64,000 nucleotides of DNA from Spartobacteria bacterium (GTDB taxonomy: Bacteria > Verrucomicrobiota > Verrucomicrobiia > Chthoniobacterales > DASVRZ01), in contig JAYVOE010000025.1 of assembly GCA_043758065.1 (NCBI GenBank), positions 6,158 through 70,157 on the forward strand, in the 5' to 3' direction. How positions within the stretch are numbered: the first letter of the stretch is position 1; the number at the start of each line of letters is the position of its first letter. Below the pieces are notes generated by a model. That model was given only the letters and a program-made list of their open reading frames with translations. It had not been told where the DNA came from and made no database searches. Shown one piece after another: positions 1 to 64,000 of this stretch. Both the position numbers and the translations under genes were made by a program.

Positions 1-839
1 AAACGCGCCGCGTGCTTTCCCGAAACGATTCCTTCGCCACCAGCTTCCACGCCCGTCATGCGAACTTCTTCATCGCCGAGAAATGGATAGAACAACCCGA
101 TCGCATTGCTGCCGCCGCCAACGCACGCGAGCAATAGGTCTGGAAGTCGATTCTCTTTTTCTAAAATCTGCCGCCGCGCTTCGTCGCCAATCACGCGATG
201 GAAATCGCGCACCATCATCGGATACGGATGCGACCCGTAAGCCGTTCCTAATATGTAATGCGTCGAGCGGACATTCGTCACCCAATCGCGCATCGCCTCA
301 TTCACCGCTTCCTTCAGCGTCGCCTGACCCGCCGTCACCGGCACGACCGTCGCACCGAGAAAACGCATCCGCGAAACATTCAGCGACTGACGCACCATGT
401 CCGTCGCGCCCATATAAATCACGCATTCACAGCCAAATCGCGCCGCTACCGTCGCCGTCGCCACGCCGTGCTGACCCGCTCCTGTTTCCGCAATGATGCG
501 TTTTTTGCCCATGCGATTCGCTAGCAAAATCTGGCCGATCGCGTTGTTAATTTTGTGCGCGCCGGTGTGCAGTAAATCTTCCCGCTTCAGATAAATCTTC
601 GCACCGCCCAGATGCTGCGTGAGCCGTTCGGCATGATACAGCGGCGTCGGGCGTCCGCAAAAATTGTGGAGCAAATCAGCTAGTTCCGCCTGAAACTCCG
701 GATCGACGCGAGCGCGATGATACTCCGCTGTTAAATCATTCAGCGCCGTCATCAGCGTCTCGGGGACAAACATTCCGCCGTATTCTCCGAAATGCCCAAA
801 CTCATCTGGCAACGTATCAAGTTGGGTCGCGGTGCTCAT
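1..839 (-). CDS. trpB: tryptophan synthase beta chain (partial; 3' end lies beyond the window edge)
   Basis: The minus-strand frame is open from the window edge to the ATG at 837-839; it is absent from the ORF track because it has no stop in the window. My translation is [30 protein letters not shown]...[15 protein letters not shown]...[12 protein letters not shown], which carries TrpB hallmarks including the PLP-lysine context. Confidence 0.9.
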
Positions 840-918
840 GGCGAAACTTTAACCGTGAATCTGGGTCGTTCCACACGAATGTTTGCAGCGCTCCAGCGTC
901 CGCGATAGAGAACAGGGA

Positions 919-1896
919 ATGAGTTTGCTGACCGCCGATTACGATTTCGAATTGCCCGACGATTTGATCGCGCGTTATCCGACCCCGGAACGCGATGGCA
1001 GTCGCATGTTGGTGGTTCATCGGAGTTCGGGCGAAATCACCCACGCGCAATTCCGCGATCTGCCGCAGTTTCTAACATCCGATGACCTGACGGTTTTGAA
1101 CAATGCGCGCGTGATTCCGGCGCGTGTTTTTTCCGATGACGGCCGCATCGAATTGTTAGTGCTCGATCCGCGACCCGACGGACATTGGCAATGCATGGTC
1201 AAGCCCGGGCGCAAGATGCGGCCCGGCCATTCCGTCACCATCGGCGGCTGCGTCGGTGACGTGCTCTCGATGTTAGAAGATGGCACGCGCGTAATCTATT
1301 TTCCGATCCAGCCGGACCTCGAAAAAGTCGGGACACTTCCGCTTCCACCCTATTTTGGACGCGAAGCGGAACCATCGGACTTGGAGCGATATCAGACCGT
1401 CTATGCGACTGCACCGGGAGCGGTTGCCGCGCCGACTGCAGGGCTGCATTTCACACCAGAAATGTTAGCAGAGTTGCCGCACTGTTTCGTGACGCTCCAT
1501 GTCGGTGCGGGAACTTTTCGCGGCGTGCATAATGACGACCTAACAGACCACATCATGCACTCTGAAAAATTCTGGCTGTCGCCCGAAGTTGCGTCCCAAA
1601 TCAATGCGGCGAAATCGGTTTTTGCCGTTGGCACTACGACCGTGCGCGTTTTGGAAAGCTGCGCGATGGAAGGAAAACTCCAGCCGGGTGAGGGCGAGAC
1701 GCAAATTTTCATTCACCCGCCATTTGAGTTTCAGGTGATTGATAAATTGTTAACCAACTTCCATCTGCCGCGCTCCACGTTGCTGATGTTAGTCTCCGCC
1801 TTCGCTGGGCGTGAATTGATATTAGAAGCCTACGCTCGCGCCATCGAAGCCAGATACCGCTTCTACTCCTATGGCGACTGCATGTTGCTGCTTTGA
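919..1896 (+). CDS. queA: S-adenosylmethionine:tRNA ribosyltransferase-isomerase
   Basis: ORF 883-1896. The conserved QueA N-terminus MSLLTADYDFELPDDLIARYP starts at ATG 919. The protein also contains TAGLHFT and GTTTVRVLES motifs. Confidence 0.9.
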   Translation: MSLLTADYDFELPDDLIARYPTPERDGSRMLVVHRSSGEITHAQFRDLPQFLTSDDLTVLNNARVIPARVFSDDGRIELLVLDPRPDGHWQCMVKPGRKMRPGHSVTIGGCVGDVLSMLEDGTRVIYFPIQPDLEKVGTLPLPPYFGREAEPSDLERYQTVYATAPGAVAAPTAGLHFTPEMLAELPHCFVTLHVGAGTFRGVHNDDLTDHIMHSEKFWLSPEVASQINAAKSVFAVGTTTVRVLESCAMEGKLQPGEGETQIFIHPPFEFQVIDKLLTNFHLPRSTLLMLVSAFAGRELILEAYARAIEARYRFYSYGDCMLLL

Positions 1897-2256
1897 TCTC
1901 CACTGGTATCGCGCCTTCCCTTATACACTCCCAGTTCCCTCCTTTCATTCGACCGTTAGGTGCTGCGCTCGCGGCTTACCCAGACCATGCGCCCTCCATT
2001 TGGCAGGGGATGGCCTACATCCGGCGAGGTTGCATCCGCTGCCTGGAAGCGGCCTTCGGCTTCCGCAGAAATCTCCCCTTTCTGCTCCGAAGCAGATGCG
2101 ACACTCCTCCCAGGCAGACGCGGGAGGATCGGGAGCAGAGCGCCTCCTTTCGCGAGAAGACCCGGCACCGCTGGGAGGCAGTGCCGGGTCTGGTCGTATG
2201 CAGACCGTGGTCTGCCGCTTTGTATCTGCAAAGCGTTGTTCGAGAGCTGTTTAGGA
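1897..2256. ncRNA. candidate structured non-coding RNA, class unknown
   Basis: This is a 360-nt GC-rich spacer between the convergent queA and the 160-aa gene, and it has no credible ORF. It holds several strong hairpins: 2159-2168/2181-2190 (10 bp perfect), 2105-2111/2122-2128, 2039-2068 and 2081-2096. The strand is undetermined. Confidence 0.3.
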
Positions 2257-2739
2257 CTATTTTGGAGCCGCCGGTGTCGCAGCCGAGGAGTCGCCCCCGC
2301 CGCGGCTGAGAAAGCGTAGGAGACCAGCGTCCAAGCCAGCGTCGAGGCCGTCTTCCTTGCCATTTTCTTTGAGGGTGCGGCGCAGATACAAGCCGGTGGC
2401 GAAGCGGTCGCTATCCACCAGCAACTTGGTGCTTTCCAGCTTGTCGGCCACCACGGCGAGGCGTTCGATGCGGACGGCGAGTTGCTCCGCCATCGTGTTG
2501 TCGTTTTCGAGCAGGACGGGGTTGTATTTGCCGGGCAGTAGATCGCTGTTGAGCGTGGCTGTCTTCTGAATGTTCGCGATAAATTCCTCGCCACCATCGG
2601 GCAGCTTGACCACGCGCGCCTTGTCTTTGGCCGAGAGCACGGAAAAGGTCTTTGTTAGTTCTTCGAGCGCATCAAGAGCCGCATCGAAGCTGGTGATCTC
2701 GTCAGCGGTATAGACCTTGTCGATTTTGTTTTGATTCAT
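2257..2739 (-). CDS. hypothetical protein (160 aa)
   Basis: ORF-track protein MNQNKIDKVYTADEITSFDAALDALEEL..., with plausible composition and a TAG stop. I recognise no family. Confidence 0.6.
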   Translation of the reverse strand: MNQNKIDKVYTADEITSFDAALDALEELTKTFSVLSAKDKARVVKLPDGGEEFIANIQKTATLNSDLLPGKYNPVLLENDNTMAEQLAVRIERLAVVADKLESTKLLVDSDRFATGLYLRRTLKENGKEDGLDAGLDAGLLRFLSRGGGDSSAATPAAPK

Positions 2740-2921
2740 GGAATGTGAGAAGCAGGAGCGTTTATGGTTGTGTTGGTGAATGACAAATTGGATGAATTCG
2801 CCGAAAAAGAACTACGGATCGCACCCACAAAGTGCCAGCTAAATATGGAGAAAAAACACACTCCTTCGAGCCTACTTAAGGACCCCGCGCGGAGCGTGGA
2901 GCTTCGGCTCGTTAGAGTGCA

Positions 2922-2950
2922 TCCCAATAAGAACAGGTTGCAGCAACCTG
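2922..2950 (-). terminator. possible intrinsic terminator after trmL
   Basis: On the minus strand CAGGTTG-CTG-CAACCTG (2934-2950) is followed by TTCTTATT. The loop is very tight. Confidence 0.35.
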
Positions 2951-2954
2951 CCAA

Positions 2955-3407
2955 CTATCCTGTTTGAATCTGGCGCAGAGATTCGTAGAGGACGATTCCG
3001 ACGCTGGTCGCGAGGTTCAGACTGCGCGCCTCCGGTTGCATGGGAATCGTCAGGCAATTTTCTGAGTGGAGTTCCAACAGACTCTCCGGCAGGCCTTTGG
3101 TTTCGCGTCCGAAGACGAGGTAGTCGCCTTTTTGGAAATGCGCCTGATGATAGATGCGCTGCGTTTTGGTGGTTAGGAAATACCAGTTAGCTTCACTGTT
3201 AGCAGCGGACTGGCAAGCGGGTAGATCGTCCCAGATGTGGAGATCGACATGGTGCCAGTAATCCATTCCAGCGCGTTTGAGTTGCTTGTCGTCGATGGTA
3301 AATCCGAGCGGACGAATGAGATGCAAGGTGGCTCCGGCGGCGAGACAGAGTCGCGCTATATTTCCCGTGTTAGGCGGAATCTCGGGCGAGACAAGGACGA
3401 CGTTCAT
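2955..3407 (-). CDS. trmL: tRNA (cytidine/uridine-2'-O-)-methyltransferase, SpoU/TrmL type
   Basis: A 150-aa SpoU-family protein. It has MNVVLVSPEIPPNTGNIARLC at the N-terminus and the C-terminal knot region LNLATSVGIVLYE. Confidence 0.85.
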   Translation of the reverse strand: MNVVLVSPEIPPNTGNIARLCLAAGATLHLIRPLGFTIDDKQLKRAGMDYWHHVDLHIWDDLPACQSAANSEANWYFLTTKTQRIYHQAHFQKGDYLVFGRETKGLPESLLELHSENCLTIPMQPEARSLNLATSVGIVLYESLRQIQTG

Positions 3408-3418
3408 CTGAATAGGAT

Positions 3419-3436
3419 GGAACTCGAATGAAAAAT
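3419..3436 (+). repeat. interspersed motif copy GGAACTCGAATGAAAAAT
   Basis: Read directly. Intergenic, between trmL and the RRM-gene terminator. Confidence 0.8.
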
Positions 3437-3443
3437 CGAAAAC

Positions 3444-3475
3444 AAAAAACCCGCCATCGGTGAGGATGACGGGTT
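3444..3475 (-). terminator. intrinsic terminator of the RRM-protein gene
   Basis: The stem pairs 3450-3458 with 3465-3473 (9 bp, 1 mismatch). On the minus strand it is followed by TTTTTT (reverse complement of 3444-3449). Confidence 0.6.
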
Positions 3476-3484
3476 GGTTGTTAG

Positions 3485-3513
3485 TTTTTTTCAGTCGAGT
3501 TGCAGTGAACTCT
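3485..3513 (-). repeat. interspersed motif copy, long 3'-UTR form (GAGTTCACTGCAACTCGACTGAAAAAAA on the minus strand)
   Basis: Read directly. It starts 4 nt after the RRM-gene stop and lies upstream of its terminator. Confidence 0.8.
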
Positions 3514-3515
3514 TG

Positions 3516-4220
3516 TTAGGACTCGCTGCGTTCGGCAGTCTTGGCGCCGCTGACGGTCAGCTTGCGGCCCATGAATTCCTTGTCGTGAAGTTCGACCACG
3601 GCGCGTTTGGCTTCGTCGATCGTTTCCATGGTGACGAAGGCGAAACCTTTCGATTTCTGCGTGTAGTTATTGCTGACCACTTCGGCGTTGCGCACTTTTC
3701 CCACTCCGTTAAAGAGATCGAAGAGATCGCTTTCCCCGGCGTCGAACGAGAGGTTGCCCACGTAGAGTTTCGACGAGGTGACTTCGACGATCTCGATGGA
3801 ACGTGGAGCGCGTTCTTCGCGTGGAGCGCGCTCCGGCGGATTCGACTGCGACTCCGTTGACGAATTTTCGTCCGACGATTCACGGTCAGGACGCGTCTCT
3901 CTGCGGCGATAACTATCCGATGGACGTCCGCTTTCGGAACGTTCGCGGCGCTCGTAGGCTTGCTCGGTCGGGTGAACCGAACGAGGTGCCGACGCTGGAG
4001 CGGCGGGTTTTTTCCCGGTGAAAAGCGCCACGATCTTTTGCCAAAGAGTCAGCGGCTTTGCGGCGCGGGTTTCACGATTTCCGTAGTTGGAACGTTCTGG
4101 ACGTCCATCCCGGCGGGGACCGTTGTTATTGCGGCGCGGGCCGCGGTTGCCTCCGCGACGACCGCCATTGCGATCTTCACGATTATTTTGCGAACTGTTT
4201 TCATTCATAGCTGTGTTCAT
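3516..4220 (-). CDS. RNA-binding protein with a C-terminal RRM domain and a long R/G/E/S/N-rich N-terminal region
   Basis: RNP2/RNP1 motifs are present (KLYVGNLSF ... KGFAFVTM). They follow ~150 aa of low-complexity RGG/RRE-type sequence. The start is ambiguous (ATG at 4250, 4220 or 4208). Confidence 0.75.
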   Translation of the reverse strand: MNTAMNENSSQNNREDRNGGRRGGNRGPRRNNNGPRRDGRPERSNYGNRETRAAKPLTLWQKIVALFTGKKPAAPASAPRSVHPTEQAYERRERSESGRPSDSYRRRETRPDRESSDENSSTESQSNPPERAPREERAPRSIEIVEVTSSKLYVGNLSFDAGESDLFDLFNGVGKVRNAEVVSNNYTQKSKGFAFVTMETIDEAKRAVVELHDKEFMGRKLTVSGAKTAERSES

Positions 4221-4461
4221 ATAGGTGTGTGAATATGACAAAGCGCACACTGGATGCTGACTCCGCGGGAGTGCGTCGGGAGCCGAATGCTCGCGTGCGA
4301 CAAGGCGGAGTCTTTGTCAAAGAACCGGCGTCCACCGTGTGGCCATCTATCGCGCCGGAAATTTTCCTGCCCAGTGAGAATGGCACGCGTCGGTGCCGGA
4401 AGGCCGAGTATGTAACACACACGACGCCCCATCGCAAGCGAGTGATACCGATGGAACTCCC

Positions 4462-5340
4462 ATGAAAAAAAACTGGGACGACGTCTTCGTCATCGCCGGG
4501 CCGACTGCAAGCGGAAAATCCACGTTGGCCGTCGACCTGGCGGAACGTTGGAACGCGGAAATCATCAGTGCCGACGCCTACCAAATCTATCGCGGACTGG
4601 CCATCCTCACAGCGCAACCTAACTCCGCTGAAAAATCCCGCGTGCGGCATCACCTCGTCGACGTGCTCGACCCAATGGCAGAATTCAGCGCGGCGGATTT
4701 TGCACGTTTGGCGCAGACTGCGTTGGAGGATATTCGTTCGCGAAACAAATCCGCCCTAGTCGTCGGCGGTGCGGGATTTTATCTGGAAGCGCTCTTCGAC
4801 GGCCTGCCGGAAACACCACCGCCCGATGAATCGATTCGCACTCGACTGAGAAATTTGTCGCTGCCGGAAATGATCGAAGAGCTGCGTGAGTTCGATCCAA
4901 CTGCATTGGAAATCGTCGATCTAAAAAACCCACGCCGAGTCCAGCGCGCGTTGGAAATCGTTAGCATAACCGGAAAGCCGTTCGCCTCATTTCAACGCGA
5001 GCCGGATCATTCCGTGCGCGGTCTGGTGCTCGATGTATCGCGCGAAATTTTGCACGACCGTATCGAACAACGCATCGATGTGATGTTGCAAAACGGAGCC
5101 ATCGACGAAGCCCGCACGCTCGGCCCGCGCAGCGCCACCTGCGGAAAATCCATCGGAGTTGCAGAGATATCTGCGTTTCTCGCGGGCGAGATTTCATTCG
5201 ATGAATGCCGCGAGCGAATCGTCATCGCGACGCGGCAATACGCCAAACGCCAGCGCACCTGGTTTCGCAATCGCGCGCGATGGGATTTCGTCGCGCCCGA
5301 AGCCGCGCTAGATTTCGCTCTCACTCGACTGAAAATTTAG
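4462..5340 (+). CDS. miaA: tRNA dimethylallyltransferase
   Basis: MKKNWDDVFVIAGPTASGKS (P-loop) begins at ATG 4462. The track ORF 4393-5340 has an implausible 23-aa extension. Confidence 0.9.
   Translation: MKKNWDDVFVIAGPTASGKSTLAVDLAERWNAEIISADAYQIYRGLAILTAQPNSAEKSRVRHHLVDVLDPMAEFSAADFARLAQTALEDIRSRNKSALVVGGAGFYLEALFDGLPETPPPDESIRTRLRNLSLPEMIEELREFDPTALEIVDLKNPRRVQRALEIVSITGKPFASFQREPDHSVRGLVLDVSREILHDRIEQRIDVMLQNGAIDEARTLGPRSATCGKSIGVAEISAFLAGEISFDECRERIVIATRQYAKRQRTWFRNRARWDFVAPEAALDFALTRLKI
4619..4636 (+). repeat. interspersed motif copy CTAACTCCGCTGAAAAAT (inside miaA, encodes NSAEK)
   Basis: Read directly. Confidence 0.8.
5321..5338 (+). repeat. interspersed motif copy TCACTCGACTGAAAATTT (last codons of miaA)
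   Basis: Read directly. Confidence 0.8.
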
Positions 5341-5391
5341 GTCGCCGATTCCGTTGCGCGGACGGAAGCAGATGCGAAGCTACCGGCCTTC

Positions 5392-6360
5392 ATGAGTTGG
5401 TTTTCGTTCAATCCGCACGATTTCAGCATCTCGTTTCTCAGCATCCTTTTCGAGGGCGTGCCCTACCTTTTTCTCGGCACGCTGCTTTCCGGTTTGATCG
5501 ACGCATTTCTGCCCGCGCAAGCGCTCGAACGCTGGCTGCCGAAGAACTCCGCGCTCGCCATCGGAGTTGCAGGCATATTGGGATTTTTCCTCCCGATGTG
5601 CGAATGCGGCGTCATTCCCGTCATCCGGCGGATGCTAAAAAAAGGCCTGCCGATTGGTCCGGCCGTCACGTATTTGCTCGCGTCGCCGATCATTAATCCC
5701 GTCGTCGCGCTCAGCACTTACGCGGCTTTTCGCGGACAAGAACCTGCCACGGTTTTGGCGTTTCGGATGATACTCGGATTTCTCATCGCGTGCACTTTCG
5801 GAGCCATCGTCCTGCGGCTCCCGAAGAAAAATATCCTTCTCCCGAGTCTGCTGGAACCCGAATCAAAAACCCGGCAGCCCAATCTTTTCGCCGCGATCCC
5901 CGACGACAACGCGACGCTGGAAAACCTTGCCGACACGGCACGGCCATCCGTTCGCAGCCGACTTCTGGCCGCATTGCGAACCGCGTCCTTCGATTTTCTG
6001 GACGTCGCATTTTACCTGATCATCGGCGCGATGTTGGCGGCGCTTTTCAACACCGCGATCAATCGCGAGCAAGTCATCCAACCGCTCGCCGCCAATCTCT
6101 GGCTGGCGACCTATTCGTTGGAAAGTCTCGCCGCCGTTCTCTCGCTTTGCAGCACGAGCGACGCTTTTATCGCTGCCAATTTCGTCGCCTTTCCGCTCGC
6201 CGCCAAACTCGCCTTTCTCGTTCTCGGCCCGATGATGGACGTCAAACTTTTCCTCATGTATGGTCTGGTTTTCCGCAAAAAATTCACCATCGCCATGGCT
6301 GCGAGCCTCTTCATTGGCATCGGACTCCTCTGTATTTTTCTCGCCCAAACGTTGCCTTAG
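5392..6360 (+). CDS. multi-pass membrane permease (COG0701/ArsP-like, CECG motif)
   Basis: 322 aa and strongly hydrophobic, with the motif LPMCECGVIPVIRRM. Confidence 0.75.
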   Translation: MSWFSFNPHDFSISFLSILFEGVPYLFLGTLLSGLIDAFLPAQALERWLPKNSALAIGVAGILGFFLPMCECGVIPVIRRMLKKGLPIGPAVTYLLASPIINPVVALSTYAAFRGQEPATVLAFRMILGFLIACTFGAIVLRLPKKNILLPSLLEPESKTRQPNLFAAIPDDNATLENLADTARPSVRSRLLAALRTASFDFLDVAFYLIIGAMLAALFNTAINREQVIQPLAANLWLATYSLESLAAVLSLCSTSDAFIAANFVAFPLAAKLAFLVLGPMMDVKLFLMYGLVFRKKFTIAMAASLFIGIGLLCIFLAQTLP

Positions 6361-6368
6361 ATTCCGCT

Positions 6369-6386
6369 CCAACTCCGATGAAAAAT
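6369..6386 (+). repeat. interspersed motif copy CCAACTCCGATGAAAAAT (contains the ATG at 6378)
   Basis: Read directly. Confidence 0.8.
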
Positions 6387-7259
6387 AAAATCGCCTCGGT
6401 TCTCGCTCCGATCACCCTGCTCGAATGGGGCGGCATTTTACTGTATTTCTACCTGAGCGGACGCCTCAGCGCATTCCTGCATCCGTCATTTCGCCCACAA
6501 GTTTTGATCGCCGGACTGGCGCTCGTCAGTTGCGGCGTGCTCTTGTTTCTCACCCGAAAACAAACCGCGATCTGCGAGTGCGGCATCGTCGAAAATTGCC
6601 CGGAACAAACGCGCTCGCCGCTGATCGCGAGCTGGCTTTTTCCCGTAATGCTTTTGCTCCCGCTCGCCATCGCAGCGTTGTTCACGCGCGACAGCTACGG
6701 AGCCAATATTTTGGCAACGCGCGGGATCGTGGAGAACGCCGCCGCTCTGCCGGGATTGGCCGACAAGATGAGTAAAACGCTTCCAAAAATTGTGTCGCCA
6801 ACCATCGAACCCGCGCTCCCAGATACAGCTGCAACTCCGCTGCAAACTGCGGAATCGACGGCGGAAGATTTTTTCAAACCCGACGCGAATGGCAACATCC
6901 AGGTGAACGTCGCGGATCTGCTTTACGCTGCTGCCGAGCCGACTTTGCGCGCGCCGTTCGCGGGCAAATCGGCCGAGATCATCGGCCAGTTCATGCCCGC
7001 GAAATCGAACAATGCAGCTGGGAATCGATTCAAACTCGTCCGTCTTTTTATGACCTGCTGCGCGGCCGACGCCCAGCCCGTTTCGCTTTTGATCGAGCAT
7101 GATGCCGCATTGCCGATTCCGGCAAAAGTGAGCGACATGGCCTGGACAAAAGTGATCGGCGATATCTCGTTTCCGTTGGAAAACGGACGCACGATCGCGG
7201 TGATCCACGCGAAGAAAATCGAGCCGGTCGATCCGCCGGATGAGACGATGCTTTACTAG
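6378..7259 (+). CDS. TIGR03943-like membrane protein, the usual partner of the preceding permease
   Basis: ATG 6378 (MKNKIASVLAPITLLEWGG...) is in frame within track ORF 5790-7259. It has N-terminal TM helices and a C-terminal FMTCCAADAQP motif. Confidence 0.65.
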   Translation: MKNKIASVLAPITLLEWGGILLYFYLSGRLSAFLHPSFRPQVLIAGLALVSCGVLLFLTRKQTAICECGIVENCPEQTRSPLIASWLFPVMLLLPLAIAALFTRDSYGANILATRGIVENAAALPGLADKMSKTLPKIVSPTIEPALPDTAATPLQTAESTAEDFFKPDANGNIQVNVADLLYAAAEPTLRAPFAGKSAEIIGQFMPAKSNNAAGNRFKLVRLFMTCCAADAQPVSLLIEHDAALPIPAKVSDMAWTKVIGDISFPLENGRTIAVIHAKKIEPVDPPDETMLY

Positions 7260-7333
7260 AAAAGCGCATCGATTTCCCCTCGCAAAATCCGTCGTAATCT
7301 GATTCCATTGCAGTTCGTCATGAACACTCCCCA

Positions 7334-7765
7334 ATGAAAGGCTGGCCGCTGCTTCGGGCATTCGTGACGTTGCTGGTGCTGCTTCTCGCGGGACTTCCAT
7401 TGCGCTCGTTGACGCGCGAAAAAGTGAGTCGAGTTGCAATCGATTCACCGGTTCCGGCGACGGAGAAATTGACAATCGATCTGACATTTACCCAGCCGCC
7501 GGAGACGTTTTCGCTGAAGTTTCTCGGCCAGGATGTGCTGGTCGGCGGCGACGAACCGGCGTTTGAAGCGGGCACCGTTTTCGATGCGCATTATCCGAAG
7601 GAAGGCATCGATCTGGTGTTCGACGGAACGTGGCCGAGTCGTTTTCAAAAAGTCGGCGTGAGCGTGAAAGTCACGCGCGGCGACGGCTCGGAACAGACCC
7701 AGACGATTTGGGGAAAACGGAATATTTTTGACGTCCTGACGTTTACCGGAAAGGAGCAACCCTGA
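7334..7765 (+). CDS. hypothetical exported/anchored protein (143 aa)
   Basis: It has an N-terminal hydrophobic segment (MKGWPLLRAFVTLLVLLLAGLPL) and overlaps the next gene by 1 nt (TGATG). Confidence 0.5.
   Translation: MKGWPLLRAFVTLLVLLLAGLPLRSLTREKVSRVAIDSPVPATEKLTIDLTFTQPPETFSLKFLGQDVLVGGDEPAFEAGTVFDAHYPKEGIDLVFDGTWPSRFQKVGVSVKVTRGDGSEQTQTIWGKRNIFDVLTFTGKEQP
7419..7437 (-). repeat. interspersed motif copy (GCAACTCGACTCACTTTTT on the minus strand)
   Basis: Read directly. Antisense within the 143-aa gene. Confidence 0.8.
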
Positions 7766-8502
7766 TGGCAAATCATCGTCTGATCGTTTCGGATTTGACG
7801 GTTTCCTACAACCGCGTTCCGGCGTTGCATCACATCGAATTTGAGACGTCGTGCGGAGAATGCGTCGCACTGATGGGACCGAATGGCGCGGGCAAGACGA
7901 CGCTCCTGAAAACGCTCGCCGGATTGCTGAAATCTGAGTCGGGTTCCATCGTATTCCACGGGCGGGAGATCGTTGGCGCGTCCACCGATTTCGCGTATTT
8001 GCCACAGCGCGAAAACATTGACTGGGATTTCCCACTGACCGTGCGCGGGCTGGTGGAAATGGGCCGTTATTTGCGCGTTGGCTGGGCGCGGCGATTTCGG
8101 AATCTGGATGACGCTGCCGTCGATGCGGCGATTGACCAAATGCAACTGGGCGACCTGCAAGCGCGGCAGATTTCCGCACTGTCGGGAGGTCAGCAGCAGC
8201 GCGCATTTCTAGCGCGTTCGCTCGCGCAGGAAGCGCATGTTTTTTTGCTGGATGAACCTTTTACCGGACTCGATGAACCGGCCCGCGCAAATCTTTCCGG
8301 GACGTTGCGAGATCTAGCGAAGGACGGGAAATTGATCATCGCGTCGCATCACGATTTATCCACGGTGAAGGGACTGTTTTCCGGGGTCTTGTTGTTGAAC
8401 GGCGAGCTGATTGCGGGCGGCAAAACGAGCACGGTATTCACGCGCAAAAATATTGAGCGGACTTACAGCACATTGGCGTTTTCAGGAAGGAAGCACGGAT
8501 GA
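7765..8502 (+). CDS. metal (Zn/Mn-type) ABC transporter ATP-binding protein
   Basis: Walker A GPNGAGKTT, signature LSGGQQQR and Walker B FLLDEP are present. This is the clearest of the few starts checked with a canonical SD (AAGGAG at 7750-7755). Confidence 0.85.
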   Translation: MANHRLIVSDLTVSYNRVPALHHIEFETSCGECVALMGPNGAGKTTLLKTLAGLLKSESGSIVFHGREIVGASTDFAYLPQRENIDWDFPLTVRGLVEMGRYLRVGWARRFRNLDDAAVDAAIDQMQLGDLQARQISALSGGQQQRAFLARSLAQEAHVFLLDEPFTGLDEPARANLSGTLRDLAKDGKLIIASHHDLSTVKGLFSGVLLLNGELIAGGKTSTVFTRKNIERTYSTLAFSGRKHG

Positions 8503-9437
8503 ACTGGCTCGAACCGTTGCGTCACGATTTCATGCTCCGCGCGCTCTACGGCTGCGCGATCATCGGTTTTCTGAATGGATTTTTGGGGGCGTTCATCGTT
8601 CTGCGACGTCTGGCGCTGATGGCGGATGCGCTCTCGCATTCGCTCCTGCCGGGATTGGCAATTGGAGTGATTTTGTTTGGGCTGGCACCGATGGGTTTAT
8701 TTTTCGGGGCTCTGACGGCTGCGCTGTTTGTTGCCGTGGGCTCACAACTGATTTCGCGAAACTCCCGCATCAAGGAAGATACGTCGCTGGGCATTCTTTA
8801 TACGGTCGCGTTTTCCATCGGGGTGATCTTGCTCAATAAAGTCCACTCGCCGATCTCGCTGCATCATTATTTATTTGGCAACATCCTCGGACTTTCCAAC
8901 GACGATCTTTGGATGAACTACGGCATCGCGCTCGTGATTATTCCGACCGTTGTGGCGCTGCAGCGTCCGTTGTTGCTCTGCTTGTTTGATCCGACCGTGG
9001 CCAAGTCGCAGGGGATTCGGGTTGAGGCACTCAATTATCTCCTCATGGCCATGCTTGTTCTCACGATGATTTCGACGCTGCAAGCGGTTGGCGTGGTGCT
9101 CGCGCTGGGCCTGCTGATTGCGCCTGCTGCGACGATTTACCTGCTCAGCGATTCGGTCAACAAGATGTTCTGGGGTGGAGGATTTCTCGGCGCATTCGGC
9201 TCGTGCGCCGGACTGATGCTTTCCTATTGGTGCGATCTGGAGACGGGCCCGTGCATTGTTCTCTTACTCGGATGTATTTTCCTCGCAGCCTATCTTTTCG
9301 GGCCGCGCTACGGCATCATGGCGAAATTCCTCCGGCGCAGACATTTCCACCATGAATCTCTGGAGCGTTGGAGAGACACGGATGCATCGGCCGACAGATC
9401 AGAGTCCCGCGTGCAGCGAATTGAACCCCATGGTTAA
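8499..9437 (+). CDS. metal ABC transporter permease (ABC-3 / ZnuB-MntB family)
   Basis: A 312-aa multi-TM protein with an ATGA overlap with the ATPase gene. Its sequence pattern is typical of the ABC-3 family. Confidence 0.85.
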   Translation: MNWLEPLRHDFMLRALYGCAIIGFLNGFLGAFIVLRRLALMADALSHSLLPGLAIGVILFGLAPMGLFFGALTAALFVAVGSQLISRNSRIKEDTSLGILYTVAFSIGVILLNKVHSPISLHHYLFGNILGLSNDDLWMNYGIALVIIPTVVALQRPLLLCLFDPTVAKSQGIRVEALNYLLMAMLVLTMISTLQAVGVVLALGLLIAPAATIYLLSDSVNKMFWGGGFLGAFGSCAGLMLSYWCDLETGPCIVLLLGCIFLAAYLFGPRYGIMAKFLRRRHFHHESLERWRDTDASADRSESRVQRIEPHG

Positions 9438-9545
9438 TATTCAACAAACCTGCGAGCCATTCTATTCATCGCAGAAAAAGTTTCCATTCGAGTTCCAGTC
9501 GATTCACTCTTGCTGGACCGCTCAAAAAACAAGACCAACTCACAT

Positions 9546-9560
9546 TGGCACATCGTTTGC
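9546..9560 (+). promoter_or_regulatory. sigma-54 (-24/-12) promoter candidate for glnB
   Basis: TGGCAC-atcgt-TTGC matches the TGGCAC-N5-TTGC consensus exactly. The GG (9547-9548) and GC (9559-9560) are 12 nt apart, and the site lies ~90 nt upstream of ATG 9650. Confidence 0.55.
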
Positions 9561-9592
9561 TTACTGCGGAACCGGAGCAGGTCGCCAAATGA

Positions 9593-9988
<396 letters not shown>

Positions 9989-10010
9989 GTTTTAAGCTGT
10001 AGTCATTTGA

Positions 10011-10049
10011 AATAGCCGACGAGGGAAACTTCGTCGGCTATTTATTTTT
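10011..10049. terminator. bidirectional intrinsic terminator
   Basis: A 12-bp perfect stem AATAGCCGACGA/TCGTCGGCTATT (10011-10022 / 10031-10042) is followed by TATTTTT. It sits between convergent genes. Confidence 0.7.
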
Positions 10050-11037
10050 CCAGCACATTTGCTTTGGACGCAGCCATGTCCGCGAGTTGATCCTGATTCA
10101 TCCGTGGCGAAAAAAGATACACGACCGCTCCCACCAGTCCGTAGAAAGTGAAGAGCAAAAACCCGAGCAGGGAAACGAGCGCCGCGACTTCCGGCGGAGT
10201 GCCACACAGATCACCGAGCAACCGCTCAAAAAGTCCTTCGCGAATGCCCAATCCAGCCACGCTTACTGGCAGTGACGTGATGATCGTCACGATCGGCATC
10301 AGCGAGAAGATTTGACTCAAACTCGCCTCTGCGTGGACCGCGCGCGAGGCGCAGTAAAACCCCGCGTAGTAGGAAAACAGCACCGGTATCGAAAGAAAAA
10401 GAGCGCGGGAAAATCCGGCGCCATCACGGGTGAACAAATTCCAAGCCTGGGCCAGCCGCTCGATCTGGTGATGCCCTGGCAGCCACTGCGGAACTTGCGA
10501 CCGTCTGCTAAAATAGAACGAAAGAAAAATCACCAGCGCCATTACGAAGCAGAACACGAGCGTGCTGAAAAGCAGCCCGGACGTGGCCGGCGTTTGCGTG
10601 AGCCATCGATAGTTGATCCAGGTCCCAATGGCCGCAGCCAGGATCAGTGGAATGAGCCCCGTCAAACGATCAGCGACCAAGGTCAAAAATGCGCCACGAC
10701 GATGATCGGGATATTCTCGCCAGAGATAATACATTCTCGCGAGATCCCCGCCGGTTGTTCCCGGCAGAAACGTGTTAAAGAAAAGCCCAATAAAAAACCA
10801 CCGCGTGATTTGACTCCAACTCGCATGAATTCCCTGTGCGTGTAGAAAAATCCGCCACCGGAGAATGCCGGATATTTCTCCCACCCCAGCGAATAGCAAC
10901 CCCAACGCGAGCCACGAAAAATCTGCGCTGCGAAACGCATTCAGCATCGACTGACGCTTTGCGGCATCGTGAAAAAGCCACGTTAGCACGCCGACGGTCA
11001 TCGCGATTTGCAGCACTTGAAAGAAGCGCCGTTTCAT
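10042..11037 (-). CDS. flippase-like / lysylphosphatidylglycerol-synthase TM-region family membrane protein
   Basis: MKRRFFQVLQIAMTVGVLTW... from ATG 11037. It has ~8 TM helices and a GTTGGDLARMYYL motif. Its start overlaps the upstream stop (ATGA). Confidence 0.7.
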   Translation of the reverse strand: MKRRFFQVLQIAMTVGVLTWLFHDAAKRQSMLNAFRSADFSWLALGLLFAGVGEISGILRWRIFLHAQGIHASWSQITRWFFIGLFFNTFLPGTTGGDLARMYYLWREYPDHRRGAFLTLVADRLTGLIPLILAAAIGTWINYRWLTQTPATSGLLFSTLVFCFVMALVIFLSFYFSRRSQVPQWLPGHHQIERLAQAWNLFTRDGAGFSRALFLSIPVLFSYYAGFYCASRAVHAEASLSQIFSLMPIVTIITSLPVSVAGLGIREGLFERLLGDLCGTPPEVAALVSLLGFLLFTFYGLVGAVVYLFSPRMNQDQLADMAASKANVLEK

Positions 11038-11813
11038 AGCTGTTCGCGCAGCCAGTCGATCCGCCTCCGCAACTCGGGACGTGTCAGGTAACTCGTCCGC
11101 ACCGCCCACCACAAAGCCCCCAATCCCACCGGCAGTCGCAGGTGTGTTTTCAGTTCGGCGATCACCGCGGAATCCTCGTATCCCGCGAGGAACGCCGGAC
11201 TCAGTTCCCGCCAGAGAGAATTATCGGCGCGGCCGACCAGATCGAGGAGCAGCACGAGCAAATCATCTGCGTGACGTTCCACTGCCGTGAGCCGCGTTCG
11301 ATGTCTCGTCTCGAAATCGATCCAGTTGACGCTGCCGTTTTCTTCATCAAAAAGAACGTTTCCCAGATGCGGATCGCCGTGGGAAAACCAGTCGGCGCTG
11401 AGTGGATTCCAAGTCCGATGCATTTTTAAAAACGCGGCACCGACCTGTTCCATAACACTGGAACTCAACTCACTTTTCCTGAGCAAATCCACCAAGTCCA
11501 ATCCGGGAAGATCCTCCGCGTAAACCGAGTCGGCTCCGAGAACGCCAACGTTGCGGTGCGGTCCGTTGAGTACACGAAATGCTCGCACCTCGTGGTCTTG
11601 CCAGGTCTCGTTGGTCGGCAACACCTCGACCGGATTTCCTGCCAGCCAGAAGAATCCATTGGCGACCGGAATGAGCCACCGGCTGAGGCGCGTGCGGCGT
11701 TTCACCCAAACGCTCTGCCCGCCCATCTCCACGCGGGAAACATCGTTGATGCGGATACGATCAATCCGGTTGCCGGTGCGCGCAAGCCAGCCGGTGGTTG
11801 AAAGAGTCTGCAC
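11034..11813 (-). CDS. protein-kinase-like fold protein, Kdo/WaaP lipopolysaccharide-kinase-like
   Basis: It has the catalytic-loop-like HGDPHLGNVLFD and WIDFE motifs. The start is GTG at 11813, and it is translationally coupled to the downstream membrane protein. Confidence 0.6.
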   Translation of the reverse strand: MQTLSTTGWLARTGNRIDRIRINDVSRVEMGGQSVWVKRRTRLSRWLIPVANGFFWLAGNPVEVLPTNETWQDHEVRAFRVLNGPHRNVGVLGADSVYAEDLPGLDLVDLLRKSELSSSVMEQVGAAFLKMHRTWNPLSADWFSHGDPHLGNVLFDEENGSVNWIDFETRHRTRLTAVERHADDLLVLLLDLVGRADNSLWRELSPAFLAGYEDSAVIAELKTHLRLPVGLGALWWAVRTSYLTRPELRRRIDWLREQL

Positions 11814-11896
11814 GCACCCATTTCGACCCGGCGACGGTAGTGAGTCAAGTGGACGTTGACCCGCACTCCACGCCGCTTACACTGTCCGTCCGCACC

Positions 11897-13174
11897 ATGA
11901 AAATCTTGCGCTACACCGATCCCGACTTCGCCTCAGAAATGGCGAAGCTGAATCGTTTCGCCGCTCCGTCGCCAGCGGTGCAAAGCACGGTCGCGAAAAT
12001 TCTCGCAGACGTAGCGGAAAACGGTGATGCAGCGTTACTGAAATACACTGCGAAATTCGGCGGGCCGACGCTTGCCCCAGAGCAAATCCGAGTCAGCGAA
12101 AAAGAACTGAGCGGAGTTACAGTCGATTCTGCAACCACGGAAACGCTGAAGCTGTGCCATGCGAATGTGGCGGAATTTGCGCGCGCCTCATTGCGAAAAA
12201 ACTGGTCGATGCAAAACGCGCAGGGCGTTTCTGTCGGCGAACGTTTCGATGCTTTTCAACGTGTCGGAATTTACGTCCCGGGCGGAACGGCACCGCTCGT
12301 TTCCACAGCTTTAATGACGGTCACGCTGGCTGCGGTTGCGGGCGTTCCAGAAATCGTTGTGACCACTCCGGCGGCTGCGGATGGCACGATTCATCCGGCA
12401 GTGCTGTCGGCGTTGAAGCTGGCCGGAGCGACCGAAATTTATCGCGTCGGCGGAGCACAAGCGATCGCCGCGCTGGCTTTTGGAACGAAAACAATCCCGC
12501 CCGTGCTGAAGATTTTTGGTCCGGGCAATGCGTATGTGATCGAAGCCAAGCGGCAGGTGTTTGGGAAGGTCTCGATCGATCAACTTCCTGGTCCGAGTGA
12601 GATTCTAATCATCGCCGATGAGACTGCGAATCCCGCGTGGATGGCGGCGGATTTACTCGCGCAAGCTGAACACGGTCACGATAGCGTGATCGGGTTTCTG
12701 ACAAATTCTGAATCGATTCTAACTCGACTGAAAAACGAAATTGAGCGACAAGCGGCCACACTTTCGCGACAAAAATACCTGCTCGAAGTGCTGGAGAAAA
12801 ATGCCTTCCTCATTCTCTGCCAGGATCTCGATCAAGCCGTTCATCTGGCGAATCATTTCTCCAGCGAACATCTCACCATCGTCGCACAAAACGCGTCAGA
12901 ATTGGCGCAACGGATTCATACCGCAGGCGCCATTTTTCTGGGTAACTGGTCGCCCGTTGCGGGTGGCGATTATCTCGCCGGACCGAGCCATACCTTGCCG
13001 ACTGGCGGTGCTGGAAAATCCTTTGCCGGGCTGACGGTGGATCAATTTCAACGCCGTACTAGCATTGTGGAATTTGATGAAACCTCGTTGCGAATTTCAG
13101 CACCCATCATCGCCGCCGCCGCCGCGCTGGAAGGCCTCGACGCCCACGCGCAATCCGCCACCATTCGACTCTAA
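11897..13174 (+). CDS. hisD: histidinol dehydrogenase
   Basis: MKILRYTDPDF... from ATG 11897. It carries conserved HisD blocks (GIYVPGGTAPLVST, AQAEHGHDS, AGDYLAGPSHTLPT). Confidence 0.9.
   Translation: MKILRYTDPDFASEMAKLNRFAAPSPAVQSTVAKILADVAENGDAALLKYTAKFGGPTLAPEQIRVSEKELSGVTVDSATTETLKLCHANVAEFARASLRKNWSMQNAQGVSVGERFDAFQRVGIYVPGGTAPLVSTALMTVTLAAVAGVPEIVVTTPAAADGTIHPAVLSALKLAGATEIYRVGGAQAIAALAFGTKTIPPVLKIFGPGNAYVIEAKRQVFGKVSIDQLPGPSEILIIADETANPAWMAADLLAQAEHGHDSVIGFLTNSESILTRLKNEIERQAATLSRQKYLLEVLEKNAFLILCQDLDQAVHLANHFSSEHLTIVAQNASELAQRIHTAGAIFLGNWSPVAGGDYLAGPSHTLPTGGAGKSFAGLTVDQFQRRTSIVEFDETSLRISAPIIAAAAALEGLDAHAQSATIRL
12719..12736 (+). repeat. interspersed motif copy CTAACTCGACTGAAAAAC (inside hisD, encodes LTRLKN)
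   Basis: Read directly. Confidence 0.8.
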
Positions 13175-13191
13175 CTCCGCTCACTTTTTTT
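13160..13191 (+). repeat. interspersed motif, long 5' form ACCATTCGACTCTAACTCCGCTCACTTTTTTT (hisD stop to gltX start)
   Basis: Read directly. 27 of 31 positions are identical to the reverse complement of 47570-47600. Confidence 0.85.
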
Positions 13192-14511
13192 ATGTCCACA
13201 CGCGTTCGTTTTGCTCCATCACCCACCGGATACCTCCATGTCGGAGGCGCCCGCACCGCTCTTTTCAATTGGCTTTTCGCACGGCACACCGGTGGGAAAC
13301 TCGTTCTCCGGATCGAGGACACCGACAAGGCGCGCAACACCGAAGAAGCCGTCCAAGCCATCTACGACGGACTCACCTGGCTGGGTTTAGATTGGGATGA
13401 AGGTCCGATGAAAAGTGGGGATCATGGACCGTATTTTCAAAGTCAGCGCGACGATATTTATCAACGCTATTTTGATCGGCTCGTGGCAGCCGGGCGCATC
13501 TACGAAGATCACGGGACGATGCGTTTCAAAACCTATCGCGGCAACACGACCGTCGAAGATGTCATCTGTGGGAAAGTTGTTTTCGATATGTCCAATCCCG
13601 TGACCAATCCCGACATGACCATCCGGCGGCCGGACGGTGGTTGGATTTTTCATTTCGTCAATGTCGTGGACGATATCGAGATGAAAATCACCCACGTGAT
13701 TCGTGGTGAGGACCATCTTTCCAACACGCCGAAGCATGTGCAAATCTACGAAGCGCTCGGCGAAAAACCGCCACTGTTTGGTCACATCCCGCTGATCTTA
13801 AACAAAGACGGATCGAAGATGAGCAAGCGCGATCAGGGTGCCAGCGTCCAGAGTTATATCGAGGGTGGATATGCGCCGGAAGCGGTGCTGAATTATCTCT
13901 GTTTGTTAGGATGGTCGCCAAAGGACAACCGCGAAAAAATCGACATCAGCGAGGTCGTTCCGCTCTTCGAGTTGGAGAACGTGAATCGTCGCAACGCGCA
14001 TTTCGATCTCGATAAATGCTTTTGGCTGAACGGCCAGTATATCGCGCAAATGTCCATCGAGCGGTTCCGCGATTTAAGTCTGCCGTTCATCGAAAAGGCC
14101 GGCATTCAGATCGACGATCCGGCGAAGTTGTTGGAGGTGCTCGCGATTGTAAAAGAGAAGATCAAACACTTCGGCGACGTGCCGGATTGGATTTCGTATT
14201 TCTTCACCGACAGCTATCCATACGACGAAGCGAGCGTGGAAAAGACGCTGAAAAAAACCGGCGCGCTCGCCCATTTACAGGCGCTGCACGATGCGTATGC
14301 AAACCTCGCAGATTGGACTGCAACTGCGCTGGAAATTTCGCTCAAGGAAACTGCGACCGAGCGCGGCGTGAAATCGGGCGAACTGATTCACCCGGCGCGC
14401 GTCGCATCCACCGGCTGTTCCGTCGGCCCGAGCCTGTATCATTTGCTGGAAGTCCTCGGCAGAGATACGGTTCTAACTCGATTCAAAAACACCGTCGCGC
14501 GATTCGGCTAA
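13192..14511 (+). CDS. gltX: glutamate--tRNA ligase
   Basis: It has the HIGH-type motif PTGYLHVGGARTALFN and the KMSKS-type motif GSKMSKRD. Confidence 0.9.
   Translation: MSTRVRFAPSPTGYLHVGGARTALFNWLFARHTGGKLVLRIEDTDKARNTEEAVQAIYDGLTWLGLDWDEGPMKSGDHGPYFQSQRDDIYQRYFDRLVAAGRIYEDHGTMRFKTYRGNTTVEDVICGKVVFDMSNPVTNPDMTIRRPDGGWIFHFVNVVDDIEMKITHVIRGEDHLSNTPKHVQIYEALGEKPPLFGHIPLILNKDGSKMSKRDQGASVQSYIEGGYAPEAVLNYLCLLGWSPKDNREKIDISEVVPLFELENVNRRNAHFDLDKCFWLNGQYIAQMSIERFRDLSLPFIEKAGIQIDDPAKLLEVLAIVKEKIKHFGDVPDWISYFFTDSYPYDEASVEKTLKKTGALAHLQALHDAYANLADWTATALEISLKETATERGVKSGELIHPARVASTGCSVGPSLYHLLEVLGRDTVLTRFKNTVARFG
14473..14490 (+). repeat. interspersed motif copy CTAACTCGATTCAAAAAC (near the gltX 3' end)
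   Basis: Read directly. Confidence 0.8.
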
Positions 14512-14521
14512 GCGCCCAGCC

Positions 14522-15397
14522 ATGAAGCCGGTTTACACGATTGACGATCTTCGGGATTGGCGTGAACCGCAGCTGCGTTACGCCGTGCTGGGCGATCCCG
14601 TGGCGCACTCCGCGTCGCCCGCGATGCACAACGCCGTGCTGGAAAATCTCGGCTCGCCGGATCGTTATTGTCGGTTGCACATTTTGCCGGAACAACTCGC
14701 GGAAGCCATCGCGCTTCTAGCCGAAGCCGGCTTTAAGGGAGTCAATCTAACCATCCCCCACAAGACGCAGATTCTTCCGATGTTAGACGAAATCGCCGAG
14801 CACTCTAGAATGCTCGGCGCAGTCAACACCATTGCTTTTCGCGAAGGCAGACTCGTCGGCACTAACACCGATGGCCCGGGAATCGTACGGGCGATCCGCG
14901 AGGAATTCGGCATCGAACTCGAAGATCAGCGCATCCTGATCCTCGGTGCGGGCGGCGGCGCAGGTCGCGCGATTGCAACGCAATGTTTTCTCGAAAGATG
15001 TGGCAGCCTGACGCTCGCAAATCGCACTCAGGAAAAGATCATCGCGCTGGCAGATTCGCTGAAGGCGCAAACCGTGGCGATGAATCCCGAGGCACTGGCG
15101 CCGGTAATGTTGGAGATCGATTTGATCATCAACGCGTCGTCGCTCGGCATGAAAACGGGCGATGCTTCTCCCGTGCCGTCATATCTCTTGAACTCGAATC
15201 AATTTATTTTCGACACGATCTACGTGGGAAAAGAAACTCCATTGGAGTTAGAAGCAAATGCAGCCGGGGCGAAATCGGCGAATGGACTTTCGCTTTTGCT
15301 CCATCAAGGAGTACTAGCGTTGGAGTTTTGGCTCGGACGCGCAATTCCCGTCGAAGTCATGCGGGCGGGACTGCAACGTTACATAGATACAAAATAA
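14522..15397 (+). CDS. aroE: shikimate dehydrogenase
   Basis: It has HSASPAMHNA, NLTIPHK and the NADP-binding glycine loop GAGGGAGRAIA. Confidence 0.85.
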   Translation: MKPVYTIDDLRDWREPQLRYAVLGDPVAHSASPAMHNAVLENLGSPDRYCRLHILPEQLAEAIALLAEAGFKGVNLTIPHKTQILPMLDEIAEHSRMLGAVNTIAFREGRLVGTNTDGPGIVRAIREEFGIELEDQRILILGAGGGAGRAIATQCFLERCGSLTLANRTQEKIIALADSLKAQTVAMNPEALAPVMLEIDLIINASSLGMKTGDASPVPSYLLNSNQFIFDTIYVGKETPLELEANAAGAKSANGLSLLLHQGVLALEFWLGRAIPVEVMRAGLQRYIDTK

Positions 15398-16669
15398 CAG
15401 CGGCGGTAGACTAATGCTCAGGCTCAGCAGTGGCGATGGTTGCCACGCCGACCACCACGGTGTGGATTCCCACCCGAGGAGCGCTAGAAAAATAGTGGCC
15501 GAAAGAACGAACCAGCCGTGTGCGCGCCGCATGGCCGCGAATGGCAAAATCCACGTGACATACCAGGGATGCACGACGGTTGAGAAAACCAGACACGTTC
15601 CCATGGCCCAGAGCAGCGCGCGCCGCCAATCGCGCCAGCGAAACCATGCCAACAGGCTGACCGCAGATATGACTCCAACTCCGATCAAGTTATACCAGCC
15701 GTTTTTTTGCGTAGGGTTGTTCCAGAGAAATCGCTCGGAAATCCACCAGATAAAATCATTGAAGCGCGAGACATAATTGAAGGCGCGGAACGAATCGAAG
15801 ATGGGAGTTTTCGGGAATCCGAATGCGAGTGATGACATTCCTAATGGAAGCAGAGCCAGAGGCAGAACGACAAAACGTGAACCGAGTGCGAGTGCTATCA
15901 CGGGTATGAAAATCAGCGGTACTAGCTTGATCGAAATGGCGACGCCGAGTGAGAAAGTCGCGACCGAAGCCCAGCCCCAGTGCATGGGTTTTCTTCCAAG
16001 AGGATTGCCGCGATGCAACGCGTAGATCGAAAGAAGGAGTGGAGCGAGCATCCAGCTATCGAAATGGCCCGCGCCAGCAAAGGAATAAATCACCAATGGA
16101 TTCCACGCGTACCATGCGGTGTCGCGACAGCGAGCCTGGCCCGTGTTCACGCGCAACAGAAGATATACGACGCAGAGGTCGGCAAAAAGACAGGCGAGTT
16201 TGATTGCAATCTGCGAGGGGCCAAAGACTGTTAGCAGTTTAAGAATCAACTCTGCGCCCGGTGGATAAATGGCGGACCATTTAGCATGATTGATCAGGCT
16301 CCAGCTCGCGTCACGAAGGTGCGCCAAGGATGGTGAATCGGGTGCGAGAAGATAGGGATTGATGCCCTGCCATTGGATGCGGCCCTCCCAAAGATAACGA
16401 TGCATGTCGTCTCCGGCCGGGAAAAAAAGCGCGATGACGCGGAACAAAATGGTGGCCGACCAAAACATTTTGATTCGAGTTGCAGGCGTATGAAACGGAT
16501 AGGTGCGGAGGGCGCAGAAATAGCAGGCGGTCGCCAAAAGCATGGCCGCGACGAAATAAAAAACGTGTCCGTGTTGCGAGAAGTCACCGAACGGAATCGC
16601 CGCGATGAATGCGACGAGCATTCCCGCCAGCCAGCGAGTCGTCAGCGCACCTCCGCCTCCGGTGCTCAC
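15314..16669 (-). CDS. GT-C-fold integral-membrane glycosyltransferase-like protein (DUF2029/PMT-like)
   Basis: 451 aa with more than 10 TM helices and an acidic loop (AGDDMHRYLWEG). The GTG start overlaps the upstream stop (GTGA). The 3' end overlaps convergent aroE by 84 nt. Confidence 0.55.
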   Translation of the reverse strand: MSTGGGGALTTRWLAGMLVAFIAAIPFGDFSQHGHVFYFVAAMLLATACYFCALRTYPFHTPATRIKMFWSATILFRVIALFFPAGDDMHRYLWEGRIQWQGINPYLLAPDSPSLAHLRDASWSLINHAKWSAIYPPGAELILKLLTVFGPSQIAIKLACLFADLCVVYLLLRVNTGQARCRDTAWYAWNPLVIYSFAGAGHFDSWMLAPLLLSIYALHRGNPLGRKPMHWGWASVATFSLGVAISIKLVPLIFIPVIALALGSRFVVLPLALLPLGMSSLAFGFPKTPIFDSFRAFNYVSRFNDFIWWISERFLWNNPTQKNGWYNLIGVGVISAVSLLAWFRWRDWRRALLWAMGTCLVFSTVVHPWYVTWILPFAAMRRAHGWFVLSATIFLALLGWESTPWWSAWQPSPLLSLSISLPPLLFCIYVTLQSRPHDFDGNCASEPKLQR

Positions 16670-19242
16670 GTTCTGTCGTCGGTGCGTTTCAGACTGGATC
16701 GATTGGCCGCTACTTCAACGAGTTCCGCGACGCGACGTTTCAGCCGCCAGGCCCGAACGAGTTGGTAAAGCACGAAGACGGCGAAGACCGTTTTTAGCCA
16801 GTAGTCGTTGTTAGAAGTCGCCAGCGAACGGTAAAGCAGGATGGAAAAAAAGATGAAGTTGATGAGGAAAGTTGTCACCGTTGGCTTGGCGCCGAGGTTG
16901 ACGCGCGTGAGACATTTGGGTCCGCCGTGATACTCGGTGACGCTACCAAATTTGATGATCCACCAGAAGTTTCCGTAGATTTGGATGTCCCAATTTTTCC
17001 ATCCGGTGTCGGTGCTGTAGCTCCAATTTTCAGTTTCAAGCGATGAGCAAACTTCTGTGATGAGCGCCTCGCGGCCCTGACCAGTTTCGTTCCAGAAAAT
17101 GAGATTTCCAAAGCCGCTGTATGGTTTGAGAGTCTTGTAATCGGCCTCGTGGGTGGCGATGACTGCGCGTGGTGTTCGTTTGTAAGACATCCACGTGAAG
17201 TAGCGTGCCCACCCGCGCATCAGGGGTTGGGTGAGCGCTAGGAAAACGACTAACAGTCGAGCTCCAATCGTATCGAATTTCGGCTCGATGCGGGCGTTTA
17301 ACATGTAGGAAAGTGCAACCAGAAAAGTGGCGCCAAACATCAGAAACGGCACGATCCGCAAGGTCGGGATTGGCACTGCTAACATGAAAATAAAGAGGGT
17401 CAGCGCGACCCATTCCACGCTACTAACATAGGCAGCGATCTCCGATTGCGGGGCCGGATAAATGGACTGGAAAAGTCCTTGTCCGAAAACGCCGTGGTAA
17501 ATGATTGGTTTTTTGAGGAGCCAATTAAAACGCGGCGTGCCGTAGATCATGCCCTTCCATTTCGCGGTTCCGGTGGGGCCAAAGAAGACGAGGTGCTGAA
17601 AGCGGAGCATGGATTCCGCTTCGCCGTAGCCTTCCTGTTGTTTGCGAAACGCTTGCAACGTAAAGCGCCGGTAGTGCCAGACGATGGCTGCGGGTGAGAA
17701 CGCGATGACGCCGCCATTGGTCTGTAAGCGCCAGCAAAAATCCACGTCGTCGCCCGCTTTGCGATATTCCGGGTCGAATCCGCCGACGCTGTAGAAAGCC
17801 CATTTGTGGAAGGCCATGTTGCAGCCCGGAATGTGTTCGGCAACGACGTCGGTGAGCAAAACGTGACTAGGCCCACCGGGAGCCGCGGCGACAGCGGCTT
17901 GAATCCAATCGACCGCGGGCGGGGAAATATTTGGCCCGCCCACGCCGGCGTAATCGCCGCTGATGAGAGTGCCCACCAGGTAGTAGAGCCAGTCGGGATC
18001 GGCCATGCAGTCGGAGTCGGTGTAGGCGAAAATTTCGCCCGTGGCGGAATGCGCCCCGGTATTGCGGGCGTAGCTCAGGCCCATGTTTTTTTGGACGATG
18101 TTTTGGAAATCGGGCAGGCGGCGTCCGCTGCGTTTGCGAGAGCTTTCGAAGGCGGAGACGAGCGTCTGAGTGTTGTCCTTCGAGCCGTCATCCACCAAGA
18201 CGATTTCGTAATCCGGGTAGTTCAGAAGATCGAGAGACTCGAGACAATCCTTCAACGTTTTCCCGCCGTTGTAAGAACAAACAATTATGGAAACACGCGG
18301 GTATTTTTCCAGTTTCACCCGGCTCGTAACGGGCTCATTTCCGGCGAGGCGATCCTTCAATAAATGAAACGCTTTCTTCGGCTGTCGATCGCGCGTGACC
18401 AAGCCGAAGGCCCAGTCCGTAATCTCCATTCCGCCGGTGAACCATTCATCAGTCCACGCGTAAAAAATCGTTCCAGCCGCGCCGCCTTTCACCACACAAT
18501 CGAGATGCCAGTCGAGAACCTCGGCTTGTTTTTCCTCGGCGTTGCGGATGGTGTCCATGCCGAATTCGCCGAAGATCAGCGGCTTATCGCCGGCGAGATT
18601 TTGCAGCCGCGCCAGATAGCGTTCGAAGTCCGCTCTTCTTTCGAGGTAAACGTTGAAGCTGTAAAAATCGACGTTTTGCGGAAGCAAATATTCCGTCGGC
18701 GGATAGCTGGCGTAGGAAAATAGGGCGTCGGGATCTTGCGCCCGTGCGCATGTAATGAGGTGCTCGACGAATTCTACGACGCGGCCTGCTCCGAGCCAGC
18801 GCACCATTGAGCAGGGGATTTCGTTGCCAACGAGATAACCAAATATCGCAGGATGTCCGGCATTCTTTTTCACTGCTTCCTCGATGGTCTTGACGATTCC
18901 GGCCCGGATTTTTGGTTGGTCGAGAAAGGCGACGTGTTGCGTCCAGGGAATGGAAATAAGCACGCGAATGCCAGCTTCCCCGGCAAGATCGAGGAACCAG
19001 CGCGGCGGTGCATAGTAGATGCGCAGGAGGTTCGCGCCCATCTCTGCCATCAGCCGGAGATCTTCGCGGCTGCGCTCCGGCGAGGCGAAATATTCCCCAT
19101 CGGAGTTCGGGTGAAATGGCCCGTAGGTTACGCCCTTGAGAAAGAATTTCTCATCCCCGGCAAAGAAAAATTTGGCGCGGACTCGCACGCGCGGAAGGTT
19201 GCTCACAGGGGCGAGAGTGGTCGTGAGAGAGGAAGAAATCAA
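16666..19242 (-). CDS. fusion protein: N-terminal TIM-barrel glycoside-hydrolase-like domain, family-2 glycosyltransferase, and C-terminal TM region
   Basis: The GH-like region contains LLRIYYAPP...GYLVGNEIP. The GT2 core contains VSIIVCSYNGGKTL...VLVDDGSKDNT...DSDC. The C-terminus has TM helices. The start (TTG 19242) is uncertain. Confidence 0.7.
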   Translation of the reverse strand: MISSSLTTTLAPVSNLPRVRVRAKFFFAGDEKFFLKGVTYGPFHPNSDGEYFASPERSREDLRLMAEMGANLLRIYYAPPRWFLDLAGEAGIRVLISIPWTQHVAFLDQPKIRAGIVKTIEEAVKKNAGHPAIFGYLVGNEIPCSMVRWLGAGRVVEFVEHLITCARAQDPDALFSYASYPPTEYLLPQNVDFYSFNVYLERRADFERYLARLQNLAGDKPLIFGEFGMDTIRNAEEKQAEVLDWHLDCVVKGGAAGTIFYAWTDEWFTGGMEITDWAFGLVTRDRQPKKAFHLLKDRLAGNEPVTSRVKLEKYPRVSIIVCSYNGGKTLKDCLESLDLLNYPDYEIVLVDDGSKDNTQTLVSAFESSRKRSGRRLPDFQNIVQKNMGLSYARNTGAHSATGEIFAYTDSDCMADPDWLYYLVGTLISGDYAGVGGPNISPPAVDWIQAAVAAAPGGPSHVLLTDVVAEHIPGCNMAFHKWAFYSVGGFDPEYRKAGDDVDFCWRLQTNGGVIAFSPAAIVWHYRRFTLQAFRKQQEGYGEAESMLRFQHLVFFGPTGTAKWKGMIYGTPRFNWLLKKPIIYHGVFGQGLFQSIYPAPQSEIAAYVSSVEWVALTLFIFMLAVPIPTLRIVPFLMFGATFLVALSYMLNARIEPKFDTIGARLLVVFLALTQPLMRGWARYFTWMSYKRTPRAVIATHEADYKTLKPYSGFGNLIFWNETGQGREALITEVCSSLETENWSYSTDTGWKNWDIQIYGNFWWIIKFGSVTEYHGGPKCLTRVNLGAKPTVTTFLINFIFFSILLYRSLATSNNDYWLKTVFAVFVLYQLVRAWRLKRRVAELVEVAANRSSLKRTDDRT

Positions 19243-19284
19243 GAGCCGAGTCAGACGGCGATCACCGACTTCTCTTCAGAAAAC

Positions 19285-19302
19285 TTTTCAGGCGAGTTCC
19301 AC
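19285..19302 (-). repeat. interspersed motif copy (GTGGAACTCGCCTGAAAA on the minus strand; its TGA is the MFS stop)
   Basis: Read directly. Confidence 0.8.
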
Positions 19303-20517
19303 CGCAATCTCCGGGGCGGTTTGAGGGAGAACTTTGATGCAGAGCATACAGGCCGCAGCGAGTAAAAGGATTCCGCTGCTCGCGAGAAACGAGGTGCGCG
19401 CGTAATTTTCCACCGGGTCCAGATAGAGCAGATGAAACGCAATCAGCGGCCCAATGAAGCGCCCGAGACTGCCTGCGGAAGCGATCAGGCCGAGCACGCG
19501 CCCTTGGGTATGCGGGTCGCTACTACGCGAGGCCAGACCGTTCATGGTGGGCGTGACGAGACTATTTCCAATGGAAATTCCGGTGCAGACCAAAAGCAGC
19601 ATCCCCAAATGAGGCGGCGTGTTTGGTAAAAAATACATGCTGATCGCGAGAAGCGTCGCGCCGATGACAGCGAGTTGTTTTTCGATTGGGCGCCGCAAGA
19701 GCCGCCGTAAAACGCCGCCTTGCATCACCACACCGAGGAATCCGACGTAGAAAAAAATCCATCCAGTCTGAGCGATATTGAACCCAAATCGTTTTTCGCA
19801 GAAGAGCGCGAAGAGAGATGTCATAATGGAAAACCCGACAATCGAAGCGAACTGGCTGGCGAGAATCATCGAGATCAAACCGGCGCGACCTTCCGAAAAG
19901 ACTTCGCTCAAACTCGCATTTTCCCGAACACGAGCCCGGACTTCCGGCGTCAGCGTTTCCGGCAGCCGGAACGCAACTAATCCGCAATTGATCAGCGCCA
20001 TCCCAGCCGCAACAAAGAAGGGGAGCGATGGAGAGATTTTTCCGAGCACGCCGCCCATGGCTGGTCCGATCATGAAGCCCAAACCGAATGCGGCCCCGAT
20101 CAAGCCCATCGCTTTGGAGCGATTTTCCTTCGTCGTCACGTCGGCAATGCAGGCCATGCCGGTGGAAATATTTCCGCCACTGGCGCCGTCAATGATGCGT
20201 CCGAGGAGGAGCATCCCGTAGCTTCCGGCAAGTCCGGTGACGAGAAATCCGACGGCGGTTCCGAAGATGCTAATCGTCAAAACCGGCTTGCGCCCGAATC
20301 GGTCGGAGATCTTTCCGAAGATCGGGGAGCAGATCAATTGCAGTAGCGAAAAAATCCCGACGAGCACGCTCATTTGAGTGGGACTCGCATGAAATTTTCC
20401 GCCTTCCGCGTAAACCGGCAGCACCGGAATGACAATCCCAAAACCGATCATATCGATGAAGATCGTTAGAAAAATAAGCGTCAACGGAGACAACGACGAT
20501 TTCTTGGAGTCGGCCAT
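19288..20517 (-). CDS. MFS transporter (drug/H+ antiporter-like)
   Basis: 409 aa with 12 TM helices and the MFS signature GKISDRFGRKPVL. Confidence 0.8.
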   Translation of the reverse strand: MADSKKSSLSPLTLIFLTIFIDMIGFGIVIPVLPVYAEGGKFHASPTQMSVLVGIFSLLQLICSPIFGKISDRFGRKPVLTISIFGTAVGFLVTGLAGSYGMLLLGRIIDGASGGNISTGMACIADVTTKENRSKAMGLIGAAFGLGFMIGPAMGGVLGKISPSLPFFVAAGMALINCGLVAFRLPETLTPEVRARVRENASLSEVFSEGRAGLISMILASQFASIVGFSIMTSLFALFCEKRFGFNIAQTGWIFFYVGFLGVVMQGGVLRRLLRRPIEKQLAVIGATLLAISMYFLPNTPPHLGMLLLVCTGISIGNSLVTPTMNGLASRSSDPHTQGRVLGLIASAGSLGRFIGPLIAFHLLYLDPVENYARTSFLASSGILLLAAACMLCIKVLPQTAPEIAVELA

Positions 20518-20577
20518 GGAGCGGAAGAGATACTCCGAAATTCAGCGAACGCCAAGCACTGGAAATACGCGCGGAAA

Positions 20578-20595
20578 TTTTCAGTCGAGTTCCAT
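20578..20595 (-). repeat. interspersed motif copy (ATGGAACTCGACTGAAAA on the minus strand; its TGA is the U32 stop)
   Basis: Read directly. Confidence 0.8.
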
Positions 20596-22977
20596 TAAAG
20601 TCCCGGTCGTCACGCCCAATTGCGCCGTTGATTTTAAGTTCCTCCAAAGCGATTCGCCGCTGGCCGCTCCGGAGAGCAAGTCCTGGTAGGCCGCGACGAT
20701 TCGCGTAGTTTGCGCAGCGTCTTCCTCCAGCAGTTCGACTCGAAAATGCGCGAGACCCGTTGCGCGGAGGGCGTCGTAAAAGGGTGCGCCGGTTTGCGAT
20801 TTTGAGTTGAAAAGCGTGTTCCGGCAACCCGCGTCGGCCCGGAGCGGATGTTCCATGCCGACGCGATCGCGCAGATGAACGCGGTGGGTTTCGCATGGCC
20901 TGCCGCAGTTCGTATGATCCGTTCCTTGGGAAAGAAATGCAGCAAAAACGCAATGCTCCATGTGAAACATCGGCATGTGCTGATGCAAAGTTAGTTCTAA
21001 CCAATGGACCGGCGCGGATTCCAAAAGTGACACGACTTGGGGAAGATTCAGGTCGTAGGAAATCGTCACACGTTGCAGGCCGCAATCGATGAAATATTCG
21101 GCCGTGAGCGGGTTGGCGACGTTCAGCGAAAAATCTCCAATCTTCGGAAGCGGCGAATCGCGGTAGTAACTGAGTGCCCCGAGATTTCGAATGAGCAGGG
21201 CGTCGGGTTGGCAGTTTTCGATGAGTTTGAAAAAGCCGGCCTCGCCCGCTTTTTGAATGCGCGGCGTTGCCAAAGTGATCCGAGTTCCAGGCGATTCACG
21301 GATCAATGTAACGGCGTCGCGGTATCGGCGAATGTCTTCGAAGTCCGCATAAATTTCCCTTGCTCCTGCTGCGAGTGCGGCCGTGATTTGTTCCGGCGTT
21401 CGGCAGAGCACGTGAAGCTGAGGCGCCTGTAACTCCGATGAAACTTTTTCCGGCAGGATCGACGGGATCGTGATTTCCGGGCGGTGCGATTCACGTGCAA
21501 CATCGAGGGCGTAAACAAGTTCGCGCCGGAGGCGATTTAGTTCGCCAATCGGGAGGATGAGATCGCCGCTCAATTGGTTCTCTAGCTGGCCCAATGCGTA
21601 GCCGCTTTCCCCAAATTTTCCGAGGTGCTCGCGAAGTCGTTCGGTAGTCAACGGCGCCGTCCGTGCGGGTTGCAACGGAATGGCAGAACGGACGGTCGCC
21701 AACGGCGTTGCAATGACGAGTGATTCGTCTGCAACTCCGCTCACTTTCAAATCAACCGTGGTCTTTTTTCTCGGTTCGATCCGGCCGGAAAAGCTCTGTC
21801 GCAATTGGTCGTCCAGCTTGGGATCGCTGGTTTTCCACAAGCGTGCTCCCGCTTTGATTTTCGAGAAATCGATCTGACTCCGTTGAAAAGTAATCTGCCC
21901 GCCATGTAGTCCGTAAATGCGTCCGCCTTGTTCGTGATTCGTGTCGCCACCCGTGTCGAAGACGACGCCGTCGCCGAGCTTAAGATTGCCGAAGTCGCCG
22001 ATTTCGACGTGATCTTTGCCAACCTTCGTGACGACTCCCAGATAGGTGCCGCGCTTTTTTCCGTAGCGCGCTCCGACGAGTTCCTGGTGATTCACGCCGT
22101 GCATCCAGCCGGGATAAAGTCCGCGAGAAAATGTCATCTCGAGCTGATATTTTTCCGCCGTAGAAAGTTGGACTTTCATCCGAGTCAGAGCGGAATCAAT
22201 CGCCCTCCGATAGACCTGACAAACTGCGGCCACGTATTCCGGGGACTTGAGTCGGCCTTCGATTTTAAAGCTCACCACGCCAAGTTCGAGCAATTGGGGA
22301 ATCTGTTCCGCCGCTGCCAAATCCTGTGGGGAGAGAAGATATTTTTTGTCGCCTAGATCGCGGCGCTGACCATCGACAATGAGTTCGTAAGGCATGCGGC
22401 AAGCCTGGGCGCATTCGCCGCGATTTGCGCTCCGTTGGCCAAGCGATTCCGACGTGAGACACTGGCCGGAATACGCCACGCAGAGAGCTCCATGGACGAA
22501 GGCTTCGAGCGGCACGGTGCCATCGAATTTTTCCAGTTCGCGGAGGGAGGTTTCGCGAGCGAGGACGACGCGAGTGCAACCTAACTCGCGTGCAAATTCC
22601 GCGCCCTCGGGGGAGGTGATCGTCATCTGTGTGGAAGCGTGGATCGCGAGCTCCGGAACGATCTTTTTTGCGAGTCGAACCAAGCCAACATCCTGCACGA
22701 TCAACGCGTCGACGCCGGAACGATTGAGCAGCCGCAATTGGTCCGCAGCCGCTTCTAACTCGGATGTAAAAACGAGCGTATTAAATGCCACGTAAGCCTT
22801 CACTCCATGGCGATGGGCAAAGCGGACGACCTCGGGCAGTTCTTCCTCCGTGAAATTATCTGCACGCATCCGTGCGTTGAATTTTGGCAGTCCGAAATAG
22901 ACTGCGTCCGCTCCGTTGGCGACAGCGGCGCGCAGACAATCCCAGCCACCGGCGGGAGCTAATAATTCGGGTTCCAT
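20581..22977 (-). CDS. peptidase U32 family protein with a long C-terminal extension
   Basis: MEPELLAPAGGWDCLRAAVANGADAVYFGLPKFNAR..., plus the E-x-F-x-H-G-A-L-C U32 signature (EAFVHGALCVAYSGQC). 798 aa. Confidence 0.85.
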   Translation of the reverse strand: MEPELLAPAGGWDCLRAAVANGADAVYFGLPKFNARMRADNFTEEELPEVVRFAHRHGVKAYVAFNTLVFTSELEAAADQLRLLNRSGVDALIVQDVGLVRLAKKIVPELAIHASTQMTITSPEGAEFARELGCTRVVLARETSLRELEKFDGTVPLEAFVHGALCVAYSGQCLTSESLGQRSANRGECAQACRMPYELIVDGQRRDLGDKKYLLSPQDLAAAEQIPQLLELGVVSFKIEGRLKSPEYVAAVCQVYRRAIDSALTRMKVQLSTAEKYQLEMTFSRGLYPGWMHGVNHQELVGARYGKKRGTYLGVVTKVGKDHVEIGDFGNLKLGDGVVFDTGGDTNHEQGGRIYGLHGGQITFQRSQIDFSKIKAGARLWKTSDPKLDDQLRQSFSGRIEPRKKTTVDLKVSGVADESLVIATPLATVRSAIPLQPARTAPLTTERLREHLGKFGESGYALGQLENQLSGDLILPIGELNRLRRELVYALDVARESHRPEITIPSILPEKVSSELQAPQLHVLCRTPEQITAALAAGAREIYADFEDIRRYRDAVTLIRESPGTRITLATPRIQKAGEAGFFKLIENCQPDALLIRNLGALSYYRDSPLPKIGDFSLNVANPLTAEYFIDCGLQRVTISYDLNLPQVVSLLESAPVHWLELTLHQHMPMFHMEHCVFAAFLSQGTDHTNCGRPCETHRVHLRDRVGMEHPLRADAGCRNTLFNSKSQTGAPFYDALRATGLAHFRVELLEEDAAQTTRIVAAYQDLLSGAASGESLWRNLKSTAQLGVTTGTLMELD

Positions 22978-23036
22978 CGATATCTAGGCAGTAGCTCGAC
23001 AGGCGGAATTTCCATCCCTAGTTTGCAAACCTGCTC

Positions 23037-23711
23037 ATGCTTCGCAACTTGCCATACCTCGCTGCACTCGCGATCTATTTTTTGGGTGCGACCGTTCAGG
23101 CGGAGTCGGAATCGGATCTCGTGGAGATTCAAACGATCGACCCGACGATCCTCGTGGAGCTTAAATATGCGACGAGTGACAACCTCTCCGGGCGCGTGCT
23201 TTATCCGGCGGATTTCCGGGCGCAGCTTCGGCGCGGTGTGGCACTCGAATTACACTCGGCACAGGAGGCTTTGCGGCCCCTCGGTTTGGGGCTGAAGGTT
23301 TGGGATGCCTATCGACCGTTGGAGGTGCAAAAGGCTCTTTTTGAAATTATCAGCAATCCCAGCTACGTGGCGGCTCCTGGTGGTCTGGCCATGCACAATC
23401 GTGGTGTCGCCGTGGATGTGACGTTGGTGGATGCTTCCGGTCGGGATTTGGAAATGCCGACGAAGTTTGATGCGATGGGACATGCGGCGACTTATTTTTA
23501 TGACGGCGGAAACCCGCTCATTTTGAGAAATCTGATTGTGTTGCAGAGAGTGATGAAACAAGCAGGCTTTTATGCCTGCAAGACGGAGTGGTGGCATTTT
23601 TTTAGTCGGAAATGGGAACGTTATCCGAATGTTCCGGAAGCGCCTGAGAATACGCCACTTGCCCAAGAAAAAGGCGTCCATTCCAAGCTCAAAAATCGTA
23701 ATGCAGACTAG
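23037..23711 (+). CDS. D-alanyl-D-alanine dipeptidase (M15D, VanX/DdpX family), secreted
   Basis: It has a signal peptide plus the motifs YRP...HNRGVAVDV...EWWHF. Confidence 0.8.
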   Translation: MLRNLPYLAALAIYFLGATVQAESESDLVEIQTIDPTILVELKYATSDNLSGRVLYPADFRAQLRRGVALELHSAQEALRPLGLGLKVWDAYRPLEVQKALFEIISNPSYVAAPGGLAMHNRGVAVDVTLVDASGRDLEMPTKFDAMGHAATYFYDGGNPLILRNLIVLQRVMKQAGFYACKTEWWHFFSRKWERYPNVPEAPENTPLAQEKGVHSKLKNRNAD

Positions 23712-23713
23712 CT

Positions 23714-24094
23714 ATGAGTGACCCGGTCCCCTACCGCATTCTGGTCGTCGAGGACCATGCCGATAGTGCGATGATGCTGACGCGGTTGTTGAATCGCGCT
23801 GGGTTTTCCGTTCTTTCGGCGGGCTGTGTGAGCGAGGCATTGGCCCTCGCAGACGCGCAAGAATCGGCTGGAACTCCGTTCAATTTCGTCGTGAGCGACC
23901 TGGGTCTACCAGACGCGACGGGCTACGATTTGATGCGAAGTTTGCGGGAAAAACACCACATTCAGGGTGTCGCCCTGAGTGGTTATGGTCAGTCCGACGA
24001 CGTGCGACGGGCCATGGAAGCGGGCTTCTCTCATCACCTGACCAAGCCAATCGATTTCGAACGGCTCAAGAGTATTATCGATCAGATGCTTTAA
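23714..24094 (+). CDS. stand-alone response-regulator receiver domain protein
   Basis: 126 aa, with ILVVEDH, the phospho-acceptor context VVSDLGLPD, and HLTKP. Confidence 0.8.
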   Translation: MSDPVPYRILVVEDHADSAMMLTRLLNRAGFSVLSAGCVSEALALADAQESAGTPFNFVVSDLGLPDATGYDLMRSLREKHHIQGVALSGYGQSDDVRRAMEAGFSHHLTKPIDFERLKSIIDQML

Positions 24095-24101
24095 CCCGTG
24101 C

Positions 24102-26534
24102 TCAGAGCCGGGCGCGAAAAATGTAGTCGTCGAGGATGCTCCACGCCTTGTCCCAGTTTCCATTCTGTGTCTGTAGGCGTGCCTCGAAATAGTGCAAATA
24201 CAATGGCGCTCCCTTGAAGGTTTGCAGACGTTCCAATGTGACGAGCGCGCCGTAACGATCGTTCCGGCGGAGTTGCGATTGGAGTAATGAAACCCCGGTG
24301 GCAAGGCTGCCGCGAGCATAGAATTCTCGCTGAAGCTCCGGTTCGGATGCCGCTGTGCTGAGTTTCGGGAGCTGCGGCGGAGTCAGTGTCTTAAAGGCGA
24401 GTTTACACGCGAGTTCGAACCGATTCTGGCGCGCATACGCAGCGGCTAGCGACAGGTTGCAGGTCGGGAGCAGATAAGGATTTTTCTCGATAAACGCGAT
24501 GGCCTCCGCAGGATTTCCGCGTCCCACCCAGACGTCTAAAAGCCCGCGCTGATTGGCTGGCTTGAGGTGTTCCAGCGTGGGGTTTTTCACTAGGAAATCC
24601 GCGAGCAGTTTTCGGAAGCGGGTTTGATCCACGTGGTTAAGTTGGATGATGATTCGACTGACATCGTTGCTTGCCAGAGCTTCGAGTTGTGAACGGAGAC
24701 GCGGGTAGGGTGCCGCAAGATCGAGATAGCGTGCGTAGGCCCGATCACTTTGCTCGGGTGGCATCCTCTGCAATGCTTCCGCCCATGGAAGCGCTGCCAG
24801 TTCCGGGCGATACGAAAGCCAGGCGAGGCCTTCATTTTCGGGCATGATGGGTGAAAAACGTTCAAGGCTGTTTGCTCGCTGAAAGTCTTGGAAACTGGCG
24901 GCCCACTCACGGCGCAGTAGGATACGACTGGTGCCGCGTTGATAATACAGTTGCCAGTCGAGTGGCACCCAGCGAAGGGCGGAATCGGTGATAGCAAAGG
25001 CGTCGGCAGAATCTTGCTGGGCAATTTGTTGGGCAGCCGATTTTTTGATTTGAGTGAGAGCCGCATGACCGGGCCACAGAGGCGGGGACTCGAGATTGAG
25101 GAACCACCCGACGGCGATCAAGACGAGGCCGAGAGCGATTGCGTAGGAGCGATTCGGGGAGATGGGCCGCGCAATCAATTGGCCGGGCCAAGCGAGACAA
25201 AAAAGAAATGTGGCTGGAAAAAACGTGCCGAAGCGATGACCGGAAACGTCGAAAAATCCGTGCAAAACGAAGAGTCCACCGCAGATTGCTGCTGCGAGGC
25301 GGAGTGGATGGGGGCGTTTAAATGATGCGCAAAATGCGCGCCAGACGAGCCAAAGAGATCCGGCCAGAATTAGCAAAGTGCCGGGCCATCCGATTTCACT
25401 GGCGAGCCACAGCCAGTCGCTTTCGGGGTGGATGATGCCGTTGTCGACGACGGCCAATTTTCTGAAAAGGGGGAAGACGTAACGGAAGTTGGAAAGTCCG
25501 AGCCCGATCCATGGGTGTTGAAGCGTCATGGCAAACGTGTCGCGGAAGATGAGACGGCGAAAGTCGTCCGTCATGGCTTGATGATTGTCGCCTTGAGTCA
25601 AGCGTTCCAACGTTTCTCCGCCGAAAGCGAGCAGGAGGGCGAGGACGAGCAAAAGTGAGGCGAGTCCGATCCATATCTTCTTTCGCGAGGGGACGGTTAG
25701 AGTCGTAATCAGCCAATAGATGCCGACGCCGAGTGCTGGGAGAATGATTCCGGCGCGGGAGAAATTGATGATGAGACCGTAGCCGACGATCAGTAAACCA
25801 CCGATCCAAAGCGGGGCGATGCGCGATTTTTTGGCGACGGCCATGTGCAGCAAGGCGACGAGCAAAACGAAGGTGAGCGATAGCAGATCGGCGGTCTGGT
25901 TCCGGTTGGGAAATGGGCCGAATAACCTTTGCGCGTGCCAGAAAGGCAGGGGACGTGCGGTATAAAATCCGATCAAGCCGGCCACGGTGAGGAGGATCAT
26001 TCCGACGGCGAAGAGTTCTGCGAGCGGCTTCCGCACCTCTCGGGTCCAGCCTTGTCCGCTCAGCCAATAAATCCAGGCGACCCCGCCGAGCCAAGCCAGA
26101 TAGGAGTCCGCGGTGAGCCACGGCTGAGGGGAGATGGTTGAGGGAAAATGGATGGCCAATCGTTGCGTGAGGTCATTTCTCCAATCGGGAATCCCGGTAA
26201 GGCTGACGGGTAGGAAAGCGAGCAACGGCAGAATGAGCAGCGCTATGAGAAAGAGTCGGTAGCGGATTTTAATGCCAGCGGCGACTGGATACACGATGAA
26301 CAAAACCGCGAGCAGGCAATACAGCGTGGCCATTGCCCAAATATCGACGGAACCACCGAGGAACGGGGCCATCCACACGACGGCCAGGACGGGGAGCAAG
26401 GCCCAGCGGGACGCGGTGTGATTGATGTGGCCGATGTGAGTGTGACGGCGGCTACGGTGTTTACGTTTTTTCTCCGAAGTTAATGGCTCGTCCGGCATCG
26501 CGGATTCGCTATCGAGCTGTGGGGAAGGCGACAC
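24102..26534 (-). CDS. O-antigen ligase/polymerase-like membrane protein with a C-terminal TPR-like region
   Basis: It has ~12 TM helices with a Wzy_C-like loop, followed by ~350 aa of helical-repeat region. The start is GTG 26534 or ATG 26498. Confidence 0.7.
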   Translation of the reverse strand: MSPSPQLDSESAMPDEPLTSEKKRKHRSRRHTHIGHINHTASRWALLPVLAVVWMAPFLGGSVDIWAMATLYCLLAVLFIVYPVAAGIKIRYRLFLIALLILPLLAFLPVSLTGIPDWRNDLTQRLAIHFPSTISPQPWLTADSYLAWLGGVAWIYWLSGQGWTREVRKPLAELFAVGMILLTVAGLIGFYTARPLPFWHAQRLFGPFPNRNQTADLLSLTFVLLVALLHMAVAKKSRIAPLWIGGLLIVGYGLIINFSRAGIILPALGVGIYWLITTLTVPSRKKIWIGLASLLLVLALLLAFGGETLERLTQGDNHQAMTDDFRRLIFRDTFAMTLQHPWIGLGLSNFRYVFPLFRKLAVVDNGIIHPESDWLWLASEIGWPGTLLILAGSLWLVWRAFCASFKRPHPLRLAAAICGGLFVLHGFFDVSGHRFGTFFPATFLFCLAWPGQLIARPISPNRSYAIALGLVLIAVGWFLNLESPPLWPGHAALTQIKKSAAQQIAQQDSADAFAITDSALRWVPLDWQLYYQRGTSRILLRREWAASFQDFQRANSLERFSPIMPENEGLAWLSYRPELAALPWAEALQRMPPEQSDRAYARYLDLAAPYPRLRSQLEALASNDVSRIIIQLNHVDQTRFRKLLADFLVKNPTLEHLKPANQRGLLDVWVGRGNPAEAIAFIEKNPYLLPTCNLSLAAAYARQNRFELACKLAFKTLTPPQLPKLSTAASEPELQREFYARGSLATGVSLLQSQLRRNDRYGALVTLERLQTFKGAPLYLHYFEARLQTQNGNWDKAWSILDDYIFRARL

Positions 26535-26670
26535 GGGCCAAAGTTACGAAAAAATTGCTATTTCTGCCAGATAATTAAGCCATGCTGCCACTGCTCGACT
26601 AAAACAGGTTTGCCCGGTGTCCCGCGACGTGAGTAAGCTGTAACTCGCTTCTGTTTTTGCTCCGACTCCC

Positions 26671-28077
26671 ATGCTGAACCAACGTATTCTCGGACTCCAC
26701 AAGCTCGTCGTGGTGTGCCAGATCGGGATCGCACTTCTCCTGTTCGCCGCGCTTTACCTGGTCATTGTGGTGGATTTTGCCGCGGGACAGTGGTTCGGGT
26801 TACAGCGCTATGCGATCTACGCGTTTCTGGTCGGATTAGGGCTGTTTGTGGAAGGATCGCAAGAGGCGAAATCCAGCGAGCACTTGCTCGATATCGGAGT
26901 TTCAAATCGGTTTAACCGCACACTGCGGCAAACTCTATACATCACGGCGGCGATTACGTTTTTCCTCTTCCTGACGAAGGATCTAACCATCTCCCGTCCC
27001 TTTTTAGTGGCGTATATTTCGTCGATATTTTTAGTGCTCTACTACAGCCATCGCGTGCTTCCCGCGCTCATCTCGCAGCATGCGTTCCAAAGTCGGAAAC
27101 GGGATCGCGCGATCCTAATCGGCCCAGTCCAGAATGCGGTGAAATTGAAAAATTGGCTGAGCAAACAAAGCCAGCTCGGCTATGAAACGGTGGGCGTGAT
27201 TACGGAGGAAAGCGACGAGGCGCGGCGGCAGGGTTTTCAGGTCCTTGGCACGATCGACCAGACGGAATCTTTGCTTCAAACACACCAGGCCAGCCTCGTC
27301 ATATTAACCGAACTCCCCTTCTTTTCGCAGTTCAACCGTCACCTCATCGGGCTCTGCGAAAGCCTCGGTGTGCGGTTGCTCATTTATAGCGATATCCAGG
27401 ATAAACTCGGCTATCCGCTGCAATATTTCGCGGACGGCGACCATCGGTTTTTTACCCTGCGCGAAGAGCCGCTGGAAAATGTCATCAACGCTTACCTTAA
27501 GCGGGGATTGGACATCGCGATCTCGCTGCCGGTCTGCGTTTTCATTCTTCCGTTCACCAGCTTGTTGGTCGCGATATTTCATCGCCTGCAAGCGCCCGGG
27601 CCTTTGCTTTATCGACAACAACGGGCCGGGATGCAAAACCGCACATTCGTCATCAAAAAATATCGCACGATGTATGTGCACAACCAGTCGGAGGCGAAAC
27701 AAGCTACCATGGGTGACTCGCGAATTTTCCCCTTGGGCGCCATTTTACGGAAGCTCAGCATCGACGAATTGCCTCAGTTTCTGAACGTGCTCAGCGGCGA
27801 GATGAGCATCGTCGGCCCGCGTCCGCATTTGATCGAACACAACCAGCAGTTCTCCAAATTTCTTCGTAATTATCACATACGAACCTTAGTCAAACCTGGA
27901 ATTACGGGTCTCGCACAGGTGCGCGGCTTCCGAGGCGAAGCGAAGGAGGAACGCGACATCGAGCAACGCGTCGCTGCCGACATCGAGTATCTCGAAAATT
28001 GGAGACTCAGCCTGGAGATCACAATCATCTGGGGCACCTTCCTCCAGGTTTTCCGTCCGCCGAAAACGGCCTACTAA
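26671..28077 (+). CDS. polyprenyl-phosphate glycosyl-1-phosphate transferase (WbaP / EPS priming 'bacterial sugar transferase')
   Basis: It has N-terminal TM helices and a C-terminal sugar-transferase domain (RPLLYRQQRAG...DELPQFLNVL...GPRP...KPGITGLAQV). Confidence 0.85.
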   Translation: MLNQRILGLHKLVVVCQIGIALLLFAALYLVIVVDFAAGQWFGLQRYAIYAFLVGLGLFVEGSQEAKSSEHLLDIGVSNRFNRTLRQTLYITAAITFFLFLTKDLTISRPFLVAYISSIFLVLYYSHRVLPALISQHAFQSRKRDRAILIGPVQNAVKLKNWLSKQSQLGYETVGVITEESDEARRQGFQVLGTIDQTESLLQTHQASLVILTELPFFSQFNRHLIGLCESLGVRLLIYSDIQDKLGYPLQYFADGDHRFFTLREEPLENVINAYLKRGLDIAISLPVCVFILPFTSLLVAIFHRLQAPGPLLYRQQRAGMQNRTFVIKKYRTMYVHNQSEAKQATMGDSRIFPLGAILRKLSIDELPQFLNVLSGEMSIVGPRPHLIEHNQQFSKFLRNYHIRTLVKPGITGLAQVRGFRGEAKEERDIEQRVAADIEYLENWRLSLEITIIWGTFLQVFRPPKTAY

Positions 28078-28137
28078 CCATTTGAGTTACAGACGTATCA
28101 AGCTGCTCCCATTAAATTCCTTTCTCTCGCTGGCTAA

Positions 28138-29403
28138 ATGAAAAATCTCGATCTTGCCGTGCAATTCTTTTTGCAGTTGGGTTGCATCCTACTCTTCTGC
28201 CGGCTCGTCGGTGCCATTGCCGCGCGTTTCGGCCAGCCTCAGGTCGTGGCGGAAATGATCGCCGGTGTGCTCCTCGGGCCGTCGCTTTTTGGATGGCTGG
28301 CGCCCGCCTGGCAGCACGCCCTATTCCCATGGGACTCGACTCAAAAACTCCGCGACACCCAGAGCTATCTCTTCCCCGCTTCGCAACTCGGCCTCGCCCT
28401 CTACATGTTCGTCGTCGGCATGGAATTTCGCATCGATATCGTCCAGAAAAAACTGCGCAGCGCCATCGCCGTCTCCGTCGCCGGGATGCTCGCGCCGTTT
28501 CTTCTTGGCGCCGGTCTCGGCTACGTGTTTTTCCACTACACCAAACTATTTCCGGCGAAAACTTCCCTGGTCGAAGCGATGCTTTTTCTCGGCGCTTCGA
28601 TGTGCATCACCGCGTTCCCGATGCTGGCGCGGATCATTCATTTCAAGAAACTTTCCGGCACCACGATGGGCACCGTCGCCCTCGGTGCGGGGGCGATTGA
28701 CGACGCCGTGGCTTGGTGTTTGCTCGCGGTCGTTCTGGCCAGCTTCGACAGTAACTGGACGCACGCCTGGGTAAACATCGGCGGCGGCGCAGCCTACGTC
28801 GTCATCACTCTGGCGGTCGTCCGTCCGCTTCTAACTCGCATGGAAAAATGGTTCGTCAGCGACGAAAGTCTCAACGACGCGGGCCTCGTCGTCGGCCTGG
28901 CGCTGATGGCGTTTGGCGCATTCATCACCGACAAAATCGGCCTCCACGCCGTCTTCGGCGCGTTCGTCATGGGTGCCGCAATGCCTCGTAAAATCATGGC
29001 CCGCGACCTCATCGCGCGCATCCAACCACTGACCGTCGCACTCTTGCTGCCACTCTTTTTCACCTACTCGGGCTTGAACACCAAGATCACTCTGCTTAAC
29101 ACCAGCTTCCTCTGGATGATGTGCGCCCTCGTTCTTGTTGCCGCCATTTTGGGAAAAGGCATCGCCTGCTGGCTCGCCGCACGCGCCACTGGGCTCCCGA
29201 ACCGCGAAGCCCTCGGCATCGGCGTCCTCATGAACGCCCGCGGCCTCATGGAACTCATCATTATCAACATCGGCCTGCAACGCGGCATCATTTCCGAAGG
29301 GCTCTTCGCCACGCTCGTCATCATGGCCGTCATCACCACCCTCATGGCTTCGCCGATCTTCGAACGTCTGGTCGGATCAGAAAAAATGCCCGCGACAGTT
29401 TAA
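28138..29403 (+). CDS. cation:proton antiporter (CPA2 / Na+/H+ exchanger family)
   Basis: A 421-aa multi-TM protein with the typical N-terminus FFLQLGCILLFCRLVG...GQPQVVAEMIAGVLLGPS. Confidence 0.8.
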   Translation: MKNLDLAVQFFLQLGCILLFCRLVGAIAARFGQPQVVAEMIAGVLLGPSLFGWLAPAWQHALFPWDSTQKLRDTQSYLFPASQLGLALYMFVVGMEFRIDIVQKKLRSAIAVSVAGMLAPFLLGAGLGYVFFHYTKLFPAKTSLVEAMLFLGASMCITAFPMLARIIHFKKLSGTTMGTVALGAGAIDDAVAWCLLAVVLASFDSNWTHAWVNIGGGAAYVVITLAVVRPLLTRMEKWFVSDESLNDAGLVVGLALMAFGAFITDKIGLHAVFGAFVMGAAMPRKIMARDLIARIQPLTVALLLPLFFTYSGLNTKITLLNTSFLWMMCALVLVAAILGKGIACWLAARATGLPNREALGIGVLMNARGLMELIIINIGLQRGIISEGLFATLVIMAVITTLMASPIFERLVGSEKMPATV

Positions 29404-30260
29404 TCGCGCAGGGCTTCCAGCGTTTTCAACGTCGCCCAGGCAGCGGCGACATGATGCACGCGAAAGATCGTCGCGCCGCGTTGCGCGCCCGCCACAATGC
29501 AGGCCACCGTGCCCGCATCCCGGTCGGCTGGCGGCACGCCGAGAACGTCGCCGATCACCGTTTTTCGCGACACCGGCAGCAGCGTGGCGAAACCAAGATC
29601 CGCAATCTGCTGAAACTCGCGATAGATTTTCAAATTGTCCTCGCGCTGTTTCGCAAAGTCGATTCCCGGATCGAGAATGATCTGTGCCTTCGACAAACCC
29701 GTCGCCAGCGCACCCGCGATTTTGTCCCGGAAAAAACTCAGTTGAGTTCCAACGATATCGTCGTAACCCACGTGCGTGTGGGCCACTTTCGGCTCGCCGA
29801 CGGAATGCATAATCACGAGCGCCGCCCCGTGAATTCCGGCGATCTCAGCATTTTCCCAAGTCGGCAGCGCACCCATGTCGTTGAGAATGTCGCCGCCGAT
29901 TAGAAGTAATTCGCGCGCCACATGTGGACGCCAGGTGTTGATCGAAAGGAGCGGTGGAAAAAGCTGAACGTCGTCGCGCGGCTGTGATTCCGCTGCAACT
30001 CGACTGAACTTTTCCACGACCGGTGCAACCCGCGAAATTTCTTCCGCCACCGCGATCGCGCTGCGATTCGTCCGCGCGCTTTCACCGCCGAGATCGATGA
30101 TGTCCGCGCCGTCGGCGATCATTTTTTTCATCCGAGTTAGAGCCAATTCAGCGTTGAGCGTTCCATCGCCGGAGAACGAATCGTCGTTCAAATTCAAGAT
30201 GCCCATGATGAGCGGACGCCTCGGAAAAAGGACCGTCCGTCCCCGGGCCACGAGCTTCAT
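29400..30260 (-). CDS. folP: dihydropteroate synthase
   Basis: It has the pterin-binding-domain motifs MGILNLNDDSFSGDG, DIGGESARTN and DPGIDFAK. Confidence 0.9.
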   Translation of the reverse strand: MKLVARGRTVLFPRRPLIMGILNLNDDSFSGDGTLNAELALTRMKKMIADGADIIDLGGESARTNRSAIAVAEEISRVAPVVEKFSRVAAESQPRDDVQLFPPLLSINTWRPHVARELLLIGGDILNDMGALPTWENAEIAGIHGAALVIMHSVGEPKVAHTHVGYDDIVGTQLSFFRDKIAGALATGLSKAQIILDPGIDFAKQREDNLKIYREFQQIADLGFATLLPVSRKTVIGDVLGVPPADRDAGTVACIVAGAQRGATIFRVHHVAAAWATLKTLEALRD

Positions 30261-31093
30261 GAAAGTGGCACGCTCCGTTTTTCGCGCCGCGCAAACTGCA
30301 CCGTCGATGTGTAACCCACCTCGCGAATGAGCTTTTCCGCGACAGGGAAATCCGCCCCGACTTCCTCCGGCGAATGTGCGTCGGAACTGACGACAATTTC
30401 CACTCCAGCGGCGAAGGCCATCTCGATCATCTCGCGCGCTGGATACATTTCCGCGACCGGTTTGCGCAGGCCGGCGGTGCTCACTTCCATTACCGTTCCC
30501 GTCTCTGCGAGCGCAGCAATCACCGGCTCATAAAACCGCCGCAGATCGCCGGCCGGACGATGTCCAAACTTTTTCGGTAAGTCCGGATGCGCCACAAAAT
30601 CAAAGAGCCGACTCCGAATGCAACGCTCGTATTCCGCGAAATAAAGCCCCCAGATTTCCTCGACCGGGCGCTCGTCAAAACGCCCGATCCATTTCGGATT
30701 ATCGACGTCCCAACCCTCGGCAATGTAATGGACCGACCCGATTAAAAAATCCCACGGCGCACGGTCAGCCAGCGTCCCGATCCAGCTTTCCTGACCGCGA
30801 ATATAGTCCACTTCCAATCCCAACCGGACCGGAAACGGTGCGACTGCGGCACGCGCTTCGGCTACCAGCGCGAAATATTCGTCCAAATCCGCAGCCGCCA
30901 TCCGCCAATCATCAAACGACTCCGCCATCGGAGAATGATCCGAGATTCCCACCTCGGCCAGTCCCATGGCCATCGCGGCCAGCGCATACTCGACCGGGGC
31001 TCCCGTGGCGTGCCCGCAGAGCGGCGTATGGGTGTGGTAATCGGCCAGCATCCCGCCTCCATAGCTGGGAAAACGGGCGCGCTCAAGTTGCAT
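30257..31093 (-). CDS. PHP-family histidinol-phosphatase-like protein
   Basis: DYHTHTPLCGHA..., GISDHSP and SSDAH are PHP metal ligands. It has an ATGA overlap with folP. Confidence 0.8.
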   Translation of the reverse strand: MQLERARFPSYGGGMLADYHTHTPLCGHATGAPVEYALAAMAMGLAEVGISDHSPMAESFDDWRMAAADLDEYFALVAEARAAVAPFPVRLGLEVDYIRGQESWIGTLADRAPWDFLIGSVHYIAEGWDVDNPKWIGRFDERPVEEIWGLYFAEYERCIRSRLFDFVAHPDLPKKFGHRPAGDLRRFYEPVIAALAETGTVMEVSTAGLRKPVAEMYPAREMIEMAFAAGVEIVVSSDAHSPEEVGADFPVAEKLIREVGYTSTVQFARREKRSVPLS

Positions 31094-31149
31094 TCGAGTT
31101 CCAGTGTAATGCGTTTGACGACGCGCGATGTTAGGAGCATTGGTGCGGG

Positions 31150-31851
31150 GTGATTTCCACTCCTCGCTTTCTGGCCTGTGTTTTTCTCGGGCTTATGGCC
31201 TGGGGAAGCGGCGTCGGCGCAGAGTCCAATGAAACTCCGATGGCTTTTGCGAAGTTTGACGATTGGTGGACGCAATACGGCAACGTCGCCGCCGCGGAAC
31301 GCCCGGGCCTGGTCGAAAAAGGGATCGCGCTCGCCAAAAACCGCCGCGATGCCATGGTCGAGTTGATCGAAGAAAACCCGGCGCATGCCATCGAAAAAGC
31401 GTTTGCCGAGGAATACCACAATGCGTTGCCTGCTGTAGTCGCGCCGCTCGTGGAAAAACACGTGCGCGGCCTGGCGAAACTGACGGTCACCAAGGGAAAA
31501 CACGGTGTCGCCGAGCGTAACGTGACCATGGAAAAAGAGAGCTGGAAGGCGTTTTTCTACGGAGTCAGATTGGACTTGAACTCGCGTGGAGAAATTCCCA
31601 TTCACGGCGTCGTGCTCGACGGACGCGTCGCGGTCGACGGCAGTCCGCTGGAGCGTTTTCCAAAACGGGAAAGTCTGCTCAACGTCCTGCGTCAGGGCGA
31701 AGGCAAAAAATCGTGCCCGATCTGCGGTGAGCCCGGGGTGATTCCAGCGGCCGTCGGCGATGTGCTGCTGTGGTTCGACACGGAGGAGCACCTCGTCGTT
31801 TGCGAGAAAGCGTTGGTCGAAAAAGAAGCGTCGCCCGAGGACGCAGAATAG
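31150..31851 (+). CDS. hypothetical secreted protein (233 aa)
   Basis: GTG start with a signal-peptide-like N-terminus (ISTPRFLACVFLGLMAWGSGVGA). I recognise no family. Confidence 0.5.
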   Translation: MISTPRFLACVFLGLMAWGSGVGAESNETPMAFAKFDDWWTQYGNVAAAERPGLVEKGIALAKNRRDAMVELIEENPAHAIEKAFAEEYHNALPAVVAPLVEKHVRGLAKLTVTKGKHGVAERNVTMEKESWKAFFYGVRLDLNSRGEIPIHGVVLDGRVAVDGSPLERFPKRESLLNVLRQGEGKKSCPICGEPGVIPAAVGDVLLWFDTEEHLVVCEKALVEKEASPEDAE

Positions 31852-31903
31852 ACTGCAACTCCGTTCACTTCTACCTGAGCGTTTGGTGCCCGCCCATATC
31901 GTT

Positions 31904-31923
31904 CTAACTCGCCTGTAAAATTT
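31904..31923 (+). repeat. interspersed motif copy CTAACTCGCCTGTAAAATTT (its CTA is the complement of the mnmA TAG stop)
   Basis: Read directly. Confidence 0.8.
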
Positions 31924-33016
31924 CCGGCGCGATGGCCGCCGGTTGCCGACAAATCCAGCCCCCGCCCACGCAGACGTCGCCTTGGTAAAACACCGCCGCT
32001 TGTCCCGGTGTGACGGCTTTTTGTGGCTCGTGCAGAACGACGCGCGCCGTGCCATTGCCGTTCGGATAAATCGTCGCATCGGCCCCGGCGTGCGCGTAAC
32101 GGATTTTCACGTTCACCTCAATCGGTTCGGTGATTTCGCCCAAGCTCACCCAGTTGACGCGATCCAACTCAAACTCCGATGAAACCAAGTCCTCGGCCTC
32201 GCCGACGATCACGCTGCTGGTCTCCGGATCGATATCGATCACGTAAATCGGCCGCGGCGATCCTCCGGGAAGTCCCTTGCGCTGGCCAATGGTAAACATC
32301 TCGATGCCCTCGTGCTGGGCGATGAAATTTCCAGCCTTGTCGTAGATGCCGCCACGGTGAAATTCCTTCTCGCCGAGGTGGCCGCGCAGGAAGGCTTTGT
32401 AATCATTCCCCGGCACGAAACAAATCTCCTGGCTGTCCACTTTATCGGCCACGCGCAAACCGAGTTGGCGGGCAATCGCGCGAATCTCCGGCTTCGACAT
32501 GCCGCCGAGCGGCGTGAGCGCGTGAGAAAGTTGGTCCTGATTCAGGCTGAAAAGAAAATACGACTGATCCTTCTTAGGATCGACCCCTTTGCGCAAAACT
32601 GCGCGGTCGGCGTTGTGCTCGATGATCGTGTAATGGCCCGTCGCAATGTAGTCGCAGCCAAGCGCCTTCGCCTTCGTCCAGAGATTGCCGAATTTCAGCT
32701 TTTCGTTGCACATCACACACGGATTCGGAGTGCGACCCGCTTGGTACTCGCTTGAAAAGTATTCGATCACGAGCTGCTCAAACTGGTTCGATTCATCGAC
32801 CACGTAATGTGGAATCCCCAGCGCGTGCGCCACGCCGCGAGCGTCTGCAATCGCCGACGGGCCGCAGCATTTATCCTCGGCGCGCGACATGCAGTCTTGC
32901 GGCCAGACTTTCATCGTGACGCCGACGACATCGTAGCCCTGTTCCTTCAGCAAATGGCCGCAGACGGAGCTATCAACTCCGCCGCTCATCCCTAATAGAA
33001 CGCGCTTTTTTTCCAT
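31904..33016 (-). CDS. mnmA: tRNA 2-thiouridine(34) synthase
   Basis: MEKKRVLLGMSGGVDSSV (PP-loop) from ATG 33016. Conserved catalytic-Cys blocks are present. Confidence 0.9.
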   Translation of the reverse strand: MEKKRVLLGMSGGVDSSVCGHLLKEQGYDVVGVTMKVWPQDCMSRAEDKCCGPSAIADARGVAHALGIPHYVVDESNQFEQLVIEYFSSEYQAGRTPNPCVMCNEKLKFGNLWTKAKALGCDYIATGHYTIIEHNADRAVLRKGVDPKKDQSYFLFSLNQDQLSHALTPLGGMSKPEIRAIARQLGLRVADKVDSQEICFVPGNDYKAFLRGHLGEKEFHRGGIYDKAGNFIAQHEGIEMFTIGQRKGLPGGSPRPIYVIDIDPETSSVIVGEAEDLVSSEFELDRVNWVSLGEITEPIEVNVKIRYAHAGADATIYPNGNGTARVVLHEPQKAVTPGQAAVFYQGDVCVGGGWICRQPAAIAPEILQAS

Positions 33017-33068
33017 AACGAACCGCGAGATTACCACGAAAAGTGACCGGAGTCACATCCGACTCTGG

Positions 33069-33605
33069 CTATTGCGGCGCGAGATATTTCCGAACCGCCG
33101 CCGCACTCGGACTGTTCGGAAACGAGTGCAAAAACTGGCGCGCCACTTCATCGGCCTTCGCGGGATTTTTCAGCGTTTCGCTGTAAAGACTGGCCTGGTT
33201 ATACAGGCTGTGTTCATGTTTCGGATCCTGTTTTTGCGCAAGCTGATACTGCTCCAGCGCGGCTTCCGGCCGATTGGAAAAGCGGTAGCAATTTCCCAAA
33301 TCGGTCCGCACATCGGGATTATCGAAGCCAGCAGTCAGCGCCTTTTCGTAGCCCTGAATCGCCTCGCTCCAGCGCTGATGATCGTAATACCAGTTCGCCG
33401 ATTCGACGATGCCCGTCGGCGGTTTGGCCTCGGGGCCAGCGAGCGGAGCCGGTTGCGCAACAACTGTCGCCGGAGAAAACACCGCAGGCTCGGCGCTTCT
33501 TTGCCCGCTGAGAAGCCAGACCACGATTCCGCCGGTCAACGCCGATGAAAAAACCGCCACGCTGAGACTCGCGAGAATGAGTTTTTTCGGCGTCCAGGCG
33601 TCCAT
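33069..33605 (-). CDS. membrane-anchored TPR-repeat protein
   Basis: It has an N-terminal TM helix followed by TPR-like repeats (WSEAIQGYEKAL..., EAALEQYQLAQKQDP...). Confidence 0.6.
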   Translation of the reverse strand: MDAWTPKKLILASLSVAVFSSALTGGIVVWLLSGQRSAEPAVFSPATVVAQPAPLAGPEAKPPTGIVESANWYYDHQRWSEAIQGYEKALTAGFDNPDVRTDLGNCYRFSNRPEAALEQYQLAQKQDPKHEHSLYNQASLYSETLKNPAKADEVARQFLHSFPNSPSAAAVRKYLAPQ

Positions 33606-33608
33606 CGT

Positions 33609-33794
33609 TTAGCGCCGGGATTTCGCTGCCCGATAAACCAGCACCGCACCGATCACGCTGACCGCAGCGAGCAGCAGCAGACTCGAAATATCCATCGGAG
33701 TTCCATCGATATGGAGGTGGCCGGGAAAACCGGGATGCGCCTGCGCCAGCGCCGGGGTGAGCAGAATCGCGAGGAAGATGGACTTCGTGTGCAT
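33609..33794 (-). CDS. 61-aa mini-protein: signal peptide, His-rich stretch, C-terminal TM and basic tail
   Basis: MHTKSIFLAILLTPALAQA | HPGFPGHLHIDGTPMD | ISSLLLLAAVSVIGAVLVY | RAAKSRR. It lies 3 nt upstream of the TPR gene. Confidence 0.45.
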   Translation of the reverse strand: MHTKSIFLAILLTPALAQAHPGFPGHLHIDGTPMDISSLLLLAAVSVIGAVLVYRAAKSRR

Positions 33795-33894
33795 GGGCGT
33801 TTCCTAGTTTCCATTCGAGTTGCAGTCAAGTCTAGGAACGCGGCGCGGCAAATGAGGAGTTGATCTTCGCGACGCGCTCCGCAAAGGATACGCC

Positions 33895-34401
33895 ATGCAA
33901 ACTGTTGGCATCGGATATGACGTGCACCGGCTGGTCGAGGGTCGGCGGTTGATCCTCGGAGGCGTGGAAATTCCCTACGCGCTCGGGCTCGACGGCCACT
34001 CCGATGCAGACGTGCTCTGCCACGCCATCGCCGACGCCATCTTGGGAGCCGCTGGAATGCGCGACATTGGACATCATTTTCCTAACACCGATGAATCGAT
34101 CCGCGGGATCAGCAGCCTGGAAATTCTCAGTCGAGTTCAAGTGTTATTAACGACGCAACACCGACGCATTATTAACATCGACGCCACATTGATCGCCGAG
34201 GCGCCAAAGATCGCGCCGCATCTCGACGCCATGCAAGCCGCCATCTCGCGCGTGTTGCATTTGCCAAAAGAACGCATCGGAATCAAGGCGACTACCAACG
34301 AAATGCTCGGCTTCCTCGGGCGCAAAGAAGGCATCGCTGCGATGGCCGTTGCCAGCGTGGAAACCGTGCCCGAAAAACCCGAGCCCGTGGCGATCGCCTA
34401 A
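33895..34401 (+). CDS. ispF: 2-C-methyl-D-erythritol 2,4-cyclodiphosphate synthase
   Basis: It has GIGYDVHRL, HSDADVLCHA and ATTNE motifs. Confidence 0.9.
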   Translation: MQTVGIGYDVHRLVEGRRLILGGVEIPYALGLDGHSDADVLCHAIADAILGAAGMRDIGHHFPNTDESIRGISSLEILSRVQVLLTTQHRRIINIDATLIAEAPKIAPHLDAMQAAISRVLHLPKERIGIKATTNEMLGFLGRKEGIAAMAVASVETVPEKPEPVAIA

Positions 34402-34402
34402 G

Positions 34403-35797
34403 ATGTCGATCCAGTTCACGAACACGCTCTCCCGTTCGCTGGAGACTTTCGCGCCGCTCGATCCGGCAGGAAAAATCGTGCGCATCTACACTTGCGGCCC
34501 CACGGTTTATTCCTACGCGCACATCGGAAATTGCCGCGCCTACGTTTTCGAAGACCTTCTCCAGCGCCACTTGGAAAACCGCGGTTACGAAGTTCTCCGC
34601 GTCCTGAACATGACCGATGTGGACGACAAAACTATTCGTAACTCGCGAGCCGCCGGCGTGCCGTTGGCGGATTTCACCGCTGTCTACAAACAAGCTTTCC
34701 TCGATGATCTCGCAACGCTGAACATTGCGCCCGCGACTTACAATCCCTCTGCCACCGAGCCGCAATACATCGCGAAAATGATCGAGATGATCGGTGACCT
34801 TCTAGCTAAAGGCATCGCCTATCAAGCAGATGATCGCTCGATCTATTTTCGACTCTCGAAGTTTCCTAACTATGGAAAACTAGCGCACCTGAATCTGGAA
34901 GAACTGCGTCCCACCGGTCGCATCCAAAACGACGAATACGAAAAAGAAAGCATCGGCGATTTTGCTCTCTGGAAAGCGTGGGACGCCGAAGATGGCGATG
35001 TGAAATGGGAGAGTCCATGGGGCCCCGGTCGTCCCGGCTGGCATATCGAATGCAGCGCGATGGCGATCGCATTGTTAGGACCCGAGTTAGATATCCATTG
35101 CGGCGGAGTGGATAATATTTTTCCCCATCACGAAGCGGAGATCGCGCAGAGCGAATGCTGCACCGGAAAGACGTTTTCCAAATACTGGATGCATTGCACG
35201 CACCTGATGGTCGACGGCCAAAAGATGTCTAAGTCCGCTGGAAATTTCTACACGTTGCGCGACTTGCTAGCTAAAAACTGGACAGGTCGCGAAGTGAGAT
35301 ATGCGCTGCTCAGCGTAAACTATCTCCTGCCGCTGAACTTCACCATGGACGGCCTCGAAGCCGCGCGCAGAACGTTGCATCGGATCGACAATTGGGTGCG
35401 TCGAGTCGAGGACCTAGCTACCGCTCCAGCCGATGACACGACGTGGAAATTTTCATCGGAGTTCCATGCGAGTCTGGATCATGACCTCAACATTTCCGCC
35501 GCGCTCGGACATCTCTTTTTGCTGATCAACGAGACGAACGCACAGATGGACGCGGGACAGCTAGCACCCGCGGCGGCCGCCAGTTTATTGCAAAGCTGGG
35601 AATCGATGAATCGAGTTCTAGCTATTACGAAACCAAGCAACGAACTGCCAGCGGAAGTCGAGCAACTGTTAGCAGATAGGACTGTAGCTCGACTGAAAAA
35701 AAACTGGGCGGAAAGTGATCGTTTGCGCGATCTCATTTTGGCGAAAGGCTGGATCGTCAAAGATTCGAAGGAAGGAACGAAGGTGATCCAATCGTGA
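34403..35797 (+). CDS. cysS: cysteine--tRNA ligase
   Basis: MSIQFTNTLSR... from ATG 34403. It has the HIGH-type motif CGPTVYSYAHIGN and the KMSKS motif KMSKSAGNF. Confidence 0.9.
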   Translation: MSIQFTNTLSRSLETFAPLDPAGKIVRIYTCGPTVYSYAHIGNCRAYVFEDLLQRHLENRGYEVLRVLNMTDVDDKTIRNSRAAGVPLADFTAVYKQAFLDDLATLNIAPATYNPSATEPQYIAKMIEMIGDLLAKGIAYQADDRSIYFRLSKFPNYGKLAHLNLEELRPTGRIQNDEYEKESIGDFALWKAWDAEDGDVKWESPWGPGRPGWHIECSAMAIALLGPELDIHCGGVDNIFPHHEAEIAQSECCTGKTFSKYWMHCTHLMVDGQKMSKSAGNFYTLRDLLAKNWTGREVRYALLSVNYLLPLNFTMDGLEAARRTLHRIDNWVRRVEDLATAPADDTTWKFSSEFHASLDHDLNISAALGHLFLLINETNAQMDAGQLAPAAAASLLQSWESMNRVLAITKPSNELPAEVEQLLADRTVARLKKNWAESDRLRDLILAKGWIVKDSKEGTKVIQS

Positions 35798-36474
35798 ACT
35801 TGCGGCCCGAGGAATTTCTAGATTTCACCCAGACGAAACACGCGGATCTTTTCGCGGGATTGGAGTTTGCTTGGATGGCGCTACCATTGATTGCCTCGTA
35901 TCTAAGCGAAAATCTTCAGCCGCTCAACGAAGGTGAATCGATTGGAACTCCGTTCATTTCCGCTGACGTTCGGATTGGAAAAGGAACGGTCATCGGCCAT
36001 GGCGCGACCATATTTGGTCCAGCGTGGATCGGGGAAAACTGCGAGATTCGTCCAGGCTGTTATATTCGTGGCAACGTCATCGTCGGCGACAACGTGGTGT
36101 TAGGAAACTCATGCGAGTTTAAGAACTGTGTGATTTTCAACGACGCACAGATCCCGCATTTTTCCTATGTCGGAGATTCCATTCTCGGCTACAAGGCGCA
36201 TCTTGCTGCGGGCGTGATTCTTTCTAACATGAAGCTTGATCAAACGCCGGTCACGGTTTCTGCCGGAGCTGATATCATTGCAACTCAACTGAAAAAGTTT
36301 GGCGCTATCGTTGGCGATCACTCCGAGATTGGCTGCAATGCGGTGCTTAGTCCTGGCTCCATCATTGGCCGGCGCAGCCTGATCTATCCCGGCACTCAAT
36401 GGCGCGGAGTGTTAGCAGCCAACTCGATCGCACGTTTGCGCCAGCAGATCGACGTGATCGAGCGTCGCGACTAG
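35794..36474 (+). CDS. left-handed beta-helix (hexapeptide-repeat) transferase-like protein
   Basis: It has repeated [LIV]G-x4 hexapeptides (IGKGTVIGHGATI, VGDNVVLGNSCEF, ...). The GTG start overlaps the cysS stop (GTGA). Confidence 0.65.
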   Translation: MNLRPEEFLDFTQTKHADLFAGLEFAWMALPLIASYLSENLQPLNEGESIGTPFISADVRIGKGTVIGHGATIFGPAWIGENCEIRPGCYIRGNVIVGDNVVLGNSCEFKNCVIFNDAQIPHFSYVGDSILGYKAHLAAGVILSNMKLDQTPVTVSAGADIIATQLKKFGAIVGDHSEIGCNAVLSPGSIIGRRSLIYPGTQWRGVLAANSIARLRQQIDVIERRD

Positions 36475-36921
36475 CTATTGCTGGTTGATCGCCGTCTGGA
36501 CTTCGGCTTTCGATTTCTCGATGTAATCCGTGCTGAAAATATTCAGCTCGCCGTTGGTCGGATCATAAATGGCGAAGGCCTGTCCATCGGAACGTTGCCA
36601 GGTCTGCGCACCTTCGCCGGCGACTTCTTCCCATTTGTTGCCCGCAGCGCTGGTGTCGAGCAGTTTGATCTGCGATTCTGCGGTTAGCTTTAAACTCGTT
36701 AGCGACGTGTAAGTGATGACTGCCGCTTTATTTTCGACGAAAAGGATTTTTACGCTGACACCTTCATTCTTATAGAATCGAACGTCACTCGTCTTGTCCG
36801 TCGGTGCGGTTGGTTTGCCGTAACGCGCGTCGCATTCCTGCACCGTGGCAAACATCTGCGCCTGAGCAGTCATGGCCCAGGTGAGACTCAATAAAACCAG
36901 CAGTAGGGAAATCGTGCGCAT
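36475..36921 (-). CDS. hypothetical secreted protein
   Basis: MRTISLLLVLLSLTWAMTAQA signal peptide from ATG 36921. The track start at 36945 lies inside a motif copy. Confidence 0.5.
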   Translation of the reverse strand: MRTISLLLVLLSLTWAMTAQAQMFATVQECDARYGKPTAPTDKTSDVRFYKNEGVSVKILFVENKAAVITYTSLTSLKLTAESQIKLLDTSAAGNKWEEVAGEGAQTWQRSDGQAFAIYDPTNGELNIFSTDYIEKSKAEVQTAINQQ

Positions 36922-36943
36922 CAAAAGTTGAGCGGAGTTAGAC
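36922..36943 (-). repeat. interspersed motif copy (GTCTAACTCCGCTCAACTTTTG on the minus strand, abutting ATG 36921)
   Basis: Read directly. Confidence 0.8.
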
Positions 36944-36972
36944 ACGAATCTGGTTTGCTTGCCAAGTGAATT

Positions 36973-37968
36973 TCACACATCGCGCTCCGGTCGCGGATCG
37001 CGGGCGAGCAAGCGGCGCATCGCTTCGGCGGGCTGGGCGTTCTCATAGAGAATGGAATAAATCTCCGAGACAATCGGCGTCTCGATGTTGGCTGCGAGCG
37101 CACATTGACGGGCACTGCGCGTGGTCGGCACGCCCTCGGCGATCATTTTCGTGGAACTGGAAATACTAGCTAATGTCTCGCCGCGAGCGATGCGTTCTCC
37201 GAGTCCGCGATTGCGACTGTGACGGCTAAAACAGGTGACCATTAAGTCGCCGATGCCGCTGAGTCCTTGAAACGTTTCGCGACGTCCGCCGAGTGAAACG
37301 CCGAGCCGGATCATTTCGGCAAGGGCACGTGTAACGAGCGCCGCCTTGGTGTTATCGCCCATGCCGAGGCCATCGGAAATGCCGGCGGCAATCGCGAAGA
37401 TATTTTTCAGAGCGCCACCTAACTCGATTCCGGCGACATCGTCACTGGTGTAGGCGCGAAAGGCGCAGCCATTGAGAACGCGTTGCAAATCGACCGCGAC
37501 TTCGTGATCGTTTGATCCTAACACCACGCAGGTCGGACGTTGCTGCGCGACTTCTTCGGCGTGGGACGGACCGGATAGCACGGCGACCGGATTGTTAGGA
37601 AAATATTCGGCCACGATCTGCGTCATGCGCTCACCGGTATCGAACTCGATCCCCTTGGTGCAGCTCGCCAGAATGCACTCGGACTCAAATCCAATTTTGG
37701 CCATCTGCGCAACGATCCCGCGCAAGGCAATGCTAGGTGGAACTAACAAAACGATTTGAGCTTGAGCGCAATCTTCCAGCGCGTGAGTCGGGGTGATCAG
37801 CTCGGGCAGTTGGATGCCGGGGAGGTAAGTCGTATTCTCGCGATCCCGGCGGAGTTGCGCGGTGAATTCTTCGCCGCGAGCCCAGAGCGCGACTTCGTGG
37901 CCTTGTCGTGCTAGCACTAATGCTAGTGCGGTGCCCCAGCTTCCGGCTCCGATGACGGCGGTTTTCAT
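36973..37968 (-). CDS. gpsA: NAD(P)H-dependent glycerol-3-phosphate dehydrogenase
   Basis: MKTAVIGAGSWGTALA, plus conserved GpsA blocks (GALKNIFAIAAG). Confidence 0.9.
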   Translation of the reverse strand: MKTAVIGAGSWGTALALVLARQGHEVALWARGEEFTAQLRRDRENTTYLPGIQLPELITPTHALEDCAQAQIVLLVPPSIALRGIVAQMAKIGFESECILASCTKGIEFDTGERMTQIVAEYFPNNPVAVLSGPSHAEEVAQQRPTCVVLGSNDHEVAVDLQRVLNGCAFRAYTSDDVAGIELGGALKNIFAIAAGISDGLGMGDNTKAALVTRALAEMIRLGVSLGGRRETFQGLSGIGDLMVTCFSRHSRNRGLGERIARGETLASISSSTKMIAEGVPTTRSARQCALAANIETPIVSEIYSILYENAQPAEAMRRLLARDPRPERDV

Positions 37969-38588
37969 TTCTTTTTTGTAAACCGCGGTTCCGTTCCGGC
38001 GATGAGTCGGGCGATGTTAGCTTTGTGGCGCAGCACCACTAACAAGCTAACGGTAATAGCGAAGATCAGGATGTAACTCCCATGAGAACTTTCGCGGACC
38101 ACTAGCAGGTAGACCGCGACTGGAATCGTAAGAGCGGCAATGATCGAAGCGACAGAAACGTAGCGCGTGCTGTAAAATAAAATCAGCCAGGTGGCGAGGA
38201 CGACTAACATGACGAGCGGTTGAAAGAGTGTTAGCAACACGCCGGCGGTCGTCGCGACGCCTTTGCCGCCTTTGAAGCCGAGCCACGGCGTATAGCTATG
38301 GCCGAGGATGCAGCTGATCGACGCGATGATTTCTCCCAGCTGATCGGGATGCGCGCCGGTGAGGAAACGTCCTAACAAAACAGCTGCCACACCTTTTAAG
38401 GCATCGAGCGCGAATACGGTGTAACCCGGCCCTTTTCCTAACACTCGTAGAACGTTGGTCGCGCCGATGTTCTTGCTGCCATGCTCGCGGATGTCGATGC
38501 CCTTTGTCCTGGCCACGAGAAATCCATTCGGGATCGATCCTAACATAAACGCCGACACAGCGGTGGTGATCAAGGGGACGGAATTCAC
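37965..38588 (-). CDS. plsY: glycerol-3-phosphate acyltransferase PlsY
   Basis: It has the HGSKNIGATNVLR motif and 5-6 TM helices. GTG start, with a 4-nt overlap with gpsA. Confidence 0.9.
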   Translation of the reverse strand: MNSVPLITTAVSAFMLGSIPNGFLVARTKGIDIREHGSKNIGATNVLRVLGKGPGYTVFALDALKGVAAVLLGRFLTGAHPDQLGEIIASISCILGHSYTPWLGFKGGKGVATTAGVLLTLFQPLVMLVVLATWLILFYSTRYVSVASIIAALTIPVAVYLLVVRESSHGSYILIFAITVSLLVVLRHKANIARLIAGTEPRFTKKK

Positions 38589-38590
38589 GG

Positions 38591-38611
38591 GGAAAAAGTG
38601 ATCGGAGTTAG
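38591..38611 (-). repeat. interspersed motif copy (CTAACTCCGATCACTTTTTCC on the minus strand, 2 nt before the plsY GTG)
   Basis: Read directly. Confidence 0.8.
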
Positions 38612-38615
38612 AACG

Positions 38616-39437
38616 TTATCTGATGAGATGTTGCAGGATGTTACGAGCGCTGGCGGAGAAGTCCACCGTGCTGCAAAACGCCTCGCGCAGATAGTCGTGC
38701 AGCGCGACATGCGGCGAGGCCACGATGAGAAACGTGGCGAGCAGCGCGAGGTTCATCAGATAGATGATGACGAGTGAAAAGAGCGTGCCGTGTTCCGTCA
38801 GGTCCGTCTGGCCTTTGGGGATCATCCAGAGCGTGAATGTGAGATGAAATCCCCACGACGCGCCGATGAGGGCGAAGAGATATTCGTGATAGCTCTCCAT
38901 GGGATGAAAGAGCGACACCGCGCCCCAGATCGCGATGGTTAGGAGGCTGTAGATCGGGAAAAAATACGGCGCGAGCGCGATGAGGAAATTGCTCTTGTCC
39001 GTAATGATGTGGCCGCCTTCGCTAGTCGCCTCGAAATGACTGACGCGACCACCCATGATCCAGACCCAGACGGCGTGCGTCAGCTCGTGACCATAGACAT
39101 AGACTAACAACGGCTTCGGTAATCCAACAAACGCGATCAGCCACAAAATGACGCCGAGACCGAAGAACCAGAATTCCTCCGTGGCCCAGAAACGATGTTG
39201 CAACGTGGCGACGGAGAAGCAGTTAAAGAACGCCTCGGTCGCGATCCAGCTAACCGGCAGGAGAAACAGCCCGATGACGAATTTCAACCATCGGCTTGGG
39301 ATGGTGAGCGGCGCGCGCTGTTCGTAAGCCATGGTCGTCCGCAGCAGCGTAGATTTCTCACGGGGTCGGATCGAGCGACGTTTGTTTCCTTTGGGCATTG
39401 CGATGCGGATAATATGGAAGTGGCCGGAGGAAGTCAA
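38616..39437 (-). CDS. membrane protein with an HExxH zinc-metalloprotease motif (DUF3267-like)
   Basis: It has the motif GHELTHAVWVW between TM helices. The start is uncertain (several in-frame ATGs). Confidence 0.55.
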   Translation of the reverse strand: MTSSGHFHIIRIAMPKGNKRRSIRPREKSTLLRTTMAYEQRAPLTIPSRWLKFVIGLFLLPVSWIATEAFFNCFSVATLQHRFWATEEFWFFGLGVILWLIAFVGLPKPLLVYVYGHELTHAVWVWIMGGRVSHFEATSEGGHIITDKSNFLIALAPYFFPIYSLLTIAIWGAVSLFHPMESYHEYLFALIGASWGFHLTFTLWMIPKGQTDLTEHGTLFSLVIIYLMNLALLATFLIVASPHVALHDYLREAFCSTVDFSASARNILQHLIR

Positions 39438-39611
39438 AACTGGGCCGCGACGATCTTGAGCTGTAAACTTTCTCAGCGGAGTTGGATTCGACTGTGGCGC
39501 AGAACGACAGTGGACTTACCTTTCGACTAAATCGCGAGATGTCGGCCGTCAGCGCGAGCCTGATCGGTGCGAAAGAAGAAGCCGGTTAAGACCCCGGGCA
39601 AAAAGCTTATA

Positions 39612-40112
39612 TTAGGTGCAGCGGTGAAATCTGTTTCCGCATGGTGGACATTTTACTCGGATATTCCCATAACCTTCCGGAATTCGAAGCATTTGGGCGC
39701 AACAAGGACATCTAATAATGACCTTCGTGCTTTCCTTGTATCTGACGTATGCGGAAAGGCAGGAAGAAAGCCAGCGGTCATGCTGGATTAGACACCAAAC
39801 AAAACTAGTCAAGTATACGAATAGAATCAAAATGGTTAAAAGCAGCGTTACCGGTACGGCAACAAAGGCGAAAATCATTAGGCTGATGGAGAAAATCACG
39901 AGGATGGCCTTGAGCCAGACAGGACGATCTCGGAAACGTGCGGCAGCATTTATCTGCTTCGGTGATTGAGTGTTTTTAACTTTCTTGCGAAACTCTTTTC
40001 GGAAGTGAGCCTTTCCCAAGCTGAAGACGGCTTTCCCCATTTCTATTTCCTCGCTAGCCGAAAGCTTGGGTGGCCTCCAATTCAATGTTACATATTGAAA
40101 TTGATAGATCAT
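39612..40112 (-). CDS. orphan membrane protein with a C-terminal zinc ribbon (low-GC islet)
   Basis: It has two central TM helices and a C-terminal CPCC-x18-CPPC ribbon (IRCPCCAQMLRIPEGYGNIRVKCPPCGNRF). The local GC is clearly lower than in the flanks. Confidence 0.45.
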   Translation of the reverse strand: MIYQFQYVTLNWRPPKLSASEEIEMGKAVFSLGKAHFRKEFRKKVKNTQSPKQINAAARFRDRPVWLKAILVIFSISLMIFAFVAVPVTLLLTILILFVYLTSFVWCLIQHDRWLSSCLSAYVRYKESTKVIIRCPCCAQMLRIPEGYGNIRVKCPPCGNRFHRCT

Positions 40113-40201
40113 ATGCCGTTAGAGGTCAGCTATCAGGAGGCTAGTTCACCTCTAACCAGACTTGCTGCTCTGATAAGATTTCAGCAGTAGACTCCAGTTT
40201 C

Positions 40202-40528
40202 TCATCGATGTGCAGGGCTGAAATGTTCAAGTGATTGCTCCTTTGTATTTTTTGCGGAGATGACAAAAGAACAGATCGAAACAGATAGAGCTATACCTGA
40301 TAAAAAAAGCGCAATCCAAGATACTAGCGAACGACTCCAAAAATCTCTTATCCATTGGCGAGTCTCCAATTCTAAAGCGTAAATGGAGGCATAATCTGGG
40401 CTCGAGAATCTGATGTTCGATTCAAAATGTAATTGCGTGTCAGGCCTGTCGAGAAAGCTATGGTCGCGCGTAGGGAAAAATATCTTTCTTAACCAACGAT
40501 CAAGCCGTGGTCGCGTCCGAAGTTTCAT
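40202..40528 (-). CDS. orphan small protein with one TM helix (low-GC islet)
   Basis: 108 aa with the TM segment LVSWIALFLSGIALSVSICSFVI. I recognise no family. Confidence 0.35.
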   Translation of the reverse strand: MKLRTRPRLDRWLRKIFFPTRDHSFLDRPDTQLHFESNIRFSSPDYASIYALELETRQWIRDFWSRSLVSWIALFLSGIALSVSICSFVISAKNTKEQSLEHFSPAHR

Positions 40529-40565
40529 AAAATTCTCAGATTCGGATGAATCAAACTAGCCAACA

Positions 40566-41318
40566 TTACCCGTCGAAGGGGCGGTTCAGCGTGAGGTGGA
40601 AGAGGCGGCGGGTGGTGTAGTTTTTGTCATCCCAGTAGGGGAATAATGCGTCGGCGGCGTATTGCACTGTGATGCGGCGGTCGGTTATCGATTCGAGTTG
40701 CAGGCGTATGCTGCCGCGCAGGTCGGTGGCGTCGTCTTGTTTTTTGTTCTGCTTTTTGTCGGCATCGATCCAGGCGGCGAGTTTGCTGCCGAGCCCGGTG
40801 ATGCGGGCGGCATCGACGCCGGGGAGGTTGTCGGCCGTGGCGTGGACGATGATGTCGCGGGTGTATTGTTCGAGGTTGTCGCGGTTGCCGGCAATGCGAT
40901 GGCCGATGTGGTAGTTCGGCAGGAGTTGCGGGCGTTTGCGGGCAAATTTCTGCTTGGCGCGGCTTTGGAAATATTGGATTTCATGAACGAGATCGATCTC
41001 TTCGTCCGTCTCCTCCACGGTGATGAGCTTTTTTTCGTTGATGGCTCCGGTGGCTTGGGTGCTGGTGTTTTGGCAAGCCTGGATGTTGGCGATGAGTTCG
41101 TTCAGACTCGCTTCAGTAATGTTCCAATCGTCGGAGGCGGGATCGGGATCGCCGTCGCTTTCGACGAGCAGTGCGACGCGGACGGGATCGAGGGCGGCCT
41201 GGGCGATGTCGAGCGCTTTGGCGAGGGAGGCGATTTGTGCCTGGTTCAGGCCGGACGGGGTCGCTGGTTTTTTAGGCGGGGTGGAATCGTCGGGTGGGGG
41301 AGTGGTGGAATCAGGCAT
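40566..41318 (-). CDS. hypothetical protein (250 aa) with a Pro/Thr-rich N-terminus
   Basis: It has host-like GC and contains one copy of the interspersed motif (40687-40704). No domain recognised. Confidence 0.55.
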   Translation of the reverse strand: MPDSTTPPPDDSTPPKKPATPSGLNQAQIASLAKALDIAQAALDPVRVALLVESDGDPDPASDDWNITEASLNELIANIQACQNTSTQATGAINEKKLITVEETDEEIDLVHEIQYFQSRAKQKFARKRPQLLPNYHIGHRIAGNRDNLEQYTRDIIVHATADNLPGVDAARITGLGSKLAAWIDADKKQNKKQDDATDLRGSIRLQLESITDRRITVQYAADALFPYWDDKNYTTRRLFHLTLNRPFDG

Positions 41319-41410
41319 AATGGCGAGGGTTAATAGAAGTGGATCCTTTTAGCAAGATTTCTTGGTGGAAGTGCGCTGAGGAGGTTCAACGAGAGGTTTT
41401 CGCCTCCCTT

Positions 41411-41663
41411 TGGGCCCCAAACATCTGATTTCGGGCCATTGTTGTCTGATTTTGGCGCGAAACATCTGATTTCGCCCCGATGCGGTCTGATTCGGGTGCG
41501 AGCGTTGTCTGTTTTTCGCCCCGTGCGGACTGAATTTCCTGCGTTTTCGTCCGTCTCCGGGGCCTTGTGAACCGATATCACGCCGATGCGATCTGGTGTG
41601 GACGCCAGTGTCTTCTGATATTCTGCCGATGCGGACTGATTTTTAGTCACCAGCGTCTGCGCC
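41411..41663. repeat. array of ~11 imperfect direct repeats, 20-22 bp period, core TCTGATTTC
   Basis: The core TCTGAT or a near-variant starts at 41424, 41445, 41465, 41486, 41508, 41529, 41592, 41614, 41635 and 41656. The unit subtypes are aaacaTCTGATTTC, gttgTCTGATTTT and GCCCCGATGCGGTCTGATTC. Confidence 0.7.
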
Positions 41664-41725
41664 ACTCCTCATTTCGATCAAGAATATTGATTGCCGATCG
41701 GGAGACGGGTTAATAACTTTCAGTC

Positions 41726-41950
41726 ATGTCGCGCATCGTGATCGACCCGGATATTTGCAATGGGCAACCTGTCGTGAAGGGCACGCGCATCACTGCCCAG
41801 ACGGTGCTGGAATTTTTGGCGGCAGGATATTCGGTGGAAGAGGTGTTGGAGGAATATCCCTCGTTGACGAAGGAGGATGTGCTGGCCTGTATCGGGTTGT
41901 CGTCGGCAGAGCTCAATGCCCAGCCTGATACGGCTCTAACTCGAGCCTAA
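41726..41950 (+). CDS. DUF433 domain protein (antitoxin-like), no partner gene adjacent
   Basis: MSRIVIDPDICNGQPVVKGTRITAQTVLEFLAAGYSVEEVLEEYPSLTKEDV is the characteristic DUF433 pattern. Confidence 0.7.
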   Translation: MSRIVIDPDICNGQPVVKGTRITAQTVLEFLAAGYSVEEVLEEYPSLTKEDVLACIGLSSAELNAQPDTALTRA

Positions 41951-41977
41951 ATACGCGCGGCCCACAAAAGAGCCTCT

Positions 41978-42535
41978 CTACGCCCGGCCCATGTAGTGGC
42001 CGTTGCGGGTGTCGATTTTGATGAGTTCGCCTTCTTTGATGAAGAGGGGGACGTTGACGACTTTGCCGGTCTCCAGCGTGGCGGGCTTTTGGACGTTGCT
42101 GGCGGTGTCGCCACGGACGCCTTCAGCGCTTTCGATGACGCGGATGTTGACGCTGGCGGGCATTTCGACCTGGACGGGTTTGTCTTCGACGAAGAGGACT
42201 TCGACCTGGAGGTTTTCGATGAGGTAGTCTTTGGTGTCGGCCAAAAGTTCGCCGGAGAGGGTGACGGTGTCGTAGGTGGCGGGGTCGATGAAGACGAAGT
42301 CGCTGCCGTCTTTATAGGAATACTCAAGTTGCTGGCGGGAGACGTCGATGAGTTCGATCTTGTCGGTGGAGCCGAAGCGGACGTCGGCGGATTTACCGGT
42401 GCCGATGTAGCGGATGATGGCCTGGACGAAGGCGCGCAGGTTGCCCGGGGTGCGGTGCATGACTTCGAGGACGATGGCGACGTTGCCGTTGTAGCGGATG
42501 GCTTGTCCTTTGCGGAGATCGTTGGCTGCGGGCAT
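41978..42535 (-). CDS. efp: elongation factor P
   Basis: A 185-aa protein with EF-P domain order and conserved blocks (TPGNLRAFVQ..., VEMPASVNIRV, ETGKVVNVPLFI). Confidence 0.95.
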   Translation of the reverse strand: MPAANDLRKGQAIRYNGNVAIVLEVMHRTPGNLRAFVQAIIRYIGTGKSADVRFGSTDKIELIDVSRQQLEYSYKDGSDFVFIDPATYDTVTLSGELLADTKDYLIENLQVEVLFVEDKPVQVEMPASVNIRVIESAEGVRGDTASNVQKPATLETGKVVNVPLFIKEGELIKIDTRNGHYMGRA

Positions 42536-42556
42536 ATAAAAAGTGAGTGGAGTTAG
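42536..42556 (-). repeat. interspersed motif copy (CTAACTCCACTCACTTTTTAT on the minus strand, abutting the efp ATG)
   Basis: Read directly. Confidence 0.8.
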
Positions 42557-42579
42557 GGAGTTATCTGAGGTGCTAGGTA

Positions 42580-43563
42580 TTAAAGGAGTTTGAACTTAGC
42601 GAGGTCTTGCGAATCTACAATGCCAATTGGGCGGCGGTCGACGTCGAGCACGACGAGGTCGTCGATGTGGTGGGTTTCGAGGATTTCGAGGACGGCGACG
42701 GCGAGTTCGCTGGAGAAAATAGTGATGGGACTGGGAGTCATATAGCGCTCGACGGGGTGGTCGCCGAGCGTGGGGTCGGTCTCGAAGTGACGGGCAAAGT
42801 CGCCGTGGGTGAAGATGCCGGCGAGGGTGCCGTCGGCCTCGGTAACGACGGCGGCGCCGCTGCGGCGTGCGCGCATTTCGTGGAGGACGCTACGGATCGT
42901 GGTGGTGCGGGCGACGAGGGCGAGGCGTTCGCGGTCGCGCATGATGTCGGTGACGCGGAGGAGAAGGCGTCGGCCGAGGTTGCCGCCAGGGTGGAATTTG
43001 GCGAAGTCCTCCGTGGTGAAGCCGCGGGCTTCGAGGAGGACCATGGCCAGGGCGTCGCCGAGCGCGAGCATGACGGTGGTGCTGGAGGTGGGCGCGAGCT
43101 GGAGCGGGCAGGCTTCTTGTTCGACGGAGGCGTCGAGGTGGACGGCGCTGTTTTTGGCGAGAAGGGACTGGGCGTTGCCGGTCATGGAGACGATCTCGAC
43201 GGAGAAACGTCGCAGCGCAGGGAGGAGGCCGACGATTTCTTCGGTTTCGCCGGATGCGGAGAGGATGAGGATGACATCGCCATCCGAGACGACGCCGAGA
43301 TCGCCGTGGATGGCGTTGACGGAATGGAGGACGACGGAGAGCGAGCCGGTGCTGGTGAGGGTGGCGGAGATCTTCTCGGCGATGTGGCCGGATTTGCCGA
43401 CTCCGATGACGACGATCTTTTTTCCTGCCGCGGTAGCTTTGAGGAAAATTTCCATCGCAGTTACAAACGATTCATCGAGCCGGTCCTCCAATTTGCGCAA
43501 TTCGGCGATCTCGATCTGCAACACGCGGCGCGCCTGGCTGAGATAGCTGATGGGGTCACTCAT
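42580..43563 (-). CDS. kpsF: arabinose-5-phosphate isomerase (KpsF/GutQ; SIS plus tandem CBS)
   Basis: It has the SIS motif GVGKSGHIAEKISATLTSTG and two C-terminal CBS domains. Confidence 0.85.
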   Translation of the reverse strand: MSDPISYLSQARRVLQIEIAELRKLEDRLDESFVTAMEIFLKATAAGKKIVVIGVGKSGHIAEKISATLTSTGSLSVVLHSVNAIHGDLGVVSDGDVILILSASGETEEIVGLLPALRRFSVEIVSMTGNAQSLLAKNSAVHLDASVEQEACPLQLAPTSSTTVMLALGDALAMVLLEARGFTTEDFAKFHPGGNLGRRLLLRVTDIMRDRERLALVARTTTIRSVLHEMRARRSGAAVVTEADGTLAGIFTHGDFARHFETDPTLGDHPVERYMTPSPITIFSSELAVAVLEILETHHIDDLVVLDVDRRPIGIVDSQDLAKFKLL

Positions 43564-43618
43564 GGGAACCGCGCAGCCTACATGGGAGAAACCTGCGGCG
43601 TCACTTGGAAAAAATGAC

Positions 43619-43646
43619 TTGATTCCCCCTCCGAGACCGCTATAAG
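43619..43646 (+). promoter_or_regulatory. sigma-70-like promoter candidate for rpsB-tsf
   Basis: TTGATT-N16-TATAAG lies ~42 nt upstream of the rpsB ATG. Confidence 0.4.
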
Positions 43647-43687
43647 TCCACTCCCGTATTTTACAGAATCCGACCTAACTCCAATCT

Positions 43688-44416
43688 ATGTCTTCTATCG
43701 AACTAATGACCGAGCTGCTCGAAGCCGGTGTCCACTTTGGCCATCAAACCAAGCGTTGGAACCCCAAGATGCGCCCGTTTATCTACGAGAAACGCAACGC
43801 CATCTACGTCATCGACCTCGGCCAGACCGTTCGGCAGCTCGAAGTCGCGACTCAATTTCTGCATGACGTCGCAGCTCGCGGCGGAAAAATCCTTTTCATC
43901 GGCTGCAAAAAGCAAGCTCAGGAAGCGATCAAGGAAGCGGCTGTTGCGTGCGGCCAATATTACGTTAATCAGCGCTGGCTCGGTGGCACGCTGACCAATT
44001 TGCAGACCATTCGTAAGAGCATCGGTCGTCTCAAATACATCGAGACCATCGAAAAAGCCCCGGAATACAACATGATGGGCAAGCAGGAACTCGCCGCCCT
44101 CGCTCGTGAAGGCGTCAAGCTCGCTCGCAACCTCGATGGCATCCGCGACATGGACAAACTTCCTGACGCGATTGTCATCATTGACACCACTCGCGAAGGC
44201 ATCGCCGTCGCCGAGGCTCGGCGTTTGAAGATTCCGACCGTCGCCGTGGTGGACACCAACGCTGATCCGGAGCTGATCAATTACCCGATTGCTGGTAACG
44301 ACGACGCGATTCGTGCGATCCGCATCGTTCTCCAGAAACTGGTGGACGCCATCGTTTCGGGCAGCGGTTCTTCCGCGAAGAAGGAGCAAGCCGCTCTTTC
44401 CGGCGTCGCCGAATAA
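43688..44416 (+). CDS. rpsB: 30S ribosomal protein S2
   Basis: ELLEAGVHFGHQTKRWNPKM, with the conserved S2 sequence throughout. Confidence 0.95.
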   Translation: MSSIELMTELLEAGVHFGHQTKRWNPKMRPFIYEKRNAIYVIDLGQTVRQLEVATQFLHDVAARGGKILFIGCKKQAQEAIKEAAVACGQYYVNQRWLGGTLTNLQTIRKSIGRLKYIETIEKAPEYNMMGKQELAALAREGVKLARNLDGIRDMDKLPDAIVIIDTTREGIAVAEARRLKIPTVAVVDTNADPELINYPIAGNDDAIRAIRIVLQKLVDAIVSGSGSSAKKEQAALSGVAE

Positions 44417-44449
44417 CGTTTTTTCTCCGGCTTTTCGTAGCTGGAGCGA

Positions 44450-44478
44450 TGCCCCGGGTTTCACAAAAATCCGGGGCA
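44450..44478 (+). terminator. hairpin between rpsB and tsf (attenuator or weak terminator)
   Basis: TGCCCCGG/CCGGGGCA 8-bp stem with a 13-nt loop and a poor U-tract (AATCATTTT). Confidence 0.35.
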
Positions 44479-44507
44479 AATCATTTTAACACTTCACTCT
44501 AACTCCC

Positions 44508-45140
44508 ATGTCAGCCGTCGAAATTAATTCTCAACTCGTCAAACAACTCCGCGACAAAACCAACGCGGGCATGATGGATTGCAAACGCGCCCTCACCGAA
44601 GCCAATGGCGATCTCGAGCAGGCCGAAGTCGTCCTCCGCAAAAAAGGCCTCTCGCAAGCCGGCAAAAAGACTGGTCGCGCCGCCAAGGAAGGCATTGTCG
44701 CCTCTTACATTCACATGCAGGGCAAAGTCGGCGTCCTCGTTGAGATTAATTGCGAAACCGATTTCGTCGCCAAGAACGACACGTTTCGCGATTTCGTGAA
44801 AGACATCACCTTGCACATCGCCGCCGCCAGCCCAAGCTATGTGACGCGTGAGCAAGTGCCCGCCGCCTTGATCGCGAAGGAGCGCGACATTGCCGCTGGT
44901 CAGGTCAAAGGCAAGCCAGAGAACATCGTCGAGAAGATCGTGGACGGGAAGATCGAGAAATTCTACAGCACCGTCTGTTTGCTCGATCAGGCGTTCATCA
45001 AAAACCCCGATCAATCGATTGGCGACTATGTGAAAACGAAGATCGTCGAATTGGGCGAAAACATCGTCCTGCGTCGCTTCACTCGCTACACCGTGGGCGA
45101 AGATTTGGGTGAAACTCCGGTGGAAAACGCCGCGGCGTAA
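44508..45140 (+). CDS. tsf: elongation factor Ts (short form, 210 aa)
   Basis: It has the N-terminal UBA-like block VKQLRDKTNAGMMDCKRAL and the core IEINCETDFVAKN. Confidence 0.9.
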   Translation: MSAVEINSQLVKQLRDKTNAGMMDCKRALTEANGDLEQAEVVLRKKGLSQAGKKTGRAAKEGIVASYIHMQGKVGVLVEINCETDFVAKNDTFRDFVKDITLHIAAASPSYVTREQVPAALIAKERDIAAGQVKGKPENIVEKIVDGKIEKFYSTVCLLDQAFIKNPDQSIGDYVKTKIVELGENIVLRRFTRYTVGEDLGETPVENAAA

Positions 45141-45168
45141 GATTTCACTGCAACTCGAATCAAAAAAA
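45141..45168 (+). repeat. interspersed motif, long 3'-UTR form GATTTCACTGCAACTCGAATCAAAAAAA (after the tsf stop)
   Basis: Read directly. 25 of 28 positions are identical to the copy after the RRM gene. Confidence 0.85.
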
Positions 45169-45198
45169 GCCGCGACTGATAATCGCGGCTCTTTTTTT
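45162..45198. terminator. bidirectional intrinsic terminator (tsf / outer-membrane-protein gene)
   Basis: The AGCCGCGA/TCGCGGCT stem (45168-45175 / 45183-45190) is flanked by A7 upstream and T7 downstream. Confidence 0.75.
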
Positions 45199-45211
45199 GC
45201 CTGAATCGGAT

Positions 45212-45230
45212 GGAACTCCGCTCAAAAAAC
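45212..45230 (+). repeat. interspersed motif copy GGAACTCCGCTCAAAAAAC (its TCA is the complement of the OMP-gene TGA stop)
   Basis: Read directly. Confidence 0.8.
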
Positions 45231-46109
45231 GGCCTTGGCGGAGACGGCGACATAAGGCGCGCCTTTGACGCGATACTCGACGTCGATGTCGTCGTAACGG
45301 AAGTTGCGCTCGATGGACCAGCCGGCGTTGACGTTGAGCGTCATCGGTTTCCAGCCGCGGTAGGTTGCACCGATGCCCGCGCGGATCTCGTAGTAATCGA
45401 GGTGTTTATCGGGGTAATTCTGCTCGGTCTTGGCCGTGGTGTAAGTGCCGCCGGTCAGTTCGCCACCGAAGCTGAGAGTCAGATCGGAGTTCGGGGAATA
45501 TTCCACCTTGGGAGCCGTCAAGAGGGCGCGGACTTTCCAATGATCGTTCACCGTCCAGATCAAGCCGCCGGACGGCAGAATTTGATACATGCCCCATTGG
45601 TTGTAACGCGCGCCGACGACGGCGACGAGGCTGGGCGTGAGGCGATAACTGATGTAGCCGGTGATGGGAACATTGAAATAATCGCTGCCGATCTCACTGC
45701 CGTAGATTCCGGGGCTGGCGTAGAGCGACGCCGCGATGTCGCCCTCGGCGCGAAATTCCACGCCAATGTCGGCCCCGAGTTTGTGAAGCGTCGTGGGTAC
45801 CGGCGCGAGCGAGGTGCCGAAGTCGTAGCGATCGTAAAACGCATTCACGGTGAAATAAGTCGTGTCGCGGACGGGTATGGCAACGCCCGCGCTGACGTTG
45901 GCATGAAAGGCGTCCTGATCGCCAGCGGGACGGTAGCGGAAATCGCCCGTGCCGACGTAATCGGATTGAACGCGGAAATTGATCTCGGTGCGTTGCACAG
46001 ATTGCACTGGAACTGCGATCTGTTTTCCGTCATCGACGACAACGGAACCGGCGACGGCGACGGCGACTGAGGCGAGGGCGAGGGTGAAAAGTGAGGCGAG
46101 TTTGATCAT
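45222..46109 (-). CDS. outer-membrane beta-barrel (porin-like) protein
   Basis: MIKLASLFTLALASVAVAVA signal peptide from ATG 46109. It has alternating beta-strand pattern and an aromatic C-terminal residue (...SAKAVF). Confidence 0.6.
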   Translation of the reverse strand: MIKLASLFTLALASVAVAVAGSVVVDDGKQIAVPVQSVQRTEINFRVQSDYVGTGDFRYRPAGDQDAFHANVSAGVAIPVRDTTYFTVNAFYDRYDFGTSLAPVPTTLHKLGADIGVEFRAEGDIAASLYASPGIYGSEIGSDYFNVPITGYISYRLTPSLVAVVGARYNQWGMYQILPSGGLIWTVNDHWKVRALLTAPKVEYSPNSDLTLSFGGELTGGTYTTAKTEQNYPDKHLDYYEIRAGIGATYRGWKPMTLNVNAGWSIERNFRYDDIDVEYRVKGAPYVAVSAKAVF

Positions 46110-46216
46110 AATGTAAAATTGGCTAGGTGGATGATCCATCTCGTGGGACTCGGTTCATAGGATTGGTGGAGGAACGGGAAACTGGGCGGGGTTGAATGTA
46201 TTTAAGTGAGTGCGCT

Positions 46217-46690
46217 CTAACTCGAATGAAGTGCGGTGCGCTGGCGGTTGAGCCAGACTTTGCAGGCGCTTTTCATCCGAGTCAGAATGTAATAGACCGT
46301 CTGGCTGCGGACGCGGACGAGCTCGCCGCCGACGAGTTTGGGAACAAAATCGCTCTCGACTTCGAGGATTTGCTGGACAGGAACGGCTTCGAGCCCTTTG
46401 CAGAGAATGGCGGTCATGGCCTTGGTCAGTGTCTGGACTTGCGGCCCGAGGCTGATGCGAAAATGCGCACCTTGTTGTCCATCGACACGGAGAAAAACGC
46501 CCACGGTGTCGGTGCATTCCTCGTCTTTGCGCACGTCTTCGAGATCGAAGGTTTCGCCCTCGTGCGGAGCCTGGTTTTTCGCCTGATCTGCGTAGGCAAT
46601 GAGGGCGTCCACCTTTTCCTCATCGGGCAAATACTCGAAAAGCTCGATGATTTCCGTGAGTTTGGGCGGGTAGTGGTTTTCGAAGCTCAA
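46217..46690 (-). CDS. sufE: SufE-like cysteine desulfuration (sulfur acceptor) protein
   Basis: 157 aa with SufE-family blocks, including the conserved Cys context (DEECTDTVGVF). TTG start. Confidence 0.8.
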   Translation of the reverse strand: MSFENHYPPKLTEIIELFEYLPDEEKVDALIAYADQAKNQAPHEGETFDLEDVRKDEECTDTVGVFLRVDGQQGAHFRISLGPQVQTLTKAMTAILCKGLEAVPVQQILEVESDFVPKLVGGELVRVRSQTVYYILTRMKSACKVWLNRQRTALHSS

Positions 46691-46694
46691 GAGA

Positions 46695-46715
46695 CGAAAA
46701 AGTGAGGCGAGTTAG
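46695..46715 (-). repeat. interspersed motif copy (CTAACTCGCCTCACTTTTTCG on the minus strand; its TAA is the rhodanese stop, and the sufE TTG lies 4 nt beyond this span, 6 nt after the T-run)
   Basis: Read directly. Confidence 0.85.
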
Positions 46716-47569
46716 AGTCCTTTCACGATCGGCGAGCCGACTCGATTGCCCCATTCGGTCCAGGAACCGTCGTAATTGCGGACGTTTTCGTAGCCGAGCA
46801 AATAGGTGAGGACGAACCACGTGTGACTCGAACGTTCGCCAATGCGGCAGTAGGCGATGATGTCGTCATCGGACTTCAAGCCGACTCCGTCCGTGTAGAT
46901 TTTCGTGAGTTCGGCGGCGGATTTGAAGGTGCCGTCGTCGTTGGCGGCGGTTTTCCAGGGAATGCTCGCCGCGCCGGGAATGTGGCCGCCGCGCAGGACG
47001 CCTTCCTGCGGATACTCGGGCATGTGGGTGATGTCGCCCTTGAATTCGCCGGGCGAGCGGACGTCGATCAGCGGTCGGAAATTTCTGCTATGAGCGAGAG
47101 TGTCCTCGTAGAAAGCGCGGATTTTGCCGTCGAGGCGCTCGGCAGGAACGGGGTAGTTGGTCGGTGTGAGCGAGGGTTTTTCGCGGGTGATTTCGCGACC
47201 TTCGGCGATCCATTTGTCGCGACCACCATTGAGGACTTTCACGTTTTCATGGCCGAAAAGGCGGAACGCCCAGAGCGCGTAGGTGGCCCACCAATTGGAT
47301 TTGTCGCCATAGAAAACGACCGTCGTTTCCGGGGTGATGCCGTTTTTCGAGGCGACAGCGGCAAATTTCTCCGGGGAAATGTAGTCGCGAATCGTGTCGT
47401 CTTGAAGATCCGATCGCCAGTCGATGTGAACTGCGCCGGGAATGTGGCCGGTGGAATACAGGAGGACGTCTTCGTTGCTTTCGACAATGCGGATCGATGG
47501 ATCGTTCAGGTGAGCGGCCAGCCATTCGGTGCTGACGAGGGCTTCGGGATGGGCGTATTCGGTGGGCAT
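46712..47569 (-). CDS. tandem-rhodanese sulfurtransferase (thiosulfate/3-mercaptopyruvate type)
   Basis: [17 protein letters not shown]... from ATG 47569. The active-site loop is [12 protein letters not shown]. Confidence 0.85.
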
Positions 47570-47600
47570 AAAAAGTGAGTCGAGTGAGAGTCGAATGGTA
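47570..47600 (-). repeat. interspersed motif, long 5' form (TACCATTCGACTCTCACTCGACTCACTTTTT on the minus strand, abutting the rhodanese ATG)
   Basis: Read directly. Confidence 0.85.
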
Positions 47601-47633
47601 AGGAGAGAAACCTCCCATGCAAGCGTGGTATTT

Positions 47634-48530
47634 TTAACCTTGGATGGAGGCCAGCGCAACCGCTCCGCCGACCGCGACGAGCGCCCCGAGGATGGAAATG
47701 ACGCCCGGCTTTTCCTCGCCCGTGAAAAATTGCAGCAACATGACGATCACCGGACTGGTCGCGACGATCGCAAGGACGATGGCACTGGGTGTGGTCGAGA
47801 GGGCGTATTGATAAAATCCTACGCCGAGACATGGGCCGGCGAGTCCATTGAGCAGAATCAAGTGCCAGCCAACGGGCAGTTTTTTCATTGGAGTTACAGT
47901 GAAATGGAACGAACGCCGACGATTGACGATGAGAATGAAAATCGTGGTGACGAGGAAGCCGCCGAGCATGCGCTGGAATGCTGCGGTCCCGCCGTCGATC
48001 GCGGTGTGCGATGCGAAATTGAGGGCGTTGGCCTTGCGGCTGATGACCGCGCCGAGTCCCTGGCCGAGGGCGGAGAGAACGCCGAAGCCGACGCCGCTCC
48101 AGAAAAACCGTGGCGTGGGAATTTTTCCATTGGGGAGCAAGGCGACTGCGACTCCGCTCAAAATCAGGATGCCGCACGATCCTTCCCGGAAAGAAATTTT
48201 TTGGCCCAGCCAAAGCCACTCGGCCAGTCCGGCGACCGGTCCGGCCAGACATTGAGTGAGCAGCAGGGAAAGCCGCGGGCCGATCCGCGGAAGCGCGCCG
48301 AACAGCGCCATATCGCCAAGCCCGAAACCGACGCAACCGCTCAAAATCAGCCATTGCAATCCAACTCCGCTGAAACCTTTTCCAAAGGTGAACGACCAAA
48401 TCCCGAGCAAAGTCAGCGCCACTATGACGCGGCCCATGTTTGCCGTAAACGAACCGAAGATGCGAGCTGAACGCCCACCAAAAATAGCGGAGAACGCAAA
48501 GAGAAAAGCAGTAAGAACGGCGGAACCCAT
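47634..48530 (-). CDS. EamA/DMT-family transporter
   Basis: 298 aa with 10 TM helices in two EamA-like halves. Confidence 0.8.
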
Positions 48531-48618
48531 GTTTGCGCCGCAATCTGTCGGAGATTGCCGCGGAACGCACTAAAGTACTTGCCAAATGGCGATTTACCGG
48601 CAAACTCATTGACACAAA

Positions 48619-48692
48619 GCGGGTATAGCTTAGTGGTAAAGTTCTAGTCTTCCAAACTAGCCATGCGGGTTCGATTCCCGCTACCCGCTCCA
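48619..48692 (+). tRNA. tRNA-Gly (anticodon UCC), CCA encoded
   Basis: I folded the cloverleaf by hand. The acceptor is GCGGGTA/TACCCGC, the anticodon stem is CTAGT/ACTAG with loop CTTCCAA, and the T-arm is GCGGG-TTCGATT-CCCGC, followed by T-CCA. 74 nt. Confidence 0.9.
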
Positions 48693-48717
48693 TTAGTTTT
48701 TAAATCACGTTCCTCAG

Positions 48718-49467
48718 ATGCTTATGAACTCACCATCTCTCGCAAAAAGCCTTCGTTCCTTGCTCGCTTTGGCGAGTCTTTTGCTCGCTTCGACCACAAT
48801 GCATGCCGCAACCGGAGATCAGTTGCTCGTAGCTGCGATGCCAGCGGCTTCTGTGAACTCCGCCAACATCAAGAGCGACGTGATTCTTCGGGCAGTGTAT
48901 CAGGCTGTCAGCGAAAATCACAAGCAAGCTCCTGATATCGTTTGTGCTGCGATGAATCGCGCTCACGGCGAAGCGGTCCATCGCGAAATCGTGCGGACTG
49001 CCATTACGGCATTGGGCAAAGATACCAAGATGGTTCCCGAAGTGGTCGCATCGGCAGTGCGCTGCTCGACATGCCGCAACGGCGACGGAAAGAGTGATGG
49101 CAAGAGCGAGTCGGATCTAGGCTGCGAATGCGCCGCGCAATTTACTCGCGTCGCCATCGAAGCCTTGGGGGCTGATCCCTCTGAACGTCTGGTCGACGAC
49201 ATCGTAATCTACGTCATCCGTGCGTTGGATGGTCGTTGCGGGGGTCGGATTGTGGACGCCGCCTCTCAATCCGCGCCGCAATATGCCAGCAGCATTGCAG
49301 ACGCGGGTGCGCGCGCCAGCCGTGGCGGTGGTTTTGATAATGCGAACGATCCGGGCGATGTCGATGGCATCGTTTTCAATCCTACCGGTCGTCCCGTGCC
49401 AGCACCCTTTGTCTTCCCGCCAGCAACAAATGGCGGTCTCGTTCCCGACACTACGCCAGTGAATTGA
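48718..49467 (+). CDS. hypothetical secreted protein (249 aa)
   Basis: It has a signal-peptide-like N-terminus (SLRSLLALASLLLASTTMHA). No family recognised. Confidence 0.5.
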   Translation: MLMNSPSLAKSLRSLLALASLLLASTTMHAATGDQLLVAAMPAASVNSANIKSDVILRAVYQAVSENHKQAPDIVCAAMNRAHGEAVHREIVRTAITALGKDTKMVPEVVASAVRCSTCRNGDGKSDGKSESDLGCECAAQFTRVAIEALGADPSERLVDDIVIYVIRALDGRCGGRIVDAASQSAPQYASSIADAGARASRGGGFDNANDPGDVDGIVFNPTGRPVPAPFVFPPATNGGLVPDTTPVN

Positions 49468-49488
49468 CTGGAACTCCCCTCACTTTCT

Positions 49489-49521
49489 AAAAAGGCGCAG
49501 ACTACACTCTGCGCCTTTTTT
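49489..49521 (+). terminator. intrinsic terminator
   Basis: The AAAAGGCGCAG/CTGCGCCTTTT stem has an 8-nt loop and is followed by a T-run. Confidence 0.75.
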
Positions 49522-49523
49522 GT

Positions 49524-50438
49524 TTGACCATGCGCCCGCCATTGATTGCTGCGATCATTGTCACTTTCCAGCGCGAGCCCGAACTCACCCGGCTCCTCCG
49601 ATCTCTGGAAGGCTCCTCATTGCGACCTGATTTAGTCGTCGTCGTGGACCATACGGCCCGGGCTTCCACGCAAGGTTTGCTCGCCAAATTTCACTTGGAA
49701 ACCCACTACATCGCCGCCCCGGAAAACCCCGGCCCCGGCGCCGGTTGGAAAAATGGGATGGAGACAGCTTTAAAACGTCTCCCGGAATTAACCCATTTTT
49801 TAATTCTCGATGACGACGTGGTGCTCCCCGTCGAAGCGGTGCGGCATTTGCATTCCGCATCGGCCAGTGCGGCGATCACTTGTCCAATGCTCTTGGACTC
49901 CGATGAAAAAATTTGGGCATTTCCAGAGCCGGTGGATCCGCCGCGAAGAGCCAACATCCGAAAAGTCCAAACGTCCCAAGACTGCGCTCAGCTTCTTGGA
50001 ACTGAGCCGCTTCCATTTCTTTGGTGCACCGGGGCGTGCGTGATGGTCCGGCGCGACGCCGTGGACGCCGTTGGGTTTCATCGTACCGATTTCTGGATGC
50101 TGGGTGAAGATTTGGAATATTCGATGCGCCTTGTCGGATTTGGCGGCGGGCTTTTTCTCCCGGACCTCTTTGTTCATCATCTCCCGCCGCCGCCAAAAGA
50201 CACCCGGCAAGCGGAAGATGCGAACCGCCGCAAGTTCGATTCATTGCTGCAAAACCTCGCCTACCTTTCCTTTCATCATCCCCACAGCGCGCACTTAAAG
50301 TCCTATCTGCCCGGCAATGCCCGTCGCTATTTCCGCACATTTGGATGGAACTCCGATGCATTTTTCACGGTTTCGAAAGCCTTTTGGCGCGGAGCGATCC
50401 TCGGGCGACCTTCAGGAACCGGAAGAAACCCTTCTTGA
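49524..50438 (+). CDS. family-2 glycosyltransferase
   Basis: AAIIVTFQREPEL...FLILDDDV (DxD) is the GT2 pattern. The start is TTG 49524 or ATG 49530. Confidence 0.7.
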   Translation: MTMRPPLIAAIIVTFQREPELTRLLRSLEGSSLRPDLVVVVDHTARASTQGLLAKFHLETHYIAAPENPGPGAGWKNGMETALKRLPELTHFLILDDDVVLPVEAVRHLHSASASAAITCPMLLDSDEKIWAFPEPVDPPRRANIRKVQTSQDCAQLLGTEPLPFLWCTGACVMVRRDAVDAVGFHRTDFWMLGEDLEYSMRLVGFGGGLFLPDLFVHHLPPPPKDTRQAEDANRRKFDSLLQNLAYLSFHHPHSAHLKSYLPGNARRYFRTFGWNSDAFFTVSKAFWRGAILGRPSGTGRNPS

Positions 50439-50492
50439 AATGCCATTCGGCACGGACGAAAGAATGGATTCCGTGAAATCGCTCCCCCAGCC

Positions 50493-52382
50493 ATGTTAAA
50501 AACCATCCCGGTCCTGGGTGTGCCGGTCGCATGCGTCGATTACGAAAGCGGGCTCGCCGAAGCCAAGCGCCTCATCCAGCTCGAAAAGCCGGCCGCTGTT
50601 TCCGCCTGCAACACGCATATTATCGCAGCGGCCCGGAAAGATTCGAGTTTCAACGATATCATTCAACATTTTGATCTGATCCTGCCAGACGGAATGCCTG
50701 TGGTCTGGATGATGAATCGCCAGGGGGCGGGATTAACCGATCGTGTTTACGGCCCGTATTTCATGCGCTACGCCTTGGTAAATGCGCCTGCGCCGTGGAA
50801 ACATTTTTTCTTTGGCTCCACCGAATCCTGCCTTGAGGAATTGGTCGCTTCCGCGAAACAACTCCAGCCAGAAATCCAGATCGCAGGAGCTTATTCGCCG
50901 CCGTTTCGGAGTTGGACGGAGGCCGACCACGAAGAGCACGCACGAGTTATCGCCAGTTCCGGCGCGGATTTTATCTGGGTCGCATTGGGAGGAGAACGCC
51001 AGGAACGTTGGATCATCGAACAGCGCTCGCGTTTCACCCGCGGCGCATTTTTTGCCGTCGGCGACGCATTCGAGCTGCTGGCGGGCCGTCGCCCCTATGC
51101 CCCGGACTGGATGCAGCAAAAAGGCCTCACTTGGGCTTACCGCCTCTATCAAGAACCCGCCCGCCTCTGGCCACGATATTTCAAGTATAACTCCCTCTTC
51201 CTGAGATATTTAATTCAGGACACATTACTCCCAAAGTCCGATCAAAAAAGCACTTTTTCCGGGAAACGGATCGCATTCCTCGGTTCACGCGGCGTTCCGG
51301 CTCGCTACGCGGGATTTGAGACGGTCGTTGACGAACTCGGTAGCCGCCTGGTCGAGCGTGGTTACGAGGTCAGCGTCTACAACCGATCCAATTACTACCC
51401 GGAAAAGCCGCCATCTCATCGGGGAATGCGACTTATTTACCTTCCTACCATCCGGATTCGCAGCGCCGAAACGATCATCCATACGCTCCTCTCGTCGTTT
51501 CACGCAATGTTCGCCCAATACGACGTCATCTACTTGTGTGGCGTGGGCAACGCTTCCCTCGCGATATTGTTGCGTTTCGGCGGGCGAAAATTGGTCATTA
51601 ATGTCGATGGAATCGACTACAAACGGCCAAAATGGAGCGGTTTCGCACGCTGGTGGCTGAGAAAAAGCGAGCGCTGGGCCATGCGACTTTGCGACCGTGT
51701 TATTGCAGACAATCTGACGGTCGTCTCCCACTACGAAAAACAGTATTCCTACAAACCGGATTATATCGCCTACGGAGCCAACGTCGACGTGCCAGAATCG
51801 CCTCTAACTGAACTCAAAAAGTGGGGTTTGGAGCCGCGAAATTACATCCTTTTTGTATCCCGACTATCGCCGGAAAATGACGCTGACCTTCTGCTGCGAG
51901 CCTATAAAAAATCGGGCGTTCAGATGCCTTTGGTGATCGTCGGTTCTCATGGTTACGAGTCGGCGTATTATGCACATCTGCAACGACTTGCGACGACGAC
52001 CATGATCTTCACTGGAGGCGTTTTTGGCGAAGGTTACAAAGCACTTAGCCAGAACTGTCAGTTCTTCGTTCTCCCAGCGGCCATCGAGGCAACGAGACTC
52101 GTTTTGCTGGATCAAATGGGATTTGGCAACGCTATTCTATTTCGTGAATCGCCCGCCACACGTGAGGTCATCGCCGAAGCAGGAGAAGTATTTGGCTCAA
52201 CGCAGGATCTAGAGACAGATTTAGCCGAGAAAATTAGTCTCCTCGCCAATGATCCCAGCCGGTGCGACCAACTCCGTGGGCTGGCTCTCGCTCGCGCCCG
52301 CGACTTCTATGCTTGGGAGCGAGTCACCGACCAATATGGAAGCCTTCTGGCGGGTCTCAGCGAACACGTAGCCGTGTCATGA
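50493..52382 (+). CDS. fusion glycosyltransferase: N-terminal WecG/TagA/CpsF (GT26) domain plus C-terminal GT4-type domain
   Basis: Residues 1-240 match the GT26 pattern (LILPDGMPVVW...VALGGERQERW). Residues 260-629 match a GT-B/GT4 pattern (FLGSRGVPARYAGFETVV... EATRLVLLDQMGFG). Confidence 0.75.
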   Translation: MLKTIPVLGVPVACVDYESGLAEAKRLIQLEKPAAVSACNTHIIAAARKDSSFNDIIQHFDLILPDGMPVVWMMNRQGAGLTDRVYGPYFMRYALVNAPAPWKHFFFGSTESCLEELVASAKQLQPEIQIAGAYSPPFRSWTEADHEEHARVIASSGADFIWVALGGERQERWIIEQRSRFTRGAFFAVGDAFELLAGRRPYAPDWMQQKGLTWAYRLYQEPARLWPRYFKYNSLFLRYLIQDTLLPKSDQKSTFSGKRIAFLGSRGVPARYAGFETVVDELGSRLVERGYEVSVYNRSNYYPEKPPSHRGMRLIYLPTIRIRSAETIIHTLLSSFHAMFAQYDVIYLCGVGNASLAILLRFGGRKLVINVDGIDYKRPKWSGFARWWLRKSERWAMRLCDRVIADNLTVVSHYEKQYSYKPDYIAYGANVDVPESPLTELKKWGLEPRNYILFVSRLSPENDADLLLRAYKKSGVQMPLVIVGSHGYESAYYAHLQRLATTTMIFTGGVFGEGYKALSQNCQFFVLPAAIEATRLVLLDQMGFGNAILFRESPATREVIAEAGEVFGSTQDLETDLAEKISLLANDPSRCDQLRGLALARARDFYAWERVTDQYGSLLAGLSEHVAVS

Positions 52383-53239
52383 CCAAGATCAGCGTCATCA
52401 CCCCAAGTTTCCGCCAAGTGGAGTGGCTGCGTTTAGCGATCAAATCCATTGCTGATCAACGGGAAAATGGATTCGAGTTAGAGCATATTGTGCAGGATTC
52501 CTGCTCGGACGACGGCACTGCCGAGTTCTTAAAATCCCAACCGGAACTTCGAGCATTTATCGAGAAAGACACTGGCATGTATGACGCTGTCAACCGCGGC
52601 CTGCGCCGGTCTACGGGCGACATCGTTTCTTATCTGAATTGCGATGAGCAATACCTCCCCGGCGCATTGGATCGAGTGGTGCAATATTTTGATCAACACC
52701 CGGAGGTCGATATGCTTTTCGCCGGACTCATTGTGGTGAATGGCCAGGGAGAATACGTCTGCAGCCGTAAAGTTTTACCGCCGCTGGAGACGCACACGCG
52801 GTTGTGCCATCTCAGCACGTTTACCTGCTCAACCTTTTTTCGGAGGCGAATCTTTGAAGAACTAGGGCTGTTTTTTGATCCGAGTTGGAGAGCAGTGGGC
52901 GACGCAGAATGGATGCTGCGCTGTCTGAAACGTCATGTCAAAATGGCGTCAATTCCTGACTTTACCTCCGTGTTTGCCGATATGGAGAGCAATCTCGGCA
53001 CCTCTGCTGAAGCAGAGCATGAGCGAAACCAATTGCGTGACTCTGGAGCCGCATGGATGCGCTCGATGACTCCGTTGGTCGCAGCACATCACCGGTTTCG
53101 ACGTTGGATTGGCGGAATTTACCGTCAGTCGCCGTTCTCTTACGCGATTTATACTCTGAAAAAGCCAGACTTCCGGACCACATTTACAGTCCCCTCGCCG
53201 ACCACCCTTTGGAAAAAGCGGTTTACCCTGTTGCGATGA
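52379..53239 (+). CDS. family-2 glycosyltransferase
   Basis: MTKISVITPSFRQVEWL...QDSCSDDGT...NCDEQY. It has an ATGA overlap with the upstream gene. Confidence 0.8.
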   Translation: MTKISVITPSFRQVEWLRLAIKSIADQRENGFELEHIVQDSCSDDGTAEFLKSQPELRAFIEKDTGMYDAVNRGLRRSTGDIVSYLNCDEQYLPGALDRVVQYFDQHPEVDMLFAGLIVVNGQGEYVCSRKVLPPLETHTRLCHLSTFTCSTFFRRRIFEELGLFFDPSWRAVGDAEWMLRCLKRHVKMASIPDFTSVFADMESNLGTSAEAEHERNQLRDSGAAWMRSMTPLVAAHHRFRRWIGGIYRQSPFSYAIYTLKKPDFRTTFTVPSPTTLWKKRFTLLR

Positions 53240-54276
53240 CGGTGATACTTTTCGAGCTGCATCACATGGGCGACTCGGTCTTGAGCATCCCATTCGTGCG
53301 AGCAATGACCGGCAAAAACCTTCACGTCGTCTGCCGAGGTGGTTCTGTCCCAATCTTTCACAAGTTCCTTCCCCTGAACAATATCCACATCTGGGAGCCG
53401 TGGTGGGAATTGCCCGCAGCAAAAATCCACTCGAGTTTAAGTGAACTCTTCCGCTTGTTAAAAGTCCTGCGGGGATTGCGTTGCGATCTAGCACTCTGCG
53501 TGTGGGCGGATTCGCGCGTCCATTGGTTGATGCGACAAACGGGGACGAAAACGACATTTGGATTCCCGGTAAATCGACGAAACTTCTACGCTCACGAGCG
53601 CCCGTGGCGCCGTCGTCGGATGCGAATCGGACAAATCCTGGGCTTGCTGAGTCCGTTAAGTCATCCGATTCAGCGCAGGGGTTATCAGCAGTCTCATCTA
53701 GATGATTGGCAGCAATTAACCGAGGCCGCAGGGCTTCTATGGGACACAGAAGTGCCGTGGTTCGATGTGAAACCAGCCTCGGATGCCGCGCAGTTGCGGA
53801 ATCCCAACCGGAAAATATGGCTAATTCATCCCGGTGGCCGGTTGCCTACCAAGCGTTGGCCGATCGAACGGTTCCAAGCGCTTTTGCAAACCCGATTTTT
53901 AGACTCGAGTTGCATCCTAATCTCGCCGCCAGACAGTAATTCGCTCGTCCCAGCCGGGAAAAATCAGATCGCGGTCAGGACTCAGAGTTTTGAGGAATTG
54001 CTCTCCTGGATTGCGGCTGCAGATGCCGTTCTTTGCAACGATTCCCTCGTGTCTCATCTAGCGGCCGCGCTGGGGAAACCCGTCTGGACCATCTTCGGCT
54101 CCGGCAATCCCAACTGGTTCGCTCCATTTCAGAATGTTCAGCGCGTTATTGCCTGTGACGTTTGCTCATTCAGACCCTGCGTTGATCGATGTGTGCATTT
54201 GTCACCCATTTGTCTTGAATCCGTGACAGTGGATCAAGTATCAACCGCGGTTCCCCTCACGGACAATTTCAGTTAA
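53236..54276 (+). CDS. family-9 glycosyltransferase (heptosyltransferase-like)
   Basis: MTVILFELHHMGDSVLSIPF...IHPGGRLPTKRWP...NDSLVSHLAAALGKPV. It has an ATGA overlap with the upstream gene. Confidence 0.75.
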   Translation: MTVILFELHHMGDSVLSIPFVRAMTGKNLHVVCRGGSVPIFHKFLPLNNIHIWEPWWELPAAKIHSSLSELFRLLKVLRGLRCDLALCVWADSRVHWLMRQTGTKTTFGFPVNRRNFYAHERPWRRRRMRIGQILGLLSPLSHPIQRRGYQQSHLDDWQQLTEAAGLLWDTEVPWFDVKPASDAAQLRNPNRKIWLIHPGGRLPTKRWPIERFQALLQTRFLDSSCILISPPDSNSLVPAGKNQIAVRTQSFEELLSWIAAADAVLCNDSLVSHLAAALGKPVWTIFGSGNPNWFAPFQNVQRVIACDVCSFRPCVDRCVHLSPICLESVTVDQVSTAVPLTDNFS

Positions 54277-54292
54277 CTTAGAACGATATCAC

Positions 54293-55195
54293 ATGAGTCA
54301 CCCAAAATCGTCCATCCTCGTCCTCGGCAGTGGAGGTCTATTGGGGCGCCACGTGGTCCGGGAATACGCTAAGCACGGGGAGCGAGTTGTTGGACTTGCC
54401 CACGCCGATCTGGACGTCACCAACGAGGCTGCCGTGATTGCTGCTCTGGACGAATCCCAGCCGGAAGTGGTGATAAATTGCGCCGCTTTATGTCATTTCC
54501 AACGTTGTGAAGACCGGCCAGACCTTTCCTCCGCTGTCAATCGTGAGGCTCCCATCCGCCTGGCTCAGATTGCTGCAGAGAGAACGATCCGCCTGGTGCA
54601 CTTCAGCACCGATTACATTTTTGATGGTAAATCCGAAGTGCCTTACCGAGAGGAAGATGCGCCCCATCCACTGTCTGTTTACGGGTTGCATAAAGCGGCT
54701 GTGGAGAAAGCATTTTTGCCTTACGGAGAACAGCACCTTTTGCTTCGGGTGGCGTGGCTTTTTGGAGAAAGAGGGAAAACGTTTCTGAGCCTTCTGCCAA
54801 ATTTACTGATGCATCAACGGCGGGTTGAGGTCGCCAGTGGCAAGCGTGGATCTTGCCTGCACGTCGGCTACGCGGCGCAAATGGTCCGAAATCTGGTCGC
54901 AAAAAAAACAACCGGCTTGCTCAACCTTGTCCACTCCGGCGAGGCCAGTTGGGAAGGGTTCGCTCACGAATGTCTGCGTCAGTTACGCGAACGAGGTTCT
55001 CATCCGAGTTGCAATGAAATCGTCGAGATTCCATTGGAGAAAATGACGGTTCTAACGGGCTCTCGCCCGTTGTATTCTGTTCTGGATACCAGGCGGCTGA
55101 CTGAGGAAACGGGCGAAAATCCACTGCACTGGCGGGAAGGTTTAAGCCAGTTTCTGGAGATTGCGTATCCAGTAGCGCCGCCGGTTCTTGCGTAA
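54293..55195 (+). CDS. rfbD: dTDP-4-dehydrorhamnose reductase
   Basis: It has the LVLGSGGLLGR Rossmann motif, the catalytic motif YGLHKAAVE (YxxxK), and RmlD-like length. Confidence 0.85.
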   Translation: MSHPKSSILVLGSGGLLGRHVVREYAKHGERVVGLAHADLDVTNEAAVIAALDESQPEVVINCAALCHFQRCEDRPDLSSAVNREAPIRLAQIAAERTIRLVHFSTDYIFDGKSEVPYREEDAPHPLSVYGLHKAAVEKAFLPYGEQHLLLRVAWLFGERGKTFLSLLPNLLMHQRRVEVASGKRGSCLHVGYAAQMVRNLVAKKTTGLLNLVHSGEASWEGFAHECLRQLRERGSHPSCNEIVEIPLEKMTVLTGSRPLYSVLDTRRLTEETGENPLHWREGLSQFLEIAYPVAPPVLA

Positions 55196-55236
55196 TAGAC
55201 GCGACCGGTGAATAATTCGCCGCAGCTTTCCATTGC

Positions 55237-56199
55237 ATGATGTCCCCATCTAAATCACTCAGCTTACAGTGGATTTTTCCCGTTTTAGCGACGCTCGCCA
55301 TCGCAGTGGGATTGTATTTCGTCTTCCCGTATGCCAGTGGCTACGGTGACACGTTAGGGAGCCTTTACGGAATTTTCTACGCGCTATCGACCGACTATGG
55401 GAGTTGGGGACACTGCCTCCTAGTTTTTCCGATTGCGGCTGGATTGATTTACTGGAAACGCCGTGAATTGGCTGTAACTCCGATCCGCGGCACACTCTGG
55501 GGACTCGTCCCCATTCTCTTTTCCATGCTGCTTTATTGGATCGGGTACAAGACGAGCGTCCAATATTTTGGCTTCGTCAGCGTGCAAATCTTTCTGGGAG
55601 GCGTGGTCATTTTTTTCCTCGGCTGGGAGTTTTTCAAAGTCATCCTCTTTCCGTGGGCCTTCCTGGGATTTGCCTGGCCATTCATTTTTCTCGATGCCGA
55701 AATCGCCTTTCCGCTTCGGATTAAAATGTCAGCTCTGTGCTTCCATTTTCTGAATTTGATCGGACTTCCAACGCTATTAAACGGCACGGCACTCGTGTCC
55801 GCGCCCGATTATGTGCGCCATTTTGCCGCAGGCGAGCGGTTCCAAGTGGACATCGCGGATCCGTGCTCCGGCATTCGATCGCTTTTTGCGCTGACCATGA
55901 TTACCGCGCTCTATGGCTATTTGACGCTGCCGAAAACATGGCAAAAAGTCGTCCTTTTTCTGATGGCATTTCCGCTGGCCATCGCAGGAAATTTCGTTCG
56001 GATTCTCCTTCTCACTTTCGGAACACTTAGCTTTGGCGCTCAGTTCTCGATCGGCACCCTGGATCATCCTACGTGGTTTCACACCGGCGCGGGATATTTC
56101 GTTTATGTCATAGCCCTGGGTGGAATGGTCCTGCTGGGAAATCTCCTGATGCGAAATTGGACGGCTAAAAAACCCATGGGTGTTCCAGTCAAATCATGA
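55237..56199 (+). CDS. exosortase (EpsH/Xrt family)
   Basis: It has 8 TM helices with the catalytic motifs DPCSGIRS (Cys) and AGNFVRI (Arg). Confidence 0.85.
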   Translation: MMSPSKSLSLQWIFPVLATLAIAVGLYFVFPYASGYGDTLGSLYGIFYALSTDYGSWGHCLLVFPIAAGLIYWKRRELAVTPIRGTLWGLVPILFSMLLYWIGYKTSVQYFGFVSVQIFLGGVVIFFLGWEFFKVILFPWAFLGFAWPFIFLDAEIAFPLRIKMSALCFHFLNLIGLPTLLNGTALVSAPDYVRHFAAGERFQVDIADPCSGIRSLFALTMITALYGYLTLPKTWQKVVLFLMAFPLAIAGNFVRILLLTFGTLSFGAQFSIGTLDHPTWFHTGAGYFVYVIALGGMVLLGNLLMRNWTAKKPMGVPVKS

Positions 56200-56921
56200 C
56201 CTCCGCCGGATCGACGTTTGCCAATGGCGCCCAGATCAGCCCGTGGCGCTCGATTGCGCTGCTGATCATCGGGTTTGGAACGCTCGCGATGTGTCATTTC
56301 ACCAGCAACGTGAGTGGCGTCACCGAAGCGGGCGTTACGCTGGATCTGCCCATTTTTCTCGGGCAATACATGGGCCAGGATCAGGAAACGTCGCTCTCAG
56401 AAAAGGTCATTCTTCCTGGCGATACGAAGTTTGCGAAGAAAGTCTATTCTTCGTTGCAAGGCGATTACATTTCCTGCCAGATCGTCCTTAGCGGTGGGGA
56501 AAAGCGCAGTATTCATCGTCCGGAAACCTGCCTGCCCGCTCAAGGCTGGACCATTGGCGACGCACGCAAAGTCGCGATAAAACTGGATAACGGGCAAACG
56601 CAAAACGTTATGCAACTCACTCTCCGCCGAATTGTTGAGGTGGGGCAGAACGATCGTCGCACACTGACAAACGTCTTTTATTACTGGTTCGTCGGCAAAG
56701 ACAAGACGACTCCAGAACATCGCGAGCGCGTTTTATTGACCAGTTGGGATCGTGTTTTCCACAACGTGAATCACCGTTGGGCCTATGTCATCGTTAGCGG
56801 AATCGTGCCGGATCAGGGTCGGTCGGGAACGAATCTTCAGCCGGAAACCGAGAAAAAGCTGACCAAATTTATCGCGGCAATTGCGCCGAAGATTCAGCAT
56901 CCCGACGTTGTTTCGCGCTAA
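56196..56921 (+). CDS. exosortase-associated EpsI-family protein
   Basis: It overlaps the exosortase stop. It has an N-terminal TM helix followed by a periplasmic domain (HRPETCLPAQGW). Confidence 0.75.
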   Translation: MTSAGSTFANGAQISPWRSIALLIIGFGTLAMCHFTSNVSGVTEAGVTLDLPIFLGQYMGQDQETSLSEKVILPGDTKFAKKVYSSLQGDYISCQIVLSGGEKRSIHRPETCLPAQGWTIGDARKVAIKLDNGQTQNVMQLTLRRIVEVGQNDRRTLTNVFYYWFVGKDKTTPEHRERVLLTSWDRVFHNVNHRWAYVIVSGIVPDQGRSGTNLQPETEKKLTKFIAAIAPKIQHPDVVSR

Positions 56922-56946
56922 AATTGAGCGGAGTTACACTGAAATC
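56920..56946 (-). repeat. interspersed motif copy (GATTTCAGTGTAACTCCGCTCAATTTT on the minus strand)
   Basis: Read directly. First of two tandem copies between epsI and brnA. Confidence 0.8.
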
Positions 56947-56959
56947 TAGATCCGCTCCG

Positions 56960-56980
56960 GAAAACTGAGCGGAGTTAGAC
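56960..56980 (-). repeat. interspersed motif copy (GTCTAACTCCGCTCAGTTTTC on the minus strand; its TAA is the brnA stop)
   Basis: Read directly. Confidence 0.8.
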
Positions 56981-57238
56981 TTCTTTCTCGAGCCGCTCGC
57001 TGAGCCATTGCTTGATCATGCTCTGGTAATTTAAATATCGAGAACGAGCCAACCGCTTAATGCGCGCCAGCATTCGCGGATCAAATCGGAGAGTAATCGT
57101 CGTCGAATCCCGCATCTCCGTCTTCTGGAGCGATGCCTGGAGAAGATGTTGCTCCAGGCGGGCGCCCGCCCAAAAAGCGGCTTCCTCCTCCTCGGAGCTA
57201 AATGACGGAACTTCAGACCACGCGGTAATACTTTTCAT
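56975..57238 (-). CDS. brnA: BrnA-type antitoxin
   Basis: MKSITAWSEVPSFSSEEEEAAFW... from ATG 57238. It has a C-terminal RHH-like region, and its start overlaps the brnT stop (ATGA). Confidence 0.75.
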   Translation of the reverse strand: MKSITAWSEVPSFSSEEEEAAFWAGARLEQHLLQASLQKTEMRDSTTITLRFDPRMLARIKRLARSRYLNYQSMIKQWLSERLEKEV

Positions 57239-57516
57239 AGGGCAAATTCGGCGTTTTTGCGGTCGTAATAGCTCACTTCCTCTCCGACCATTTCCCGCGA
57301 ACAGATTACGCGATAACGTTTCCCATCGGTCCAGAAGACACTGAAAATGGGGCGTCCGTCGACAGATTTGCCGAGGCAAAAATAGCGTGCATCGTTCGAC
57401 GGGCCGACGGAATCCGGCAGAAACCGCAGGCTAAAAGGATCTTCAAAAGACTCCTCGATCTCTCGCGGGGTGATTTTTTTGAGATTAAAAGGAGCGTCGA
57501 GCCAGTCGAAATCCAT
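57235..57516 (-). CDS. brnT: BrnT-type toxin (DUF497)
   Basis: MDFDWLDAPFNLKKITPREIEESFEDPF...RVICSREM is the characteristic DUF497/BrnT pattern. Confidence 0.8.
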   Translation of the reverse strand: MDFDWLDAPFNLKKITPREIEESFEDPFSLRFLPDSVGPSNDARYFCLGKSVDGRPIFSVFWTDGKRYRVICSREMVGEEVSYYDRKNAEFAL

Positions 57517-57534
57517 GGGAGTTAAAGCGATATG

Positions 57535-57915
57535 TTAGGGTGCCGGTTGGATGAGCTCGATCTCGTAACCTTCCGGCGCGTCGATGAAAGCGATTTTACT
57601 GCCACTCGGCGAGGAATGTGGTCCGTCGCTCAGCGGATATCCCTTGGCGGCGGCTTCCTTCGCAAATGCTTCCAAATCAGCGACTTCGAAGGCAAGATGA
57701 GTCAGGTCGGGGCCGACCAGCACCGGGCCACTTTCGTCGAATTTGCAAATTTCAATCTCTTCGCTGCTGCCCGGAGCTTTGAAGAAAACTAATTGCGAAC
57801 CCCGACCGGAGGTATGACGCCGGGTTTCCTCCAAGCCGAGCACTTCCTTGTAAAAATGGACGGTTTTTTCCAAATCCTGAACGCGATAGCGGGTGTGAAG
57901 CAGGCGAGTCAGCAT
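57535..57915 (-). CDS. VOC-family (glyoxalase I-like) protein
   Basis: MLTRLLHTRYRVQDLEKTVHFYKEVLGL... is 126 aa from ATG 57915. The remainder of the 481-aa track ORF is antisense to xylB. Confidence 0.8.
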   Translation of the reverse strand: MLTRLLHTRYRVQDLEKTVHFYKEVLGLEETRRHTSGRGSQLVFFKAPGSSEEIEICKFDESGPVLVGPDLTHLAFEVADLEAFAKEAAAKGYPLSDGPHSSPSGSKIAFIDAPEGYEIELIQPAP

Positions 57916-58026
57916 GAAACGAGGGAAAATAGATTTGCGAAATTTCTCTATGGAAAAAGCGACGCAATCTTCAATACTCCCATTCCAAATTACGTAAAGA
58001 CAAAACACCCCGGCAACTTTCATCTT

Positions 58027-59526
58027 ATGCTTTATCTCGGAATCGACAGCGGCACTCAAAGCACGAAATGCATCGTGCTCGACTCGGAAAACTGGCAGAT
58101 TCTGGCGAGTTCTCAGTCGAGTTACAGTCTTATCGACGGGTTGCCGCCGGGCCATTTGGAACAGCATCCGCAGGATTGGGTCGACGCCACGGAAGCGACA
58201 ATTTCCGATTGTCTGGCGCAAATCGGCAGTCGGCGGGAAGCCATTCGCGGGATCGGAGTGAGCGGGCAGCAACATGGCTTGGTCGTGCTGGACAAGGATG
58301 GAAAAGTGATCCGGCCGGCAAAGCTTTGGTGCGACACTTCGACGGCGCAGCAATGCGAAGCGTTTGCGGAGGAATTCGGCAGTCAGCGGAGCATCATCAA
58401 AATGGCTGGAAATGCGATTTCGCCGGGTTTTACCGCGCCGAAACTCCTTTGGCTGAAGGAAAATGAGCCGGCCCATTTCGCTCGAACTCAAATCGTTTTG
58501 CTCCCGCACGATTACTTGAATTTCTGGCTGACGGGCGAGAAAACGATGGAGTTTGGCGATGCTTCCGGCACGGGTTTGATGGATGTGACCAGTCGCAAGT
58601 GGTGCGAGAAACTGATCGATTTCATTGATCCGAGTTTGATCGACAAGCTGCCCACGCCGCAGTCGTCGAAAATCCCGGCAGGTTTGCTGCGCGAGGAGCT
58701 GCGGCAGCGTTGGGGATTGTCGGCCAACGTGATCGTTTCCTCCGGCGGCGGCGATAATATGATGGGCGCGATCGGAACGGGAAACATCCAAACTGGAGTG
58801 GTGACGGCGAGTTTTGGCACGTCGGGAACGCTTTACGCCTGTGCCGATCAGCCGGTGATTGATCCCGAGGGTGAAGTGGCGGCGTTTTGCGACAGCACGG
58901 ATCAGTGGCTGCCGCTGGTTTGCACGATGAATGTGACGGTGGCGACGGAGCAGGTCCGAAAGCTCTTTAACTGGGACCACGCCGCGCTGAATACGGCGAT
59001 TGCCGGAGCTGAACCTGGTGCGGGCGGAGTGCTTTTCCTACCGTATTTGAACGGCGAACGCACCCCGAATCTACCCAACGGAACGGCCGTTTACCATGGG
59101 CTGACGCCGAAAAACATGACGCCGCCGAACCTGGCGCGGGCGGTGATGGAAGGCGCGACGCTCGGCCTGGCGTATGGGTTGCGGCGATTGACTGAATTGG
59201 GAATTCATCCGAGTGAGATACGACTCACGGGCGGCGGCAGCAGAAGCGCGGTGTGGCGTCAAATTGCGGCGGACGTTTTCGGAGTGCCGGTGGTTTGCCT
59301 GGCGACGGCGGAGGGCGCGGCCCTTGGAGCGGCGTTGCAAGCCATCTGGGTGGAAGGCATGGCGAATGGATGCGGCGTTTCGCTTTCCAGCCTGTGCGAT
59401 CAAGCAGTGGCGTTAGATGATTCGACGCGTTGTCATCCGAAAACAGCGAATCAGGAACTTTACGCCGGTCTTTTGGCAGAGCAGACCGCGATCACACGGC
59501 AACTTCGGCAGTCTGGACATTTGTAA
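58027..59526 (+). CDS. xylB: xylulokinase (FGGY family)
   Basis: MLYLGIDSGTQSTKCIVLD... from ATG 58027. It has GVSGQQHGLV and FGTSGT motifs. Confidence 0.85.
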   Translation: MLYLGIDSGTQSTKCIVLDSENWQILASSQSSYSLIDGLPPGHLEQHPQDWVDATEATISDCLAQIGSRREAIRGIGVSGQQHGLVVLDKDGKVIRPAKLWCDTSTAQQCEAFAEEFGSQRSIIKMAGNAISPGFTAPKLLWLKENEPAHFARTQIVLLPHDYLNFWLTGEKTMEFGDASGTGLMDVTSRKWCEKLIDFIDPSLIDKLPTPQSSKIPAGLLREELRQRWGLSANVIVSSGGGDNMMGAIGTGNIQTGVVTASFGTSGTLYACADQPVIDPEGEVAAFCDSTDQWLPLVCTMNVTVATEQVRKLFNWDHAALNTAIAGAEPGAGGVLFLPYLNGERTPNLPNGTAVYHGLTPKNMTPPNLARAVMEGATLGLAYGLRRLTELGIHPSEIRLTGGGSRSAVWRQIAADVFGVPVVCLATAEGAALGAALQAIWVEGMANGCGVSLSSLCDQAVALDDSTRCHPKTANQELYAGLLAEQTAITRQLRQSGHL

Positions 59527-59555
59527 CCGAGTCGACTGGAACTCGAATCTGTTTT

Positions 59556-61208
59556 TTACTGGATGATGCCGGGCTCGGTGTGGAGGCTGAAGTTGTTTTT
59601 CTCCACAAGTTCCTTTGCCTCGGCGTTTTCTGGGTCGAGTTTCAGCGCATTCTGCAAATCTGCGGCGGCGTCTTTGTTTTCCTTTGCGGCGATATGCGCC
59701 TTGGCCCGACCGATCAGGGAACCCATCCGCGTCGGCTCGGCAATGAGGGCTTTGCTGTATTCCAGGATGGCGTCGGCCGCTCGGTTGAGCGCGAGTAAAG
59801 CGTCCCCGCGCGCTTCGAGAAGATCCGGCCAGTCGGGTTGCAAGACGATGGCGAGTTCGTAGCTCTCCAGGGCGCCGGCAACGTCGCCGGCTTTCATTTT
59901 TACGCGGCCTTCCTTGTAGAAATCGCTGGCACCGGTGTTGATGACGAGTGGTGTCGGCTTGGGCGTGCTGGCGGGGGCGTTGAGCGTTTGCCGATACAGG
60001 TCGAGGTTCGCCCGGGACGGTGCGAAATCGCCTCCGATGCGGTCGTTGAGTTGTAAAATGTGGATGCTTTCCTCAGCTTCGAGGGCTTTTTCGCGTTTCT
60101 CGTCCAGGACACGCTGAGTTCGCAATTGCTTATCGACGGTGTGATTTCGGTAGATGATCCAGCCGATGACGGCTGGCATGGCTACGGCGCAGATCAAGGT
60201 CAGGATTTTCAGGATTAGCTTTTGCGTCGGCTTTTCCTGGCCCGGCATTTTTCTCGGACGGAGGCGTTTGCGCTCGACGGCGACTTGATGCTCGGTTTTT
60301 TCCCATTCCTGGAGGAGCGGGTTAAATTCGACAAAAATATCCAGCTCTTGCAGCATCAGCGACAACACTTCGGGACGCTCGGTCGGCTCTGTCGAGAGGG
60401 CGATGAGGACTTGTTCGCGCCATTTTTGGGGAACTTCCGACAGCAGAGCGTCGGCAGCGGTTTTATCCACATTTCCTTCGGAGTCGAGTGGCGGATTTTT
60501 GCCGGTGAATAGCTGGAATGCGACGGCGGCAAAGGCGTAAATGTCGTCCGCATGAGAAGGCGATCCGCCGCGCAATCTCTCCGGGCTCTGGCAAGCGATT
60601 TTCCATGGGAGTTCGAGTGAAATGGGCGCGTCATCCGTCTTCGGCGGCGTTGGCGGGTGAAAGCCGAAGTCGGTGATTTTCGCAGTCGCGCGCCGGACGG
60701 GAACGAGGATGTTGTAGGCGTTCAGATTGCCGTGAACGATGAGGCATTTGTCGTGCGCGGCGGCTACGGCGGAGCCAACGGTCCGGAGAATGTCCTCGAT
60801 TTGCTGAAACGGCAGCTTGCGGCCGACTTGCAGGGTGAGTGCCGCCAGAGTCGGGCCATTTTCGTAGTTGCTCGAAAGCGCCAGCCAGGAGCCTTCGTGG
60901 AAATACTCGATCGTGATCACAATATCCGGATGATTTAGAATGCGAAGACGGCGCAAAAAATCCCGCCAAATAGCACGTTCTTCCTCGGTGCCTTCCTCGC
61001 CTTGAGAGCGGAAAAGCTTCAGCACGACATCGCGCCGGAAGCGCGGATCCTCGACGAGCCAGGAGGTGCTGCAACGGCCCCGGCCCAGTTCTGATTGGAG
61101 TATGAATCGATTGAAAATTCGCGCGCCGGGTTCGAGGCGAGGTTCTTTTTTCACCAAGCGCGCGCTGCCCGGTTTGGGCGGCTCAGAGATTTTCGGGACG
61201 AACTCCAT
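59556..61208 (-). CDS. Ser/Thr protein kinase with a TM helix and C-terminal TPR repeats
   Basis: It has the kinase subdomains VLKLF, HGNLNAYNILV and ITDFG, then a TM helix (ILTLICAVAMPAVIGWIIY), then TPR repeats. Confidence 0.8.
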   Translation of the reverse strand: MEFVPKISEPPKPGSARLVKKEPRLEPGARIFNRFILQSELGRGRCSTSWLVEDPRFRRDVVLKLFRSQGEEGTEEERAIWRDFLRRLRILNHPDIVITIEYFHEGSWLALSSNYENGPTLAALTLQVGRKLPFQQIEDILRTVGSAVAAAHDKCLIVHGNLNAYNILVPVRRATAKITDFGFHPPTPPKTDDAPISLELPWKIACQSPERLRGGSPSHADDIYAFAAVAFQLFTGKNPPLDSEGNVDKTAADALLSEVPQKWREQVLIALSTEPTERPEVLSLMLQELDIFVEFNPLLQEWEKTEHQVAVERKRLRPRKMPGQEKPTQKLILKILTLICAVAMPAVIGWIIYRNHTVDKQLRTQRVLDEKREKALEAEESIHILQLNDRIGGDFAPSRANLDLYRQTLNAPASTPKPTPLVINTGASDFYKEGRVKMKAGDVAGALESYELAIVLQPDWPDLLEARGDALLALNRAADAILEYSKALIAEPTRMGSLIGRAKAHIAAKENKDAAADLQNALKLDPENAEAKELVEKNNFSLHTEPGIIQ

Positions 61209-61308
61209 AATTTTCCAGCCACTCCCTAAAGACTGGGGCTGGAGATGTCAACTGCCGCACCTTGCAATTTTCTTCCCCGCCATTACCCTGCAACTATTAG
61301 CAAAACTG

Positions 61309-62400
61309 ATGTCAGCCATATTTTCTGAGACGTCTGTGATCGACAAAGTGATCGCTGGTGAACGCATCTCCGGTGCGGAAGCCATGGAGCTTTATCGATT
61401 GCCGCTGCCGGAACTCGGCTGGCTGGCCGATCAGCGCCGCCAGCAGAAAAAAGCGGATTCCTACGGCGGGCGAGGTAATGAGATCGTCACTTACATCATC
61501 GATCGCAACATCAATTACACCAACGTCTGCAATGTTTACTGTAAGTTTTGCGCATTTTACCGAACGGAAAAGGATGCCGACCATTACGTTCTAACTCACG
61601 CGGAAATTGATCAGAAAATCGAGGAACTGAGCGCGATTGGCGGCGTGCAGATTCTGATGCAAGGCGGGCATCATCCGAAGCTCGGGATCGATCATTACCT
61701 CGATCTGCTGCATCACATCCGGGAGAAATTTCCGCAGATTAACATTCACGCGTTCAGCCCGCCGGAGTTCAACCATTTTTCATCCGTGTTCGATATGACT
61801 CTGAGTGAGGTGATTACGAAGTTTAAGGAAGCTGGGCTGGGGTCGATCCCGGGCGGTGGCGGCGAGATTCTCGTGGACCGAGTGCGGAATCGGATTGCCC
61901 CATTGAAATGCAACTCCGATCAGTGGCTCGAAGTGATGGCGATTGCCCATGAACTCGGCTTGAACACGAGTGCGACGATGATGTTTGGCCACGTGGAAAC
62001 GGTGGAGGATCGGATCGAGCATTTGCAGAGGTTGCGCGATCAACAGGACGCGACCGGTGGGTTTACGGCGTTCATTTGCTGGACGTTTCAGCCGGAAAAC
62101 ACGGTGTTGAAAGCTGAGCCGGTCGGAAGCGCGGAATATCTGCGGATGCAGGCGCTGTCGCGGATTTACCTCGATAATTTCGATAACGTGCAGAGCTCGT
62201 GGGTCACGCAAGGTCCGAAGATCGGGCAGATCGCTTTGAAATACGGCGCGAACGATTTCGGCTCCGTGATGATGGAGGAAAACGTCGTCAGCAGCGCAGG
62301 GACGTCGTTTCGCCTGGCGGTGGATGACATCCGGCGATTGGTCACGGAAGCGGGCTACGAAGCGCGTCCACGGGACAACTGGTATCGACTGCTGGACTAA
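61309..62400 (+). CDS. radical-SAM futalosine-pathway enzyme (MqnC/MqnE family, MqnC-like)
   Basis: MSAIFSETSVIDKV... from ATG 61309. It has the CNVYCKFCAF cluster motif, and GANDFGSVMMEENVV near the C-terminus. Confidence 0.8.
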   Translation: MSAIFSETSVIDKVIAGERISGAEAMELYRLPLPELGWLADQRRQQKKADSYGGRGNEIVTYIIDRNINYTNVCNVYCKFCAFYRTEKDADHYVLTHAEIDQKIEELSAIGGVQILMQGGHHPKLGIDHYLDLLHHIREKFPQINIHAFSPPEFNHFSSVFDMTLSEVITKFKEAGLGSIPGGGGEILVDRVRNRIAPLKCNSDQWLEVMAIAHELGLNTSATMMFGHVETVEDRIEHLQRLRDQQDATGGFTAFICWTFQPENTVLKAEPVGSAEYLRMQALSRIYLDNFDNVQSSWVTQGPKIGQIALKYGANDFGSVMMEENVVSSAGTSFRLAVDDIRRLVTEAGYEARPRDNWYRLLD

Positions 62401-62461
62401 AGAAATCTCGGCGGCAAAGTTTTCATCCGGGTTGCATGGAATTCAGAAATGACAGTGCGCT

Positions 62462-62481
62462 GAAACTCCGCTCAAATTTTT
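62462..62481 (+). repeat. interspersed motif copy GAAACTCCGCTCAAATTTTT (intergenic, between the mqnC-like gene and bamA)
   Basis: Read directly. Confidence 0.8.
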
Positions 62482-62570
62482 CTTTTGGGGAAACGCTTGA
62501 CCTTTCTCTTACTTTTCCTCCATCTATAGCCGGTTTTCTGGCCCCGCCCAGATTAGGCACTTTATTATTT

Positions 62571-64000
62571 ATGACACCCATCCAAGCCATTTCGAGAAAC
62601 GTCGTAGCTGCATTTCTCTTCTTTTTCACCGCGCTGCCGCTCGTTTCGCAAACGGCGAACAATGCTCCGGTGGTCCAATCGATCGAGGTGCAATTCGCGG
62701 GTCCAGCCCCGATCAGTAAGGAGCGCATCCTGGCCAACATCCGCACCACGGTGGGTAAGCCTTACTCCGAGCCCGTCGTCGAGGAGGACATTAAGAGCCT
62801 GTATCGCACGGGCGCCTTGTCGAACGTTCGTATGTTTGGCGAACCTTCTGGCAGCAGCATTAAAGTTTTCATCGTAGTTCAAGGGAAATCAACGGTCAGC
62901 GAAGTCGTCATTGATGGCGGCGAAATCATCAAGCCGGCCCGTATTCGCAAGGAAATTACCGCCAAGCCCGGCGCGATTTTGAACGAGGACACTCTCGAAG
63001 CCGATCGCCAGAAGATCATCGAGCTCTACCAAAAGCGCGGCTACACCGATATCGGCATTCAATATAAGTCGGAGGTCGACAAGAACGGCAAAGCCCGCGT
63101 GACGTTTGTCATTTCCGAAGGGGCAAAAACGGAAGTGGACGGCATCAATTTCATTGGAAACACGGCGTTCAAGAAAAAGGCCATCATCAAAGTGATGAAG
63201 ACCCGCCCGAAGAACTTGCTGGCGTTTTTTAACAAATCCGGCCAGCTCAGCGCGACGCAGCTCGACGAGGATTTGCAGAAGATCAAACTGCTTTACCAGA
63301 ATGCTGGTTATGCCGATATGAAGATCATCGACTCGCAGGTCAGCCGCATCAGCGCGAAGAAAGTGGATCTCAATATCTCGATCTTCGAAGGGCCAAAATA
63401 CACGGTCCGCTCAGTCTCGATCGAGGGCAACCAACTGGCGACAGCGGAGCAAATTCGCGGGATTTTGACGATGAAAGAAGGTTCCGTGTTTGGACCTGAT
63501 GCGAGTCAGAAGGATATCAAGGCGATTGAAGATTCCTATGGCCGCCTCGGCTACGCAGACATGAAGGTGGACTCGATCACCACGCCCGCCGGAGCGGGTT
63601 CGCTCAACCTCCAATACAAAATCGAGGAAGGCGTCCAGAGTTACCTGGAGCGCATTAACATTTCCGGCAACACCCGCACGAAGGATAAAGTCCTTCGCCG
63701 CGAACTCGTTCTTGCGCCCGGCGATGTTTATGACACTGTCCGCGTGGACGTGAGCAAAAAGCGCCTCGAAGGGCTCGACTATTTCGAGAAAGTGGAGACT
63801 TACCCGACCGATACGCTGGTTCCCGGGCGCAAGGATTTAAACATCAACGTGGATGAGAAACGCACGGGATCGCTGAATTTTGGTTTCGGTTTCAGTTCTA
63901 TCGACTCGATTCTTGGCTTCGCAGAAGTGACTCAGGGCAACTTCGATTTGATGGGCTATCCAAACTTCACCGGCGCCGGACAGAAATTCCGCCTGAAGCT
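62571..64000 (+). CDS. bamA: outer-membrane protein assembly factor BamA (partial; continues beyond the window)
   Basis: My translation from ATG 62571 is MTPIQAISRNVVAAFLFFFTALPLVSQT..., followed by POTRA-like repeats (V..I.V.GN....E.I, Y...GY). The frame is open to the window end and is not in the ORF track. Confidence 0.85.
   Translation, partial: MTPIQAISRNVVAAFLFFFTALPLVSQTANNAPVVQSIEVQFAGPAPISKERILANIRTTVGKPYSEPVVEEDIKSLYRTGALSNVRMFGEPSGSSIKVFIVVQGKSTVSEVVIDGGEIIKPARIRKEITAKPGAILNEDTLEADRQKIIELYQKRGYTDIGIQYKSEVDKNGKARVTFVISEGAKTEVDGINFIGNTAFKKKAIIKVMKTRPKNLLAFFNKSGQLSATQLDEDLQKIKLLYQNAGYADMKIIDSQVSRISAKKVDLNISIFEGPKYTVRSVSIEGNQLATAEQIRGILTMKEGSVFGPDASQKDIKAIEDSYGRLGYADMKVDSITTPAGAGSLNLQYKIEEGVQSYLERINISGNTRTKDKVLRRELVLAPGDVYDTVRVDVSKKRLEGLDYFEKVETYPTDTLVPGRKDLNINVDEKRTGSLNFGFGFSSIDSILGFAEVTQGNFDLMGYPNFTGAGQKFRLK

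Follow-up and report, generated by a model that had tools for sequence, protein, structure and literature searches.

A densely repeated 29-bp motif in an uncultured soil Chthoniobacterales bacterium and its likeness to DNA uptake sequences

We have found a 29-bp motif that recurs 142 times in a 64-kb stretch of DNA (the window) from an uncultured soil Chthoniobacterales bacterium (Verrucomicrobia), a density of 2.2 copies per kb. No description of this motif was found in the literature.

Structure and abundance of the motif

Copies were called with an iterated position weight matrix (PWM) at a threshold of at least 14 bits. The resulting consensus, wGAtTnsrCTSnAACTCSrmTSAawwttt, spans 29 bp with sharp edges and amounts to 23.7 bits. 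A preliminary description had recognized a motif of 16-20 nt, which is real but was wrongly bounded, corresponding to the 3′ two-thirds of the full element. The 12 nt added upstream hold the invariant letters A (-10), T (-3) and G/C (-11). Two related half-sites with 11-bp phasing, together with an A/T tract, make up the motif, which has no RNA structure.

Against the 142 copies observed in 64 kb, Markov nulls predict approximately 2. The window contains 52 matches to the regular expression AACTC[CG][ACG][ACT]T[CG]A, with 1.3, 1.8 and 3.6 expected under Markov models of order 1, 3 and 5, respectively, and 44 matches to the stricter 21-nt sequence pattern ANNNNNNTSNAACTCSNNTSA, versus 0.05 in dinucleotide-preserving shuffles. 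Recurrence far above chance had been proposed from exact sub-words, and proves to be stronger than was thought, with 142 PWM copies rather than a few dozen. CTCGACTGA and ACTCCGCTCA each occur nine times, exactly where they had been located (0.43 and 0.20 expected under the order-3 Markov model). ACTCCGATG does recur, although 14 times rather than 12 (1.23 expected); sites at 33998 and 43400 had been overlooked, and one listed at 31244 lies at 31234. ACTCGAAT, put at 12 or more, was counted 13 times (2.73 expected). Copies other than those named in the next section are listed below by coordinates, strand and PWM score.

132..160 (+), 16.7 bits
1011..1039 (-), 20.2 bits
1366..1394 (-), 16.7 bits
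3057..3085 (-), 25.4 bits
3409..3437 (+), 30.4 bits
3485..3513 (-), 29.6 bits
3838..3866 (+), 23.5 bits
4609..4637 (+), 21.0 bits
4827..4855 (+), 26.5 bits
4887..4915 (+), 20.8 bits
5144..5172 (-), 29.9 bits
5552..5580 (-), 15.5 bits
5843..5871 (+), 22.1 bits
6311..6339 (+), 20.7 bits
6821..6849 (+), 24.4 bits
7021..7049 (+), 14.9 bits
7419..7447 (-), 29.9 bits
7929..7957 (-), 20.2 bits
8448..8476 (-), 25.8 bits
9253..9281 (+), 19.1 bits
9478..9506 (-), 30.9 bits
10308..10336 (+), 17.2 bits
10806..10834 (+), 29.5 bits
11399..11427 (+), 24.7 bits
11450..11478 (+), 24.6 bits
12102..12130 (-), 31.3 bits
12583..12611 (-), 17.0 bits
12709..12737 (+), 29.0 bits
13389..13417 (+), 19.4 bits
14310..14338 (+), 28.9 bits
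14463..14491 (+), 26.4 bits
15179..15207 (+), 27.8 bits
15233..15261 (-), 24.2 bits
15665..15693 (+), 30.5 bits
15872..15900 (-), 22.5 bits
16184..16212 (-), 27.8 bits
16465..16493 (-), 28.1 bits
17247..17275 (-), 15.5 bits
18614..18642 (+), 18.6 bits
19091..19119 (-), 21.4 bits
19236..19264 (-), 15.5 bits
20370..20398 (+), 28.6 bits
21270..21298 (-), 25.2 bits
21419..21447 (+), 25.4 bits
21721..21749 (+), 25.2 bits
21864..21892 (+), 23.0 bits
22170..22198 (-), 25.0 bits
22571..22599 (+), 18.8 bits
22745..22773 (+), 17.3 bits
22957..22985 (-), 16.0 bits
23860..23888 (+), 28.2 bits
24399..24427 (-), 24.5 bits
25040..25068 (-), 21.0 bits
25650..25678 (-), 24.7 bits
26630..26658 (+), 21.4 bits
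28072..28100 (-), 20.8 bits
28167..28195 (-), 15.5 bits
28321..28349 (+), 22.3 bits
29732..29760 (-), 28.0 bits
29985..30013 (+), 30.7 bits
30122..30150 (-), 32.0 bits
31221..31249 (+), 26.9 bits
31567..31595 (+), 22.5 bits
31845..31873 (+), 25.3 bits
31894..31922 (+), 28.4 bits
32160..32188 (+), 18.3 bits
33686..33714 (-), 29.4 bits
33805..33833 (-), 26.0 bits
34121..34149 (-), 25.7 bits
35219..35247 (+), 16.3 bits
35447..35475 (-), 30.9 bits
35674..35702 (+), 25.5 bits
35934..35962 (+), 22.7 bits
36103..36131 (-), 14.5 bits
36270..36298 (+), 28.7 bits
36923..36951 (-), 26.9 bits
37670..37698 (+), 25.4 bits
37746..37774 (-), 18.2 bits
38063..38091 (+), 25.9 bits
39467..39495 (-), 26.6 bits
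40683..40711 (-), 21.1 bits
41093..41121 (+), 20.3 bits
41926..41954 (+), 22.0 bits
42717..42745 (-), 18.6 bits
43446..43474 (-), 26.3 bits
45101..45129 (+), 23.2 bits
45140..45168 (+), 30.8 bits
45202..45230 (+), 29.0 bits
45999..46027 (+), 24.5 bits
46086..46114 (-), 22.1 bits
46207..46235 (+), 23.1 bits
46267..46295 (-), 19.9 bits
46860..46888 (-), 16.5 bits
47570..47598 (-), 25.9 bits
47879..47907 (-), 30.6 bits
48138..48166 (+), 14.8 bits
48351..48379 (+), 25.6 bits
49460..49488 (+), 26.9 bits
49884..49912 (+), 22.8 bits
50337..50365 (+), 30.8 bits
50633..50661 (-), 15.4 bits
51222..51250 (+), 18.3 bits
51794..51822 (+), 22.0 bits
52463..52491 (-), 25.4 bits
52870..52898 (-), 23.2 bits
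53421..53449 (-), 25.0 bits
53895..53923 (-), 26.1 bits
54263..54291 (-), 18.4 bits
54994..55022 (-), 28.4 bits
55464..55492 (+), 15.7 bits
55751..55779 (-), 20.8 bits
56168..56196 (-), 24.6 bits
56919..56947 (-), 30.3 bits
56960..56988 (-), 22.8 bits
58107..58135 (-), 27.5 bits
58473..58501 (+), 22.9 bits
59199..59227 (-), 21.8 bits
59528..59556 (+), 28.1 bits
59625..59653 (-), 21.8 bits
60597..60625 (-), 29.4 bits
61086..61114 (-), 19.2 bits
61581..61609 (+), 16.6 bits
61774..61802 (-), 20.8 bits
61900..61928 (+), 19.0 bits
62417..62445 (-), 25.3 bits
62452..62480 (+), 30.2 bits
62863..62891 (-), 23.8 bits
63491..63519 (-), 16.5 bits

Placement relative to genes

The motif occurs in all six reading frames and on both strands, also within genes. 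Coding DNA holds 113 copies versus approximately 11 in synonymous-codon shuffles; this enrichment of more than 10-fold, together with the use of six frames and both strands, argues against a purely protein-level or purely promoter origin, as had been suspected. The peptides earlier read from copies (LTRLKN, NSAEK, ELHSEN and MELD-stop) are all correct. Some copies coincide with, overlap or adjoin the starts and stops of genes, as follows.

4443..4471 (+), contains the called miaA start codon (ATG, 4462), 27.1 bits
5310..5338 (+), miaA 3′ end, 31.7 bits
6359..6387 (+), contains the start codon (ATG, 6378) of a called gene, 32.0 bits
13161..13189 (+), adjoins the called gltX start (13192), 31.2 bits
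19282..19310 (-), TGA is the MFS gene stop codon (19288-19290), 28.5 bits
20575..20603 (-), TGA is the U32 peptidase gene stop codon (20581-20583), 26.7 bits
31084..31112 (-), overlaps PHP-domain gene start (31093), 21.9 bits
33038..33066 (-), adjoins mnmA start (33037), 23.7 bits
38593..38621 (-), adjoins plsY start (38588), 30.7 bits
42538..42566 (-), adjoins efp start (42535), 24.8 bits
43665..43693 (+), overlaps rpsB start (43688), 22.1 bits
44489..44517 (+), ATG (44508) is the tsf start, 17.5 bits
46697..46725 (-), across rhodanese gene stop and sufE-like gene start region, 28.6 bits
57507..57535 (-), ATG (57516) is the called BrnT-like toxin gene start (gene call in L277), 23.3 bits

There is no strand skew in the 64-kb window, with 71 copies on each strand, and the inverted pairs remarked upon previously do not exceed the number expected if copies are oriented at random. 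A low-GC islet (39.55-40.55 kb, GC 42-46%) is indeed free of copies, as first noted; its 1.2-kb gap is not unusual, however, because four other copy-free gaps in the window are longer.

Evolution of the copies and likeness to known repeats

The idea that the motif is a host-genome signature is borne out, as it continues outside the window and in related species. Relatives at approximately 80% nucleotide identity have the same motif density, mostly at orthologous sites, and one species at approximately 74% identity has a weak version; the motif was absent from 78 other Chthoniobacterales loci. Between strains 4% apart, the invariant motif positions show no change. Copies originated by point substitution rather than by insertion. 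They are located in poorly conserved protein segments, where they caused additional amino-acid changes.

A REP-type repeat, to which the motif had also been likened, can be set aside: the motif is neither palindromic nor extragenic, and it was not inserted. The main rival explanation is an array of sites bound in situ by a protein on the chromosome, for which cyanobacterial HIP1 is the likeness. We tentatively favor a DNA uptake sequence (DUS/USS)-like role as the best explanation, because the evolutionary signature matches that of uptake sequences. Published uptake sequences are substitution-driven and lie in poorly conserved residues (PMC2817400), as do the copies described here, and the original comparison with DUS/USS or HIP-type repeats thus gains support, with uptake itself a putative role. 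To date, self-DNA uptake tags are known only in relatives of Neisseria and Haemophilus, and this motif from one Verrucomicrobia lineage resembles them.

Sequence and abundance of the 29-bp motif

We have found that the window is densely populated by copies of a 29-bp motif, a part of which had been recognized in the preliminary description as an AACTC sequence of ~16-20 nt. The recurrent sub-words listed there are present, with small corrections to their positions and counts. ACTCCGATG occurs 14 times rather than 12 (the occurrence placed at 31244 lies at 31234, and those at 33998 and 43400 had been overlooked), and ACTCGAAT recurs 13 times over both strands, in line with the 12 or more described. 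The regular expression proposed for the motif has 52 matches on both strands, compared to 1.3, 1.8 and 3.6 under order-1, order-3 and order-5 Markov models of the window. Alignment of these 52 matches revealed conserved bases far upstream of the proposed pattern, the limits of which had been drawn too narrowly. A position weight matrix (PWM), trained on the window itself, converged upon iteration at ~145 sites of ≥12 bits, versus 0-4 in order-3 Markov sequences. At ≥14 bits, the threshold used here to define a copy, there are 142 copies in 64 kb (2.2/kb) versus ~2 in Markov nulls, and 122 still score ≥18 bits, so that scores are almost all-or-none. A strict pattern, ANNNNNNTSNAACTCSNNTSA, has 44 matches versus 0.05 expected under a dinucleotide-shuffle null.

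Coding sequence alone carries 113 copies, compared to a mean of 10.6 (range 5-16) when synonymous codons were shuffled within genes, keeping protein sequence and codon usage. Codon or amino-acid bias as the cause is ruled out by this shuffle and by the Markov nulls of orders 1, 3 and 5. The window DNA has also been assembled independently in ENA and Logan assemblies. Nor is the motif confined to the window, as it occurs in the 7 kb past the window end and on an unlinked contig of a related organism (L233). The term "genome-wide" is an extrapolation from even density, continuation past the window and this one contig, with ~71 kb of the genome seen.

The motif extends from -12 to +16 relative to the first A of AACTC, has sharp edges and holds 23.7 bits. 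Its consensus is w-G-A-t-T-n-s-r-C-T-S-n-A-A-C-T-C-S-r-m-T-S-A-a-w-w-t-t-t, or AGATTCGACTGCAACTCCGATGAAAATTT as plain sequence. A(-10) is invariant (142/142 copies); conservation reaches at least 95% at T(-3), A(+1), T(+3), C(+4) and T(+8), and 92% at C(+2). Positions -11, -6, -2, +5 and +9 are strictly G or C, and positions -12, -9/-8 and +12/+13 are A or T only. Self-similarity of the profile peaks at an 11-bp shift (r = 0.44, with 0.21 for the next best shift), which implies two related half-sites one helical turn apart. These are G-A-t-T-n-s-r-C-T-S and A-A-C-T-C-S-r-m-T-S, followed by an A/T tract, and each is an imperfect palindrome of the form A-y-T-S-S-r-m-T. The motif as a whole is asymmetric, as its best correlation with its own reverse-complement profile is partial only (0.51). 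Mutual information links only neighboring positions, and ten high-scoring copies fold as RNA no better than shuffles (z-scores near 0) and share no common fold. Because G/C-only and A/T-only degeneracy stands beside invariant bases, and because of the 11-bp repeat, we infer that a protein reads one face of duplex DNA, making base-specific contacts where the motif is invariant and reading DNA shape or the minor groove at the S and W positions.

Distribution among strands, frames and genes

Copies are divided equally between the strands (71 plus and 71 minus) and neighbors are randomly oriented (++, 35; --, 39; +-, 34; -+, 33). The inverted pairs mentioned in the preliminary description do not amount to an enrichment of terminator-like arrangements. 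The mean gap between copies is 449 bp with a coefficient of variation (CV) of 0.73, slightly more even than an exponential (KS p = 0.03), and every 4-kb bin holds 4-14 copies, giving a uniform density. The motif is split 71/71 over this one 64-kb window, in which the cumulative GC skew climbs steadily. As had been observed, copies lie on both strands and in coding as well as non-coding DNA. Twenty of the 142 (14%) are intergenic, compared to ~9% of the sequence, and the 122 intragenic copies (~85%), of which 71 are sense and 51 antisense (p = 0.085), occupy all six frames. Since gene coordinates beyond 3.2-24.5 kb and 52-64 kb are rough calls, the numbers given for frames and for intergenic copies are approximate. 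T-[PR]-[ML]-K is the peptide most often encoded (39 copies).

The window is ordinary housekeeping chromosome (queA, spoU, miaA, hisD, gltX, aroE, mnmA, cysS, gpsA, plsY, efp, rpsB and tsf) that also carries an exopolysaccharide/exosortase cluster. No copy lies inside rpsB, tsf or efp. A low-GC islet at 39.55-40.55 kb is likewise without copies, an absence with a probability of ~0.11 for 1 kb, and four motif-free gaps are longer. An Rfam search of the window found only a tRNA and a DUF3800-VIII RNA, both unrelated to the motif. Separate from the motif, the following features were observed:

2857-2921, minus strand: Rfam DUF3800-VIII RNA, 45.8 bits against a gathering score of 40.2, with spoU on one side and a hypothetical gene on the other
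3516-4208, minus strand: 230-aa protein that ends in an RRM_1 RNA-binding domain of eukaryote type (a match to the NCBIfam "RNA-binding regulator" domain that falls short of the cutoff)
~20529-20561, in the spacer that separates the MFS gene from the U32 peptidase gene: 33-bp indel, missing in L083 and present in the window and L084 (L083 and L084 are loci of another strain); flanked by short GA repeats, it is not a motif copy
39550-40560: islet of 42-46% GC (versus 55.6%) that may be recently acquired DNA, with ORFs at 39612-40112 (minus strand) and 40202-40528 (minus strand) that have no Pfam or NCBIfam match
48619-48689, plus strand: tRNA gene (Rfam, 70.9 bits) with no overlapping motif copy
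56975-57915, minus strand: glyoxalase gene and, after it, a BrnT-like toxin / CopG-like antitoxin pair, inserted between an FGGY kinase gene and the exosortase (EpsH/EpsI) cluster; Logan assembly L279 has another gene at the glyoxalase place

Start codons show a local surplus of copies. In thirteen of ~60 genes, a sense copy either overlaps the start codon or lies 7-29 nt upstream of it, whereas ~2 would be expected (~6-fold), and only three antisense copies fall in the same zone. The starts concerned are at 4462, 6378, 13192, 26671, 31093, 33037, 38588, 42535, 43688, 44508, 46690, 47569 and 57516, and the genes include rpsB, tsf, efp, gltX and miaA. At four or more called genes (4462, 6378, 44508 and 57516) the ATG of the motif is itself the start codon, and at two others (19288 and 20581) its TGA is the stop codon. 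Together with the A/T tract at the motif end, this surplus could suggest a gene-expression element, either a promoter/transcription start or a translation-initiation leader, that is also present or has spread within genes. We regard this as very unlikely. Such an element would leave ~110 copies unexplained, as ~85% of copies are intragenic and, without the start-proximal ones, sense and antisense are nearly balanced (57 versus 51). By inspection, the motif has no convincing likeness to sigma-70, sigma-54, ECF, T7-like or Bacteroidetes-type promoters and no Shine-Dalgarno-like part, and the orthologous genes of motif-free relatives do without it. The surplus can also be explained by fit, in that the ATG at motif positions 7-9 and the AAA codons after it match MKK N-termini, and the TGA at positions 8-10 has twice served as a stop. 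With only 13 of 142 copies start-proximal and sense, and the rest mostly intragenic in both orientations, the distribution is not that of an operator or promoter.

Origin, upkeep and taxonomic range of the copies

Across a stretch with more than 25 copies, the window aligns to the motif-free locus L003 over 10,885 versus 10,926 nt, and lengths so nearly equal mean that the copies are not insertions. High copy number, sharp edges and a length (29 bp) near a multiple of 3 might otherwise have pointed to a miniature mobile element of the MITE, REP or Rickettsia palindromic element (RPE) type, a structured RNA, a peptide repeat or a compositional artefact. A mobile element is contradicted by the unchanged length of motif-free orthologous DNA and by the lack of terminal inverted repeats, target duplications or hairpin-grade palindromy. 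The intragenic location and the use of all six frames contradict mobile element and peptide repeat alike, and an artefact is contradicted by enrichment that persists under Markov-5 and codon-shuffle nulls and by the agreement of the ENA and Logan assemblies. With no insertion, no fold and enrichment over the codon shuffle, this whole group of readings is effectively refuted, and we consider it extremely improbable.

Conservation at orthologous sites in relatives, a check suggested in the preliminary description, was measured as the share of window copies still scoring ≥14 bits at the orthologous position, random positions scoring about -26. It is high in motif-rich relatives and nil in L003 and L006.

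Table. Motif density and conservation of window copies in compared loci (locus; nucleotide identity to window; copies/kb at ≥14 bits; window copies kept; mean ortholog score in bits)
L083/L084, another strain; 96%; 2.35; 93% (L083); 23.3 (L083)
L086; ~80%; 2.2; 68%; 13.5
L087, L088; ~80-81%; 1.65, 2.5; 67-73%; 19.8, 21.1
L004; ~74%; 0.38 (8 copies in 21 kb); 10%; -2.1
L003; ~64-74% (range for L003, L005 and L006); 0; 0%; -16.8
L006; same range; 0; 0%; -20.6
L005; same range; 0; no value; no value

Between strains 4% apart, the five invariant positions are unchanged in all 54 copies compared, against ~11 changes expected (P ~ 1.6e-5, with a mild ascertainment bias as sites were picked in the window). 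The difference between the window and L083/L084 is a uniform 4%, leaving no mosaic contrast to read for recombination. Nucleotide identity to L003 and L006 is 30-60% within the motif versus ~74% overall. Amino-acid identity to motif-free relatives is 51-55% at motif codons versus 79-81% elsewhere, and between two motif-free relatives the same codons are 65.5% identical versus 82.5% elsewhere. Lower identity at the same codons in both comparisons indicates that the motif settles in tolerant segments and forces extra replacements in its own lineage. Taken together, these data show a long, asymmetric pattern in duplex DNA that is created by directional point substitution and kept against mutation, is indifferent to strand, frame and gene orientation, and is costly to proteins.

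One way to account for this upkeep is an array of binding sites that acts in place on the chromosome. Thousands of sites would be bound by a lineage-specific, sequence-specific DNA-binding protein that organises the nucleoid, loads condensin or marks DNA as self, an explanation that we consider possible but somewhat doubtful. As has been argued for HIP1, a cyanobacterial iterated palindrome, selection for chromosome structure or self-identification would both make and keep the sites. Orthologous sites kept over ~20% nucleotide divergence with unchanged invariant bases, the slightly regular spacing, the absence of strand bias, and phased half-sites whose S/W degeneracy resembles a protein footprint on one DNA face all agree with such an array, and HIP1 shows that selection can keep such motifs without uptake (PMC5861425). 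However, the benefit per site would be tiny, yet amino-acid identity is 52% versus 65% at the same codons; because the motif overrides protein sequence in this way, drive is favored over per-site selection. Moreover, no candidate for the protein emerged, a 24-bit site at 2.2/kb is more than any known nucleoid protein requires, and sister species live without the motif.

The closest GTDB genomes are uncultured Chthoniobacterales with GltX ≤90% identical and ~74% nucleotide identity. Among 80 loci of GTDB relatives (~1.2 Mb, in loci of ~20 kb), no motif was found except in L004 and as scattered single matches, and the strict pattern has 0 matches in 78 other loci of Chthoniobacterales. Among the metagenome matches listed, the unlinked 5.9-kb contig L233 is motif-rich (6-8 copies) and encodes a histidine kinase 75% identical to a Chthoniobacterales protein; the other listed matches are mostly due to chance. 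A scan of IMG/VR for phage carriage gave 68 single, chance-level matches and no motif-rich contig. No comparable alternative motif, or "dialect", was found in L003-L007 by seeded PWM refinement, a procedure that recovered the motif in the window; dialect searches by k-mer ranking, flank information and pairwise windows were too insensitive. As a separate observation, the first 14-20 kb of L005 have a surplus of direct near-repeats with GGT/GCC-rich periodic words, unrelated to the motif, which suggests a repetitive protein-coding gene.

In a small neighbor-joining tree of HisD, GltX and AroE with motif codons masked, the motif-rich species are monophyletic, with L003 and L004 as sister on short branches and the placement of L004 not firm. 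L004 (JBBRNR010000005.1, from the Chthoniobacterales MAG La1_metabat2.183) carries a weak version of the motif. Its copies include some at positions orthologous to window copies, others private to L004, and one common to L086 but absent from the window. Private copies and one shared with L086 imply either that the process was active in the L004 lineage or earlier, or that L004 is losing the motif; the lineage may thus be losing or gaining it. The motif is restricted to one Chthoniobacterales subclade of roughly genus level. This gradient, from motif-rich species through L004, where the motif is fading or nascent, to motif-free sisters, makes the responsible gene discoverable by phylogenetic profiling.

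Restriction to one subclade with fading in L004, as if a single gene system had been gained or lost, would also suit a molecular drive that does not involve uptake, such as sequence-specific repair, nicking or gene conversion, or templated conversion from abundant single-stranded DNA or RNA. Its logic would be akin to that of very-short-patch repair, although the site recognized would be long. We consider this explanation improbable. Clustered directional substitutions, visible as motif nucleotide identity of 30-60% against 74% overall, are in its favor. On the other hand, no known repair bias gives a 29-bp pattern, no retron, diversity-generating retroelement (DGR) or nickase gene was seen in the window, and the degenerate S/W positions speak against copying from a single template.

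A possible uptake role and comparison with known systems

It is hypothesized that the motif works as a self-DNA uptake tag of the type of the Neisseria and Haemophilus uptake sequences (DUS/USS). This analogy is our leading proposal, held tentatively, and it is ranked first because the feature combination of the motif is the published uptake-sequence signature; DUS/USS are the sole experimentally explained motif class with this combination (PMC2817400, PMC3458573, PMC3630211). Over-representation, strand symmetry, substitution origin and residue-conservation bias are all found in the window data, and point-mutation origin in poorly conserved residues is the pattern published for USS/DUS (PMC2817400).

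In the uptake-tag proposal, the motif, with its two 11-bp-phased half-sites and A/T tract, would be a lineage-specific, chromosome-wide recognition site on double-stranded DNA. A surface or periplasmic receptor of a competence machine would prefer fragments bearing it, such that conspecific DNA would be imported preferentially and then recombined into the chromosome. This bias, a form of molecular drive, would turn near-matching sites into copies by point substitution where the protein tolerates it, and the same bias would hold copies in place once formed. Biased uptake followed by recombination is reported to suffice for uptake-sequence accumulation (Maughan, Wilson and Redfield, 2010). We infer that a protein reads the duplex motif and that it does so as part of the machinery for DNA uptake, so that the accumulation would stem from biased uptake and not from a function in situ.

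Several points count against an uptake tag. The motif is longer and more degenerate than known DUS or the USS core and twice as dense, has no dialects in sister lineages and no inverted-pair enrichment, and shows a surplus of sense copies at start codons that an uptake tag does not predict. Orthologous-site conservation is equally expected from in-situ function, as argued for HIP1 (PMC5861425). Neither the 64-kb window nor the next 7 kb contains a competence (com), type IV pilus or pilin gene, and the searchable literature yielded no account of natural transformation or biased uptake in Verrucomicrobia. If the motif is not an uptake tag, it may instead be the binding array of a lineage-specific chromosomal protein, or the product of another non-uptake drive, that rewrote ~6% of the genome, coding sequence included. 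We hold this to be the less probable view. Chromosome-wide "formatting" of that kind, at 29 bp, 24 bits and 2.2/kb, would then be without characterized precedent.

Uptake-sequence-type motifs have been established experimentally in only two proteobacterial families, and the motif described here is a very clear example of a genome-wide "self"-type motif in uncultured Chthoniobacterales. Some of the most abundant bacteria in soil belong to this order. An uptake tag, if confirmed, would predict natural transformation and kin discrimination in a dominant soil lineage, and would offer a sequence handle with which to build genetic tools and to follow recombination in metagenomes. Otherwise, the motif points to a chromosome-wide DNA-protein system able to reshape proteins.

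Like DUS/USS, the motif is non-palindromic, reaches a density of at least ~1 copy/kb with the two strands equally occupied, and is found within and outside coding DNA and in several frames (PMC2817400, PMC3458573, PMC3630211). Further common traits are origin by point mutation, location in poorly conserved residues with distorted peptide content (PMC2817400), orthologous sites common to related species, rarity in constrained and perhaps in foreign DNA, and an extended build of core plus A/T tract. DUS of Neisseriaceae are 12 bp long, and USS of Pasteurellaceae have a 9-bp core in an extended motif of ~29-32 bp with phased AT tracts. In contrast to these, the motif belongs to another phylum (Verrucomicrobiota, uncultured), has an unrelated sequence and reaches 2.2/kb. 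Its information is spread over 29 bp in two phased half-sites with systematic G/C-only positions rather than concentrated in a tight core. It occupies an approximately genus-level subclade with no dialects seen in neighbors, whereas DUS/USS are family-wide, and it differs further in lacking inverted-pair enrichment and in its start-codon surplus.

The preliminary description had also drawn comparisons with HIP-type and REP-type repeats. HIP1 (GCGATCGC) resembles the motif in having more than one copy per gene, within and between ORFs, and in being conserved beyond neutral expectation (PMC5861425, PMC4390886); this site conservation has been read as evidence of selection (PMC5861425), and links to chromosome structure and transformation have been proposed (PMC5861425, PMC4390886, bioRxiv 10.1101/2024.09.10.611283). 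The HIP-type comparison therefore holds for hyper-abundance in and between ORFs and for conservation between genomes, but fails on palindromy: HIP1 is an 8-bp perfect palindrome, phylum-wide and associated with orphan methyltransferases, whereas the motif is 29 bp, asymmetric, degenerate and clade-restricted, and is not known to be tied to a methyltransferase. REP/BIME, MITEs and Rickettsia palindromic elements are similarly short interspersed repeats of high copy number. The REP-type comparison is not borne out, however, as such units are palindromic or inserted and mostly extragenic or in-frame, whereas the motif is ~85% intragenic with no insertion and no hairpin. Chi and KOPS (FtsK-orienting) sequences are likewise over-represented oligomers, in which DNA-processing proteins read a signal of "self" or of chromosome architecture, but they are 5-8 bp long and strongly skewed to one replication strand, unlike the 71/71 split seen here. 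Boxes of the OmpR/PhoB type likewise have two similar half-sites one helical turn apart (11-bp periodicity), yet these operators number tens per genome upstream of genes, whereas the motif would number thousands, mostly in genes. The preliminary description had recognized no described element, and our literature search similarly found neither this motif nor an uptake-like motif in Verrucomicrobia. There is a considerable, though lesser, chance that the motif is something without precedent. In its proposed working it is most like DUS/USS, and it belongs neither to the HIP-type palindromes nor to the REP/MITE repeats, Chi/KOPS-type sequences or operators.

Follow-up and report, generated by a model that had tools for sequence, protein, structure and literature searches.

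The stop codons and gene junctions built from a recurring motif in this DNA are probably the work of ordinary members of a hyper-abundant 29-bp double-stranded DNA recognition motif, copies of which accumulated wherever they could be tolerated. The overlap with stops and junctions is real, yet it is a side effect of a motif that fills the genome and lies mostly inside genes. The analysis covered the window, i.e. the whole stretch of 64 kb taken from a metagenome genome of Chthoniobacterales (Verrucomicrobiota), a soil bacterium known from metagenome assemblies, and about 110 kb of DNA from its relatives, as loci rather than whole genomes.

The consensus of the motif is wSAwTnSnnTSnAACTCSnnTSA followed by an A- or T-tract, described here by a matrix of 29 nt. 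With this matrix, 155 copies scoring at least 12 bits were found in the 64 kb, against 2.1 in shuffled sequences, and 120 copies against none at 18 bits or more. The contexts of AACTC[CG] share the 29-nt pattern throughout ORFs, which rules out a motif restricted to junctions: 107 copies (69%) are located wholly inside ORFs, using all six frames, 23 lie completely in non-coding DNA and 25 extend across a gene boundary or a stop codon. Intragenic copies showed no orientation bias relative to transcription (53 sense vs 49 antisense) and boundary copies showed a weak one (16 vs 7 upstream of starts, P=0.09). Spacing between copies was more even than random (CV 0.73 vs 0.99), and less conserved protein segments were favoured (conservation in GltX of 0.68 at the copies vs 0.81). 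Over-representation on both strands and inside genes, a property of uptake sequences, was found in the 64 kb as well as in the loci of the relatives.

Codon usage, amino-acid repeats or chance can hardly have produced the pattern. Some weak copies do fall on conserved coding sequence, at 13389 in GltX and at 46860 in the rhodanese gene, but shuffling left about 2 copies of the 155, the copies occur in non-coding DNA as well as in every reading frame, and relatives with similar G+C content and proteins have none.

The sequences at the two junctions that were the basis of the original prediction were found as quoted there: hisD ends with ATT CGA CTC TAA (stop codon at 13172-13174), followed by CTCCGCTCACTTTTTTT and the gltX ATG at 13192, and, on the minus strand, the rhodanese gene ends with GGA CTC TAA CTCGCCTCACTTTTT, followed by CGTCTC and TTG. 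Positions 13159-13189 and the reverse complement of 47570-47600, read side by side, are identical at 27 of 31 positions, as had been described, and all eight stop codons cited lie inside copies (Table 1), at the motif positions assigned to them. On the same strand, a TAA at motif positions -1 to 1 is the stop codon of hisD, rhodanese and brnA, and a TGA at positions 8 to 10 that of the MFS and U32 genes; stops on the opposite strand are provided by CTA for mnmA and sufE and by TCA for the outer-membrane protein (OMP) gene. The identities of hisD, MFS, U32 and mnmA were confirmed by Pfam. At the permease/DUF1980 junction, the DUF1980 gene starts with the ATG (6378) that occupies motif positions 7-9.

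Table 1. Location of the motif family and of its copies at stop codons and gene junctions in the window.
Feature	Position	Strand	Remarks
Whole motif family	1..64000	77 on + / 78 on -	about 2.4 per kb, about 1 per 400 bp
hisD/gltX junction copy	13161..13189	+	TAA = hisD stop; T-tract ends 2 nt before gltX ATG
Rhodanese/sufE junction copy	46697..46725	-	TAA 46712-46714 = rhodanese stop
Non-coding copy at rhodanese start	47570..47598	-	ends directly at rhodanese ATG (47569)
MFS transporter stop copy	19282..19310	-	T-S-A position = TGA 19288-19290
U32 peptidase stop copy	20575..20603	-	TGA 20581-20583
brnA antitoxin stop copy	56960..56988	-	TAA 56975-56977
Second copy near brnA	56919-56947		
mnmA stop copy	31894..31922	+	CTA = TAG on opposite strand, 31904-31906
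sufE stop copy	46207..46235	+	CTA = TAG on opposite strand, 46217-46219
DUF6268 outer-membrane gene stop copy	45202..45230	+	TCA = opposite-strand TGA, 45222-45224
Permease/DUF1980 junction copy	6359..6387	+	permease stop TAG 6358-6360
efp upstream copy	42538..42566	-	ends 2 nt before efp ATG

The proportion of genes given previously, at least 8 of about 65, was an undercount, although the eight cases were real: of the 59 genes in a curated set for the window, 15 have a stop codon that a copy contains completely, and 20 have one that is in contact with a copy. When the 155 copies were placed at random (5000 trials), the means were 3.7 and 4.3 and the maxima 12 and 13, respectively. The overlap with stops on both strands is thus far above chance, and the motif does form whole junctions, as described originally. 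Overall, motif coverage was 0.069; it rose to 0.25-0.27 in the 30 nt preceding start codons and to 0.33 in the 15 nt that begin with the stop codon, and was approximately 0.09-0.13 in the rest of the intergenic DNA. Relaxed constraint alone may be insufficient to produce the peak at stop codons, and the motif may have a function at gene ends. Seven copies of the TCAnTTTT type end 0-6 nt before a start codon (efp, gltX, mnmA, the 36475 gene, plsY, sufE and rhodanese), and this variant is enriched before start codons (9/16 vs 18/102, P=0.002). The copies that overlap stops and junctions are a minority of the family, a point overlooked in the earlier analysis.

No RNA structure could be assigned to the motif. 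Correlations between its positions were limited to nearest neighbours, with no long-range covariation; fold energies were no better than those of shuffled sequences in seven of eight tested copies, the eighth forming a 4-bp stem of -1.6 kcal/mol; and no Rfam family matched. These results rule out a hairpin or other RNA motif. The motif is not an intrinsic (Rho-independent) terminator either: no hairpin is contained in it, and canonical sites made of a hairpin and a T-run are separate and adjoin the copies, for example at 45168-45190 and 44450-44478. Assignment to the class of Shine-Dalgarno or coupling signals was rejected, as most copies are intragenic and occur in both orientations; the sense strand of the motif is C/U-rich, and GGAGG was absent from it in the junction copies inspected.

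Selection as a junction signal for coupling, processing or termination was one of the two explanations originally offered. In the form considered here, which includes reinitiation, the signal would act in the RNA or at the ribosome, as an unstructured C/U-rich leader that brings its own stop. Such a signal would account for the sharpness of the coverage peaks at stops and in the 30 nt upstream of starts, for the variant preferred 0-6 nt before starts and for the very weak folding of junction copies (-0.4 kcal/mol at hisD/gltX), but not for the intragenic majority, which is equally conserved and without sense/antisense bias. Conservation in the related locus L226 of the CTAACTCC leaders that precede rpsB, tsf and efp speaks for a signal of this kind. 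Against it, close relatives have the same junctions without the motif; stops fall at many motif positions on both strands, and termination hairpins stand beside the copies, not in them. We consider this explanation unlikely: it leaves the family as a whole unexplained, given the 53 vs 49 distribution and the weak bias at boundaries. A junction role, for example as an unstructured U-rich leader immediately before the ATG, would be at most secondary.

At the DNA level, the matrix resembled itself at a shift of 11 (0.138, vs 0.055 or less at all other shifts). A partial dyad (TSA...TSA) is centred at position -1, the motif being otherwise asymmetric around the AACTC core, and at several positions either "C or G" or "A or T" is sufficient. 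GANTC sites (CcrM/HinfI-type) were present in a minority of variants only. A resemblance to the IHF-like sequence WATCAANNNNTTR was dropped, as the 3' TTR is not conserved.

Comparison with relatives showed that the motif exists only in a small clade, its density falling with relatedness. Locus L229, with 96.5% nucleotide identity to the window, contains 2.37 copies/kb; at about 79-81% identity the density was 1.97 (L230) and 2.21 (L225), and at about 75% it was 0.94 (L231) and 0.86 (L226), the copies in the last two being weaker, AAGTC-rich and devoid of the A/T tract. Loci with 73% identity or less (L232, L228 and L003) had about 0 copies/kb, and no enrichment was detected in 80 other genome loci. 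Inspection of k-mers and contexts in L003, the nearest GTDB relative, found no different "dialect" of the motif. The weak copies at 13389 and 46860 are shared with relatives that have few copies. The oldest shared copies are those in the leaders of rpsB, tsf and efp, and the motif could have originated as an expression signal.

Point substitution, rather than insertion, gave rise to the copies. They are colinear with the orthologous motif-free DNA, and no indel was found in any intragenic comparison with L003. In four comparisons with relatives, the orthologues of window copies still scored at least 12 in 51/53, 22/28, 8/38 and 0/29 cases, with median scores of 24.2, 19.9, 5.8 and -11.3, respectively; point mutation at tolerated positions and variation among relatives, as in uptake sequences, are seen in these colinear sites and graded scores. 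Copies also turn over: 9/17 of those in L231 are absent from the window, and 24/30 window copies are common to L225.

Between species, the information-rich positions are held constant and the degenerate ones drift at the background rate. None of 418 high-information positions had changed between the window and L229, against 3.55% of positions outside copies (P=2.7e-7), and 2.95% of the degenerate motif positions had changed. In the comparison with L225, the high-information positions were 91.5% identical, vs 75-77%.

The other explanation offered originally, spread into gene ends in the manner of a MITE or REP, is very improbable, also when widened to RPE-like small mobile elements that sometimes insert in frame into genes. 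The dispersion of many copies of similar length and the partial dyad TSA...TSA recall such an element, but neither terminal repeats nor target duplications were found, hairpins and linked subfamilies were lacking as well, and the REP/MITE hallmark of a hairpin or terminal inverted repeat was absent from the copies. One junction does carry 21 extra nt relative to L003; at essentially all copies, however, the orthologous alignments are colinear, and scores at the same position grade from -11 through 6 and 20 to 24, which fits stepwise substitution. Spread into gene ends also disagrees with a family that is 69% intragenic in six frames, with 107 copies in intact ORFs despite a length, 29 nt, that is not a multiple of three.

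The comparison of C-termini with orthologues, the check suggested originally, gave a mixed result: the stops of rhodanese and MFS predate the motif, HisD was changed by it, and in no tested case were the last residues lineage-specific additions. In hisD, the motif introduced an earlier TAA, leaving HisD four residues shorter than in L231; the hisD-gltX junction has the same length in L231, with a weak partial match (score 14.8, vs 30.3 in the window). The rhodanese TAA is found at the same position in L225, L226 and L228, the last of these being without the motif there, and the non-coding copy upstream of this gene is common to L225 and missing from the corresponding site of L226 and L228. For MFS, L231 has a TAA stop at the same position and no motif (score -20.8), and for U32 the CTGAAAAT stretch is already present in L231. 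Both copies of the brnA region are conserved in L225. C-terminal lengths of SufE differ by only 1-3 residues among relatives; a partial copy with the same stop is present in L226, and the copy is deleted in L225. When compared with L225, the copy at the stop of the outer-membrane gene is found in the window only. Substitution alone does not account for every copy: the permease and DUF1980 genes overlap by ATGA in L003, and the window differs by an indel of 21 nt at 6358/6378.

We propose that a sequence-specific protein would read the motif as double-stranded DNA, at a site composed of two direct half-sites, offset by one helical turn (11 bp), and an A/T tract of free orientation, and that the motif would be kept by selection or biased transmission. 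By analogy with USS and DUS, its most likely role would be that of a self-DNA tag in DNA uptake or recombination; architectural DNA binding is the main alternative role. No competence proteins were found among about 30 window proteins scanned.

Gene ends and short spacers would be the least constrained DNA and so would best tolerate copies. The conserved letters contain TAA, TGA, CTA, TCA and often ATG, so that an existing stop or start would be a ready seed for the completion of a copy; the rhodanese stop, the MFS stop and the DUF1980 start may be cases of this kind, sufE agreeing only in its similar C-terminal length. In the same-strand frame that holds in-frame TAA and TGA, a copy could be kept only where the gene ends, and there it would become the stop codon, sometimes trimming residues, as in HisD. 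Local context would then pick the variant, with the stop-free and ATG-free TCAnTTTT preferred just upstream of starts.

The motif might instead be the site of an abundant nucleoid-associated or chromosome-organising protein, under ordinary selection for chromosome structure, a proposal also made for HIP1 of cyanobacteria, and with no link to uptake. We regard this as a possible but considerably less probable reading: tandem half-sites with an A-tract are typical of protein binding and bending, and the even spacing would suit such a protein, but known nucleoid proteins do not usually combine a specificity of about 21 bits with roughly 10^4 sites, and there is no known candidate protein. Conservation of copies at orthologous positions, an argument used for HIP1 (PMC5861425), favours it too, although the role would have to be very recent, since relatives at about 73% identity are without the motif. 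This reading is a rival only as to the reason for the maintenance of the motif, and leaves the account of the junctions as it stands.

Among known systems, the USS of Pasteurellaceae has a 9-bp core in an extended motif of roughly 29-32 bp, with two A/T tracts. Like USS, the motif is hyper-abundant, present on both strands and mostly in ORFs (65% in H. influenzae, 69% here), combines a core with helically phased A/T tracts, is evenly spaced and accumulates by point mutation. It differs from USS in its unrelated sequence, in its phylum (Verrucomicrobiota), in a density about three times higher (2.4/kb vs about 0.8/kb) and in its distribution, a few closely related species instead of a whole family. 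The DUS of Neisseriaceae is 10-12 bp long and occurs in dialects. Genome-wide over-representation, enrichment at the 3' ends of genes and graded or variant forms in relatives (L226/L231) are common to DUS and the motif; unlike DUS, which is short and often forms terminators as inverted pairs, the motif has no inverted pairs and the hairpin terminators are separate. The ComP receptor is known for DUS, and we know of no comparable receptor for the motif. Uptake sequences are found preferentially at gene termini and where residues are poorly conserved (PMC2817400, PMC2346458), and the motif resembles USS in both preferences.

HIP1 (GCGATCGC, cyanobacteria) has a density of similar order, in some cases more than one copy per gene. 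It occurs in and between ORFs, its conservation at orthologous sites is greater than expected under neutrality, and no evidence points to a peptide or RNA role (PMC5861425); the motif shares with it the hyper-abundance, the location in and between ORFs and the conservation at orthologous sites. HIP1 is, however, a perfect palindrome of 8 bp, phylum-wide and associated with orphan methyltransferases, whereas the motif is 29 bp long, asymmetric apart from its partial dyad, degenerate and confined to a shallow clade, and was not classed with short palindromes at methyltransferase targets. REP/BIME elements, MITEs and Rickettsia palindromic elements (RPEs) are, like the motif, short dispersed repeats that can be located at gene ends, RPEs being also found inside genes. 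These elements form hairpins or are bounded by inverted repeats and arrive as insertions; they are extragenic, with the exception of RPEs, which add 100-150 nt. The copies described here are unstructured, colinear substitutions.

A scan of public collections with GAWTNNNNTSNAACTCSNNTSAAAA yielded 18 viral and at least 120 metagenome matches; those listed were almost all contigs with one matrix match, three having two. A literature search on uptake sequences or over-represented motifs in Verrucomicrobia or Chthoniobacterales found nothing relevant.

To our knowledge, hyper-abundant genomic words are known from a few groups only: USS in Pasteurellaceae, DUS in Neisseriaceae and HIP1 in cyanobacteria. 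The words are old in all these groups, so that the conquest of a genome has been modelled rather than observed. Judged from the loci compared, the motif in Chthoniobacterales is young: none at about 73% identity, a third of the density with many half-built sites at about 75%, and saturation at 79-97%. Tentatively, and by analogy, it may be the first DNA-uptake-type "self" sequence outside Proteobacteria, in uncultured Chthoniobacterales, caught while invading a genome. Gene callers and motif finders would be liable to misread it as a ribosome-binding site, a terminator or a mobile element. If the proposal is true, five related metagenome genomes would form a time series, from none, through proto-sites and about 0.9/kb, to saturation at about 2.4/kb, in which coding sequence is overwritten codon by codon and stops and junctions are remodelled. 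As the motif would be young, mutation with biased transmission could be tested against selection, together with the reshaping of gene boundaries and the cost to proteins, of which the four residues lost by HisD and the copies in variable segments would be examples.

The search began with a list of every AACTC[CG] in the window with its flanks. The flanks shared a far longer pattern, present throughout the ORFs, and an iterated position matrix converged at approximately 29 informative positions: wSAwTnSnnTSnAACTCSnnTSA, then four or five A or T. At ≥12 bits the window had 155 copies where dinucleotide-type shuffles gave 2.1, and at ≥18 bits 120 against 0. One strand carried 77 copies and the other 78; of the total, 107 lay wholly within ORFs, using all six frames, with 31 of the 56 sense copies in a preferred frame whose conserved letters contain no stop triplet. 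CTCACTTTTT occurred 14 times with at most one mismatch (3.9 expected), and a 23-nt version seven times with at most three mismatches (0 expected). Spacing was more even than random (CV 0.73 vs 0.99; largest gap 1.4 kb vs 2.3 kb expected). The window is not an assembly artefact, since ENA ERZ27314315 and Logan SRR23617222, assembled independently, each have contigs 100% identical to it. The analysis covered 64 kb of the genome itself and some 110 kb of its nearest relatives; gene starts in the window are approximate.

The tract of the motif is AAAA or TTTT, and several other positions are simply C or G. Correlation between positions was confined to neighbours, with no long-range covariation and no linked subfamilies among the copies. 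Fold energies were no better than those of shuffles, and an Rfam search with the motif returned no matching family. Self-similarity of the matrix was 0.138 at an 11-nt shift and ≤0.055 at every other shift, and a partial dyad (TSA...TSA) is centred at position -1. Because of these properties and the even spacing, the motif is described as a double-stranded DNA site read by a putative protein, and not as an RNA element or a transposon.

Judged by homologues of its GltX, rhodanese and U32 proteins, the window belongs to the Chthoniobacterales, Verrucomicrobiota. Motif enrichment was absent from 80 genome loci around gltX, from Verrucomicrobiota and beyond, none of which had more than two matrix hits, all of them weak. 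Rhodanese and U32 also led to closer relatives, and these showed a gradient of motif density: 2.37 copies per kb in locus L229 (96.5% nucleotide identity to the window), 2.21 in L225 (76.6% for the locus as a whole, 81% within a four-way block), 1.97 in L230 (78.6%), 0.86 and 0.94 in L226 and L231 (~75%; both from one MAG, GCA_039930045.1) and ~0 in L228 (69%), L232 (72.9%) and L003 (74%). L226 carried 18 copies at ≥12 bits, against 0.2 expected, with lower scores and a poorly developed A/T tract. Sites orthologous to window copies still reached 12 bits in 51 of 53 cases in L229, 22 of 28 in L230, 8 of 38 in L231 and 0 of 29 in L232 (median scores 24.2, 19.9, 5.8 and -11.3); the intermediate genome therefore has many half-built or half-decayed sites. 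Nine of the 17 L231 copies had no counterpart in the window, and more than one lineage has undergone the process. Whether the intermediate genome is building or losing sites is inferred from a tree joining the window to L229, then to L225/L230, L226/L231 and the outgroups; the branching of L225, L226 and L228 rests on pairwise identities in one aligned block, and the placement of L229, L230 and L232 on overall identity to the window and motif density. Scans of public collections gave no guide to further carriers, owing to chance matches among the matches listed.

Compared with motif-free orthologous DNA, intragenic copies aligned colinearly, the motif substituting for sequence of equal length. 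This replacement, together with the lack of a fold, led us to reject MITE- or REP-type spread; the motif did not pass the tests that define such elements. In GltX, three copies fell on residues less conserved among relatives (0.68 vs 0.81). Between the window and L225, 24 of 30 copies were at orthologous positions, and identity was 91.5% for high-information positions, 75% for the degenerate ones of the motif and 77% for the flanks. Against L229, none of 418 high-information positions differed, compared with 3.55% outside copies and 2.95% at degenerate positions (P=2.7e-7). On these comparisons the informative letters are seemingly under active maintenance, in coding and non-coding DNA alike.

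The original prediction held that the motif builds gene junctions and supplies stop codons. Among 59 curated genes, 15 had the stop inside a copy and 20 had it touching one; random placement gave means of 3.7 and 4.3 and, over 5000 trials, never more than 12 and 13 (a first automatic set of 63 genes had given 18 and 22). The excess of stops is thus real, but with most copies wholly within ORFs the motif is not a junction element. Motif coverage was highest at the stop codon (0.33) and immediately upstream of start codons (0.25-0.27), and fell to its minimum of 0.01-0.04 over the initial 90 nt of genes. In the automatic set, three same-strand stops used TAA at -1..1, three used TGA at 8..10 (two without the doubtful 61780-62211 ORF), three opposite-strand stops used CTA (two after curation) and a dozen further positions served one stop each. 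Many copies have ATG at positions 7-9, and this triplet is the start codon of tsf, brnT, a PHP-domain gene and the DUF1980 gene (6378). The TCAnTTTT variant, with neither ATG nor TGA, was enriched 5' of starts (9/16 vs 18/102 in ORFs, P=0.002). Orientation bias was weak there (16 sense, 7 antisense, P=0.09) and absent within genes (53 vs 49). The motif also did not pass the tests that define a Shine-Dalgarno-type signal or an intrinsic terminator; real hairpin terminators adjoin copies, with none inside them.

The predicted junction sequences were present as described, and Pfam confirmed the names of hisD, MFS, U32 and mnmA. The hisD 3' end reads ATT CGA CTC TAA, then CTCCGCTCACTTTTTTT and the gltX ATG at 13192; at the minus-strand end of the rhodanese gene stands GGA CTC TAA CTCGCCTCACTTTTT, then CGTCTC and the sufE TTG. 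The 31 nt 5' of the rhodanese ATG indeed share 27 of 31 positions with the hisD/gltX sequence. Comparison with relatives, the check proposed for the C-termini and junction lengths, gave a divided answer. The rhodanese TAA occupies the same codon in L225, L226 and L228, the last without the motif there, and the MFS stop (TGA) has the same position in L231, as TAA in motif-free sequence. SufE C-terminal length varies by just one to three residues, with the stop common to L226; the U32 terminus is shifted by two residues, its CTGAAAAT stretch being older than the motif. HisD did change: it ends RL-stop in the window and RLPIQS-stop, 5 nt before the ATG, in L231, and in both the gltX ATG lies equally far from the conserved ATTCGACT, with no gaps. 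To judge from this alignment, the motif made a new, earlier TAA, with four residues lost and 12 coding nt turned into spacer. The only clear length change tied to a copy was at the 6358/6378 junction, where 21 nt absent from L003 complete a copy; the permease and DUF1980 genes of L003 have an ATGA overlap.

Other features are collected in the table. Coding score in the exosortase cluster was below that of the rest of the window and motif density was normal; the motif has therefore saturated a possibly acquired region too. The DUF4928 stretch may be the remnant of a restriction or defence island. The rpsB, tsf and efp leaders carry CTAACTCC immediately 5' of the ATG and are among the few copies already in L226. 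Leaders of highly expressed translation genes may therefore hold the oldest copies, a possible hint at where the motif came from. In L084, a more distant relative without the genome-wide motif, leaders contain isolated near-matches (AGATTGGCGTGGAACTCGCTTTTATG; TTAACTCC), which may reflect chance or be ancestral proto-sites.

Features of the window and related loci (window coordinates unless a locus is named)
Feature	Location	Strand	Details
DUF3800-VIII RNA (RF03075)	2857-2921	-	Rfam, 45.8 bits (gathering score 40.2); spacer from 2257-2739 ORF to SpoU methylase gene
Permease/DUF1980 junction	6358-6380		
efp leader copy	42538-42566; L226 upstream of efp		
rpsB leader copy	43665-43693; L226 upstream of rpsB		
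tsf leader copy	44489-44517; L226 upstream of tsf		
Convergent tsf/DUF6268 spacer	45140-45230		81 nt, wholly occupied: copy, canonical hairpin terminator (45168-45190), second copy supplying the other gene's stop
tRNA-Gly(TCC), single	48619-48692	+	Between EamA transporter gene and 48718-49467 ORF
Exosortase (EpsH)/EpsI and glycosyltransferase cluster	49524-56921; L225 360-7738		Conserved
brnT/brnA-type toxin-antitoxin pair	56975-57516	-	Between exosortase/EpsI polysaccharide cluster and glyoxalase gene; copies at start, stop and just downstream, the last two conserved in L225
DUF4928, NOV_C, 56-residue DNA_methylase fragment	L226 16029-17725; L227 7170-8866		3' of efp; absent from window
Leader near-matches	L084 11800-11853		Upstream of grpE; another upstream of rpmA

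The best explanation of the junctions is that they are a by-product. A strongly maintained DNA word would build up wherever it is tolerated, best at gene ends and in short spacers, where pre-existing TAA, TGA and ATG codons would be ready-made parts. In the one sense frame that has TAA and TGA in frame, a copy would be possible solely as a gene's last codons. As a secondary benefit, the unstructured U-rich leader may also aid translation initiation, which is plausible because initiation is favoured where structure around the start codon is weak.

As the reason for upkeep we favour a self-DNA tag that would serve DNA uptake or recombination; the analogy lies in architecture (a core with phased A/T tracts), in distribution and in how copies spread. 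The main alternative is an architectural DNA-binding site. Uptake sequences of H. influenzae are 65% in ORFs, on poorly conserved residues and biased to gene termini (PMC2817400, PMC2346458), the placement preferences of our motif, and for cyanobacterial HIP1 the argument for function is conservation at orthologous sites (PMC5861425). At the sequence level the motif behaves as an uptake-sequence-like motif should. It has no sequence kinship with USS, DUS or HIP1, is longer and more degenerate than DUS and HIP1, and is about three times denser than USS. No comparable motif in Verrucomicrobiota was found in the literature searched. The motif is confined to a shallow clade, and its gradient can be observed.
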